A DNA stretch of 64,000 bases, taken from Eledone cirrhosa. Taxonomy: Eukaryota. This document shows, in pieces, positions 1 through 64,000 of this stretch (its first letter is position 1; every line of letters starts with the position of its first letter). The stretch is taken from NCBI GenBank assembly GCA_964016885.1, contig OZ024764.1, positions 22,878,001-22,942,000 on the forward strand. Reading direction: 5' to 3'. The translations under genes and the position numbers were made by a program. The notes beneath the pieces were generated by a model. The model made no database searches and had not been told where the DNA came from. It saw only the letters and a program-made list of their open reading frames with translations.

Positions 1-390
1 ACTATCCCTACCCTCTTCACTAAGTTGTCTTGTACCTCTCTCACAGTCTTTCTAGATCTTATATTTAACAGGAAGATCTTTTATTATCTCTACCCTTTAT
101 TTAGGTTGTCTTGTACCTCTCTCACAGTCCCTCTAGATCTTATATTTAACGGTGATATTTTACTATCCCTACCTCTTTCTCTAGGTTGTCTTGTACCACC
201 CTCACAGTCCCTCTAGATCTTATATTTAATAGGGAGATATTTTACTGGCCCTACCCTTTTCTCTAGGTTGTCATGTACCTCTCTCACAGTCCCTCTAGAT
301 CTTATATTTAACAGGGAGATCTTTTACTTTCCAACCCTTCTATCTCCAGATAGTCTTGTATATGTCAGTCCCTCTAGATATTACACCTAG
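1..390. repeat. ~80-bp minisatellite, about 5 units, cut by the window start
   Basis: TCTAGAT anchor recurs at 51, 132, 212, 294 and 373; paralogous arrays at ~21210-21625, 28937-29090 and 52060-52170. Confidence 0.9.
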
Positions 391-673
391 TATCTAGTCT
401 ATGTTGAGTGGTACGTTCTTCTACAGTAAAGGAGTTAATATTCCCAACCATCTGTCTATCCTGTTTTCTGATGAGAATGAAGTCAATCTAGTTTATCTCT
501 TCACATGATTGAAGTAACTAGATCAAGTAACTAGATGGTTTCCTCTAAGTTAGTGTTGCAATGTTTGTGTCACCATGTAAGGTTTATATCTATTAATATA
601 GAGATGTAGTAAAGTTTTCACTGTTGTATCTCTATTTTCTAAATATCTTAATAATGTTTCTCTACTATTTCAG

Positions 674-1041
674 AATATCACATGACCTTGACAGAAAAGA
701 GTCTTTTAAAGACAACAGAAAGATGTTACATACAAGTGATATAAACTTGTTTAGTCTGTGGTGAATTATGGTGAAATATTTCTTCTGATTTGAGATAAAT
801 AACAACATTTTCCTTTTTCACTGTCTGGAATATTTACAAGATGACTTTACATTCTGATTAAACTTTGGATATTTACAAAGGAGTTTTCAAAATATTTGGA
901 TATTGACAAAGATCACATTTGGTAAAATTATGAACAATAGAAATATTTACATCAACATAGGAATATTTTCCAGAAGAGATGGGAAAATCATTATACCACT
1001 GTAATATTTGTGGTAAAATATTCTCTCTTCTTTATATGTAG
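674..1041 (+). pseudogene. Orphan zinc-finger exon stub: acceptor, UTR-like sequence and half finger (copy 1)
   Basis: aatgtttctctactatttcag|AATA resembles the G1/G2 acceptor aatgttcttttattatttcag|AATA; ATG at 979 reads MGKSLYHCNICGKIFSLLYM*. Confidence 0.7.
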
Positions 1042-1169
1042 AACATCTAACTAAACACTTTAATTAACAAACTATTGTGCTATAGAATTGACAAACTTGA
1101 GCAATGTTTAATAAATGTTACAGATTTCTCCAAACTATCATTTACTAACGTTAATTTGAAGCTATATTA

Positions 1170-1531
1170 TCTCTATACTACTAAAACTCTGTGATTGTGT
1201 CTTGTCTGTAATTTAATACAGCTAAAACAGTGCATAATGGGGAAATACTTTGAAAGGAATAAAACAAGATTCGTATAAATTGGGGCACAGGTTCCCAAGA
1301 TACGGGGGTTTCTGGATACCTTCATAAATATAGGGAGAGAAAGAGATAGTGGTTGTGAGAGAGAGGGAACTGTGGTGTTGTTTAATAAAATATGTGTGTG
1401 TATATATATATACGTATGTGTATATATATATATACGTATGTGTATATTTTAACTATTTAAAAACTATTTTAAAATGACTTTTAAAAAATAGTTTTAAGGG
1501 AACGTGACCCAACAGGTCCCGGGTGGTCTAG
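1170..1531 (+). mobile_element. Non-autonomous Helitron-like element
   Basis: A|TC start, 3' hairpin region GTGACCCAACAGGTCCCGGGT then CTAG|T, no TSD, internal TA/GA microsatellites. Confidence 0.7.
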
Positions 1532-1934
1532 TTTGTTACTAAATACTAGATATTAGAGGGTCATGTTGTTCTAGATGTGCTGGAAGAGCCATTCCATCTT
1601 GTGAGGTTCACACCAGCAGCTAGCCACCTCAGCACCTATGGTGGTATATTTATTATATTATTTATTCTTTATCATTAACATTAATATAAAAGATAATTAT
1701 ATATTTTTAGAGAAGAACCTCTAATTTTATATAGCTTAGGGCTTCAGTAGGTAAAAGTCTGGCCCGTCTTGTCTTGTATTTTTTAGGGGAGAAGTTAGGG
1801 AATACTGTTATTGTGTGAAAGTTTTCTAAATCTTCAGCCACTAACATGGAGAAGATATTTCAGTAAGAAGGTTCACATCCTGACATCTATAGCTGTTAAC
1901 AATGAGATTGGAATTCATTATTAAACAAATGTTA

Positions 1935-2660
1935 TATCATCATCACTGTTTAACATCAGTTTTTCCACACTGGCATGGGTTAGACAAGTTATCCTGTTGT
2001 AAGCAAGGCCAGGTCAGGTGACCATGTCTGGCTCCTACAGAACAAATTTTGGATTGGTTTCTATAGCTGGATGCCCTTCCTAGCACCAACCTTATTTACA
2101 TTGAGTACTGGGTGCATTTTACCATCTCACCATCAAGACCTCTTTACAGTGTGTGCTGGGTGCTTTTTGTTGTGACACCTACATGACCACTTTACAGTTT
2201 GGACTGGGTGCTTTTTGTCGTGACACCAACATGACCACTTTATAGTGTGGACTGGGTACTTTTTGTTGTGACACCTACATGACCATTTTAAAATTTTGGC
2301 TGGGTACTTTTTGTTGTCACCTACATGACCACTTTACAGTGTGGGCTGGGTGCTTTTTGCTGTGACACCTACGCAACCGCTTCATAGTGTGGGCTGGTTT
2401 CTTTTTGTCATATCACCTACATGACCAGTTTATAGTAATGGCTATGTGTTCTTTACAGTGTGGGCTGGTTTCTTTTTGTCATATCACCTACATGACCACC
2501 TTATAATGTTGACTGTGTGTTCTTTGCAGTGTGGGCTGGTTTCTTTTTGTCATATCACCTACATGACCACCTTATAATGTTGACTGTGTATTCTCTATAG
2601 TGTGGGTTGGGTGCTTTTTGTCATATCTCCTACCCAACCACTTTGCAGTGTGGGCAGTGA
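1935..2660 (-). repeat. RTE/SINE-type 3' tail expanded into a 48-bp and 71-bp minisatellite
   Basis: Begins with (ATC)n tail and sequence resembling the RTE tail at 20607-20870; 48-bp unit gtgacacctacatgaccactttacagtgtggactgggtgctttttgtt, then 71-bp compound units. Confidence 0.8.
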
Positions 2661-2689
2661 AATATCAGTAATGCACCAGCTCCAATATT

Positions 2690-3200
2690 CAGTAATCAGA
2701 AGAAGGGAGGTAGGCATAAAAGCCAAACTTGCTGTCTTCAATTAGCTTTTTGTGCCAACCCTTACCTATGGTCACATATCTTGGGTAATGACCAAAATAA
2801 TATGATTGGGAATACAAATGGCAGATATGGGATTCCTCTGAAGGGTCTTTGAAGGAACGTTTCTCAATGAAGTGCATAGCTCTGAGATCAGAGAGTCACT
2901 CCAGGTGGAGCTGTTACTTCTCCGAATTGAGAGATCACAGCTGCAATACTATGGCCATGTGGTTAGAATGTCTGAGGAAAGAATCACTGGATAGATTTTA
3001 CAGGCAAAACTAACCGGCAGGAGACCCAGGGGTAGACCTGAGCAAGATGGTCACATAACATCCATGAGCTTGGCTGGTCTCTCTGGGAGATCCAGACACA
3101 TAAGTTGGAGTGGGTTGCTTCTGACAGGACCTGTTGGAGGGAGTGTTTGAGGACTCTGCCCCCAAGACCCTCTCTGGAATAAGTGGGTTAATAAGAAGAG
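2690..3200 (+). mobile_element. RTE-clade LINE 3' fragment (Expander/Rex3-like), decayed
   Basis: + strand reads PTLTYGHISWVMT...SSEIRESLQVELLLLRIERSQLQYYGHVVRM...GRRPRGRP with stops. Confidence 0.8.
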
Positions 3201-3490
3201 GTTGATGTTACATAATCAACATCAGATTTCCCTGCTAGCAAGGGTTTAATGAGTCTACTTCAACCAAGTAAGTACTGAAGTGCGGCTACTGATCTCCCAG
3301 ACAGACCAAGGATCTGAGACTTATTTACATAAGGTCTCATTTGCTACTGAGTGCACAGAAAAGGTTGTCATGTCTTTGTCATGATTGAAGGGTTCTCCGA
3401 CACTATTGTCGGGCAAGCTTTCTATGACTAGATGTCCTTCACATGACCAACCACATTACAGCCTGTGTTGGGTGTGTTTATCATGTAGGT

Positions 3491-5536
3491 GAGACATAAC
3501 AAACTGAGGGTTCCCCAAGGGCCACATAGGTCACATGTGTTGTCTGAGGGTTGCACACTACAACTAATTATGTACACGACAACTTATTAGTCATTTAATA
3601 AAATATATTGCAGAAAGATTTGTTACTTAAATTTAGAAACATACAATGTACATACAAATGTTTTAGCAGCATTCATGAATACAAAGTAATGAAGTAGTTT
3701 GATAAAAAAACTAAAATTTCACATGTCAACATATACTTGCAGATTGTAACATCAACAAATACATTGTACACAAATAACAACAGTTGAAAACTGAACATTT
3801 ATTTGCTACTATTCAACCATTTTTAGTCTTTTGTCCTGAGGCTTGACACTTCTTTCTGTTGACAATGTTTGGTATATCTGGCTGAAATGTCTGCACAGTT
3901 CCAACTTTAATCAGAAATGACAAGTGTTGATCTTTCAGCCTTGTTCTCTGAGAAGTTTTTGTTAAGCTAAGTACAGACTCAGTATGGGCAGTGATTTTCA
4001 GCTCTTTGCACATAAGAAAATGAATTAAATTTTCATCTGACAACGGAGACTTCCATAAGCTAAGTTTTCTAATGAAGAACTTGATGTCATCATACAACTG
4101 AGTGATGGGTTTGTTTTTACCTTGTAATTTCAAATTAAGATCAGTTAATTGTGCAGTAATATCCACAAATAAAGCCAGATGTTGGAGCCAACTATTATCT
4201 TTTGTTTCATCTGTGTTTTGACCTTTCATCTCCAAAAACATAATTATTTCAACAAATAGCATCTTTTCAGCACTTTGTGACATGTCAACCAGCAGACTTC
4301 TGTGTAGAATGGAACATCGGTGAACTGATTATCCATATCTTCCAACAACTGGCTGAACTGACGGTGGTTGAGAGCACGGCCTCTGATTTAGTTCACTATC
4401 TTTGTGACCAAGCTAAGCACATGATGCAATTTTAAAATCTTTGAACATAAATTTTGCTGATGAATAATACAGTGAAAATGTGCAAATGATGAATCTAGAT
4501 ATGAGTTTTCTATTTTTGTTTGTAACTTGGCAGCAACACCATTATGTCTACCAACCATATTTGCAGCACTGTCAGTAGATAAACATGCAAGTTTACTCAG
4601 ATCAAAACCATGCAGACACTGCTTGACCTTCTCAAAGATGTCCTGGCTTGTTATAGTGTCATGCATGGGGACCAGTTCAATCAGTTCTTCATAAATATTA
4701 AATTCACAGTCACAGGCCCTGATGAAGAATGCAAGCTGTACTATTCCAGTGATGTCAACAGTCTCTTCAATAGCAATAGAAACATGTTCAAACCTTGATG
4801 ATACAGCCTTTAACTATTGTTTCAGATCACCTGACATTTCATTAATCTGTTCAGCAACAGTGTTCCTGGTTAATGAAATGTCTTTGAATAACTCTGCTTT
4901 CTCTGTACAATTTCAACTGTTTTTACAAGACATTACTTTACAAAATCTCCTTCACTGTAAGATTTCCCACTCATGGCAATCATTTGACTGAGTTCATAGC
5001 TTGCAGTTACGGAAGTGACATCCTCTTCCTGAATTAACATAAAACAGGTCTGTTGCTGTGTCAAGTTAGACTTCAATTCCTTGAGTCTTGAAACACACAT
5101 TGGGCCTTCATATTTATCGTAAGATTGATGGTTTGTTTCATAATGTCTTTTTAAATTGTACTCTTTTGGCGTGGCGATGTAGTTGTTGCAAATTATACAG
5201 TGTATCTTTCTGTTCACCATTGGGCAAAAATACTGTAATTCCCACTTTTCTTGAAACACTTGCCCTTCTTCGTTCAATTTCCTTTTTCTCTTAGCTGGAG
5301 GAGCACTAACCATTTCAAAAACAAAATCTTTTGAAATTTTTAAAGAAAGTTTTCTGTTAATGAGCTGCACGTGATTAATGGAAGTTAAAAGTCGTTGACA
5401 AAATTTGCAAAAAAAAAATTATTGTATCGAAAATGTTTTAAATTTTATATTACGAAAATGAAATATGCTCGCACTGTAAAAACCTTTGTGTGGGCCGCAG
5501 GTTTGCTTGCCAAGGGCCGCATGTTTGACATGTCTG
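3491..5536 (-). mobile_element. hAT transposon (SPIN/Charlie/Buster-like), decayed and internally deleted (copy 1)
   Basis: Transposase fragments FQEKWELQYF..CIIC..KEYNLKRHY, TDSAANMVG, HCIIHQQNLC; 8-bp TSD ATGTAGGT at 3483-3490 and 5537-5544; imperfect TIR. Confidence 0.92.
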
Positions 5537-5699
5537 ATGTAGGTTACCAACACTAGGCAGGGCAGCATGTCCATCAGTGTCTTCTGCTACATTAACTACC
5601 AGGAGGTCACCACATGAGACAAAGACCAAAGACTACATTTCAAAGAAGGGTCATAAAAGAACTAAATACAAAAGTCCTCGCAGCAAAAAACAAATAATT

Positions 5700-6100
5700 G
5701 AGCTTTGGGTCTAGGTCAAGGGGCAGAAGTGCTGTACCCTGTGGATAAGACTGCAAAAGTATTCGCCTCGGACAGTGACACCCACTGCAATAGCCACCCC
5801 AACCCCATGGGACTCCCTCTTCAGACGGGCCACCAACGTTCTGATCTTACAGAGGAGCTTGGCAGTACGGGGTCCAAGTACTTCTGAGGTCTCGATGGTG
5901 ACCGGTGTGAAGAGACCTACAATTGATGTCATCCCAGTTATGTTGGACTGTAATATACTGGGGTATAGAGAGGCCTTAACCTGTCTCAGCCGGGCCACCC
6001 AGGGTTGTGTCATCTAGGTACCAGACAGGGGTAACTAGACCATGTTGTCAACTGTCACCACCAATAGGAGTGACGCGACTGGGTCCCCTTGCTAGACACC
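5700..6100 (-). mobile_element. Relic of an RLE-type non-LTR retrotransposon (probably CRE clade)
   Basis: Minus strand GV*QGDPVASLLL, then VWYLDDTTLGG (YLDD at 6009-6020), then FTPVTIETSEVLGPRTAKLL resembling an RLE C-terminus. Confidence 0.6.
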
Positions 6101-6344
6101 ATATATAAAACGTATTTGCTAATTACTTTAATGAATAATTTGTTTCATACGTGATTATTACTTTTAACACAATAGGATTTTGTACACGTGTTTGTTTGAA
6201 AACATCTTTCAAAGAAGTATGAGACAGTCTTTTGTAGTGTTTATTATAATAAATTACTGTATGTTGACCTGTTTTAACTTCTCCACCTTCTATTATTTCA
6301 TATTGTTTTTGTAAAAAAACGAGATCTTTTTCATATATATATAT

Positions 6345-6555
6345 GAAGGCGTGTGGCTGAGTGGTTAGAGAATTGGATTCGGAATTGTGAGTTCGATTCT
6401 CAGACTGGGCGGTGCGTTATGTCCTTGAGCAAGACATTTTATTTCACGTTGCTCCTTCTACCTGGATTTGCGACCGATAGATAGTATTAGCAATTGGAAA
6501 GACCAATGGAAACATTGTTTCCTCGGTCCGATTTGACGAAAAGTTGATCATAAAA
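6345..6555 (+). mobile_element. tRNA-derived SINE
   Basis: A box TGGCTGAGTGG, B box GTTCGATTC, core TCCTTGAGCAAGACA; flanked by TA repeats. Confidence 0.75.
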
Positions 6556-7339
6556 AATATATATATATATAGAGAGAGAGAGAGAAAAACACACAAACAT
6601 ACACTACTGTATTACATATGTAAGGGGAGATAACTCTCGTTACATCCACCCTTCTTTTTGATATACGTACTTTAACTACTTTGTTCAATGGAATCTGCTT
6701 TATTTTGTCCTAAGTAGATTTCTGTTTAAGTATTTACGAGATTCACAATGATTCACGTAACCAAGTTACTTACATAGAGATATATTTCACATAGAATCAC
6801 AACAAATGAAAATATTAAGTCAACACTCTGTCAATCAGTCTCACATCACTTGGGGTGCCGGAGTCTCCTTCTAATACTTTCTGCGACAGTGTTACCTCGA
6901 GTGATAGCAAGGCTAAGATGTTGGAACTACCAAACAGCCTCATATGTATCACCTGAACACCTCGGTAAGGAGAGCTGCCAACGATAACAAGAACCTCGTT
7001 GTCAGGGACCTATCTCTTCCAAACTTCTCCAACACCACAGACTAGAATATTCTACTCTTTATTCCCTATCAAATATATTTCAGTCTAGTCATTTATCTTG
7101 TATCTTGTATATGTATTTTGAAAACTAACTGTCACATTTGTGAGACCCCAGTTAGTGATGTTTTCGTCTCCCTCCCACATCCTACATGCTGTAGTAAAAG
7201 TGAGGGTCACTGCTTCTGTAGACGAACGAAATAAAAGTTAAACTACCAGTAATTATCGGCAAAGTATTTATTCCAGTCTGTGATGTTTGAGAAGCTGGGC
7301 TGCTGACAACGAAGTTGTGGTCACTGTTGGCAGCTGGCT

Positions 7340-7596
7340 TTACCGAAGTACCCGATGACTCTTGTGAGGGTACTTAGCTCTTCTGGCGGTTTAGCCTCCA
7401 TGACATGATTTTACTGAGATACCCGGTGATCCCTGTCAGGGTACTTAGCTGTTCTGGCGGTTTAGCCTCCATATGACCCGATCTTACCGAGATACCCGGT
7501 GATCTCTGTCAGGGTACTTAGCTGTTCTGGCAACTTAGCCCCCATATGACCCGATTTACCGAAGCACCCGGTGATCTGTGTAAGAGTACTTAGCTG
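7340..7596. repeat. ~72-bp tandem repeat, about 3.5 units
   Basis: gggtacttagct...accgagatacccggtgatc recurs; shorter versions at ~37180-37265 and 59477-59590. Confidence 0.8.
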
Positions 7597-8246
7597 GGCA
7601 TAGGTTAAGTTTTACGTCCTCGAAAATGAAACTAGGTTTTCTGACAAGTGAATGCGTTTTTTTTTTTTTCCAATGAAATTTACGATACACTCTTTGTTTA
7701 TTTACAACAGGTCTCTATAGTGATATGGTGTTAATTAGTATTGCGTGTGTGATTATTTTCTCTTATATATATATGTGTGGGTGTGTATATGTGTGTATAT
7801 ATATGTGTGTCTGTATGTATATATATATATGTGTGTTTGTATATATATATGTGTTTGTGTCATCATCATCGTTTACATGTTTTTACCCAAATCCCTTATC
7901 ATTCTCTGTCCTTCCTATGACCCGGCCTTGATTTGTTTATAGTTGGTGCCAACTTTGGCAAGATATTACAAAAACATCTAAACGATGATGATGACACAAA
8001 CACATATATATATACAAACACACACATATATATATATACATACAGACGCACATATACACAGCCACACATATATATATAAGAAATAATAATCACACACGCA
8101 ATACTAATTAACACCATATCACTATAGAGACCTGTTGTAAATAAACAAAGAGTGTATCGTAACTTTCATTGTAAAAAAAAAACAAACACATTCACTTGTC
8201 AGAAAACCTAGTTTCATTTTCGAGGACGTAAAACTTAACCTATGCC
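7597..8246. mobile_element. 650-bp foldback MITE, ~290-bp TIRs, 8-bp TSD (Merlin-like)
   Basis: GGCATAGGTTAAGTTTTACG...CGTAAAACTTAACCTATGCC; TSD CTTAGCTG at 7589-7596 and 8247-8254; empty site at 59581-59588. Confidence 0.92.
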
Positions 8247-8334
8247 CTTAGCTGTTCTATTTTAATTACATTTACTGATTTCAACTTCATTTTTATATTA
8301 CAAACTTTACATAATTTAATTCCGTAAAAATATT

Positions 8335-8467
8335 TTACGTCACAAAAAAACATTGAAGCATGCGCAGTGGTGCAGTTGTCGACTTCCTGTCCACGTGTTA
8401 GTCTTCCTACAACAACATTTAGACAACATTTCTGTAAATACTAAACACCTGAGACTATAATGTAAGT
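8335..8467 (+). promoter_or_regulatory. Putative promoter and non-coding exon 1 of G1, donor GTAAGT at 8462
   Basis: Clustered TTACGTCA (CRE-like), GCATGCGCA (NRF1-like), ACTTCCTG (ETS) and CACGTG, then a consensus donor; conserved upstream of G2 and G3. No transcript evidence. Confidence 0.6.
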
Positions 8468-8999
8468 ATTATGTCTATTAATATTGTAGATTTAAGCTCA
8501 CTTTTCACATCACAAATATATATTTTCTTGTTTGTTTCATTACTGGAAATATAAAATGTTATCGTAATTATCTATATTTTACCTACCTCTAATTAATTAA
8601 AGTGAAAACTTTTGTTGTTGCTGAAAAATAAATTAACAAAACTAAATATTTAAATATTCTAAAGGTCGTTTTTATATTATGTGATGATATAATTAATATA
8701 TTTTATTACAATTGTATAAATTTACAGTAGAATAACGTTGTAAATATGTTTTAAATATATACATAAATAACATAAGTGTGTAAATAACATTATAAATTGC
8801 TGGCAATTCCTTGAGAAAAACATTACAAATATATTGTCTAAACTGTGTATAATAATATAATTTATTGAACAATAATGATAAAGGAAAGAAAAACACAGTG
8901 GGAGATGGCAATTCACCACCAGGTGTGATAATAGGCCACACCTCACACCTTAGGGGTTAACTACACACTTTGAGGCAAGCCAACACACTGGCAGCATTA

Positions 9000-9280
9000 C
9001 TAAGGTGTTGAAATAACCAGGTACCCTCACGGGTATCACCTGGTACCTCAGTAAGGTGAGGCTAAGGTGCTGAAATAACCAGGTACCCTCACGGGTATCA
9101 CCTAACACCTCGGTAAGGTGAGGCTAAGGATCTGAAATAACCAGGTACCCTCACGGGTATCACCTGACACCTCAGTAAGTTGAGGCTAAGGGGCTGAAAT
9201 AACCAGGTACCCTCACGGGTATCACCTGACACCTTGGTAAGGTGAGTCTAAGGAGCTGAAATAACCAGGTACCCTCACGG
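9000..9280. repeat. 62-bp minisatellite, about 4.5 units
   Basis: gaaataaccaggtaccctcacgg every 62 bp from 9010; about 2.5 units at 42080-42236. Confidence 0.9.
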
Positions 9281-9636
9281 AAACGACTAGATTTGTAGAA
9301 AAAGTAGGGTGAAAGTATACGAAGAGATGTAGTTTCACAGATCTACTCACACCTCACGTTGGGTGGGAAATAATTATTTTTCTTAGATTTTTTTCTAGAC
9401 ACCTTTTCAATATTTTCTCTCAACCCCTTAGATACTTGCAATAGACGTTTTATTCCCCAGTATTAGGGTTAGGGTTTCCGTTTTCAGGAAGAAAAGTCGA
9501 TTGCAAACATCTAAGAGGTCGAGAAATAAAATTAAGGAAAGATAATTATTTCCCAGCCAACTGGAGAAGTGTGTAGCTCTTCTTAACTCTGATAATCCTG
9601 TCTCCCACTTCTTTATCTACAAATCTAGTCGTTTCC
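9279..9636. mobile_element. Palindromic MITE with central TTAGGGTTAGGG, family unassigned
   Basis: GGAAACGACTAGATTTGTAGA...TCTACAAATCTAGTCGTTTCC with further internal inverted matches; no clear TSD. Confidence 0.8.
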
Positions 9637-9835
9637 TGCTACTTTGAAGGCCCTATTTATTGATAACACCACTTGTAAATCTTTGTCAACTTTTCATACG
9701 TAAATTGTGAATCAGTTATTTTTAAACAAACTATCAAAGAAGTGATCTCACAGTAACTGTGTTTGATTTAATCAACTTATTCCCCCCAAACATTGTCGAC
9801 CTTGTGTCTAAATCAGAAACTATTATAAGATCTTA

Positions 9836-9982
9836 AATCAACCTCGTAAAGATGAAGGGCAAAGCTAACCTCGGCGGGATTTCAACCCTTTATGTTATGA
9901 GTTCAAATCCCACCAAAGTTAACTCTGTCTTTCATTCTAAAGGAGTGGATAAATTAAAGTTCCAGTAATCTACTGGGGTCTG
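9836..9982. mobile_element. Inverted pair of SINE fragments (MetaSINE-like core)
   Basis: Reverse complement of 9838-9888 (GGGTTGAAATCCCGCCGAGGTTAGCTTTGCCCTTCATC) matches 9899 onward (GAGTTCAAATCCCACCAAAGTTAACTCTGTCTTTCATT); copy at ~42793-42938. Confidence 0.65.
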
Positions 9983-10038
9983 AGATATTAAGGTTTGAGT
10001 AGATTCTATCTTTTTGTGTGTTTGTATTTATAATCTTA

Positions 10039-10503
10039 CTAGAAACCCTGTGACCTGTTGGGTCACGTTCCCTTTAAAAATAATATTTAAATAATTAAAA
10101 TATACACAGACATGTATATAATGTAAAATGAAATTAGTAGGCCCATGTATATATATATATATATATATGCGTGTGTGTGTATATATATATATGTGTGTGT
10201 GTGTGTGTCTGTGTGTATATATATATATATATATACACACACGTCACTTGTTCTAATTTTATAACTTTGTTCAACAGCACCACCAGCTATCTCTCTCACA
10301 CACACCCATTATCTTTCTCTCTCTATTTATAAAGGTACCAGAAAAACCCCATATCTCGGGAACCTGTGCATTGATTTACGTGAAACTTATTTTATCCCAT
10401 CTGTATTCCCATTTCAGGGTCAACTTCCTTTCAAACTATTTTCCCGTTATGCCCCGTTTTGGCTGTATTACATTACAGACAAGACACAATCACAGAGTTT
10501 TAG
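10039..10503 (-). mobile_element. Non-autonomous Helitron-like element, reverse copy lacking the 5' TC terminus
   Basis: Reverse complement of the 1170-1531 family; minus-strand end GTGACC-caaca-GGTCAC-agggttt-CTAG|T. Confidence 0.7.
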
Positions 10504-10649
10504 GTTTATAATGTTATAGTATCATGATAGGGTAATACAGTTATTTATAGACCTGTGGTAAATGTTGGTTCAGTCCACCCTGGGGGGGTGTTAGTGTTGG
10601 TTCGGTCTACCCTGAGGGGTGTCAGTGTTGGTCAATGATAACCTTTATA

Positions 10650-11068
10650 ACTAGAGGCCTGTTGGTGAGGACAAGCTGGAAGTGGTGACATCTTTCTGCT
10701 ACCTGTGTGACATGTCAGCTGGAAGTGGAGCCAAGTTCACTGCCATCCTGCTGTGCCACTCCACAGTTAACAAGTTTAGGCAGCTTCTCCTAATCCTCAA
10801 GACATGCTGGCTACCATTAGTCACCATGGGGCAGATTTATAACACCTGTGGGAGAAGTGTGTTGTTTCATGCCAGCGAGACCTGGGCCATGTTATCTGAC
10901 TGTCTGAATTGACTCTGAAGAAATGACAGAGCTATGATCCACTGGATGTGTAGTGTGACCATTGAGGATGATGTCAGCTCAACTGAGCTCCTAAAAAAAC
11001 TGCTGATCGACAACCTCAAGGATGTGTTTAACAGGAGACACATGCACTGGTATGGCCATGTTGTGCAT
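10650..11068 (+). mobile_element. RTE LINE C-terminal fragment
   Basis: GQIYNTCGRSVLFHASETWA, RNDRAMIHWMC and HWYGHVV motifs. Confidence 0.75.
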
Positions 11069-13975
11069 TCTCTCTCAACTCATCTATGCTTGGTCGTTGA
11101 TGCACATTGACATTGCACATCCAACGGAGCATACTTGCTTCATTTCTCTCCAGCCATCGCATATCCTCCACAGTTGCTGTCCATGTCTCACTACCGTGCA
11201 GCATCACACATCTCACGCAGGCATCACCAGCCATTCGTTCTTTGGGAGAAACCCTTCTTTGTCAACAGAGCAAGCAGCTCCCTAAACGTCTTCCAACCCG
11301 TCCTTATTCTAGATACTATGGCCTCTGAGCACGCTCCTCCCATGCTAATTTGATCACCTAGATACCGGAAGCTATCAACCACTTCTATAGAACCTATCTG
11401 CATTTGAAAAATGTGTCTATCAATGCGACTTCTACTGTCAAATGTCCCTGTACATCTACTGCATATGTAGTTTTCCCTACCTGTTAGTTTGCCTGCTATC
11501 CCACTACATTTCTTGTGTACCCAAAATCTGCATTGTGTACATTATAGAATTTATGCCAGTTCCTTTTCTACATATCGAACAAGGCCATTTCCCTGATGGA
11601 ATGACAGTTTTGTCCTCTTTTCTACTTATCAACACTTTTGTCTTAGTTAGGTTCACTCTCAGTCCTCTTGCTTCCAACTGCTGTTGCAATAGCCAGAATT
11701 TATTCTCTAGCTCCTCTACTGATTCTGCTATAAGAACCACATCGTCAGCCTAGAGAAGTACCCATGGCCACCTAGTCTTAAACTCCTCTGTTATGGCTTG
11801 GAGGCCTATAATGAACAAGAGCGGACTGAGGACCGAACGTTGATGTACTCCTACTTGTACATAGCTTGTACTGTCCTCACAAGCCATTCCTCAACACCTA
11901 GTTTCCTTAGGGACCACCAGATGACAGATCGGGGTACCCTATCAAAGGTCTTCTCTAGGTCAATAAAGGCTAAGTAGAGTGGCTTATTTTTCTCTAAGAA
12001 CCTCTCTTGCAATTGTCTCACCAAGAAGAGGGCATCGGTTGTACTAGAGAAGTACCCATGGGCAGCCAGTCTTAAACTCCTCTGTTATGGCTTGGAGGCC
12101 TATAATGAACAAGGGCGGGCTGAGGACCGACCCTGATGTACTCCTACTTGTATCTGGAATTCCTTATTAAACTCCATGCCTACCCTCACTTTACTGACAG
12201 CACCTCTGTACATAGCTTGCACTGTCCTCGCAAGCCATTCCTCAACACCTAGTTTCCTTAGAGACCACCAGATGACAGATTGGGGTACTCTATCAAAGGC
12301 CTTCTCTAGGTGAACAAAAGCTAAGTATAGTGGTTTATTCTTCTCTAAGAACCTCTCTTGTAGTTGTCTCACTAAGAAGAGGGCATCTGTTTGACCCTTT
12401 CTCTAAGTTGCGCTAGTATTCTTTCTGTCACTTTCATAACCTGATCCATCAGTTTTATGCCCCTATAATTACTCCTCTCCAGAACATCCCCTTTACCTTT
12501 ACCTCAATTTATGAGAATACTGCTGCACCAGTCTTTGGGTATGACACCACCATATATAGCTTGATTAATGATGCATGCAACCAGTTTACTTCCTACATCC
12601 CCTGATGCCTTCAGCATCTCAGCAACTATCCCCAACAGTCCAGCAGACCTCCATTTTTCCTTTCCTTAATTACTCTTGGACCCTATAGTCGTCAATCTCA
12701 ATAGCTGGTCCTTCTGTCGGGTCTACTGAAGGTAGACCCGACATTTCCAGGCCTCCCTTTTCTGATCATTCGTGACACTAAGTACACCGGCATCATCCCG
12801 GACACATTTATCTCCAACAACATCCTGATTTGCACTGACACACTGCCTTGCAATGTGGAACACTGCACGCCTCTGATCTTCCCGTCGCAGAACATTGGCA
12901 AACCTCCTACTCTCAGCCTCCCTGCGTGCTAAGTAGACCTGACATCTAGCTTCTCTCTTAGTGGCTGTGTATCGGTCTCTACCCCTACAATTTTTCCAAA
13001 CATTCCATGCTAGTCTTTTGTCTCTAATGGCTCTATCTACCGTGCTGTTCCACCACCAGGTCACTCTGTGTCTGGTTGGAGCTCTGCTCCAGCCACAAGT
13101 TTTATGAGTAACCTGCAGTAAGTTGTCACGTAAGAAATTCCAGTTATCATCTATGTCATACAACGCTAAAACGTCTTCTTTTTCATCATACACATCTTGA
13201 AGGGTTTGCCTAAATTTATATTTTAGTGAAAGGTCTTTTAGTTTCTAGACCTTCCTTTTTCACACCTTCTTGTATGTCTCTCTTTGTCTCTTGCTTACTG
13301 AGATATCACTAACGACTAACTTATGTTGGGGGGTTACATTGTTCCCTGGGGTATGCCTTAGCATTTGACACCATCTATCTGTCTTACTCCCTAACTAGCA
13401 AGAAGTCAATCTGTCTCATGTGCTCACCTGATTGGTAGGTTATTAGGTGGTTGGTAGGTTTCTTGAATTGTTGCAAATGGTTAGTTCACTTGCATCACAA
13501 AATACAAGAAGCCTCACTCCTTCTTCATTTCTTGAGCCATAATCATGACCACCATGTACCCCAGTGTATCCATCCTGGAGCTGTCCAACATGACCATTGA
13601 AGTCCCCTGCTATTATAACTAGATCTCTGTCCTCTGTCATTGTGGTTATCTCTACTTATTCCTTTTCTACATATGGAGCAGGGCCACTTTCCTCAAGGGG
13701 TCAGGGTCTTCTCTCCTATCCATTAGCACTTTAGTTTTGGCTAAGTATATTCTCAGAACTTACCATTTCAAATTCTATATCTATAGCTGGTCATCTACAT
13801 AGAGAAGTTTCCATAGACAGCCAGTCTTAAACCTCTCTGTTATGGCTTGCAGAACTATGATGAACAACAGTGGGCTAAGAACTAAACCATGATGAACTCC
13901 TACTTGTACCTTCAATTCCTCACTAAACACACTTTACTGACAGCTTCTCACAAGTCATTCTTCTACACCTAATTT
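11069..13975 (-). mobile_element. Decayed RTE LINE (APE+RT) with internal duplication and extra RT fragment
   Basis: [50 protein letters not shown]; ~11750-12045 duplicates part of 12046-12390. Confidence 0.9.
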
Positions 13976-13981
13976 CTTTAA

Positions 13982-14188
13982 CCCTTTAGTATATAAACTG
14001 GCCATATCTAGACAGAATTCTCCCACATCTTTCTGTTCAAACTGGCCGTAACTGGTCACTTATACTTATGTTAAGGTATTGTTCTCAAATTAAGTAACAT
14101 CAAATCTCATAGATTTGATATTATGTGAGATAAAGCATTTACTGTGAAAATATAATAGTAAATATAGAGTAATGTGAATACTAAAGGG
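13982..14188. mobile_element. piggyBac-type MITE, 207 bp
   Basis: TTAA|CCCTTTAGTAT...ATACTAAAGGG|TTAA. Confidence 0.85.
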
Positions 14189-14189
14189 T

Positions 14190-15056
14190 TAATCTGATGT
14201 CACTAATAACTACTTTTATCAGTCAGTTTAATCTAATGTCACTAATAACTACTTTTATCAGTCAGTTTAATCTAATGTCACTAATAACTACTTTTATCTG
14301 TCAGTATAATCTAATGTCACTAATAACTACTTTTATCAGTCAGTATAATCTACTGTCACTAATAACTACTTTTATCTGTCAGTATAATCTAATGTCACTA
14401 ATAACTACTTTTATCAGTCAGTATAATCTACTGTCACTAATAACTACTTTTATCTGTCAGTATAATCTAATGTCACTAATAACTACTTTTATCAGTCAGT
14501 ATAATCTAATGTCACTAATAACTACTTTTATCAGTCAGTATAATCTAATGTCACTAATAACTACTTTTATCAGTCAGTTTAATCTAATGTCACTAATAAC
14601 TACTTTTATCTGTCAGTATAATCTAATGTCACTAATAACTACTTTTATCAGTCAGTATAATCTAATGTCACTAATAACTACTTTTATCAGTCAGTATAAT
14701 CTAATGTCACTAATAACTACTTTTATCAGTCAGTATAATCTACTGTCACTAATAACTACTTTTATCTGTCAGTATAATCTAATGTCACTAATAACTACTT
14801 TTATCAGTCAGTTTAATCTAATGTCACTAATAACTACTTTTATCAGTCAGTATAATCTAATGTCACTAATAACTACTTTTATCAGTCAGTTTAATCTAAT
14901 GTCACTAATAACTACTTTTATCAGTCAGTTTAATCTAATGTCACTAATAACTACTTTTATCTGTCAGTATAATCTAATGTCACTAATAATTACTTTTATC
15001 AGTCAGTTTAATCTAATGTCACTAATAACTACTTTTATCAGTCAGTATAATCTAAT
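14190..15056. repeat. 39-bp minisatellite, left arm, 22 units
   Basis: Unit atctaatgtcactaataactacttttatcagtcagtata with variants; 22 repeats of a 13-codon unit in the ORF track. Confidence 0.97.
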
Positions 15057-18000
15057 AATAATAATAATAATAATGAAATTATTGTGTACAGTGCTCAGGT
15101 GCACTACAACTCATCAAAGGTGCATGTATAGTACATAGAATAATGTACAAATGTCAGGAAAATAAACAGTGTATGAGTCATGATACAATAACAATAATGA
15201 AATATTGTGCACAGTGCCCAGGTGCACCACAACCCATCAAAAAAGTGCATGTACAGTACATAGGGCAATGCACAAACATCAGTAAAATGAACAGTGCACA
15301 AGTCATGATACACACATGTGTGCATGTGTATGGAAGGGGTACATCAGGTGTAGTTTTGGCGTATTTCGGGAAGCATGAGTGTCTTAAAGGATGCAGTGTC
15401 TCGGCAGCTAACAATTGACGCAGGTAGTTTGTTCCATGCTTCAGCAACTCTGAGCGTGAAAAAGTGTCTGCGAAAGTCATGGGAGCTGTGCTGTTTTCTT
15501 ATCTTGTAGGCATGTCCACGTGTGTTAGACACATGGAGATCAAAGAGGCGCTCAGGGTTGCAGTTGGCGAGATGGTTAAAAACTTTGTGGGTATTCACCA
15601 AGTCCATTGCCAGACGTCGGAGCTTCAATGAATCCATGCCCAGGGAAGCAAGGCGTTCAGAGTATGGTAGGTGTCTGATGGAGGGTATGCGCTTGGTTGC
15701 ACGTCTCTGAACAGTTTCCAGGAGGTCAATGTTCCGAGCAAGATAGGGGTTCCAGACTGATGATGCGAATTCCAAGTGTGGTCGCACCATAGCTGTATAC
15801 AGTTTTAAATAGATGGCTGGAGAGCGGCTAACAAAGGTCTTGCTGAGCGATGCCAAGACACCCTCGGCCTTCTTGACAATCTTAGAGACATGCTTTGTCC
15901 AACGCAAATCCTTGCTGACAGTAATGCCCAGGTCACGTTCACAAGAGGACTTTTTGATGTCAGTGTTGTGGAGGGAGTATGTGGACGCTGGATTTTTCCT
16001 TCCAAAATGCATGGTGGTACACTTGTCCACAGCCAGCTTCAGTTGCCAGTCTGTGATCCATTGCTGCATTGTGTCCAGGTCTGATTGTAGGAAAGAGTTG
16101 TAAATTTCAGGATCAGTCCTTTTGATTTCAAGGTACAGCTTGATGTCATCTGCATATTTTAGTACCGTGGCATTCTGTAAGTTGGCATCTATGTCATTAA
16201 TATATGCCACAAACAAAAGAGGACCAAGAACAGATCCCTGTGGTACACCAGATGACATCTCATATGGTGAAGAATGCTGACCTAGAACCGTGACTACTTC
16301 TTTTCGGCTGAGAATGAAGGATTTCAACCAGTCGAAAAGATCATCCCTCACACCCATTGCAGAGAGTTTTGCCATAAGTCTTTTGTGTGGCACAGAATTA
16401 AAAGCCTTAACAAAGTCAAGGTAAACAACATACACCCATGAGCTGCTGTCAGTGATCCGGGTGATGTCCTCAAGGAACTCAATAAGCTGATCACAGCAGC
16501 TGGAGTTAGGGATAAATCCAAACTGAGGGCCGGATGAGGCTGTGAGAGCTCCAGAAGTTCCAAAGTGTTTCTCTGACACAGGATTCCATCAGTTTGGCCA
16601 TACAGCTAGTAAGACTGACTGGACGATAGTTGACAGGTGACATGCGGTTGCCCTTTTTGAACAGGGGAATGACACTGGCAGTTTTCCACTGCTCCGGAGT
16701 AGCACCATTGCTGAGACAGTATTGAAAGAAAAAAGAAAGCTGGCGCAAAAGGAAATCCCCGCCACGTTTGAGAAGCAGGTATGTCACACCATCAAGACCA
16801 GGGGAGGCATAGTTGCGCTTATTCTTAAGGTGACGTCGCAACATTGCAGGTGTAAATTCCATAGTTGTTATGGAATTTGATGTTAGAGATGGTGGAGATG
16901 GTACATTCTGGTTTTCAACAGTAAAAATACTTGCATAGCACTCAGCAATGAGTTCTGCGCATTCCTTGGGATCATCAGTGATCTGGCTTGTGTGGGGATT
17001 GCGAAGAGGACCAACTGGAGAGTGAGGTCTCTGCTTTGAATGAACATATTTCCAGAACACCTTACTGTCAGGATTGGTTGCGATGCACTGTTCAAATTCA
17101 AGCACTGCCTTCTTTGTCACTTGCTTGAGATGGTTAGAAGATTTATTCCGCTTTTGTCTGTTGGCATCTGATCTATGCAGTTTATATTCCCGTTCAGCGT
17201 TCCGACGTTCTTTCCTGGCAAGTCGGACCGCTGAAGTTTCCCAGATCGCACTTTTGGGGTGGTTATTTTTCCGCTTCGATGGCACTGATGCTGCACACGC
17301 TATCCATATTGAGTCCAGGATGCTCTGGAGTATAGAGTTCACATCTCCAGAGTTATACATCTCATGCCAGTTTGGGCGCTGTAGCTCAGTGCAGTACAAG
17401 TTCCAATCCGCCCTCTTCCAATCAAAGCAAGCAGATTGGAGATGGCCCTGGTTTTTGTTGCTGCCCTCAAGTGCCAGATTGGCAATGATCATAGCATGAT
17501 CAGAGTCGCCTAGAGGTTCTTCAGTAGTACAACTGATAACCACTTCAGGAGTAGTGGTGAAGATCAGGTCCAAAGTGTTGTCACCTCTTGTTGGAGAGGT
17601 GACTACTTGTGACTAGTTTGAGTCCAGCACTAGTTCAAGGAAATCGTTTGCACCCTGTGGCCAACGAAAGGTTTCCCAATCGATCTCAGGATGATTGAAG
17701 TCACCTGCAATAAACACATAAGTGGCTGTTTTCTTGGCAGCAACTCTGAGGATATCGCAAAGCTGTGTGTCCTGATGGTAGTTTGGGGGGCGATAAACAA
17801 CACCAAGCAGAAGTGTTGACATGGTCATACGTATGTCACAGAAAAAAACTTCTTCCTGTGATTCGTTCAAATCAACGCAAGGAATTACCGAAAAGTTTGA
17901 ACGAACGTAGACCATCACACCACCACCACGGCGGTTAATGCGGTCCTTGCGGAAAAGGTTGTACCCAGTAATGGTGAAAACCCCATCACAGAGTAAGGAA

Positions 18001-18446
18001 TGTGCCCATGTTTCCGTGACTGTGATGAAGTCAGGGTCGATGCTTCTGACGTAGGATTCGAACAGATGTATCTTGTTGCATAAACTGCGAGCATTTAATG
18101 ACAACAATTTGTACCCTGCTCGCAGTTTATGATGGTGTGTAGAGGGTGGCAGGTTGTTCTGGTTTAGTTTCCCAGAGTTGTAGCAGTTTTTACATTGCCA
18201 GTTATTGTGGGTAGAGCACACTCAGACCTGCTGGTATCTCTCTTCCACGTTTCACCAGCCTTGACAAACCTCCAGATCTGCCCATCATCACGCAGACTGA
18301 AACTTTCATCTTGTGCTGAGTTCCGATTCAAGGAAGCTGCAGCACGTAGTTTTGGACGTACATGGGGTGGTAGGCCTGGGCGTGTTCGGAAGGTAATCCG
18401 ATTTTCACGCCCAGCTTTGGCAGAGGCCAGATGATATGAGGTTGCC
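15057..18446 (-). mobile_element. CR1-group LINE, 5'-truncated in ORF1, near-intact ORF2, inserted in the 39-bp array
   Basis: APE (SLNARSL, VTETW, GVVYRPP, AGDFNHP), RT (YRPVSLTS, GVPQGSVLGPLLF, YADD), C-terminal TRGHAYK..FFTLRVAEAWNKLP; (ATT)n tail; probable TSD TCTAAT at 15051-15056 and 18447-18452. Confidence 0.95.
15344..18221 (-). pseudogene. CR1 ORF2 (endonuclease/reverse transcriptase) with one in-frame stop and one frameshift
   Basis: ORFs 17613-18221 and 16506-17573 share a frame across a TAG at 17613-17615; frameshift near 16530 into ORF 15344-16579. Confidence 0.9.
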
Positions 18447-18740
18447 TCTAATGTCACTAATAACTACTTTTATCAGTCAGTATAATCTAATGTCACTAAT
18501 AACTACTTTTATCAGTCAGTATAATATAATGTCACTAATAACTACTTTTATCAGTCAGTTTAATCTAATGTCACTAATAACTACTTTTATCAGTCAGTTT
18601 AATCTAATGTCACTAATAACTACTTTTATCAGTCAGTATAATCTAATCTCACTAATAACTACTTTTATCAGTCAGTATAATCTACTACCACTAATAACTA
18701 CTTTTATCAGTCAGTATAATCTACTACCACTAATAACTAA
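18447..18740. repeat. 39-bp minisatellite, right arm, about 7.5 units
   Basis: Same unit resumes directly after the LINE. Confidence 0.95.
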
Positions 18741-18859
18741 CCTATGTTAGTCAGCACATTCTTCACCAAAGAAGGCCTTAGTATTTATTACAGTCCATTT
18801 ATCAATATAGAAATATTATATGAAATTTGTACTGATGTATTACAAGTTTCTGAGTATCT

Positions 18860-18883
18860 TATAATGTTCTTTTATTATTTCAG
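18860..18883 (+). promoter_or_regulatory. Putative splice acceptor of the G1 coding exon
   Basis: tataatgttcttttattatttcag|; identical at 49174-49197. Confidence 0.6.
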
Positions 18884-19094
18884 AATACCAGAGGACATTG
18901 ACATTAAAGAGCACGTTACATCAGACATATCCTCAACATTAACCATTTCTAATGAAAGACACTACCCATCATTTTCAAATAATTTTGAAAACACTCAACA
19001 CTTTGAAGTGATTTAGTAATATAACTAAATTTCTCAGTATTAAGCTGTGAATTATGTGAGAAACTGAGGTGATTGATATCTTTTAGTAGGAGAT

Positions 19095-20126
19095 ATGTCG
19101 AAAAATATAGTAAAATCACCATTCCACTGTGATATCTGTGGTAAATCATTCTCTCGTAGTAATCACCTAACTACTCACAGACGTATTCATACAGGAGAAG
19201 AGCCATTCCACTGTGATATCTGTGGTAAATCATTCTCTCAGAGTAATCACCTAACTACTCACAAACGTATTCATACAGGAGAGAAACCATATCACTGTGA
19301 TATCTGTGGTAAAACGTTCTCTAAAAATAATAACCTAACTACTCACAAACGTATTCATACAGGAGAGAAACCATATCATTGTGATATCTGTGGTAAATCA
19401 TTCCCTTGTAGTCAGCACCTAACTACTCACAAACGTATTCATACAGGAGAGAAGCCATATCAATGTGATATCTGTGATAAATCATTCAGTGACAGTAGTA
19501 GCTTCAGTGTTCACAAACAAATTCATACAGGAGAGAAGCCACATCACTGTGACATCTGTGGTAAATCATTCAGTCACAGAAATGCCTTAACTACCCACAA
19601 ACGTATTCATACAGGAGAGAAACCATATCATTGTGATATCTGTGGTAAATCATTCCCTTGTAGTCAGCACCTAACTACTCACAAACGTATTCATACAGGA
19701 GAGAAGCCATATCAATGTGATATCTGTGGTAAATCATTCAGTTACAGGAGTAGCATCAGAGTTCACAAACAAATTCATACAGGAGAGAAGCCATATCACT
19801 GTGACATCTGTGGTAAATCATTCAGTCGCAGTAGTACCTTAACTAACCACAAACGTATTTATACAGGAGAGAAACCATATCACTGTGATATCTGTGGTAA
19901 ATCATTCGGTAACAGAAGTAGCTTAGCTAACCACAAACGTACTCATACAGGAGAGAAGACACATCGCTGTGACATCTGTGGTAAATCATTCCCTCATAGT
20001 TATACCTTAACTACCCACAAACGTACTCATACAGGAGAGAAGCCATATCACTGTGACATCTGTGGTAAATCATTCTCTCAAAGTGGTAACTTAACCAAGC
20101 ATGTGCGTATTCATACAGAAGTTTAG
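19095..20126 (+). CDS. C2H2 zinc-finger protein G1, 343 aa, 12 tandem fingers, no effector domain
   Basis: Open frame of CxxC-x12-HxxxH repeats with TGEKP linkers; finger 9 has His to Tyr; fingers 4 and 7 are identical. Confidence 0.93.
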   Translation: MSKNIVKSPFHCDICGKSFSRSNHLTTHRRIHTGEEPFHCDICGKSFSQSNHLTTHKRIHTGEKPYHCDICGKTFSKNNNLTTHKRIHTGEKPYHCDICGKSFPCSQHLTTHKRIHTGEKPYQCDICDKSFSDSSSFSVHKQIHTGEKPHHCDICGKSFSHRNALTTHKRIHTGEKPYHCDICGKSFPCSQHLTTHKRIHTGEKPYQCDICGKSFSYRSSIRVHKQIHTGEKPYHCDICGKSFSRSSTLTNHKRIYTGEKPYHCDICGKSFGNRSSLANHKRTHTGEKTHRCDICGKSFPHSYTLTTHKRTHTGEKPYHCDICGKSFSQSGNLTKHVRIHTEV

Positions 20127-20395
20127 CTGTATCAATATCAAACTCATTACATCATACTACAACAACAACAACAATTGTGTAGATCCATCATCCTTGCTAA
20201 AACTGGGGTTAACCTTGTAGGTTTTACCTATGACAGGGATCATAAACACCAGGTTTCCATTTTTGAAGCAGTGTTTGAAGATTTTGTGTAAATTGAAGTT
20301 TTTCACATTAAACTTTGATTTATTATACTTTAACAGGTAAGATATATATTTGTATTTTCAGTAAAGGTTTGGGCATTATGTAATTTAAACCTGCC

Positions 20396-20401
20396 AATAA
20401 A
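20396..20401 (+). terminator. Candidate polyadenylation signal of G1
   Basis: AATAAA ~270 nt after the stop, GT-rich tract downstream; conserved at 51693-51698. Confidence 0.5.
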
Positions 20402-20606
20402 ATGAAAACTTTTGTTGTTGCTAGTCTGACATTGATATTAATTCTATTGTCCTGTACGTTGTCTCACATATCACAGATTAAACAGATTTTAACGATAACA
20501 ACAGAAATCAATAACTTGTAAGCCTAATATCTAGCTTCCATTTTACCTATTTGATATTGTTGTTCCCCTCCTGTCTCTTCAGGTGTTTTAGATTTCAACT
20601 TCTATC

Positions 20607-21032
20607 ATCATCATCATCATCATCACCGTTTTACGTCCGTTCTTCCACGCTAGCATTGGTTAGACGGATTGTCGTGTTGTGGGCAGTGTCTGGTTGGCTG
20701 ACCATGCCTTGCTCATACAGGAACTGATTTGGCTTGATTTCTAAAGCTGGAAGTCCTTCTTAACACCAACCTCATTTACAGTGAGTGCTGGGTGCTTTTT
20801 TGTGGCGCCTACACGTTCACTTTACAGTGTGGGCTGGGTGCTTTTTTGCCGTGGCACCTCCACGACGACCTTGCGCGGGGTGTGTGTGTGTGTGTGTGGG
20901 GGGGGGGGGGGCATATTGTCTATATGCTTTAGCTCGTACCCATGGGAGGTCGGGTACTCTGTATTACTGCGTGACGCCAGAGGTCACGGACGTGTGTCAT
21001 TGCCTTTAAGAGGTGTAATTGGGTATGGTCGG
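20607..21032 (-). mobile_element. 5'-truncated RTE LINE 3' end, specific to the G1 flank
   Basis: (GAT)n tail; TSD CTTCTATC at 20599-20606 and 21033-21040; empty site at ~51897-51904; matches 28197-28602. Confidence 0.9.
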
Positions 21033-21209
21033 CTTCTATCTACTGTACTATTCCATCACCAAGGCAACATTCATCTGGCTGACAGCTTACATCAACTACA
21101 GATCTCATCAGTGGTTCAGAACAGGCTGCCTGAAAGAAACTTCCAGATATCTTCTATGTCATAGCTATCAATCTCCTCCTCCTTATCATATGTATCATGT
21201 AGAACATCT

Positions 21210-21625
21210 CTGAATTTATATTTAACAGGGAGATCTTTTACTGTCCTTACCCCTTTTGCTAGATTGTCTTGTACCTCTCTCACAGTCCCTCTAGATCTTA
21301 TATTTAACAGGGAGATCTTTTACTGTCCCTACCCTTTCCTCTAGATTGTCTTATTACACTCTCACAGTCCCTATATATCATATTTAACAGGGAGATTCTT
21401 TACTGTCTCTACCCTTTTCTCTAGGTTGTCTTGTACCTCTCTCACAGTCCCTCTAGATCTTATATTTAACGGAGATATTTTACTATCCCTACCCTTTTCT
21501 CTAGGTTGTCTTGTACCTCTCTCACAGTCCCTCTAGATCTTATATTTAACAGGGAGATCTTTTACTCTCCACCCCTTCTATCTCCAGATAGTCTTGTATC
21601 TGTCAGTCCCTCTAGATCTTACACC
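21210..21625. repeat. ~80-bp minisatellite
   Basis: Same unit as 1-390, about 5 copies. Confidence 0.9.
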
Positions 21626-21911
21626 TAGTATCTAGTCTATGTTGAGTGGTATGTCCTTCGCCAGTAAAGGAGTTAATATTCCCAACCATCTGTCTATCCT
21701 GTTTTCTGATGAGAATGAAGTCGATCTAGTTTATCTCTTCACCTGATTGAAGTAACTAGATCAAGTAACTAGATGTTTTCCTGTAAGTTAGTGTTGCAGT
21801 GTTTGTGTCACCATGTAAGGTTTATATCTATTAATATAGAGATGTAGTAAAGTTTTCACTGTTGTATCTCTATTTTCTAAATATCTTAATAATGTTTCTC
21901 TACTATTTCAG

Positions 21912-22266
21912 AATATCACATGACCTTGACAGAAAAGAGTCTTTTAAAGACAACAGAAAGATGTTACATACAAGTGATATAAACTTGTTTAGTCTGTGGT
22001 GAATTATTTCTTCTGAATTGAGATAAATAACAACATTTTCCTTTTTCACTGTCTGGAATATTTACAAGATGATTTTACATTCTGATTAAACTTTGGATAT
22101 TTACAAAGGAGTTTTCAAAATATTTGGATATTGACAAAGATCACGTTTGATAAAATTATGAACAATAGAAATATTTACATCAACATAGGAATATTTTCCA
22201 GAAGAGATGGGAAAATCATATACCACTAATATTTGTGGTAAAGTATTCTCTCTTCTTTATATGTAG
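21912..22266 (+). pseudogene. Orphan zinc-finger exon stub (copy 2, half finger frameshifted)
   Basis: Paralog of 674-1041; ATG at 22207. Confidence 0.65.
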
Positions 22267-22394
22267 AATATCTAACTAAACACTTTAACTAACAAACTAT
22301 TGTGCTATAGAATTGACAAACTTGAACAATGCTTAATAAATGTTACAGATTTCTCCAAACTGTCGTTTACTAACTTTAATTTGAAGCTATATTA

Positions 22395-22787
22395 TCTATA
22401 TACTACTAAAACTCTGTGATCGTGTCTTGTCTGTAATTTAATACAGCTAAAACAGTGCATAATGGGGAAATACTTTGAAAAGAATAAAACAAGTTTTGTA
22501 TAAAATGGAGCACAGGTTCCCAAGATACGGGGTTTTCTGGGTACCTTCATAAATATAGGGAGAGAAAGAGATAGTGGTTGTGAGAGTGAGGAGACAGATG
22601 GAAGAGGGAGAGAGAGAGCTGCTGGTGTTGTTTAATAAAATGTGTGCATATATATATATATACATATGTGTCTATATATATATATATGTCTGTATATTTT
22701 AACTATTTGAACATTATTTTTAAGTGAACATGATTTTAAAATAATAGTTTTAAGGGAACGTGACCCAACAGGTCGCGGGTGGTCTAG
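22395..22787 (+). mobile_element. Non-autonomous Helitron-like element (duplicated with cassette)
   Basis: A|TCTATATACTACTAAAACTC...GGTCTAG|T. Confidence 0.7.
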
Positions 22788-23194
22788 TTTGTTACTAAAT
22801 ACTAGATATTAGAGGGTCATGTTGTTCTAGATGTGCTGGAAGAGCCATTCCATCTCGTGAGGCTCACACCAGCAGCTAGCCACCTCAGCACCTATGGTGG
22901 TATATTTATTATATTATTTATTCTTTATCATTAACATTAATATAAAAGATAATTATATATTTTTAGAGAAGAACCTCTAACTTCATATAGCTTAGGGCTT
23001 CAGTAGGTAAAAGTCTGCCCCTGCTTGTCTTGTATTTTTTAGGGGAGAAGTTAGGGAATACTGTTATTGTGTGAAAGTTTTCTAAATCTTCTTCAGCCAC
23101 TAACATGGAGAAGATATTTCAGTAAGAAGGTTCACATCCTGACATCTATAGCTGTTAACAATGAGATTGGAATTCATTATTAAACAAATGTTAT

Positions 23195-23930
23195 ATCATC
23201 ATCACTGTTTTACATCAGTTTTTCCACGCTGGCATGGGTTAGACGAGTTATCCTGTTGTAAGCAAGGCCAGGTCAGGTGATCACGTGTTGCTTCTACAGA
23301 ACAAATTTTGGATTGGTTTCTACAGCTGGATGCACCAACCTCATTTACATTAAGTACTGGATGCATTTTACCATCTCACCATCACGACCACTTTACAGTG
23401 TGGGCTGGGTGCTTTTTGTTGTGACAGCTACATGATCACTTTAAAGTGTGCGTTGGGTACTTTTTGTTGTGACACCAACATGACCATTTTAAAGTTTTTG
23501 CTGGGTACTTTTTGTTGTCACCTACATGACCACTTTACAGTTTGGGCTGGGTGCTTTTTGCCGTGACACCTACGCAACCGCTTTACAGTGTGGGCTGGTT
23601 TCTTTTTGTCATATCACCTACATGACCAGCTTATAGTGTTGGCTGTGTGTTCTTTACAGTGTGGGCTGGTTTCTTTTTGTCATATCACCTACATGACCAC
23701 CTTATAGTGTTGGCTGTGTGTTCTTTGCAGTGTGGGCTGGTTTCTTTTTGTCATATCACCTACATGACCACCTTATAATGTTGACTGTGTGTTCTTTACA
23801 GTGTGGGCTGGTTTCTTTTTGTCATATCACCTACATGACCACCTTCTAATGTTGACTGTGTGTTCTTTACAGTGTGGGTTGGGTGCTTTTTGTCATATCT
23901 CCTACCCAACCACTTTGCAGTGTGGGCAGT
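23195..23930 (-). repeat. RTE/SINE tail with 48/71-bp minisatellite
   Basis: Paralog of 1935-2660. Confidence 0.8.
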
Positions 23931-23961
23931 GAAATATCAGTAATGCACCAGCTCCAATATT

Positions 23962-24470
23962 CAGTAATCAGAAGAAGGGAGGTAGGCATAAAAGCCAAAC
24001 TTGCTGTCTTCAATTAGGTTTTTGTGCCAACCCTTACCAATGGTCACATATCTTGGGTAATGACCAAAAGAATATGATTGGGAATACAAATGGCAGATAT
24101 GGGATTCCTCTGAAGGGTCTTTGAAGGAACTTTTCTCAATAAAGTGCATAGCTCTGAGATCAGAGAGTCACTCCAGGTGGAGCTGTTACTTCTCCTAATT
24201 GAGAGATCACAGCTGCAATACTATGGCCATGTGGTTAGAATGTCTGAGGAAAGAATCACTGGATAGATTTTACAGGCTAAACTAACCGGCAGGAGACCCA
24301 GGGGTAGACCTGAGCAAGATGGTCACATAACATCCATGAGCTTGGCTGGTCTCTCTGGGAGATCCAGCCAGATCAGTTGGAGTGGGTTGCTTCTGACAGG
24401 ACCTGTTGAAGGGAGTGTTTGAGGACTCTGCCCCCAAGACCCTTTCTGGAATAAGTGGGTTAATACGAAG
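23962..24470 (+). mobile_element. RTE (Expander/Rex3-like) fragment
   Basis: Paralog of 2690-3200. Confidence 0.8.
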
Positions 24471-24762
24471 AGGTTGAGGTTACATAATCAACATCAGATT
24501 TCCCTGCTAGCAAGGAGTTAATGAGTCTACTTCAACCAAGTAAGTACTGAAGTGAGGCTACTGATCTCCCAGACAGACCAAGGATCTGAGACTTATTTAC
24601 ATAAGGTCTCATTTGCTACTGAGTGCACAGAAAAGGTTGTCATGTCTTTGTCATGATTGAAAGGTTCTCCGACACTATTGTCGGGCAAGCTTTCTATGGC
24701 TAGATGTCCTTCACATGACCAACCACATTACAGCCTGTGTTGGGTGTGTTTATCATGTAGGT

Positions 24763-27120
24763 GAGGCATAACAAACTGAGGGTTCCCCAAGGGCCACATA
24801 GGTCACATGTGTTGTCTGAGGGTTGCACACTACAACTAATTATGTACACGACAACTAATTAAAGTCATTTAATAAAATATATTGCAGAAAGATTTGTTAC
24901 TTAAATTTAGAAACATACAATGTACATACAAATGTTTTAGCAGCATTCATGAATACAAAGTAATGAAGTAGTTTGACAAAAAACTAAAATTTAACATGTC
25001 AACATATACTTGCAGATTGTAACAGCAACAAATACATTGTACACAAATAACAACAGTTGAAAACTGAACATTTATTTGCTACTATTCAATCATTTTTAGT
25101 GTTTTGTCCTGAGGCTTGACACTTCTTTCTGTTGACAATGTTTGGTATGTCTGGCTGAAATGTTTGTACAGTTCCAACTTTGATCAGATGACAAGTGTTG
25201 ATCAGTCAGCCTTGTTCTCTGAGAAGTTTTTGTTAATTTCATGAAGGAAAGTAACTGTCCACTCACATAGGTAGAACCAAACATTGCCATAATCTTTGTG
25301 ACAAACTTTCTGATGTTAATAAACTTTTCAGGAAGGTATGAAAAGAAACCAGGTATCCCCACTACAAGATACTTTGTTCTGAGTGTAGAATCTGACTGCA
25401 TTTCCAATAGTTCCATCTGCAGGCATTCTTCTGCCTTCATCAAAGGTGAATGGTGCTGAGAATAATGTAAACTGATGTTCAAAAAATGAGAAATCACAAA
25501 ATCTTTCTTGAAATTTCTTTAACAACAATTCCAGGTGACTGTCATACTTAACTAGGCTAAATACAGACTCAGTATTGGCAGTGTTTTTCAGTTCTTTGCA
25601 CATAGGAAAATGAACTAAATTTTCATCTGACGACAGAGATTTCCATAAGCTTAGTTTTCTAATGAAGAACTTGATGTCATCATTCAACTGATTGATGGGT
25701 TTGTTTTAACCTTGTAATTTCAAATTAAGATCAGTTAATTGTGCAGTAATATCCACAACAAAACCAGATGTTGGAGCCAACTTTCATCTTTTATTTCATC
25801 TGTGTTTTAACCTTTTCTCTCCAAAAACGTAATTATTTCTTGTCTCAACAAATAGAATCTTTTCAGCACTTTGTGACATGTCAACCAGCAGACTTCTGTG
25901 TAGAATGGAACATCAGCGAACTGATTATCCATATCTTCCAACAACTGGCTGAACTGACGGTGGTTGAGAGCACGGCCTCTGATTTAGTTCACTGTCTTTG
26001 TGACCAAGCTAAGCACATGATGCAATTTTAAAATCTTTGAACATAAATTTTGTTGATGAATAATACAGTGAAAATGTGCAAATGATGAATCTAGATATGA
26101 GTTTTCTATTTTTGGTTGTAACTTGGCAGCAACACCATTATGTCTACCAACCATATTTGCAGCACTGTCAGTAGATAAACATGCAAGTTTACTCAGATCA
26201 AAACCATGCAGACCCTGCTTGACCTTCTCAAAGATGTCCTGGTTTGTTATAGTGTCATGCATGGGGACCAGTTCAATCAGTTCTTCATAAATATTAAATT
26301 CACAGTCACAGGCCCTGGTGAAGAATGCAAGCTGTACTATTCCAGTGATGTCAACAGTCTCATCAATAGCAATAGAAACATGTTCAAACCTTGATGATAC
26401 AGCCTTTAACTGTTGTTTCAGATCACCTGACATTTCATTAATCTGTTCAGCAACAGTGTTCCTGGTTAATGAAATGTCTTTGAATAACTCTGCTTTCTCT
26501 GGACAATTTCAGCTGTTTTTACAAGACATTGCTTTACAAAATCTCCTTCACTGTAAGATTTCCCACTCATGGCAATCATTTGACTGAGTTCATAGCTTGC
26601 AGTAACAGAAGTGACATCCTCTTCCTGAATTAACATAAAACAGGTCTGTTGCTGTGTCAAGTTAGACTTCAATTCCTTGAGTCTTGAAACACACATTGGG
26701 CCTTCATATTTATCGTAAGATCGAGGGTTTGTTTCATAATGTCTTTTTAAATTGTACTCTTTTGGCATGGAGATGTAGTTGTTGCAAATTAAACAGTGTA
26801 TCTTTCTGTTCACCATTGGGCAAAAATACTGTAATTCCCACTTTTCTTGAAACACTTGCCCTTCTTCGTTCACTTTCCTTTTTCTCTTAGCTGGAGGAGC
26901 ACTAACCATTTCAAAAACGAAATCATTTGAAATTTTGAAAGAAAGTTTTCTGTTAATGAGCTGCACGTGATTAATGGAAGTTAAAAGTAGTTGACAAAAA
27001 TTGCACCAAAAAAAATAATTGTATCGAAAATGTTTTAAATTTTATATTACGAAAATGAAACATGATCGCACTGTAAAAACCTTTGTGTGGGCCGCAGGTT
27101 TGCTTGCAAAGGGCCGCATG
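24763..27120 (-). mobile_element. hAT transposon copy 2, right terminus deleted
   Basis: IAIDETVDITG, HCIIHQQNLC, AMFGSTYV motifs; left TSD at 24755-24762; right TIR and TSD lost between two GCATGT repeats. Confidence 0.92.
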
Positions 27121-27244
27121 TCCATCAGTGTCTTCTGCTACATTAACTACCAGGAGATCACTACATGAGTCAAAGACTACATTTCAAAGAAGGGTCATAA
27201 AAGAACTAAATATGAAAGTCCTCACAGCAAAAAGCAAATTATTG

Positions 27245-27652
27245 AGCTTTGGGTCTAGGCCAAGGGGCAGAAGTGCTGCGCCCTGTGGATAAGACTGCAA
27301 AAGTATTCGCCCCGGACGATGGACAGTTACACCCACTGCAACAGCCACCCCAACCTCATGGGGCACCCTCTTCAGAAGGGCCACCAACGTACTGATCTTA
27401 CAGAGGAGCTTGGCAGTACGGGGTCCAAGTACTTCTGAGGTCTCAATGGTGACCAGTGTGAAGAGACCTACAAATGATGTCATCCCAGTTATGTTGGACT
27501 GTAATATACTGGGGTATAGAGAGGCCTTAACCTGTCTCAGCCGGGCCACCCAGGGTTGTGTCATCTAGATACCAGACAGGGGTAACTAGACCATGTTGTC
27601 AACTGTCACCACCAATAGGAGTGAGGCGAGTGGGTCCCCTTGCTAGACACCA
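27245..27652 (-). mobile_element. CRE-like non-LTR relic, copy 2
   Basis: Paralog of 5700-6100. Confidence 0.6.
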
Positions 27653-27922
27653 TATATAAAAACGTATTTGCTAATTACTTTAATGAATAATTTGTTTCAT
27701 ATGTAATTATTACTTTTAACACAATAGGATTTTGTACACGTGTTTGTTTGAAAACATCTTTCAAAGAAGTATGAGACAGTCTTTTGCAGTCTTCTGGAGT
27801 TGCGACCGAGAGATAGTATTAGCAATTGGAAAGACCAATGGAAACATTGTTTCCTCGGTCCGATTTGACGAAAAGTCGATCGTAAAAAAAATATATATAT
27901 TTATATATATATATATATATAT

Positions 27923-28602
27923 AAGGTGGAAGACTAACGTAGATTAGAGAGAAATGAAGCCTGCATGCTCCGATGGATGTGTAACAGTAATATACGTGAA
28001 CGACAAAGCATAAAGGAATTGAGAGAGAGACTGAGCATAAGAGGAATCAAATGCTGCGTGCAGGAGAGGCGGTTACGCTGGTATGGACATGTGATGCGTA
28101 TGAAGGATGACAGCTGCATAAAAAGGTGCAGAGCACTAGAAGTTGATGGAAACCGCGGAGTGGGGAGACCCAAGATGACTTGGGATGAGGTGATAAAAGC
28201 CGACCTTACCCAACTACACCTCTCAAAGTCAATGACACACGACCATGACTTCTGGCGTCACGCAGTAATACAGGGTACCCGACCTCCCATGGGTACATGC
28301 TGAAGCATATAAACAATATGCCCCCACTCCCCCCACCGCAAGGTGGTCGTGGAGGCGCCACGGCAAAAAAGCACCCAGCCCACACTGTAAAGTGGACGTG
28401 TAGGCGCCACGAAAAAGCACCCAGCACTCACTGTAAATGAGGTTGGTGTTAGGAAGGGCATCCAGCTGTAGAAATCAAGCCAGATCAGTTCCTGTATGAG
28501 CAAGGCATGGTCAGCCGACCAGACACTGCCCACAACAGGACAACCCGTCTAACCCATGCTAGCGTGGAAGAACGGACGTAAAACGGTGATGATGATGATG
28601 AT
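27923..28602 (+). mobile_element. 5'-truncated RTE LINE inserted in a TA microsatellite
   Basis: RRLRWYGHVMRM...GRPKMTWDEVI then 3' UTR and (GAT)n tail; absent from paralogous sites ~6565 and ~58700. Confidence 0.9.
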
Positions 28603-28936
28603 ATATAGAGAGATAGAGAAACACACAAACGTACACTACTGTAAAACACATGTAAGGGGAGACAATTCTCGTTACATTCCCCCTTCTTTTTGATATACGT
28701 TCTTTATATGTTTTGTACAATGGAACCTGCTTTATTTTGTGTCCTAAGTAAATTTCTGTTTAAGTATTTACGAGATTCACAATGATTCACGTAACCAAGT
28801 TACTTACATAGAGATATATTTCACATAGAATCACAACAAATGAAAATATTAAGTCAACACTCTGTCAATCAGTCTCACATCACATGGGGTGCCGGAGTCT
28901 CCCTCTAATACTTTCTGAGGCAGTCTTACCTCGAGT

Positions 28937-30107
28937 GAGATCTTTTACTGTCCCTATCCTTTTCTCTAGGTTGTCTTGTACCTCTCACAGTCCCTCTAGA
29001 TGTTATGTTAAACAGGGAGATCTTTTACTCTCCAACCCTTCTATCTCCAGATAGTCTTGTATCTATCAGTCCCTCTAGATATTACACCTAGTATCTAGTC
29101 TATGTTGAGTCGCACGTCCTTCTCCAGTAAAGGAGTTAATATTCCCAACCATCTGTCTATCCTGTTTTCTGATGAGAATGAAGTCAATCTAGTTTATCTC
29201 TTCACCTGATTGAAGTAACTAGATCAAGTAACTAGATGTTTTCCTGTAAGTTAGTGTGGCAGTGTTTGTGTCACCATGTAAGGTTTATATCTATTAATAT
29301 AGAGATGTAGTAAAGTTTTCACTGTTGTATCTCTACTTTCTAAATATCTTAATAATGTTTCTCTACTATTTCAGAATATCACATGACCTTGACAGAAAAG
29401 AGTCTTTTAAAGACAACAGAAAGATGTTACATACAAGTGATATAAACTTGTTTAGTCTGTGGTGAATTATGGTGAAATATTTCTTCTGAATTGAGATAAA
29501 TAACATTTTCCTTTTTCACTGTCTGCAATATTTACAAGATGATTTTACATTCTGATTAAACTTTGTATATTTACAAAGGAGTTTTCAAAATATTTGGATA
29601 TTGACAAAGATCACATTTGATAAAGTTATGAACAATAGAAATATTTACATCAACATGGGAATATTTTACAGAAGAGATGGGAAAATCATTATACCACTGT
29701 AATATTTGTGGTAAAGTATTCTCTCTTCTTTATATGTAGAACATCTAACTAAACACTTTAACTAACAAACTATTGTGCTATAGAATTGACAAACTTGAGG
29801 AATGTTTAATAAATGCTACAGATTTCTCCAAACTGTCATTTACTAACTTTAATTTGAAGCTATATTATCTATATACTACTAAAACTCTGTGATTGTGTCT
29901 TGTCCGTAATTTAATACAGCTAAAACAGTGCATAATGGGGAAATACTTTGAAAAGAATAAAACAAGTTTTGTATAAAATGGAGCACAGGTTCCTAAGATA
30001 CGGGGTTTTCTGGGTACCTTCATAAATATAGGGAGAGAGCGAGAGAGTGGTTGTGAGAGTGAGGAGACAGATGGAAGAGAGAGAGAGAGCTGGTGGTGTT
30101 GTTTAAT

Positions 30108-30143
<36 letters not shown>

Positions 30144-31588
30144 CGTATGTGTATATTTTAACTATTTAAAAATTATTTTTAAATAACTTAAAAGATAATT
30201 TTAAGGCAACGTGACCCAACAGGTCCCGGGTGGTCTAGTTTGTAACTAAATACTAGATATTAGAGGGTCATGTTCTAGATGTGCTGGAAGAGCCATTCCA
30301 TCTCGTGAGGCTCACACCAGCAGCTAGCCACCTCAGCACCTATGGTGGTATATTTATTATATTATTTATTCTTTATCATTAATATTAATATAAAAGATAA
30401 TTATATATTTTTAGAGAAGAACCTCTAACTTCATATAGCTTAGGGCTTCAGTAGGTAAAAGTCTGCCCCTGCTTGTCTTGTATTTTTTAGGGGAGAAGTT
30501 AGGGAATACTGTTATTGTGTGAAAGTTTTCTAAATCTTCTTCAGCCACTAACATGGAGAAGATATTTCAGTAAGAAGGTTCACATCCTGACATCTATAGC
30601 TGTTAACAATGAGATTGGAATTCATTATTAAACAAATGTTATATCATCATCACTGTTTTACATCAGTTTTTCCACCCTGGCATGGGTTAGACGAGTTATC
30701 CTGTTGTAAGCAATGCCTGGTCAGGTGACCACATGTTGCTCCTACAGAACAAATTTTGGTTTGGTTTCTACAGCTGGATGACCTTCCTACAACCAAGCTT
30801 ATTTACATTAAGTACTGGGTGCTTTTTGTCGTGACACCTACATGACCACTTTACAGTGTGGACTGGGTACTTTTTGTTGTGATACATACGTGACCACTTT
30901 ACAGTGTGCGTTGGGTGCTGTTTGTTGTGACACCTACATGACCACTTTACAGTTTTGACTGGGTGCTTTTTGTCGTGACACCTACATGACCACTTTATAG
31001 TGTGGACTGGGTACTTTTTGTTGTGACACCTACATGACCATTTTAAAGTTTTGGCTGGGTACTTTTTGTTGTCACCTACATGACCACATTACAGTGTGGG
31101 CTGGGTGCTTTTTGCCGTGACACCTACGTACCCGCTTTACAGTGTGGGCTGGTTTCTTTTTGTCATGTCACCTACATGACCAGTTTATAGTATTGGCTGT
31201 GTGTTCTTTACAGTGTAGGCTGGTTTCTTTTTGTCATATCACCTACATGACCACCTTAGAGTGTTGGCTGTGTGTTCTTTGCAGTGTGGGCTGGTTTCTT
31301 TTTGTCATATCACCTACATGACCACCTTATCATGTTGACTATGTGTTCTTTACAGTGTGGGTTGGGTGCTTTTTGTCATATCACCTACATGACCACCTCA
31401 TAATGTTGACTGTGTGTTCTCTACAGTGTGGGTTGGGTGCTTTTTGTCATATCTCCTACCCAACCACTTTGCAGTGTGGGCAGTGAAATATCAGTAATGC
31501 ACCAGCTCCAATATTCAGTAATCAGAAGAAGGGAGGTAGGCATAAAGCCAAACTTGCTGTCTTCAATTAGGTTTTTGTGCCAACCCTT
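28937..31588 (+). repeat. Local tandem re-duplication of the 3'-flank module (80-mer, stub 29375-29739, Helitron 29868-30238, 48/71-mer)
   Basis: Sequence jumps at 28937 back to the equivalent of ~21480 and stays colinear to the start of the Expander fragment. Confidence 0.9.
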
Positions 31589-33772
31589 TGGATATTTACA
31601 AAGGAGTTTTCAAAATATTTGGATATTGACAAAGATCACATTTGGTAAAATTATGAACAATTGAAATATTTACATCAACATAGGAATATTTTCCAGAAGA
31701 GATGGGAAAATCATTATACCACTGTAATATTCGTGGTAAAGTATTCTCTCTTCTTTATATGTAGAATATCTAACTAAACACTTTAACTAACAAACTATTG
31801 TGCTATAGAATTGACAAACTTGAGGAATGTTTAATAAATGTTGCAGATTTCTCCAAACTGTCGTTTACTAACTTTAATTTGAAACTATATCATCTATATA
31901 CTACTAAAACTCTGTGATTGTGTCTTGTCCGTAATTTAATACAGCTAAAACAGTGCATAATGGGGAAATACTTTGAAAAGAATAAAACAAGATTTGTATA
32001 AATTGGAGCACAGGTTCCCAAGATACGGGGTTTTCTGGGTACCTTGATAAATATAGGGAGAGAAAGAGATAGTGGTTGTGAGAGAGAGGGAGCTGGTGGT
32101 GTTGTTTAATAAAATATGTGTGTGTATATATATATATATAAACGTATGTGTATAGATATATATATGTATGTGTATATTTTAACTATTTTAAAATGACTTT
32201 TAAAAAATAGTTTTAAGGGAACGTGACCCAACAGGTCCCGGGTGGTCTAGTTTGTTACTAAATACTAGATATTAGAGGTTCTAGATGTGCTGGAAGAGCC
32301 ATTCCATCTTGTGAGGTTCACACCAGCAGCTAGCCACCTCAGCACCTATGGTGGTATATTTATTATATTATTTATTCTTTATCATTAACATTAATATAAA
32401 AGATAATTATATATTTTTAGAAAAGAACCTCTAACTTCATATAACTTAGGGCTTCAGTAGGTAAAAGTCTGGCCCTGCTTGTCTTGTATTTTTTAGGGGA
32501 GAAGTTAGGGAATACTGTTATTGTGTGAAAGTTTTCTAAATCTTCTTCAGCCACTAACATGGAGAAGATATTTCAGTAAAAAGGTTCACATCCTGACATC
32601 TATAGCTGTTAACAATGAGATTGGAATTCATTATTAAACAAATGTTATATCATCATCACTGTTTTACATCATTTTTTCCACACTGGCATGGGTTAGACGA
32701 GTTATCCTGTTGTAAGCATTGCCAGGTCAGGTGACCACGTGTTGCTCCTACAGAACAAATTTTGGATTGGTTTCTACAGCTGGATGCCCTTCCTAGCACC
32801 AACCTCATTTACATTGAGTACTGAGTGCTTTTTGTCGTGACACCTACATGACCACTTTACAGTGTGGACTGGGTACTTTTTGTTGTGACACCTACATGAC
32901 CACTTTACAGTGTGGACTGGGTGCTTTTTGTTGTGACACCTACATGACCACTTTACAGTGTGGACTGGGTGCTTTTTGTTGTGACACCTATATGACCACT
33001 TTACAGTGTGGACTGGGTACTTTTTGTTGTGACACCTACATGACCACTTTACAGTGTGGACTGAGTGCTTTTTGTTGTGACACCTATATGACCACTTTAC
33101 AGTGTGGACTGGGTACTTTTTGTTGTGACACCTACATGACCACTTTACAGTGTGGACTGGGTGCTTTTTAACATCTCACCAGCACCACCACTTTACAGTG
33201 TAGGCTGGGTGCTTTTTACCATCTCACCATGATGACCACTTTACATTGACTACTGGGTGCTTTTTGTTGTGACACCTACATGACCACTTTACAGTGTGGA
33301 CTGGGCGCTTTTTGTCGTAACACCTGCATGACCACTTTATAGTGTGGTCTGGGTACTTTTTGTCGTGACACCTACATGACCACTTTACCATGTGGACTGG
33401 GTACTTTTTGTCGTGACACATACATACATACATACACACACATATACATACATTTATAATATAACCATACATGACCACTTTACAGTGTGGTCTGGGTACT
33501 TTTTGTTGTGACACCTACATGAGCACTTTACAGTGTGGACTGGGTGCTTTTTGTTGTGACACCTACATGACCACTTTACAGTGTGGACTTAGTACTTTTT
33601 GTTGTGACACCTACATCACCACTTTACAGTGTGGACTTAGTACTTTTTGTTGTGACACCTACATGACCACTATACAGTGTGTACTGGGTACTTTTTGTTG
33701 TGACACCTACACAACCTCTTTACAGTGTTGGCAGTGAAATATCTAATGCACCAGCTTCAGTAATCAGAAGAT
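31586..33772 (+). repeat. Further partial copy of the 3'-flank module (stub ATG 31702, Helitron 31893-32250)
   Basis: Junction caacc-CTT-tggatatt joins the Expander fragment to the middle of the stub. Confidence 0.9.
32820..33735. repeat. Expanded homogeneous 48-bp minisatellite
   Basis: 16-codon period (MTTLQCGLGTFCCDTY), interrupted by a CATA microsatellite at ~33415-33470. Confidence 0.95.
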
Positions 33773-33842
33773 CGCTGTTTTCTATATTATAATTTTATAA
33801 TATACATATAAACACACATACAAACACACACATATATATATA

Positions 33843-35752
33843 CAGTATATATATATACGAGTGTCCCAAGTAAAGAGTTTTTCGAGATACGAGCCGTCCC
33901 TCGGCTGATTTTTTGCGTTGAGTTCCAGTTCTAGTTGGCATAGCGACCGCCACAGGGAATACCATAACACCCGTCCAGCATCCCATGGGTTTGAAGAAAG
34001 TGAGGGCGAAGGACAGTGCTGAGAAGAAGAAGCAGATGATGTGTATTGAATTAAAGAAAGAAATTATAGAAAAACATGTCCAAGGTGTGTGTGTAATGGA
34101 CTTGATAAAGGCTATAACCCCAGCTAAGGGTGGTAAAATAATTTCTAAACAGCGGACCTCTATCCATGAAAATATGGAGAAGCAGCTCGCAAGAGATACC
34201 GTGATGAAGATTATAATATGTGAGAAGGCACAAACTATTTACGCTGATTTGCTGCAGCAGACCCCAGGTTCTTCTACGGACGAGCCATCGGCAAGCCCTT
34301 TAATGCCAGTCAGGGTTGGTTTGAGAATTTTAAAAAGAGGACCGGGATTCACTCAGTTGTCAGGAATGGTGAGGTAGCGAGCGCGGATATGAAGGCAGCT
34401 GAGGATTACCTCAAAACCTTTGCCGGAATTATAGCAGCCAAAGGATACATCCCTCAGCAAGTCTTTAACTGTGATGAAACAGGACTTTTTTGGAAGAAGA
34501 TGCCAAGGAGGACTTATATAACGGCAGAGGAGAAGAGGATGCCTGGCCACAAACCCATGAAGGATAGGCTAACCCTCGCACTGTGCCACTGTGAACGTTG
34601 ACTGTAAGATTAAGTTGCCGCTCGTTTATCATTCGGAAAACTTTAAGTCACATAAGATTCTGAAAGAAAAACTGCAGGTTATGTGGAGGGCAAACCCGAG
34701 GGCATGGGTCACCAGGCAGTTCGTTGTGGATTGGGTGAATTTGGTCCTGACATTAAAAAATATCCCCATGAAAATAACCTACCCCTGTAAACCCTTCTTG
34801 TCCTAGACAATACACCTGCTCACCCACCTAACCTCGAAGAGTTCAAGTTTATAAAGGTCCTCTACCTTCCACCAAACACCACCCCTATCCTACAGCCCAA
34901 GGACCAGCGGGTACTTTCTAATTTCAAGAAGCTCTTCACCAAGCACCTGTTCAGTCGCTGCTTTGAAGTGACGGAGAGCACAAACTTCACCCTTGAGAAG
35001 TCTGGAAGGACCATTATAACATCGTGATATGCCTCAGAATTATCGATATGACCTGGCAGGGTCTTACAAAGAGGACCTTGACCTCTACATGGAAGAAGCT
35101 GTGGCCTGAAGTTGTGTCTAAAACAGACTTTGAAAGACTGGAACCCGAAGCGGCAGTGGTGGAGGAGATTGTACCCCTCGGTAAGTCCATGGGCCTGGAC
35201 ATGGATGAAGGTGACATCAACGAGCTCATCGAGGAGCACTCCGAGGAACTGACAACGAAGGAATTAAAGGAGCTACAGACACAGCAACACACGGAGTTTT
35301 TGCAGGAAATAGGTGAGATGAAACAAACCTCATTAGACAGGTTTTTATCGAAAATCCCTGCAGATAAAAGTGAGGAACGCGTGGCGAAAAGGGCAAAAAT
35401 CAGCGAATAAGATTCAGTTATTCAGTTCATCCTTTCTCCTCCGTCAACATCCTCAAGTCGTCTGATCTCCAAGATAGATGCTGTACATTATACTTAATAA
35501 AACCAGTTTATTGTAGTACATTCTATTGTATTGTTTTTTATATACAATATTTGTTATTTATAAGTACATTTTTCTTATTTAAAAACACGTAACAAAACAA
35601 ACTGTGGTTTTTTTTTTGGGGGGGGGGGGTCTGGAACGGATTAATGGCATTTTATTTTATTTCAGTGGGGAAAATTGATTTGACATACGAGTAATTTAAG
35701 TTACGAGGTCCTCCACGGAACAAATTAAACTCTTAAGTCAAGGTACAACAGT
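33843..35752 (+). mobile_element. pogo/Tigger-like DNA transposon, decayed
   Basis: CENP-B-like start (IELKKEII), QQVFNCDETGLFWKKMPRRTYI, GHKPMKDRLTL; several frameshifts; termini degraded. Confidence 0.88.
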
Positions 35753-35774
35753 GTGTGTGTGTATATATATGAAG

Positions 35775-35945
35775 GAACGATCGACTTTCGTCAAATCGGA
35801 CCGAGGAAGCAATGTTTCCATTGGTCTTTCCAATTGCTAGTACTATCGGTCGCAACTCCAGGTAGAAGGAACAACGTGAAATAAAGTGTCTTGCTCAACG
35901 TCATAACGCATCGCCTCGTCCAGGAATCGAACTCACAACCTCAAC
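35775..35945 (-). mobile_element. tRNA-derived SINE, reverse copy
   Basis: Reverse complement of the 6345-6555 family including the B box (gaatcgaactc on + strand). Confidence 0.7.
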
Positions 35946-37653
35946 ATATATATATATATATAAATGAAGAATATAGAAATTATTGTAGCAAAAAGCCAAC
36001 AGTATTCCATTTCATTTCATTTGAGTTTGAGTCCATGCTCAGGCCAAGTCGAAGACTCCACCCTCAATCGAAGACTCCACCCATTATATATATATATATA
36101 GTATAAAAGAGAAAACACAGGTAAGCATTAAGAGAAGGATTTTATCCAGGTATTTACGACCGTTTCATTGGTAAGTGCAACCTTATATTTCTATCCTGCA
36201 AATAGCAGCCACTCAATTATAATTGTTGTTCACAGTCCAAATTTTCAAAATAGTAAGTTACTCTTGAAATAATTCTTAATATATAGAGAAAAACATTTAT
36301 TTGGAATTGTATTTACTAGTATAGAGAGAGAGAGAGGAATCAGAAGGTGAGGGGACAGACGGAATAGTATAGAGAGAGAGGAAGGGGGAAGAGGTAGGAA
36401 GTAGAGTGACAAACTGAGATGGAGGGAGGGGTAGAGGTGGCAGGATTCTTTGGTCAGTTTTGATAGCAGACTTCATGTCGTGGAATGTAGTGAGTTAAAG
36501 AGAATTAAATTGATCATTTTTGGAGGGATGGATATATATATATATAGTTAAATATTAGACAGGAACAAAAATACAGAGGCAGTGCAAATGGTAGTTTATA
36601 CCGAGAGAGAGACAGACAAACACATCTATACCCCTACTACAGTAAAACATAAAACATATGTAAGGGGAGACAACTCTCGTTACATCGCCCCCTTCTTTTT
36701 GATATAAGTCCTTTAAATACTTTGTTCAATGGAATCTGCTTTATTTTGTGTCCTAAGTAGATTTCTGTTTAAGTATTTACGAGATTCACAATGATTCACG
36801 TAACCAAGTTACTTACATAGAGATATATTTCACATAGAATCACAACAAATGAAAATATTAAGTCAACACTCTGTCAATCAGTCTCACATCACATGGGGTG
36901 CTGGAGTCTCCCTCTAATACTTTCTGAGACAGTCTTACCTCGAGTGATAGCAAGGCTAAGATGTTGGAACTACCAAACAGCCTCATATGTATCACCTGAC
37001 ACCTCGGTAAGGAGAGCTGCCAACGATAACAAGAACCTCGTTGTCAGGGACCTATCTCCTCCAAACTTCTCCAACACCACAGACTAGAATATTCTACTCT
37101 TTATTCCCTATCAAATATATTTCAGTCTAGTCATTTATCTTGTATCTTGTATATGTATTTGGAAAACTAACTGTCACATTTGTCAGGGTACTTAGTTGTT
37201 CCGGCAAATTATCCTCCATATAACCCAATCTTACCGAGATACCCGGTGATCTCTGCCAGGGTACTCGATTGATCCAGCACCCTACTATTTCTACCAACAG
37301 GTTATATCGAGGTATCAAGTGATACTCTTTTCAAGTCAAGACCTCCTCTGCTGTCCTCTGTCTTCCAACTGCCCTGTTATTCTACAGACTCACGAAAGCT
37401 ATCTCACCGCTTTTCATAGGCGCCGCTAAATTCCACTGCTGGTCTCTCCTCTCCCACGTGCGTCCAACTCCTTAACACCGGGAGCTACCAAAACTCGCGT
37501 CCACACCGTTGCTGGTCACCACTAAGAGGGCCATCTGCTGGCCCTCCCGGTCGAGCATCCTTCCGGTCGAGCACTCCCCCGCTTCCGGCCACCGCATGCC
37601 ACACCATACCCCCCCCCCCCCCGATCTCCAGGATCAATTTCCTCCTCGTCCGT

Positions 37654-40117
37654 CTACATATGAAAGTCTGCTGTCCAGGTTGGTGGTTTACGACTTCTTT
37701 GCGAGATCCGCAGTGTTGGGGCAGCACTTTGGGTTTCCTCTACCTCGGAGTCCGTTGACACAGTGATTCTACGGACATCCAGGACATGACGTGGAACTCC
37801 GTCCATGGACACATTGTTCTGGGAATTTACGGCCGTCACTGTTCCCCTTCCCCATTGAGATGTGCAACGTGCATCTGGGGGCTTAACCCAGACTTCCTCG
37901 CCCACCTGCACGGGTGCCACCACTCGTATCTGAATACTGCTCTGTGTGGCACCGATTCCTCGACCTGTCCCACCCAAGGGGACATGTTGTACCAGAACAC
38001 TGCCTCCATTGGTGAGATATGGCCCCGCTCCGCCATTGCCTTGATCGTCCGGTGGTGTCGCTCCACAATTCCATTCCCGCTCGGCATGTGCGCTGCTCTG
38101 AAGAAACGGTCCACCTTCCATCCATCGAGCATCTCCCTCAGCGCCTCCGAGCGGAACGCTGCGCTGTTGTCCATCAGCAGTTCGTCCACAGGGCCCCGCT
38201 CCAAGAACACCTCTCTCAACGTCCGCATGATTTCCTCGCCCGTTCCAGTCTTCATCTCCCTCCATATCGCCTTCCGTCCTGGTCCACAGTCGACCATCGA
38301 GAGGTACATTCCCTGTCGGTAGTGCGTTACATCCACCGCCAATCGTTTCCAGTCGCGATCCACTGGGAGGCTTCCCGTTTCGTGTACACCCGGGGTGGAT
38401 CAAGGGACTGACATCGGATGCAGCCTCTAACCACCCTTTGAACACTGTGACTGTTAACGTCCGAGTCGATTCTCCTGGCTAGGAACAGGCTCCTATCCAC
38501 TCCCATGTGGTGCATGTCATGCAACCCTTTCAGATCCGACTCGGTCAGCCGACACACGGCAGCTATCTCATCTTCTACCTCCTCCGGCGCTTCCATCCAG
38601 GCTTTCTTCACCCTAGTTAAGATGTCCGCCCTATTTTTCTCTGAGGGCACGAAAACTACGCTCAGCCTCAGAACGAACTCGGTGGCCAGCTCTCCTAAAG
38701 TTCCCAGGCGGCGCTTTATCAGCATCTCCACCGCGCCTCTCGTTCGCACTCTCTTCTCACTGGTGAGCACTGATCTCACCCATCCGAGTACAGTAGCCGA
38801 GTCGGTGCGTATCTCGATGGTGCGCAGTCCCCACCTCAGGGCGAGGTTCACCCCTCTCAACACTGCATCCTCGACCTCAACACCTCCTATCTCCAACGTG
38901 ACACCCAGCGCTATGCTGCTGGCATCGCACCATACGGTCCCGCTCTGTGATTTGGGAACATACCAGCGTCGCCGCACTGGGTCGTCGGCTTTCACCCTCC
39001 CCACGATCTCCTGCATCATGGCCACCGTCCTCTCTCCCACTCGTCTCTTGACATAGCTGCATGCCGTCCGGAGCCACCCAGCAATCGGGTAGTGACCCAC
39101 CAACTTTCCACACACCGAGAAAAGCTCCCGCCTACTCATACTTGGGCCCAGTTCTGGAACTTCATTTCCCCTCTGGAATACCAAGACGCCCGTCCTGTCT
39201 CGCCGTAGCCTAAGTCCCAGTGCGGCTCCTCCCTCCAACGCTTCTGACGGCTTCGCAGCCAGTCCATACCCCTGTAAATGGCTCGTGACCTCCGCCGCCG
39301 CCACCACAGACTCGTCCACTAGGATGTCGTCAATATAGGAGTTAGTGGCCCACTTCATCTTGTCGGCCTTTCCCAGAATGGTCTTGAGGACCGCCGCCAT
39401 GATCTTCGGTGCGGAGCTCAGCCCGAATCCGAGCTTGGTCAGGCAATATGTCCGGCCCTTATACCTGACCAGCTGATACTGCCAGAGCTTCTCATCTATA
39501 TGCAATTGCAAGTATGCCGACTTTAGATCTACGATTGCTGAACCCCCCGTCATGCGTCTCCACTCACGCAGGGTTTCCCCACAGACATCCGTGACCTCTC
39601 CACCCGTGTGGCATGACAGGTGCTCGTTCAGCTCCCGAAAGTCCAGCACCGGCCTCACCTTGTTCTTCGTGGGTTGCGCCACCGCCATTAACGGCAATAC
39701 TCTGCACTTCACCTCCTCTTTCCAGGGAAGCAGTATGCCCTCCTCAATCCATCTCTCTACCTCTCGCTCGAACTCGCTCCTAATAGTTTCCTTTCAATGT
39801 GTGTTGATAGCAGCCCACTTTGGTCTTCAGTGTTGGTGGTTCTCACTTCCAGTACCACTCAACAACCCATCGAACACGGCCTTGAAGTCTTTGTCCTGCA
39901 CAGTGTAAGCGGGGTATTTCTCCTCGTGGGCCTTCTGGTTGTCCTGTCGCGCACTCACAGCGCATACCGATGCAGCGGCGCCAAACGACACACCGACGTT
40001 GTTCACTGTGACGCCTCCTAGACGGCCAATTGCGTCCATGCCCATAGCCACGCCGATCCCATCCACCTTACTTTCCTTCCCCGTACCGCTATTTCCATCT
40101 CGCTGCGATCTCAGCAT
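37654..40117 (-). pseudogene. pol (protease remnant, RT, RNase H, integrase), frameshifted
   Basis: VRPVLDFRELN, DLKSAYLQL, LGFGLSSAP, SYIDD, WCDASS, HDMHH..CIRC, LAVDVTH, LLMDNS, NGIVERHHRTIK. Confidence 0.88.
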
Positions 40118-40317
40118 TCAATTTTCCTGCCGTCGACTGCCCTTACGCTGCTCTTCCCTCTCCACCTCTGCGCCATCAGTGTCGTCAAACAGCCCGTGTC
40201 CACGAGTGCTCGCTGTGGCTTTCCCCTCACGAAGACTTCCACCACGGGCAGCGCCTCTACTCGTAAGGGGAAACTACCGGCGCAGTAGTTCCCCTTGGAT
40301 TGTTTCCCTGGTCGCAG

Positions 40318-40992
40318 TTAATACCGGTAGCATATTATTTCCAGCCTTGACTCTCTGCAGTCTCTAGCCATGTGCGGTCCCTGGCACCAAAAACAGCGAC
40401 CCCTAAACGTTCGCGGGCGATCGCGTGCCGCGGTTGCCTCCCTTTCACCATTTCGCTGCCAGCTGTCTTGAGCCTCTGTAGTTGCTATCGCTGCAACACT
40501 CTTCTTGGCATCTTCTGCTATGATCCAGGCTTGTTCCACCAGTGAATGCATTTCCATTTCTTTGTAACCCGGGACTTGCTGCAGTTTCACCGCTATGTCG
40601 TCTGGAAATCCATTTAAGAACGCCAACCGCACCGTGCATTCGCATTCCACCTGATATCCAGCCAACATGGCCAATCGCCGTATTTCCGCTGCGAAAATTT
40701 CAACGCGTTCACCGTTCCATCTAATTCTTGCTAGCTTAGCGAAAGCGGCTAACGGTGCCTCTGCGAACGCTTCCATCATGCGCCTCTCAATCTTTTGCGC
40801 ATCTCTTTCGCTGTGTTCGTCCAACTCAAGGAAGAGTACCAACGCGTCCCCCTCGAGGTACAGTGCCATGAGGCCAGCCACATCTTCTATCTTCTGCAAG
40901 CTTGCGACCAGCCGGACTTTTCGCAGCCAAGCGACATCAACTACCCCGGTAAATGCCCTGATAGCTTCGCTTGTTCGTAGTCTTGTCGCCAT
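40318..40992 (-). pseudogene. gag-like ORF with CCHC knuckle
   Basis: 224 aa ending CFWCQGPHMARDC; a second knuckle is broken (ICYRY*). Confidence 0.8.
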
Positions 40993-41402
40993 CTTCTAAT
41001 TTGTCTTGCGGTACGTGATAAAAAAAAAACAACAGACTTCTCTTTGTTTTTCCAGTAGCTTTATTTATTTATTTTTTTTCAATCAGATCTCAGTTTCCAG
41101 TGCCGAAATAGCTTGTGGTTAGAAAAAGCTATCTCACCGCTTTTCATAGGCGCCGCTAAATTCCACTGCTGGTCTCTCCTCTCCCACGTGCATCCAACTC
41201 CTTAACACCGGGAGATGCCAAAACTCGCGTCTACACCGTTGCTGGTCACCACTAGAGAGGGCCATCTGCTGGCCCTTCCGGTCGAGCATCCTTCCGGCCA
41301 AGCACCCTTCCGGTCGAGCAATCCCCCGCTTCCGGCCACCGCACGCCACACCATACCCAGGTTTTTATTACAAACTTCACATAATTTAATTCGGTAAAAA
41401 TA

Positions 41403-41548
41403 TTTACGTCACAAAAAAACTTGACCTTTGACATTGAAGCATGCGCAGTGATGCAGTTGTCGACTTCCTGTCTACGTGTCAGTCTTCCTACAACATCATT
41501 TAGAAAACATTTCTGTAAATACTAAACACCTGAGACTATAATGTAAGT
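41403..41548 (+). promoter_or_regulatory. Putative promoter and exon 1 of G2, donor at 41543
   Basis: Paralog of 8335-8467 with extra TTGACCTTTGAC and CACGTG changed to TACGTG. Confidence 0.6.
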
Positions 41549-42234
41549 ATTATGTCTATTAATATTGTAGATTTAAGCTCACTTTTCACATCACAAATAT
41601 ATATTTTCTTGTTTGTTTCATTACTGGAAATATAAAATGTTATCGTAATTATCTATATTTTACCTACCTCTAATTAATTAAAGTGAAAACTTTTGTTGTT
41701 GCTGAAAAATAAATTAACTAAACTAAATATTTAAATATTCTAAAGGTCGTTTTTATATTATGTGATGATATAATTAATATATTTTATTACAATTGTATAA
41801 ATTTACAGTAGAATAACGTTGTAAATATGTTTTAAATATATACATAAATAACATAAGTGTGTAAATAACATTAGAACTTGCTGGCAATTCCTTGAGAAAG
41901 ACATTACAAATATATTGTCTAAACTGTGTATAATAATATAATTTATTGAACAATAATGATAAAGGAAAGAAAAACACAGTGGGAGATGGCATTTGACCAC
42001 CAAGTGTGATAATAGGCCACACCTCACACCTTAGGGGTTAACTACACACTTTGAGGCAAGCCAACACACTGGCAGCATTACTAAGGTGTTGAAATAACCA
42101 GGTACCCTCACGGGTATCACCTGGTACCTCGGTAAGGCGAGGCTAATGTGCTGAAATAACCAGGTACCCTCACGGGTATCACTTACACCTCAGTAAGGTG
42201 AGGCTAAGGTACTGAAATAACCAGGTACCATCAC

Positions 42235-42592
42235 GGAAACGACTAGATTTGTAGAAAAAGTAGGGTGAAAGTATACGAAGAGATATAGTTTCACAGATCT
42301 ACTCACACCTCACGTTGGGTGGGAAATAATTATTTTTCTTAGATTTTTTTCTAGACCCCTTTTCAATATTTTCTCTCAACCCCTTAGATACTTGCAATAG
42401 ACGTTTTATTCCCCGGTATTAGGGTTAGGGTTTCCGTTTTCAGGAAGAAAAGTCGATTGCAAACATCTAAGAGGTCGAGAAATGAAATTAAGGAAAGATA
42501 ATTATTTCCCAGCCAACTGGAGAAGTGTGTAGCTCTTCTAAACTCTGATAATCCTGTTTCCCACTTCTTTATCTACAAAGCTAGTCGTTTCC
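42235..42592. mobile_element. Palindromic MITE, copy 2
   Basis: Paralog of 9279-9636. Confidence 0.8.
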
Positions 42593-43138
42593 TGCTACTT
42601 TGAAGGCCCTATTTATTGATAACACCACTTGTAAATCTTTGTCAACTTTTCATACGTAAATTGTGAATCAGTTATTTTTAAACAAACTATCAAAGAAGTA
42701 ATCTCACAGTAACTGTGTTTGATTTAATCAACTTATTCCCCCCAAACATTGTCGACCTTGTGTCTAAATCAGAAACTATTATTAGATCTTAAATCAACCT
42801 CGTAAAGATGAAGGGCAAAGCTAACCTCGGCGGGATTTCAACCCTTTATGTTATGAGTTCAAATCCCACCAAAGTTAACTTTGTCTTTCATTCTAACGGG
42901 GTGGATAAATTAAAGTTCCAGTAATCTACTGGGGTCTGAGATATTAAGGTTTGAGTAGATTCTATCTTTTGTGTTTTTGTATTTATAATCTTACTAGAAC
43001 ACCTGTGACCTGTTGGGTCACGTTCCCTTTAAAAATAATATTTAAATAATTAAAATATACACAGACGTGTATATAATGTAAAATGAAATTATTAGGCCCA
43101 TATATATATAATTATATATATGCGTGTGTGTGTATATA

Positions 43139-43982
43139 CAGGGTGTGGACGATATTTGTTCGCAATTTTCAACTGCTAAATTTATGCAAATTTTTTTTAC
43201 TTCCGTTGTCACTCTTGTCTTCATAAAAACAGTGACTATATTTCCATTATTTATTTTCCGAATAATTGATTATGAATAATTTTGAACCTCCAAATTTGTG
43301 GAAGAGACAGAGTTCCTCTTGGAATCCGCGCCTGGAGAACAAATAAGGACCAGAAGATCAACTCCCAGAACAACAGGTGGCTCGCTGTCTCATCCAAAGA
43401 CCTGCCCAGAGTCATGCAGACAAAGTTTCCAGCGACAACATTGGTGTCATCAGCAGTCAAGGTGACGTCAAGCCACCTCACTTCTTCCCTGAGGACCTCA
43501 AGCTGAACACCGATGGCTACATCCACGTTCTGAGCGAGGTAGATAAGCCCTGGATCGATCAGGTAGCTGCAGGTAGGCTGTACGTGTGGCAGCAAGACCC
43601 AAGCCTTGCTGTCAGAGAACTTCGTCGACCACACTTCACCTGACATCTGGCCTCCCAGCTCGCCTGACTGCAACCACCTCGACTTCTTTGTGTGGGGCGC
43701 AGTGGAACGAGACACCAACAGATGTAGCTGCAATACGAAAGACGATCTGAAGGCCAGGATCACAAGTGCCTTTAGGGGCCTAAGTCGGGGGACAGTGGCA
43801 AAGGCCTGTAGCTGGTTCCGAGGCCGTCATCAAAGCCAATGGCTGGTTTATGGAGTGAGATCGAAAGAACAAGTCATGAAGACAAACTGACACAAGTTTG
43901 ATAAATATATCTTAAAAAATAAAACTACTGTCTTATTTTTTCCTAGACAGTAATCTTGCGAACAAATATCGTCCGCACCCTG
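43139..43982 (+). mobile_element. Internally deleted Tc1/mariner element (maT/DD37D-like), 844 bp
   Basis: TA|CAGGGTGTGGACGATATTTGTTCGCAA...TTGCGAACAAATATCGTCCGCACCCTG|TA (27-bp TIR, 1 mismatch); VWQQD and WPPSSPDCNHLDFFVWG motifs. Confidence 0.92.
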
Positions 43983-44079
43983 TATATATGTGTGTGTGTC
44001 TGTGGCCTTAATACCCTAGTCACAGACACACTCATACACACACACACACAAGTAATAATTTCGTTCAACAACATGAGGG

Positions 44080-45180
44080 CGTGGGGGCATATTGTCTATA
44101 TGCTTCAGCTTCAGCTTGTACCCGTGGGGTGGTCGGGTCTTCTGTATTACTGCATGACGCCAAAGGTCACGGTCGTGTGTCATCGCCTTTGAGAGGTGTA
44201 ATTGGGTAAGGTCGGCTTTTATCACCTCATCCCAGGTCTTCTTGGGTCTCCCCACTCCACGGCTTCCATCGACTTCTAGTGCTCTGCACCTTTTTATGCA
44301 GCTGTCATCCTTCATACGCATCACATGTCCATACCAACGCAACCGCCTCTCCTGCACACAGCATTTGATTCCTCTTATGCTCAGTCTCTCTCTCAATTCG
44401 TTTATGCTTTGCCGTTCACGTATATTACTATTACACATCCAACAGAGCATGCAGGCTTCATTTCTTTCTAATCTACGTAAGTCTTCCACCTTCAGCACCC
44501 AGGTCTCACTACCATGCAACATTGCTGTTTGTATGCACGCATCATACAGTCATGAACTTCTTCCATCCCATTCTTACCCTAGTCATTGTACTTTCCGAAC
44601 ACCCACCTCCGCTCCTAATTCGGTCACCTGGGTAGCAGAAGCTGTCTACTGTTTCTACAGAGCCCTCTCAGAGATTGGTGGTACTTATTTCCTGTGGCTG
44701 TTTGCTGCTTGCTGTCCCAGCACAACTGCTACATGTGAAGCATGCTACATTCTTAATTAAGCTTCCTGAGATCCCGCTACATCTCTTGTGTACCCATTGT
44801 TTGTATTTGGGGCAGAGGACGGAGTTCCTACCTACACCTTTCCCACATACTAAGCAAGGCCATTTCCCTGAGGGATCTGGGTTCGGCTTTCTCGTCTACT
44901 TACAAAGACTTTAGTCTTTGTCAGGTTGACTTTGAGACCCTTTCTTTCTAGTCCCTGCTTCCAAGTTTGGAATTTCTTCTCTAGTTCTACCATAGAGTCA
45001 GCTATAAGTGCAAGGTCATCTGCATACAGGAGTTCCCATGGGCATCCGGTCTTAAACTCCTCCGTTATTGCCTGCAGAACTATGATGAACAGGAGAGGGC
45101 TAAGAACAGAGTCCTCTCTCTAGTCATTGCTAATGCTAACTCTGCTGACTGCTCCCCTATACATGGCTGGTACAGCTTTC
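44080..45180 (-). mobile_element. RTE LINE fragment
   Basis: LHGSETW...RRLRWYGHVMRM...GRPKKTW and WELLYADD; same family as 27923-28602. Confidence 0.88.
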
Positions 45181-45469
45181 ACATTTCGGGGTCAACTTCC
45201 TTTCAGGGTCAACTTCCTTTCAAACTATTTTCCCATTATACCCCGTTTTGGCTGTATTACATTAGAGACAAGACACAATCACAGAGTTTTAGGTTTATAA
45301 TGTTATAGTATCATGATAGGGTAATACAGTTATTTATAGACCTGTGGTAAATGTTGGTTCAGTGCACCCTGGGGGATGTTAGTGTTGGTTCAGTCCACCC
45401 TGGGGGGTGTAAGTGTTGGTTCAGTCTACCCTGAGGGGTGTCAGTGTTGGTCAATGATAACTTTTATAA

Positions 45470-48466
45470 CTAGAGACCTGTTGGTGAGGACAAGCTGGAA
45501 GTGGTGACATCTTTCTGCTACCTGTGTGACATGTCAGCTGGAAGTGGAGCCAAGTTCACTGCCATTGTGCTGTGCCACTCCACAGGTAACAAGTTTAGGC
45601 AGCTTCTCCTAGACATGCTGGCTACCATTAGACACCATGGGGCAGATTTATAACACCTGTGGGAGAAGTGTGTTGTTTCATGCCAGCGAGACCTGGGCCA
45701 TGTTATCTGACTGTCTGAATTGACTCTGAAGAAATGACAGAGCTATGATCCACTGGATGTGTAATGTGACCATTGAGGATGATGTCAGCTCAACTGAGCT
45801 CTTAAAAAAACTGCTGATCGACAACCTCAAGGATGTGTTTCACAGGAGACACATGCACTGGTATGGCCATGTTGTGCATTCTCTCTCAACTCATCTATGC
45901 TTGGTCGTTGATGCACATTGACATTGCACATCCAACGGAGCATACTTGCTTCATTTCTCTCCAGCCATCGCATATCCTCCACAGTTGCTGTCCATGTCTC
46001 ACTACCATGCAGCATCACACATCTCACGCAGGCATCACCAGCCATTCGTTCTTAGGGAGAAACCCTTCTTTGTCAACAGAGGAAGCAGCTCCCTAAATGT
46101 CTTCCAACCCGTCCTTATTCTAAATACTATGGTCTCACAACACCCTCCCCCCTTGTGCTAATCTGATCACCTAGGTATCAGAAGCTATCAACCACCTCTG
46201 TAGATCCTACCTGCATTTGAAAAATGTGTCTCACTGCAACTTCTACTGTCAAATTTCCCTGTACATCTACTGCATATGTAGTTTTGCCTACCTGTTAGTT
46301 TGCCTGCTATCCCACTACATTTCTTGTGTACCCAAAATCTGCATTGTGTACATTATAGAATTTATGCCAGTTCCTTTTCTACATATTGAACAAGGCCATT
46401 TCCCTGATGGAATGACAGTTTTGTCCTCTTTTCTACTCATCAACACTTTAGTCTTAGCTAGGTTCACTCTCAGTCCTCTTGATTCCAACTGCTGTTGCAA
46501 TAGCCAGAATTTATTCTCTAGCTCCTCTCCTGATTCTGCTATAAGAACCATATCGTCAGCATAGAGAAGTTCCCATGGGCACCTAGTCTTAAACTCCTCT
46601 GTTATGACTTGGAGGACTATAATGAACAAGAGCGGGCTGAGGACCGAAACCTGATGTACTCCTGCATCTGTAATTCCTCACTAAACTCCATGCCTACCCT
46701 CACTTTACTGACAGCACCTCTGTACATAGCTTGCACTGTCTTCACAAGCCATTCCTCTACACCTAGTTTCCTTAGGGACCACCAGATGACAGATTGGGGT
46801 ACTCTATCAAAGGCCTTCTCTAGGTCAACAAAAACTAAGTATAGTGGTTTTCTTCTCTAAGAACCTCTCTTGTAGTTGTCTCACTAAGAAGAGGGCATCT
46901 GTTTGACTCTTTCTCTAAGTTGTGCTAGTATTCTTTCTGTCACTTTCATAACCTGATCCATCAGTTTTATGCCCTTATAATTACTCCCCTCCAGAACATC
47001 CCCTTTACCTTTACCTCAATTTATGAGAATACTGCTGCACCAGTCTTTGGGTATGACACCACCATATATAGCTTGATTAATGATGCATGCAACCAGTTTA
47101 ATTCCTACTTCTCTTGATGCCTTCAGCATCTCAGCAACTATCCCCAACAGTCCAGCGGACTTACCATTTTCATTTCCTTAATTGGACCCTATAGTCGTCA
47201 ATCTCAATAGCTGGTCCTTCTGTCGGGTCTACTGAAGGTAGCTCCCCTCCTATTCATTCTCCACATTCATCAGTCTCTCATAATGACATTTCCAGGCCTC
47301 CTTTTTTTTAAGAATCAGTGACACTAAGTGCACCAACATCCTGATTTACACTGACACACTGCCTTGCAATGTGGATCACTGCACATCTCTGATCTCCCCA
47401 TCGCAGGACATTGGCAAACCTACTCTCAGCCTCCCTGCATGTTAAGTAGGCCTGACATCTAGCTTCTCTCTTAGCGGCTGTGAATCGGTCTCTACCCCTA
47501 CCATTTTCCAAGCCTTTTGTCTCTAATGGCTCTATCTACCGTGCTGTTCCACCACCAGGTCACTCTCTGTCTGGTTGGAGCTCTGCTCCAGCCACAGGTT
47601 TCAGTAACCTGCAGTAAGTTGTTACGTAAGCAATTCCAGTTATCATCTATGTCATACGACTCTAAATCGTCTTCCTTTTCGTCATACACATCTTGAAGGG
47701 CTTTCCTGAATTCATATTTTAGTGAAAGGTCTTTTAGTTTCCAGACCTTCCTTTTTCACACTTTCTTGTATGTCTCACTTTGTCTCTTGCTTAATGAGAT
47801 GTCACTAACGAATTACCTATGTTGGTGGGTTACATTGTTCCCTGGGGTATGCCTTAGTATTTGACACCATCTGTCTCTCTTGCTCCCTAACTAGCAAGAA
47901 GTCAATCTGTCTCATGTGCTCACCTGATTGGTAGGTTATTAGGTGGTTGGTAGGTTTCTTTAAGTATTGCAAATGGTTAGTTCACTTGCATCACAAAATA
48001 CAAGAAGCCTCACTCTTTCTTCGTTTCTTGAGCCATAACCATGACCACCATGTACCCCAGTGTATCCATCCTGGAGCTGTCCAACATGACCATTGAAGTC
48101 CCCTGCTATTATAACTAGGTCTCTGTCATTGAGGTTATCTCTACTTATTCCTTTTCTACATATGGAGCAGGGCCACTTTCCTGAAGGTGTCAGGGTCTTC
48201 TCTCCTATCCATTAGCACTTTAGTTTTGGCTAAGTATATTCTCAGAACTTACCATTTCAAATTCTATATCTATAGCTGGTCATCTACATAGAGAAGTTTC
48301 CATAGACAGCCAGTCTTAAACCTCTCTGTTATGGCTTGGAGAACTATGATGAACAACAGTGGGCTGAGAACTAAACCATGATGAACTCCTACCTGTACCT
48401 TCAATTCCTCACTAAACACACTTTACTGACAGTTTCTCACAAGCCATTCTTCTACACCTAATTTCC
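45470..48466 (-). mobile_element. Convergent RTE fragments of the G2 intron (+ strand piece to ~45878, then minus-strand APE-RT relic)
   Basis: Paralog of 10650-13975 without the internal duplication; PWELLYADD retained. Confidence 0.88.
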
Positions 48467-48470
48467 TTAA

Positions 48471-48678
48471 CCCTTTAGTATATAAACTGGCCAAATCTGG
48501 CCAGACTTCTCCCACATCTTTCTGTTCAAACTGGCCGTAACTGGTCACTTATACTTATGTTAAGGTATTGTTCTCAAAATAAGTAACATCAAAATCTCAT
48601 AGATTTGATATTATGTGAGATAAAGCATTTACTGTGAAAATATAATAGTAAATATAGAGTAATGTGAATACTAAAGGG
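48471..48678. mobile_element. piggyBac-type MITE, copy 2
   Basis: TTAA|CCCTTTAGTAT...ATACTAAAGGG|TTAA. Confidence 0.85.
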
Positions 48679-48679
48679 T

Positions 48680-49055
48680 TAATCTAATCTCACTAATAAC
48701 TACTTTTATCAGTCACTTTAATCTAATGTCACTAATAACTACTTTTATCAGTCAGTATAATCTAATGTCACTAATAACTACTTTTATCAGTCAGTTTAAT
48801 CTAATGTCACTAATAACTACTTTTATCAGTCAGTATAATCTAATGTCACTAATAACTACTTTTATCAGTCAGTATAATCTAATGTCACTAATAACTACTT
48901 TTATCAGTCAGTATAATCTAATGTCACTAATAACTACTTTTATCAGTCAGTATAATCTAAAGTCACTAATAACTACTTTTATCAGTCAGTTTAATCTAAT
49001 GTCACTAATAACTACTTTTATCAGTCAGTTTAATCTACTACCACTAATAACTAAC
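48680..49055. repeat. 39-bp minisatellite, about 9.5 units, no LINE
   Basis: Same unit, uninterrupted. Confidence 0.95.
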
Positions 49056-50009
49056 CTATGTTAGGCAGCACATTCTTCACTAAAGAAGGCCTTAGTATTT
49101 ATTAGAGTCCATTTATCAATATAGAAATATTATATGACATTTGTACTGATGTATTACAAGTTTCTGAGTATCTTATAATGTTCTTTTATTATTTCAGAAT
49201 ACCAGAGGACATTGGCATTAAAGAGCACGTTACATCAGACATATCCTCAATATTTACCATTTCTAAAATATTACCCATCATTTTCAAATAATTTTGAAAA
49301 CACTCAACACTTTGAAGGGATTTAATAATATAACTAAATTTCTCAGTATTAAGCTGCTATTTGGAACATAACTTTGCACAATTTCATGAAGTTACAATGG
49401 AAAGTTTTTAGATAAATATAAAGACTGGTATGAAAATGATAAAACACTTTTATATCAGTTGTTTCATCAACACCATTATTTAAAGACTAAAGGAAGCTGT
49501 TATACAGAACAGATACAACCTTGTTTATATAAATCTATGAGAGAAATACTGGGAAATATTTCTTGTAAACTCAATAACACTTCTATTCTTTGCTGTCTGG
49601 AATATGTAGAAGATACAAAATAAAGCAGAAGAAATTTACACATGATTTTGTAAGATCTTCATATATTGACAAAGATGATAGTTGATGGAACTACAGGAGT
49701 AGAAATATTTCCATTATTACAGGAATAACTAATCAAATAAAAACCAAAAAGATTAGATTCTTCACTGTCTGGAATATGTACAAGATGATTTTATATGTAT
49801 ATTAAACTTGAAGAGATCTACAAAACAGTTTGTATCATCTTTAAATATAAAGAAAGACCAAGTTGATGGAAATATATCTGGAGGAATATGTTTTAGGAAT
49901 AACATTATAAACATAAAGAAGAAAAATATCCATATATTGACAGAAGAAAAATATTAAAACTGTGAATTATGTGTGAAACTGAGGTCATTGATATCTTTTA
50001 GTAGGAGTT

Positions 50010-51377
50010 ATGTCGAAAAATATAGTAAAATCACCATTCCACTGTGATATCTGTGGCAAATCATTCTCTCGTAGTAATCAGCTAACTACTCACAAACGTA
50101 TTCATACAGGAGAGAAGCCTTATAAGTGTGATATCTGTAACAAATCATTCAGTCACAGTAGTAGCGTCAGAGTTCACAAACAAATTCATACAGGAGAGAA
50201 GCCATATCACTGTGACATCTGCGGTAATTCATTCTCTCAGAGTAATCACCTAACTACTCACAAATATATTCATACAGGAGAGAAACCATATCACTGTGAC
50301 ATCTGTGGTAAATCATTCTCTCATAGTCATCACCTAACTACTCACAAACATATTCATACAGGAGAGAAACCATATCACTGTGACATCTGTGGTAAATCAT
50401 TCTCTCAGAGTCATCACCTAACTACTCACAAACGTATTCATACAGGAGAGAAACCATATCATTGTGACATCTGTGGTAAATCATTCTCTCATACTAATCA
50501 CCTAACTACTCACAAACGTATTCATACAGGAGAGAAGCCTTATAAGTGTGATATCTGTAACAAATCATTCAGTCACAGTAGTAGCGTCAGAGTTCACAAA
50601 CAAATTCATACAGGAGAGAAGCCATATCACTGTGACATCTGCGGTAAATCATTCTCTGGCAGAAGTAGCTTTGTTAAACACCATCGTATTCATACAGGAG
50701 AGAAACCATATCACTGTGGCATCTGTAGTAAATCATTCTCCTACAGAAGTAGCTTTGTTAAACACCATCGTATTCATACAGGAGAGAAGCCATATCACTG
50801 TGACATCTGTGGTAAATCATTCTCTCAGAGTCATCACCTAACTACTCACAAACGTATTCATACAGGAGAGAAGCCATATCATTGTGACATCTGTGGTAAA
50901 TCATTTTCTCGTAGTCACCTAACTACTCACAAACATATTCATACAGGAGAGCACCCATATCACTGTGATATCTGTGATAAATCATTCTCTCATAGTGGTA
51001 ACTTAACTATCCACAAACGTACTCATACAGGAGAGAAGCCATATCACTGTGACATCTGTGGTAAATCATTCTCTCATAGTAATACCTTAGCTATCCACAA
51101 ACGTACTCATACAGGAGAGAAGCCATATCATTGTGACATTTGTGGTAAATCATTCGCTGACAGAACTAGCTTAGCTACCCACAAACGTACTCATACAGGA
51201 GAGAAGCCATATAACTGTGACATCTGTGGTAAATCATTCTCTCATAGTAATACCTTAGCTACCCACAAACGTACTCATACAGGCGAGAAGCCATATCCCT
51301 GTGACATCTGTGGTAAATCATTCAGTCACCGTAGTAACTTAACTACCCACAAACGTACTCATACAGGAGTACTCTGA
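50010..51377 (+). CDS. C2H2 zinc-finger protein G2, 455 aa, 16 tandem fingers, no effector domain
   Basis: Same N-terminus as G1 (MSKNIVKSPFHC); fingers 2=7 and 5=10; finger 11 is one residue short. Confidence 0.93.
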   Translation: MSKNIVKSPFHCDICGKSFSRSNQLTTHKRIHTGEKPYKCDICNKSFSHSSSVRVHKQIHTGEKPYHCDICGNSFSQSNHLTTHKYIHTGEKPYHCDICGKSFSHSHHLTTHKHIHTGEKPYHCDICGKSFSQSHHLTTHKRIHTGEKPYHCDICGKSFSHTNHLTTHKRIHTGEKPYKCDICNKSFSHSSSVRVHKQIHTGEKPYHCDICGKSFSGRSSFVKHHRIHTGEKPYHCGICSKSFSYRSSFVKHHRIHTGEKPYHCDICGKSFSQSHHLTTHKRIHTGEKPYHCDICGKSFSRSHLTTHKHIHTGEHPYHCDICDKSFSHSGNLTIHKRTHTGEKPYHCDICGKSFSHSNTLAIHKRTHTGEKPYHCDICGKSFADRTSLATHKRTHTGEKPYNCDICGKSFSHSNTLATHKRTHTGEKPYPCDICGKSFSHRSNLTTHKRTHTGVL

Positions 51378-51692
51378 CAGTAGTACCTTAACCAAGCATG
51401 TGTGTATTCCTACAGAAGTTTAGCTGTATCAATATCAAACTCATTACATCATACTACAACAACAACAACAATTGTGTAGATCCATCATCCTGGCTAAAAC
51501 TGGGGTTAACCTTGTAGGTTTTACCTATGACAGGGATCATAAACACCAGGTTTCCATTTTTGAAGTAGTGTTTGAAGATTTTGTGTAAATTGAAGTTTTT
51601 CACATTAAACTTTGATTTATTATACTTTAACAGGTAAGATATATATTTGTATTTTCAGTAAAGGTTGGGAACTTCTGTAATTTAAACCTGCC

Positions 51693-51698
51693 AATAAA
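51693..51698 (+). terminator. Candidate polyadenylation signal of G2
   Basis: AATAAA at the position matching G1. Confidence 0.5.
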
Positions 51699-52451
51699 AT
51701 GAAAGCTTTTGTTGTTGTTAGTCAGACATTGATATTAATTCTATTGTCCTGTACATTGTCTCAAATATCACAGATTAAACAGATTTTAACAATAACAACA
51801 GAAATCAATAACTTGTAAGCCTAATATCTAGCTTCCATTTTAACTATTTGATATTGTTGTTCCTCTCCTATCTCTTCAGGTCTTTTAGATTTCAACTTCT
51901 ATCTACTGTACTATTCCATCACCAAGGCAACATTCATCTTGCTGGCAGCTTACATCAACTACAGATCTCATCAGTGGTTCACAACAGGCTGTCTGAAAGA
52001 AACTTGCAGATATCTTCTATATCATAGCTATCAATCTCCTCCTCCTTATCATATGTACCACTCTCACAGTCCCTCTAGATCTTATATTTAACAGGGAGAT
52101 CTTTTACTCTCCAACCCTTCTATCTCCAGATAGTCTTGTATCTGTCAGTCCCTCTAGATCTTACACCTAGTATCTAGTCTATGTTGAGTGGTACGTCCTT
52201 CTCCAGTAAAGGAGTTAATATTCCCAACCATCTGTCTATCCTGTTTTCTGATGAGAATGAAGTGAATCTAGTTTATCTCTTCACCTGATTGAAGTAACTA
52301 GATCAAGTAACTAGATGGTTTCCTGTAAGTTAGTGTTGCAGTGTTTGTGTCACCATGTAAGGTTTATATCTATTTTATATAGAGATGTAGTAAAGTTTTC
52401 ACTGTTGTATCTCTATTTTCTAAATATCTTAATGTTTCTCTACTATTTCAG

Positions 52452-52819
52452 AATATCACAGGACCTTGACAGAAAAGAGTCTTTTAAAGACAACAGAAAG
52501 ATGTTACATACAAGTGATATAAACTTGTTTAGTCTGTGGTGAATTATGGTGAAATATTTCTTCTGAATTGTGATAAATAACAACATTTTCCTTTTTCACT
52601 GTCTGGAATATTTACAAGATGATTTTACATTCTGATTAAACTTTGGATATTTACAAAGGAGTTTTCAAAATATTTGGATATTGACAAAGATCACATTTGA
52701 TAAAGTTATGAACAATAGAAATATTTACATCAACATAGGAATATTTTCCAGAAGAGATGGGAAAATCATTATACCACTGTAATATTTGTGGTAAAGTATT
52801 CTCTCTTCTTTATATGTAG
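52452..52819 (+). pseudogene. Orphan zinc-finger exon stub (copy 5)
   Basis: Acceptor ends at 52451; ATG at 52757 reads MGKSLYHCNICGKVFSLLYM*. Confidence 0.7.
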
Positions 52820-52947
52820 AACATCTAACTAAACACTTTAACTAACAAACTATTGTGCTATAGAATTGACAAACTTGAACAATGTTTAATAAATGTTACA
52901 GATTTCTCCAAACTGTCGTTTACTAACTTTAATTTGAAGCTATATTA

Positions 52948-53336
52948 TCTATATACTATTAAAACTCTGTGATTGTGTCTTGTCCGTAATTTAATACAGC
53001 TAAAACAGTGCATAATGGGGAAATACTTTGAAAAGAATAAAACAAGTTTTGTATAAAATGGAGCACAGGTTCCCAAGATACGGGGTTTTCTGGGTACCTT
53101 CATAAATATAGGGAGAGAAAGAGATAGTGGTTGTGAGAGTGAGGAGACAGATGAAAGAGAGAGAGAGAGAGCTGCTGGTGTTGTTTAATAAAATGTCTGC
53201 GTATATATATATACATATGTGTCTATATATATATATGTCTGTATATTTTAACTACTTGAAAATTATTTTTAAGTGAACATGATTTTAAAATAATAGTTTT
53301 AAGGGAACGTGACCCAACAGGTCGCGGGTGGTCTAG
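52948..53336 (+). mobile_element. Non-autonomous Helitron-like element
   Basis: A|TC...hairpin...CTAG|T. Confidence 0.7.
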
Positions 53337-53737
53337 TTTGTTACTAAATACTAGATATTAGAGGGTCATGTTCTAGATGTGCTGGAAGAGCTATTCCATC
53401 TTGTGAGGCTCACACCAGCAGCTAGCCATCTCAGCACCTATGGTGGTATATTTATTATATTATTTATTCTTTACCATTAACATTAATATAAAAGATAATT
53501 ATATATTTTTAGAGAAGAACCTCTAATTTCATATAGCTTAGGGCTTCAGTAGGTAAAAGTCTGGCCCTGCTTGTCCTGTATTTTTTAGGGGAGAAGTTAG
53601 GGAATACTGTTATTGTGTGAAAGTTTTCTAAATCTTCAGCCACTAACATGGAGAAGATATTTCAGTAAGAAGGTTCACATCCTGACATCTATAGCTGTTA
53701 ACAATGAGATTGGAATTCATTATAAAACAAATGTTAT

Positions 53738-54475
53738 ATCATCATCACTGTTTAACATCAGTTTTTTCACACTGGCATGGGTTAGACGAGTTATCCTGTT
53801 GTAAGCAAGGCCAGGTCAGGTGATCACGTGTTGCATATACAGATCAAATTTTGGATTGGTTTCTACAGCTGGATGCATCAACCTTATTTACATTAAGTAC
53901 TGGGTGCATTTTACCATTTCACCATCACGACCACTTTACAGTGTGGGCTGGGTGCTTTTTGTTATGACAGCTACATGACCACTTTAAAGTGTGCGTTGGG
54001 TGCTTTTTGTTGTGACACCTACATGACCACTTTACAGTTTGGACTGGGTACTTTTTGTTGTGACACCTACATGACCACTTTACAGTGTGGGCTGGGTGCT
54101 TTTTGCCGTGACACCTACGCAACCGCTTTACAGTGTGGGCTGGTTTCTTTTTGTCATATCACCTACATAACCGCCTTATAGTGTTGGCTGTGTGTTCTTT
54201 GCAGTGTGGGTTGGGGGCTTTTTGTCATATCACCTACATGACCACCTTATAATGTTGACTGTGTGTTCTTTGCAGTGTGGGCTGGTTTCTTTTTGTCATA
54301 TCACCTACATGACCACCTTATAGTGTTGGCTGTGTGTTCTTTGCGGTGTGGGCTGGTTTCTTTTTGTCTTATCACCTACATGACCACCTTATAATGTTGA
54401 CTGTGTGTTCTTTGCAGTGTGGGCTGGTTTCTTTTTGTCATATCACCTACCCAACCACTTTGCAGTGTGGGCAGT
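53738..54475 (-). repeat. RTE/SINE tail with 48/71-bp minisatellite
   Basis: Paralog of 1935-2660. Confidence 0.8.
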
Positions 54476-54506
54476 GAAATATCAGTAATGCACCAGCTCC
54501 AATATT

Positions 54507-55015
54507 CAGTAATCAGAAGAAGGGAGGTAGGCATAAAAGCCAAACTTGCTGTCTTCAATTAGATTTTTGTGCCAACCCTTACCTATGGTCACATATCTTG
54601 GGTAATGACCAAAATAATATGATTGGGAATACAAATGGCAGATATGGGATTCCTCTGAAGGGTCTTTGAAGGAACTTTTCTCAATAAAGTGCATAGCTCT
54701 GAGATCAGAGAGTCACTCCAGGTGGAGCTGTTACTTCTCCTAATTGAGAGATCACAGCTGCAATACTATGGCCATGTGGTTAGAATGTCTGAGGAAAGAA
54801 TCACTGGATAGATTTTACAGGCAAAACTAACCGGCAGGAGACCCAGGGGTAGACCTGAGCAAGATGGTCACATAACATCCATGAGCTTGGCTGGTCTCTC
54901 TGGGAGATCCAGCCAGATCAGATGGAGTGGGTTGCTTCTGACAGGACCTGTTGAAGGGAGTGTTTGAGGACTCTGCCCCCAAGACCCTTTATGGAATAAG
55001 TGGGTTAATAAGAAG
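54507..55015 (+). mobile_element. RTE (Expander/Rex3-like) fragment
   Basis: Paralog of 2690-3200. Confidence 0.8.
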
Positions 55016-55306
55016 AGGTTGAGGTTACATCATCAACATCAGATTTCCCTGCTAGCAAGGGTTTAATGAGTCTACTTCAACCAAGTAAGTACTGAAGTGA
55101 GGCTACTGATCTCTAGACAGACCAAGGATCTGAGACTTGTTTACATAAGGTCTCATTAGCTACTGAGTGCACAGAAAAGGTTGTCATGTCTTTGTCATGA
55201 TTGAAGGGTTCTCCGACACTATTGTCGGGCAAGCTTTCTATGGCTAGATGTCCTTCACATGACCAACCACATTACAGCCTGTGTTGGGTGTGTTTATCAT
55301 GTAGGT

Positions 55307-57672
55307 GAGGCATAACAAACTGAGGGTTCCCCAAGGTCCACATAGGTCACACGTGTTGTCTGAGGGTTGCACACTACAACTAATTATGTACACGACAACT
55401 AATTAAAGTTATTTAATAAAATATATTGCAGAAAGATTTGTTACTTAAATTTAGAAACATACAATGTACATACAAATGTTTTAGCAGCATTCATGAATAC
55501 AAAGTAATGAAGTAGTTTGACAAAAAACTAAAATTTCACATGTCAACATACACTTGCAGATTGTAACAGCAACAAATACATTGTACACAAATAACAACAG
55601 TTGAAAACTGAACATTTATTTGCTACTATTCAACCATTTTTAGTGTTTTGTCCTGAGGCTTGACACTTCTTTCTGTTGACAATGTTTGGTATGTCTGGCT
55701 GAAATGTTTGTACAGTTCCAACTTTGATCAGATGACAAGTGTTGATCAGTCAGCCTTGTTCTCTGAGAAGTTTTTGTTAATTTCATGAAGGAAAATAACT
55801 GTCCACTCACATAGGTAGAACCAACAATGCCATAATCTTTGTGACAAACTTTCTGATGTTAATAAACTGTTCAGGAAGGTATGAAAAGAAACCAGGTATC
55901 CCCACTACAAGATACTTTGTTCTGAGTGTAGAATCTGACTGCATTTCCAATAGTTCCATCTGCAGGCATTCTTCTGCCTTCATCAAAGGTGAATGGTGCT
56001 GAGAATAATGTAAACTGATGTTCAAAAAATGAGAAATCACAAAATCTTTCCTGAAATTTCTTTAACAACAATTCCAGCTGACTGTCATACTTAGCTAAGC
56101 TAAATACAGACTCAGTATGGGCAGTGTTTTTCAGTTCTTTGCACATAGGAAAATGAATTAAATTTTCATCTGACGACGGAGATTTCCATAAGCTTAGTTT
56201 TCTAATGAAGCACTTGATGTCATCATTCAACTGATTAATGGGTTTGTGTTAACCTTGTAATTTCAAATTAAGATCAGTTAATTGTGCAGTAATATCCACA
56301 ACAAAAGCCAGATGTTGGAGCCAACTTTCATCTTTTATTTCATCTGTGTTTTAACCTTTTATCTCCAAAAACACAATTATTTCTTTTCTCAACAAATAGC
56401 ATCTTTTCAGCACTTTGTGACATGTCAACCAGCAGACTTCTGTGTAGAATGGAACATCGGCGAACTGATTATCCATATCTTACAACAACTGGCTGAACTG
56501 ACGGTGGTTGAGAGCATGGCCTCTGATTTAGTTCACTGTCTTTGTGACCAAGCTAAGCACATGATGCAATTTTAAAATCTTTGAACATAAATTTTGCTGA
56601 TGAATAATAGTGAAAATGTGAAAATGATGAATCTAGATATGAGTTTTCTATTTTTGTTTGTAACTTGGCAGCAACACCATTATGTCTACCAACCATATTT
56701 GCAGCACTGTCAGTAGATAAACATGCAAGTTTACTCAGATCAAAACCATGCAAACCCTGCTTGACCTTCTCAAAGATGTCCTGGCTTGTTATAGTGTCAT
56801 GCATGGGAACCAGTTCAATCAGTTCTTCATAAATATTAAATTCACTGTCACAGGTCCTGGTGAAGAATGCAAGCTGTACTGTTCCAGTGATGTCAACAGT
56901 CTCTTCAATAGCAATAGAAACATGTTCAAACCTTGATGATACAGCCTTTATCTTGTTTCAGATCACCTGACATTTCATTAATCTGTTCAGCAACAGTGTT
57001 CCTGGTTAATGAAATGTCTTTGAATAACTCTGCTTTCTCTGGACAATTTAAGCTGTTTTTACAAGACATTACTTTACAAAATCTCCTTCACTCTAAGATT
57101 TCCCACTCATGGCAATCATTCGACTGAGTTCATAGCTTGCATTAACAGAAGTGACATTCTCTTCCTGAGTTAACATAAAAAAGGGCTGTTGCTGTGTCAA
57201 GTTAACCTTCAATTCCTTGAGTCTTGAAACACACATTGGGCCTTCATATTTATCGTAAGATCGAGGGTTTCTTTCATAATGTCTTTTTAAATTGTACTCT
57301 TTTGTCGTGGCGATGTAGTTGTTGCAAATTAAACAGTGTATCTTTCTGTTCACCGTTGGGCAAAAATACTGTAATTCCCACTTTTCTTGAAACACTTGCC
57401 CTTCTTCGTTCAATTTCCTTTTTCTCTTAGCTGGAGGAGCACTAACCATTTCAAAAACAAAAACTTTTGAAATTTTGAAAGAAAGTTTTCTGTTAATGAG
57501 CTGCACGTGATTAATGGAAGTTAAAAGTAGTTGACAAAAATTGCACAAAAAAAATAATTGTATCGAAAATGTTTTAAATTTTATATTACGAAAATGAAAC
57601 ATGCTCGCACTGTAAAAACCTTTGTGTGGGCCGCAGGTTTGCTTGCAAAGGGCTGCATGTTTGACATGTCTG
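55307..57672 (-). mobile_element. hAT transposon copy 3, both termini present
   Basis: TSD ATGTAGGT at 55299-55306 and 57673-57680; frameshifted transposase. Confidence 0.92.
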
Positions 57673-57829
57673 ATGTAGGTTACCAACACTAGGGAGGGCA
57701 ACATGTCCTTCAGTGTGTTCTGCTACATTAACTACCAGGAGGTCACCACATGAGACAAAGACTACATTTCAAAGAGGGGTCATAAAAGAACTAAATACGA
57801 AAGTACCCACAGCAACAAGCAAATAATTG

Positions 57830-58236
57830 AGCTTTGGGTCTGGGTCAAGGGGCAGAAGTGCTGCGCCCTGTGGATAAGACTGCAAAAGTATTCGCCCCGG
57901 GTGATGGACAGTGACACCAACTGCAACAGCCACCCCAACCTCATGGGACTCCCTCTTCAGAAGAGCCACCAACGTTCTGATCTTACAGAGGAGCTTGGCA
58001 GTACGGGGTCCAAGTACTTCTGAGGTCTTGATGGTGACCGGTGTGAAGAGACCTACAATTGATGTCATCCCAGTTATGTTGGACTGTAATATACTGGGGT
58101 ATAGAGAGGCCTTAACCTGTCTCAGCCGGGCCACCCAGGGTTGTGTCATCTAGATACTAGACAGGGGTGACTAGACCATGTTGTCAACTGTCAGCACCAA
58201 TAGGAGTGACGCGAGTGGGTCCCCTTGCTAGACACC
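57830..58236 (-). mobile_element. CRE-like non-LTR relic, copy 3
   Basis: Paralog of 5700-6100. Confidence 0.6.
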
Positions 58237-58479
58237 ATATATAAAACATATTTGCTAATTACTTTAATGAATAATTTGTTTCATACGTAATTATTACTTT
58301 TAACACAATAGGATTTTGTACACGTGTTTGTTTGAAAACATCTTTCAAAGAAGTATGAGACAGTCTTTTGTAGTGTTTATTATAACAAATTACTGTATGT
58401 TGAGCTGTTTTAACTTCTCCACCTTCTATTATTTCATATTGTTTTTGTAAAAAATCAGATCTTTTTCATATATATATAT

Positions 58480-58695
58480 GAAGGCGTGTGGCTGAGTGGT
58501 TAGAGAATTGGATTCGGAATTGTGAGGTTGTGAGTTCGATTCTCAGACTGGGCGATGCGTTATGTCCTTGAGCAAGACACTTTATTTCACGTTGCTCCTT
58601 CTACCTGGAGTTGCGACCGATAGATAGTATTAGCAATTGGAAAGAAAAATGGAAACATTGTTTCCTCGGTCCGATTTGACGAAAAGTCGATCATA
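58480..58695 (+). mobile_element. tRNA-derived SINE
   Basis: Paralog of 6345-6555 with A and B boxes. Confidence 0.75.
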
Positions 58696-59669
58696 AAAAA
58701 TATATATAGAGAGAGAGAGAAACACAAACATACACTACTGTATTACATATGTAAGGGGAGATAACTCTCGTTACATCCCACCCCCCCCTTCTTTTTGATA
58801 TACGCACTTTAAATACTTTGTTCAATGGAATCTGCTTTATTTTGTCCTAAGTAGATTTCTGTTTAAGTATTTACGAGATTCACAATGATTCACGTAACCA
58901 AGTTACTTACATAGAGATATATTTCACATAGAATCACAACAAATGAAAATATTAAGTCAACACTCTGTCAATCAGTCTCACATCACATGGGGTGCTGGAG
59001 TCTCCCTCTAATACTTTCTGAGACAGTCTTACCTCGAGTGATAGCAAGGCTAAGATGTTGGAACTACCAAACACCCTCATATGTATCACCTGACACCTCG
59101 GTAAGGAGAACTGCCAACGATAACAAGAACCTCGTTGTCAGGGACCTATCTCCTCCAAACTTCTCCAACACCACAGACTAGAATATTCTACTCTTTATTC
59201 CCTATCAAATATATTTCAGTCTAGTCATTTATCTTGTATCTTGTATATGTATTTTCAAAACTAACTGTCACATTTGTGAGACCCCAGTTAGTGATGTTTT
59301 TGTCTCCCTCCCACATCCTACATGCTGTAGTAAAAGTGAGGGTCACTGCTTCTGTAGACGAACGAAATAAAAGTTAAACTACCAGTAATTATCGGCAAAG
59401 TATTTATTCCAGTCTGTGATGTTTGAGAAGCTGGGCTGTGACAACGAAGTTGTGGTCACTGTTGGCGGCTGGCTTTACCGAAGTACCCGATGACTCTTGT
59501 GAGGGTACTTAGCTGTTCTGGCGGTTTAGCCTCCACATGACCCGATCTTACCGAGATACCCGGTGATCTCTGTAAGAGTACTTAGCTGTTCTATTTTAAT
59601 TACATTTACTGTTTTCATCTTCATTTTTTATATTACAAACTTTACATAATTTAATTCCGTAAAAATATT

Positions 59670-59804
59670 TTTACGTCACAAAAAAAACATTGAAGCATGC
59701 GCAGTGGTGCAGTTGTCGACTTCCTGTCCACGTGTCAGTCTTCCTACAACATTATTTAGACAACATTTCTGTAAATACTAAACACCTGAGACTATAATGT
59801 AAGT
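59670..59804 (+). promoter_or_regulatory. Putative promoter and exon 1 of G3, donor at 59799; coding exon expected beyond the window
   Basis: Near-identical to 8335-8467. Confidence 0.55.
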
Positions 59805-60197
59805 ATTATGTCTATTAATATTGTAGATTTAAGCTCACTTTTCACATCACAAATATATATTTTCTTGTTTGTTTCATTACTGGAAATATAAAATGTTATC
59901 GTAATTATCTATATTTTACCTACCTCTAATTAATTAAAGTGAAAACTTTTGTTGTTGCTGAAAAATAAATTAACAAAACTAAATATTTAAATATTCTAAA
60001 GGTCGTTTTTATATTATGTGATGATATAATTAATATATTTTATTACAATTGTATAAATTTACAGTAGAATAACGTTGTAAATATGTTTTAAATATATACA
60101 TAAATAACATAAGTGTGTAAATAACATTATAAATTGCTGGCAATTCCTTGAGAAAGACATTACAAATATATTGTCTAAACTGTGTATAATAATATAA

Positions 60198-61807
60198 TCA
60201 CTAAGAAGAGGGCATCTGTTTGACCCTTTCTCTAAGTTGCGCTAGTATTCTTTCTGTCACTTTCATAACCTGATCCATCAGTTTTATGCCCATATAATTA
60301 CTCCTCTCCAGAACATCCCCTTTACTTTTACCTCAATTTATGAGAATACTGCTGCACCAGTCTTTGGGTATGACACCACCATATATAGCTTGATTAATGA
60401 TGCATGCAACCACTTTACTTCCTACATCCCCTGATGCGTTCAGCATCTCAGCAACTATCCCCAACAGTCCAGCAGACCTCCATTTTTCCTTTCCTTAATT
60501 ACTCTTGGACCCTATAGTCGTCAATCTCAATAGCTGGTCCTTCTGTCGGGTCTACTGAAGGTAGACCCGACATTTCCAGGCCTCCCTTTTCTGATCATTC
60601 GTGACACTAAGTACATCGGCATCATCCCGGACACATTTATCTCCAACAACATCCTGATTTGCACTGACACACTGCCTTGCAATGTGGAACACTGCACGCC
60701 TCTGATCTTCCCGTCGCAGAACATTGGCAAACCTCCTACTCTCAGCCTCCCTGCGTGCTAAGTAGACCTGACATCTAGCTTCTCTCTTAGTGGCTGTGTA
60801 TCGGTCTCTACCCCTACAATTTTTCCAAACATTCCATGCTAGTCTTTTGTCTCTAATGGCTCTATCTACCGTGCTGTTCCACCACCAGGTCACTCTGTGT
60901 CTGGTTGGAACTCTGCTCCAGCCACAAGTTTTATGAGTAACCTGCAGTAAGTTGTCACGTAAGAAATTCCAGTTATCATCTATGTCATACGACGCTAAAA
61001 CGTCTTCTTTTTCATCATACACATCTTGAAGGGTTTGCCTAAATTTATATTTTAGTGAAAGGTCTTTTAGTTTCTAGACCTTCCTTTTTCACACCTTCTT
61101 GTATGTCTCTCTTTGTCTCTTGCTTACTGAGATATCACTAACAACTAACTTATGTTGGGGGGGTTACATTGTTCCCTGGGGTATGCCTTAGCATTTGACA
61201 CCATCTATCTGTCTTACTCCCTAACTAGGAAGAAGTCAATCTGTCTCATGTGCTCACCTGATTGGTAGGTTATTAGGTGGTTGGTAGGTTTCTTGAATTG
61301 TTGCAAATGGTTAGTTCACTTGCATCACAAAATACAAGAAGCCTCACTCCTTCTTCATTTCTTGAGCCATAACCATGACCACCATGTACCCCAGTGTATC
61401 CATCCTGGAGCTGTCCAACATGACCATTGAAGTCCCCTGCTATTATAACTAGATCTCTGTCCTCTGTCGTTGTGGTTATCTCTACTTATTCCTTTTCTAC
61501 ATATGGAGCAGGGCCACTTTCCTCAAGGGGTCAGGGTCTTCTCTCCTATCCATTAGCACTTTAGTTTTGGCTAAGTATATTCTCAGAACTTACCATTTCA
61601 AATTCTATATCTATAGCTGGTCATCTACATAGAGAAGTTTCCATAGACAGCCAGTCTTAAACCTCTCTGTTATGGCTTGCAGAACTATGATGAACAACAG
61701 TGGGCTAAGAACTAAACCATGATGAACTCCTACCTGTACCTTCAATTCCTCACTAAACACACTTTACTGACAGCTTTTCACAAGTCATTCTTCTACACCT
61801 AATTTCT
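60198..61807 (-). mobile_element. RTE relic of the G3 intron, truncated by deletion
   Basis: Near-identical to 12369-13977. Confidence 0.88.
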
Positions 61808-61811
61808 TTAA

Positions 61812-62019
61812 CCCTTTAGTATATAAACTGGCCATATCTGGCCAGAATTCTCCCACATCTTTCTGTTCAAACTGGCCGTAACTGGTCACTTATACTTATG
61901 TTAAGGTATTGTTCTCAAATTAAGTAACATCAAAATCTCATAGATTTGATATTATGAGAGATAAAGCATTTACTGTGAAAATATAATAGTAAATATCGAG
62001 TAATGTGAATACTAAAGGG
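61812..62019. mobile_element. piggyBac-type MITE, copy 3
   Basis: TTAA TSD and CCCTTTAGTAT TIR. Confidence 0.85.
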
Positions 62020-62020
62020 T

Positions 62021-62887
62021 TAATCTAATGTCACTAATAACTACTTTTATCAGTCAGTATAATCTAATCTCACTAATAACTACTTTTATCTGTCAGTTTA
62101 ATCTAATGTCACTAATAACTACTTTTATCTGTCAGTATAATCTAATGTCACTAATAACTACTTTTATCAGTCAGTATAATCTACTGTCACTAATAACTAC
62201 TTTTATCTGTCAGTATAATCTACTGTCACTAATAACTACTTTTATCAGTCAGTTTAATCTACTGTCACTAATAACTACTTTTATCAGTCAGTTTAATCTA
62301 ATGTCACTAATAACTACTTTTATCAGTCAGTATAATCTAATGTCACTAATAACTACTTTTATCAGTCAGTTTAATCTAATGTCACTAATAATTACTTTTA
62401 TCTGTCAGTATAATCTAATGTCACTAATAACTACTTTTATCTGTCAGTATAATCTAATGTCACTAATAACTACTTTTATCTGTCAGTATAATCTAATGTC
62501 ACTAATAACTACTTTTATCAGTCAGTTTAATCTAATGTCACTAATAACTACTTTTATCTGTCAGTATAATCTAATGTCACTAATAACTACTTTTATCAGT
62601 CAGTATAATCTACTGTCACTAATAACTACTTTTATCTGTCAGTATAATCTAATGTCACTAATAACTACTTTTATCAGTCAGTTTAATCTAATGTCACTAA
62701 TAACTACTTTTGTCAGTCAGTTTAATCTACTGTCACTAATAACTACTTTTATCAGTCAGTATAATCTACTGTCACTAATAATTACTTTTATCAGTCAGTT
62801 TAATCTAATGTCACTAATAACTACTTTTATCAGTCAGTATAATCTAATATCACTAATAACTACTTTTATCAGTCAGTATAATCTAAT
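62021..62887. repeat. 39-bp minisatellite, 22 units
   Basis: Same unit as 14190-15056. Confidence 0.97.
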
Positions 62888-64000
62888 AATAATAATAATA
62901 ATAATAATGAAATTATTGTGTACAGTGCTCAGGTGCACTACAACTCATCAATGGTGCATGTATAGTACATAGAATAATGTACAAATGTCAGGAAAATAAA
63001 CAGTGTATGAGTCATGATATAATAACAATAACAATAATGAAATATTGTGCACAGTGCCCAGGTGCACCACAACCCATCAAAAAAGTGCATGTACAGTACA
63101 TAGGGTAATGCACAAACATCAGTAAAATGAACAGTGCACAAGTCATGATACACACATGTGTGCATGTGTATGGAAGGGGTACATCAGGTGTAGTTTTGGC
63201 GTATTTCGGGAAGCATGAGTGTCTTAAAGGATGCAGTGTCTCGGCAGCTAACAATTGACGCAGGTAGTTTGTTCCATGCTTCAGCAACTCTGAGCGTGAA
63301 AAAATGTCTGCGAAAGTCATGGGAGCTGTGCTGTTTTCTTATCTTGTAGGCATGTCCACGTGTGTTAGACACATGGAGATCAAAGAGGCGCTCAGGGTTG
63401 CAGTTGGCGAGATGGTTAAAAACTTTGTGGGTATTCACCAAGTCCATTGCCAGACGTCGGAGCTTCAATGAATCCATGCCCAGGGAAGCAAGGCGTTCAG
63501 AGTATGGTAGGTGTCTGATGGAGGGTATGCGCTTGGTTGCACGTCTCTGAACAGTTTCCAGGAGGTCAATGTTCCGAGCAAGATAGGGGTTCCAGACTGA
63601 TGATGCGAATTCCAAGTGTGGTCGCACCATAGCTGTATACAGTTTTAAATAGATGGCTGGAGAGCGGCTAACAAAGGTCTTGCTGAGCGATGCCAAGACA
63701 CCCTCGGCCTTCTTGACAATCTTAGAGACATGCTTTGTCCAACGCAAATCGTTGCTGACAGTAATGCCCAGGTCACGTTCACAAGAGGACTTTTTGATGT
63801 CAGTGTTGTGGAGGGAGTATGTGGACGCTGGATTTTTCCTTCCAAAATGCATGGTGGTACACTTGTCCACAGCCAGCTTCAGTTGCCAGTCTGTGATCCA
63901 TTGCTGCATTGTGTCCAGGTCTGATTGTAGGAAAGAGTTGTAAATTTCAGGATCAGTCCTTTTGATTTCAAGGTACAGCTTGATGTCATCTGCATATTTT
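62888..64000 (-). mobile_element. CR1-group LINE, same insertion as in G1, cut by the window end
   Basis: Near-identical to 15057-16160 with the same junction. Confidence 0.95.

What the first reader, a model, noticed from the sequence alone, without database searches (positions are those of the whole stretch)
19095..51377. Rebuilt zinc-finger arrays inside near-identical gene cassettes
Seen: G1 and G2 share promoter, intron TEs, acceptor, N-terminal leader and 3' UTR with few differences, yet have 12 versus 16 fingers and no fully identical finger between them. Variation sits mostly in the recognition helix (e.g. CSQHLTT, DSSSFSV, HRNALTT versus HSSSVRV, GRSSFVK, DRTSLAT). Internal copies exist (G1 F4=F7; G2 F2=F7, F5=F10). 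No KRAB, SCAN, BTB or ZAD domain is visible. Known: 84-bp finger arrays of PRDM9 and KRAB-ZNFs turn over like minisatellites, and coleoid cephalopods have large C2H2 clusters. Inference: coding sequence is changing faster than neighbouring decayed TEs, as expected for a specificity-diversifying system of effector-less DNA binders, possibly aimed at TEs.
Basis: partly seen in the sequence, partly recalled or inferred. Interest (0 to 1): 0.75.

Follow-up and report, generated by a model that had tools for sequence, protein, structure and literature searches.

The report
Two hundred self-shuffling zinc-finger genes
These two genes belong to a tandem family of about 200 zinc-finger genes, likely from an octopus, whose DNA-reading fingers are gained, lost and swapped between copies and appear selected to differ at their DNA-contact positions; whether the genes are expressed and whether they target transposons is untested.

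Summary
Observation largely confirmed; interpretation partly supported. G1 and G2 are two of at least 198 paralogous C2H2 cassettes, every mapped one within 4.7 Mb of one contig. I analysed 133: 101 intact, 6-28 fingers, 88 distinct fingerprint arrays. G1 and G2 are not sisters (2-6% apart in flanks), so their contrast proves little; true sisters give the test. At 0.5-1% flank divergence 19 of 23 pairs already differ by whole fingers, and by 2-3% arrays barely align. Finger blocks also cross between distant paralogs. But a non-coding 39-bp minisatellite in the same cassette changes about as often (26 versus 28 of 32 pairs), and point substitution in aligned fingers is near the flank rate, so rebuilding is repeat instability. 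Selection shows in the finger pool: dN/dS about 2.5 at -1/+2/+3/+6 versus 0.5 scaffold and 0.35 structural, above 66 of 66 neutral simulations on the main statistic. No effector domain was found; the upstream frame is broken. Expression and transposon targeting are untested. Octopod C2H2 clusters and predicted TE binding are published; family-wide PRDM9-like shuffling I did not find in print. The scan noted the same pattern before on another piece of this genome.

The parts
8335..8461 (+). G1 predicted promoter and non-coding first exon (CRE-like, NRF1-like and ETS-like motifs, names recalled); splice donor GT at 8462-8463
   Evidence: sequence; present in 12 places of the 264-kb contiguous stretch; a 26-mer from it occurs 172 times exactly in the genome; no RNA support
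14190..15056 (.). intronic 39-bp minisatellite (22 copies); second piece at 18447-18739 after the LINE; used as non-coding control
15340..18440 (-). LINE insertion (endonuclease- and RT-like ORFs, identified by eye) splitting the minisatellite; absent from G2, present in G3
18884..19094 (+). G1 predicted splice acceptor (AG at 18882-18883) and 5' part of the coding exon; a 43-codon frame in phase with the array but closed by 6 stops before the ATG
   Evidence: AG kept in 127 of 127 paralogs where the site was found; frame; no homologue
19095..20126 (+). G1 ORF, 343 aa: 11-aa leader plus 12 C2H2 fingers (84-bp units)
20127..20606 (+). G1 predicted 3' UTR, AATAAA at 20396
21630..27800 (.). downstream cassette block with 48- and 71-bp repeats and a broken hAT-like transposase (Spin-doc zinc finger hit below cut-off); duplicated with the genes
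41362..41560 (+). G2 predicted promoter and first exon (end approximate), directly behind an LTR-type element
48680..49053 (.). G2 intronic 39-bp minisatellite (about 10 copies)
49198..50009 (+). G2 predicted acceptor and long (about 810-nt) 5' part of the coding exon, no open frame
50010..51377 (+). G2 ORF, 455 aa: leader plus 16 fingers, F11 shortened by one codon; early stop of a kind shared by 26 copies
59584..64000 (+). promoter and intron of the next cassette G3 (15 fingers; ATG at G000:C25:22945990, outside the window)

Best explanation
G1 and G2 are members of a young tandem family of about 200 C2H2 zinc-finger genes with no detectable effector domain, whose 84-bp fingers are gained, lost and exchanged between copies, likely by unequal crossover and gene conversion, while selection likely favours new amino acids at the DNA-contact positions, so that the copies are predicted to read different DNA sequences. 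Steps: (1) whole cassettes of 13-31 kb (promoter, intron with TEs, single coding exon, downstream block) were duplicated (shown). (2) Arrays gain and lose whole fingers within 1% flank divergence and carry blocks shared with distant paralogs (shown; the recombination route is inferred). (3) This rebuilding runs at about the pace of a neutral minisatellite (shown for frequency of change). (4) The pool of finger types has dN/dS above 1 at -1/+2/+3/+6 and below 1 at structural residues (shown statistically; selection inferred). (5) The proteins most likely act as a fast-renewing set of sequence readers against young repeats or TEs, by occlusion or through a partner supplied in trans (inferred by analogy; untested).
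For: Family size: 198, 161 and 172 exact copies of leader, UTR and promoter words, 0 in the reversed controls; two fully listed sub-markers lie 26 of 26 and 66 of 66 within C25:19.19-23.83 Mb. Turnover: pairs without finger indel 8 of 9 at <0.2% flank divergence, 4 of 23 at 0.5-1%, 3 of 1870 at 2-3%; 32 indel events in 26 disjoint close pairs. Exchange: 5' and 3' flank distances uncorrelated (Spearman -0.07); 46 pairs close at 5' but far at 3' share 0.54 of the first three and 0.11 of the last three fingers, 8 reverse pairs share 0.25 and 0.54; 53 of 120 genes share a block of 3 or more fingers with a gene at least 2.5% away on both flanks. Selection: codon model on 144 finger types gives omega 2.49 at contacts (2dL 15.6, p=8e-5; 2dL 32.8 on a tree built without those columns), about 0.5 scaffold, about 0.35 structural; heterozygosity 0.48 at contact codon positions 1-2, 0.11 at six four-fold sites, 0.04 in flanks; 0 of 66 size-matched neutral simulations with conversion reached the observed contact-versus-all-synonymous ratio of 1.9. 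101 of 133 ORFs intact. Closest named hits for the N-terminal region are Octopus proteins. Octopus ZNFs are predicted to bind TEs more than non-repetitive DNA (PMC10547256).
Against: Expression is not shown. In recent pairs contact nonsynonymous change is only 1.35x the flank rate (p=0.08), and 19 of 30 such nucleotide changes already exist elsewhere in the pool, so they look copied, not new. The within-codon ratio (1.7) was reached by 5 of 66 neutral runs, and in smaller simulations 4 of 56 runs reached 1.9. Non-contact helix codons also fit omega near 3, and scaffold positions +9, +10 and parts of the linker change often, so the signal is regional. The allele-count test was borderline (p=0.05). 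The structural-codon test was uninformative under F3X4. The intact share depends on assumed age (neutral 12-43% at 1.7% per lineage, 50-77% at 0.5%) and the sample was picked by exact-match words, which favours intact copies. 32 of 133 copies are broken and 122 of 1430 fingers in intact genes are non-canonical. No target was predicted or tested.
Confidence: 0.62

Rival explanations
1. Neutral churn: the cluster grew and its arrays shuffle only because tandem repeats are unstable; contact positions are merely unconstrained, and the excess comes from mutation or conversion that is uneven along the finger.
For: The non-coding 39-bp repeat changes copy number in 26 of 32 close pairs against 28 of 32 for fingers. 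Substitution rates in recent pairs are near the flank rate. 32 of 133 copies are broken. The within-codon ratio is reached by 5 of 66 neutral runs.
Against: At +2 and +3 many amino-acid alleles are common while the synonymous third-base transitions stay rare (synonymous diversity 0.12-0.13 versus nonsynonymous 0.39-0.52). Omega is about 2.5 on two trees. 0 of 66 neutral runs match the observed heterozygosity contrast.
Confidence: 0.2
2. The diversification is real but aimed at host sequence, not TEs: developmental or neuronal gene regulation, satellites, or stabilising repeats against ectopic recombination.
For: Expanded cephalopod C2H2 genes are expressed mainly in nervous tissue and fall into neural co-expression modules (PMC12513265). 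PMC10547256 raises genome stabilisation as the main role. No repressor domain was found here.
Against: A shared promoter across about 170 copies and arrays that change within 1% divergence fit poorly with fixed host targets (inference). Octopus ZNF motifs are enriched in TE consensus sequences.
Confidence: 0.15
3. Assembly artefact: the many copies and array differences are mis-joined or duplicated haplotypes.
For: 4 of 7140 pairs have identical flanks and identical fingerprint arrays.
Against: Median pairwise flank distance is 3.0-3.4%; copies carry different TE insertions; 101 of 133 frames are intact and most odd-length fingers are in frame.
Confidence: 0.03

Closest known systems
Octopod and coleoid C2H2 zinc-finger clusters (PMC9068888, PMC9795677, PMC12513265; passages read)
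   Same: Large lineage-specific clusters of tandem C2H2 genes; nearest named hits are Octopus proteins.
   Different: Those passages describe counts, position and expression, not finger-level turnover or dN/dS. The largest octopus-specific clade cited has 108 sequences; this family has at least 198 copies at about 3% flank divergence.
PRDM9 zinc-finger minisatellite (PMC2794550; passages read)
   Same: 84-bp units, whole-finger gain and loss, inter-finger copying, positive selection at contact residues.
   Different: No KRAB, SSXRD or PR/SET found; about 200 paralogs rather than one gene with many alleles; fingers are far less homogenised (four-fold diversity 0.11 here; 2 of 228 synonymous differences in human PRDM9); exchange also runs between genes.
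Young mouse Chr4 KRAB-ZFP cluster (PMC12575710; passages read)
   Same: Cluster of about 5 Mb grown by segmental duplication, TE-rich, many distinct fingerprint arrays (38-47 per strain; 88 in 101 intact genes here).
   Different: No KRAB domain here; TE binding is shown by ChIP-seq in mouse and untested here.
Cyprinid FiNZ-ZNFs and metazoan TE-linked ZNF families (PMC10547256; passages and section 6 read)
   Same: Non-KRAB tandem ZNF expansion with positive selection at base-contacting residues; octopus ZNFs predicted to bind TEs.
   Different: FiNZ-ZNFs have a conserved N-terminal domain and knockdown evidence; here the leader is 11 aa and the upstream frame is closed. Their dN/dS test was on zebrafish, not octopus.

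Membership tests
Tandem C2H2 (Kruppel-type) zinc-finger genes | C-x2-C-x12-H-x3-H fingers joined by TGEKP-type linkers | tested here: met
Coleoid C2H2 cluster | cephalopod origin | tested here: inconclusive
   top two and sixth of 10 hits for residues 1-42 are Octopus proteins at 69-72% identity; the whole-protein search listed unrelated, mostly vertebrate ZNFs; 3.0-Gb genome
Coleoid C2H2 cluster | many genes in a chromosomal cluster | tested here: met
KRAB-, SCAN-, BTB- or ZAD-zinc-finger genes | N-terminal effector domain | tested here: not met
   none among the best 25 Pfam families shown for G1 or G2; 0 hits in 68 of 131 intronic plus-strand frames of 35 aa or more; upstream frame closed by stops in all copies shown. 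A short unknown exon is not excluded without RNA.
PRDM9 | PR/SET, SSXRD and KRAB domains | tested here: not met
PRDM9-like array behaviour | whole-finger gain and loss, inter-finger copying | tested here: met
PRDM9-like array behaviour | dN/dS above 1 at -1, +2, +3, +6 | tested here: met
   omega about 2.5, 0 of 66 neutral runs; weaker on the within-codon statistic, 5 of 66
TE-targeting ZNF families (KZFP, FiNZ-ZNF) | binding to and repression of TEs | not testable with these tools
   needs DAP-seq, ChIP or knockdown
TE-targeting ZNF families (KZFP, FiNZ-ZNF) | expression, notably in germline or early embryo | tested here: inconclusive
   no usable RNA evidence obtained; only indirect signs (conserved splice sites; purifying selection)

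The most novel reading that the evidence does not exclude
The cluster is a combinatorial DNA-recognition repertoire: about 200 genes under one shared promoter trade finger modules as one pool, so each haplotype or population carries its own set of readers, and these effector-less proteins silence young TEs (or mark chromatin) through a cofactor supplied in trans. That would be an invertebrate counterpart of KRAB-ZFP defence that diversifies the way PRDM9 does.
Probability: 0.22. Interest if true: 0.75.

Novelty: new variant of a known kind. Interest (0 to 1): 0.47.

Why it matters
Why cephalopods carry thousands of C2H2 genes is open: neural regulation or TE defence (PMC12988792 sets out both). 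This single young family gives a direct test. It has about 200 copies, sister pairs that differ by one to three fingers, a built-in non-coding control repeat, and a shared promoter and leader that one probe, morpholino or guide could hit. It also separates two things usually lumped together: array rebuilding, which here looks like plain repeat instability, and contact-residue diversity, which looks selected.

Tried and rejected
Expression: no RNA holder listed. Laying four contig runs on window 6000-21500 showed no splice joint among the 15 joints printed (754 were not shown), so it says nothing either way; expression stays open. G1-versus-G2 array divergence as proof of fast coding evolution: rejected, since the two are ordinary-distance paralogs and non-homologous fingers cannot be compared with flanks. 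An N-terminal domain in the 43-codon frame behind the acceptor: no homologue in two searches, frame shortened in 33 of 127 copies. A second candidate acceptor just before the ATG is variable across copies, so the upstream one is preferred; an in-frame exon spliced to it cannot be excluded. The whole-protein homologue search was swamped by unrelated ZNFs. The protein atlas gave no result. Albertin 2015 could not be read. Small neutral simulations were too noisy and were replaced by size-matched ones; both are reported. No binding-site prediction was attempted, as no recognition-code model was on hand. Structure prediction was not run, as it would add nothing for canonical fingers.
Full report
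Observation. Six-frame scanning finds two finger arrays on the plus strand: G1 (ORF 19095-20126, 12 fingers) and G2 (50010-51377, 16 fingers). Pfam shows only C2H2-type and incidental metal-finger families among the best 25 listed for each. The cassettes are shared but not near-identical: eight non-coding blocks differ by 2.0-5.8%, and leader plus finger 1 by 3 of 96 nt.

The family. The window is G000:C25:22878001-22942000 in a 3.0-Gb genome. Exact words from the leader, 3' UTR and promoter occur 198, 161 and 172 times, with 0 in reversed controls; only the first 100 places of each were listed, all on C25. Two sub-markers listed in full lie 26 of 26 and 66 of 66 between C25:19.19 and 23.83 Mb. 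I fetched 120 gene-centred stretches and 200 kb around the window and recovered 133 paralogs, picked by exact words and so biased to well-kept copies. 101 of 133 have an intact array, with 6-28 fingers and 88 distinct fingerprint strings. The nearest named hits for the N-terminal 42 residues are Octopus proteins, so an octopod source is likely but not shown.

Gene anatomy. Each cassette has a predicted promoter and ATG-less first exon ending in a GT donor, an intron with TEs and a 39-bp minisatellite, one coding exon and a downstream block with a broken hAT-like element. The acceptor AG at 18882-18883 is kept in 127 of 127 copies in which the site was found. Behind it lies a 43-codon frame in phase with the array in G1, closed by six stops before the ATG; it has no homologue and may be a decayed N-terminus (inference). 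Of 131 intronic plus-strand frames of 35 aa or more in G1 and G2, I scanned 68, leaving out most of those inside LINE insertions and simple repeats; none hit Pfam. The genes are therefore predicted to be effector-less, pending RNA.

Array turnover. For 120 genes with both flanks I compared flank distance with a finger-level alignment. Pairs without a finger indel: 8 of 9 below 0.2%, 4 of 7 at 0.2-0.5%, 4 of 23 at 0.5-1%, 4 of 41 at 1-1.5%, 3 of 1870 at 2-3%. The share of near-identical aligned fingers falls from 0.99 to 0.11. G1's real sister, C25:20902562 (4 differences in 806 flank bases), lacks G1 F7-F9; another, C25:20935031, has 16 fingers. In 26 disjoint intact pairs there were 32 finger-indel events at 0.71% flank divergence. 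82 of 133 genes hold an internal near-identical finger pair.

Exchange between genes. Among 113 genes (7 with aberrant flanks dropped) 5' and 3' flank distances are uncorrelated. Pairs close only at the 5' side share early fingers (0.54) but not late ones (0.11); pairs close only at the 3' side show the reverse (0.25, 0.54; 8 pairs); pairs far on both sides share 0.13 and 0.06. 53 of 120 genes share a run of three or more fingers with a gene at least 2.5% away on both flanks, up to nine in a row. Crossover or conversion inside arrays is the simplest reading (inference).

The control that tempers the claim. The non-coding 39-bp repeat, complete in 68 genes, differs in copy number in 26 of 32 pairs at 0.5-1.5% divergence, against 28 of 32 with a finger indel (pairs are not independent). 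In aligned fingers of close pairs, synonymous sites ran at 0.74x, scaffold nonsynonymous at 0.84x, structural at 0.30x and contact at 1.35x the flank rate (p=0.08); with 31 pairs the contact value was 1.61x (p=0.002), and most contact changes already exist elsewhere in the pool. So rebuilding needs no selection, and point mutation is not much faster than in the flanks.

Selection in the finger pool. Over 1286 fingers of intact genes, heterozygosity is 0.48 at the first two bases of codons -1, +2, +3, +6, 0.11 at six four-fold sites, 0.015 at Cys/His/Phe and 0.04 in flanks. On a spanning tree of 744 haplotypes the contact nonsynonymous rate is 1.3-2.0x the pooled synonymous rate, depending on edge class, and the structural rate 0.12-0.53x. 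A codon model on 144 finger types seen in two or more genes (of 267 clusters) gives omega 2.49 for contacts (p=8e-5), about 3 for the other helix codons, 0.5 for scaffold and 0.35 for structural codons. Because recombination can inflate such tests, I simulated neutral contacts with conversion: 0 of 66 size-matched runs reached the observed pooled ratio or heterozygosity contrast, while 5 of 66 reached the within-codon ratio; 4 of 56 smaller runs reached the pooled ratio. Uneven mutation or conversion along the finger was not simulated and remains the main rival.

Mechanism. Shown: cassette duplication, whole-finger gain and loss, shared blocks between distant copies, excess amino-acid change in the helix, constraint on the fold. 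Inferred: unequal crossover and conversion as the route, and diversifying selection as the cause of the helix excess. Untested: expression, distinct binding, targets, cofactors. I put the full model at about 0.6, with TE or young-repeat targets the likeliest aim by analogy only.

Known work. Coleoid C2H2 clusters are described in PMC9068888 (passages), PMC9795677 (passages) and PMC12513265 (first of seven parts and passages). [quoted passage not shown] I did not read its supplements, and Supplemental Fig. 8 may already show the octopus entropy pattern. PMC12988792 (passages) sets out the neural-versus-TE debate. PMC2794550 (passages) describes finger homogenisation in PRDM9 and its absence in a typical KRAB gene. 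PMC12575710 (passages) describes a comparable mouse KRAB cluster. Six searches listed no paper on finger-level shuffling or dN/dS within a cephalopod cluster; subscription journals are mostly not covered.

Verdict. Real, larger than reported, and a new variant of a known kind: it works like PRDM9 at the array level and like a young KRAB cluster at the locus level, and is a member of neither. Interest 0.47.

Noticed in passing
window 37395-41358: LTR-type retroelement (direct repeats 37395-37611 and 41125-41358, 90% alike; gag-, RT- and integrase-like frames on the minus strand by eye; weak RVT_1 and DUF7047 hits) ending at the G2 promoter, whose upstream 42 bases are missing.
   Followed up: partly
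window 8560-8870: The AT-rich 300 bp just inside the first intron is 97.4-99.7% identical across the 11 other cassettes, more than most other non-coding blocks (about 92-98%); possible regulatory element or conversion tract.
   Followed up: no
G000:C25:20353478, 20560953, 20706519, 21572115 and others: A sub-lineage starts with runs of up to about 16 near-identical fingers of fingerprint K-T-K-R, the most homogenised arrays in the family; they would be predicted to read a simple repeat.
   Followed up: no
arrays of all intact copies: Finger types are polar along the array: Thr at +10 rises from 3% of fingers in the first fifth to 52% in the last, so exchange seems to keep rough register.
   Followed up: partly
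window 50883-50963 and many paralogs: A finger shortened by one helix codon (81 nt) occurs 34 times across the 133 genes; in-frame odd lengths outnumber frame-breaking ones about 57 to 19.
   Followed up: partly
window 28900-33400: Gene-less partial copies of the downstream cassette block, followed by a Tigger/pogo-like transposase remnant at about 33900-35400 (identified by eye, no Pfam hit).
   Followed up: no
G000:C25:22495298-22638546: A three-gene block appears twice about 105 kb apart (23-, 10- and 17-finger genes), so multi-gene segments are duplicated as well as single cassettes.
   Followed up: no
G000:C25:19.13-19.61, 20.97-21.26 and 21.92-22.05 Mb: Runs of minus-strand copies show inversions inside the cluster.
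   Followed up: no
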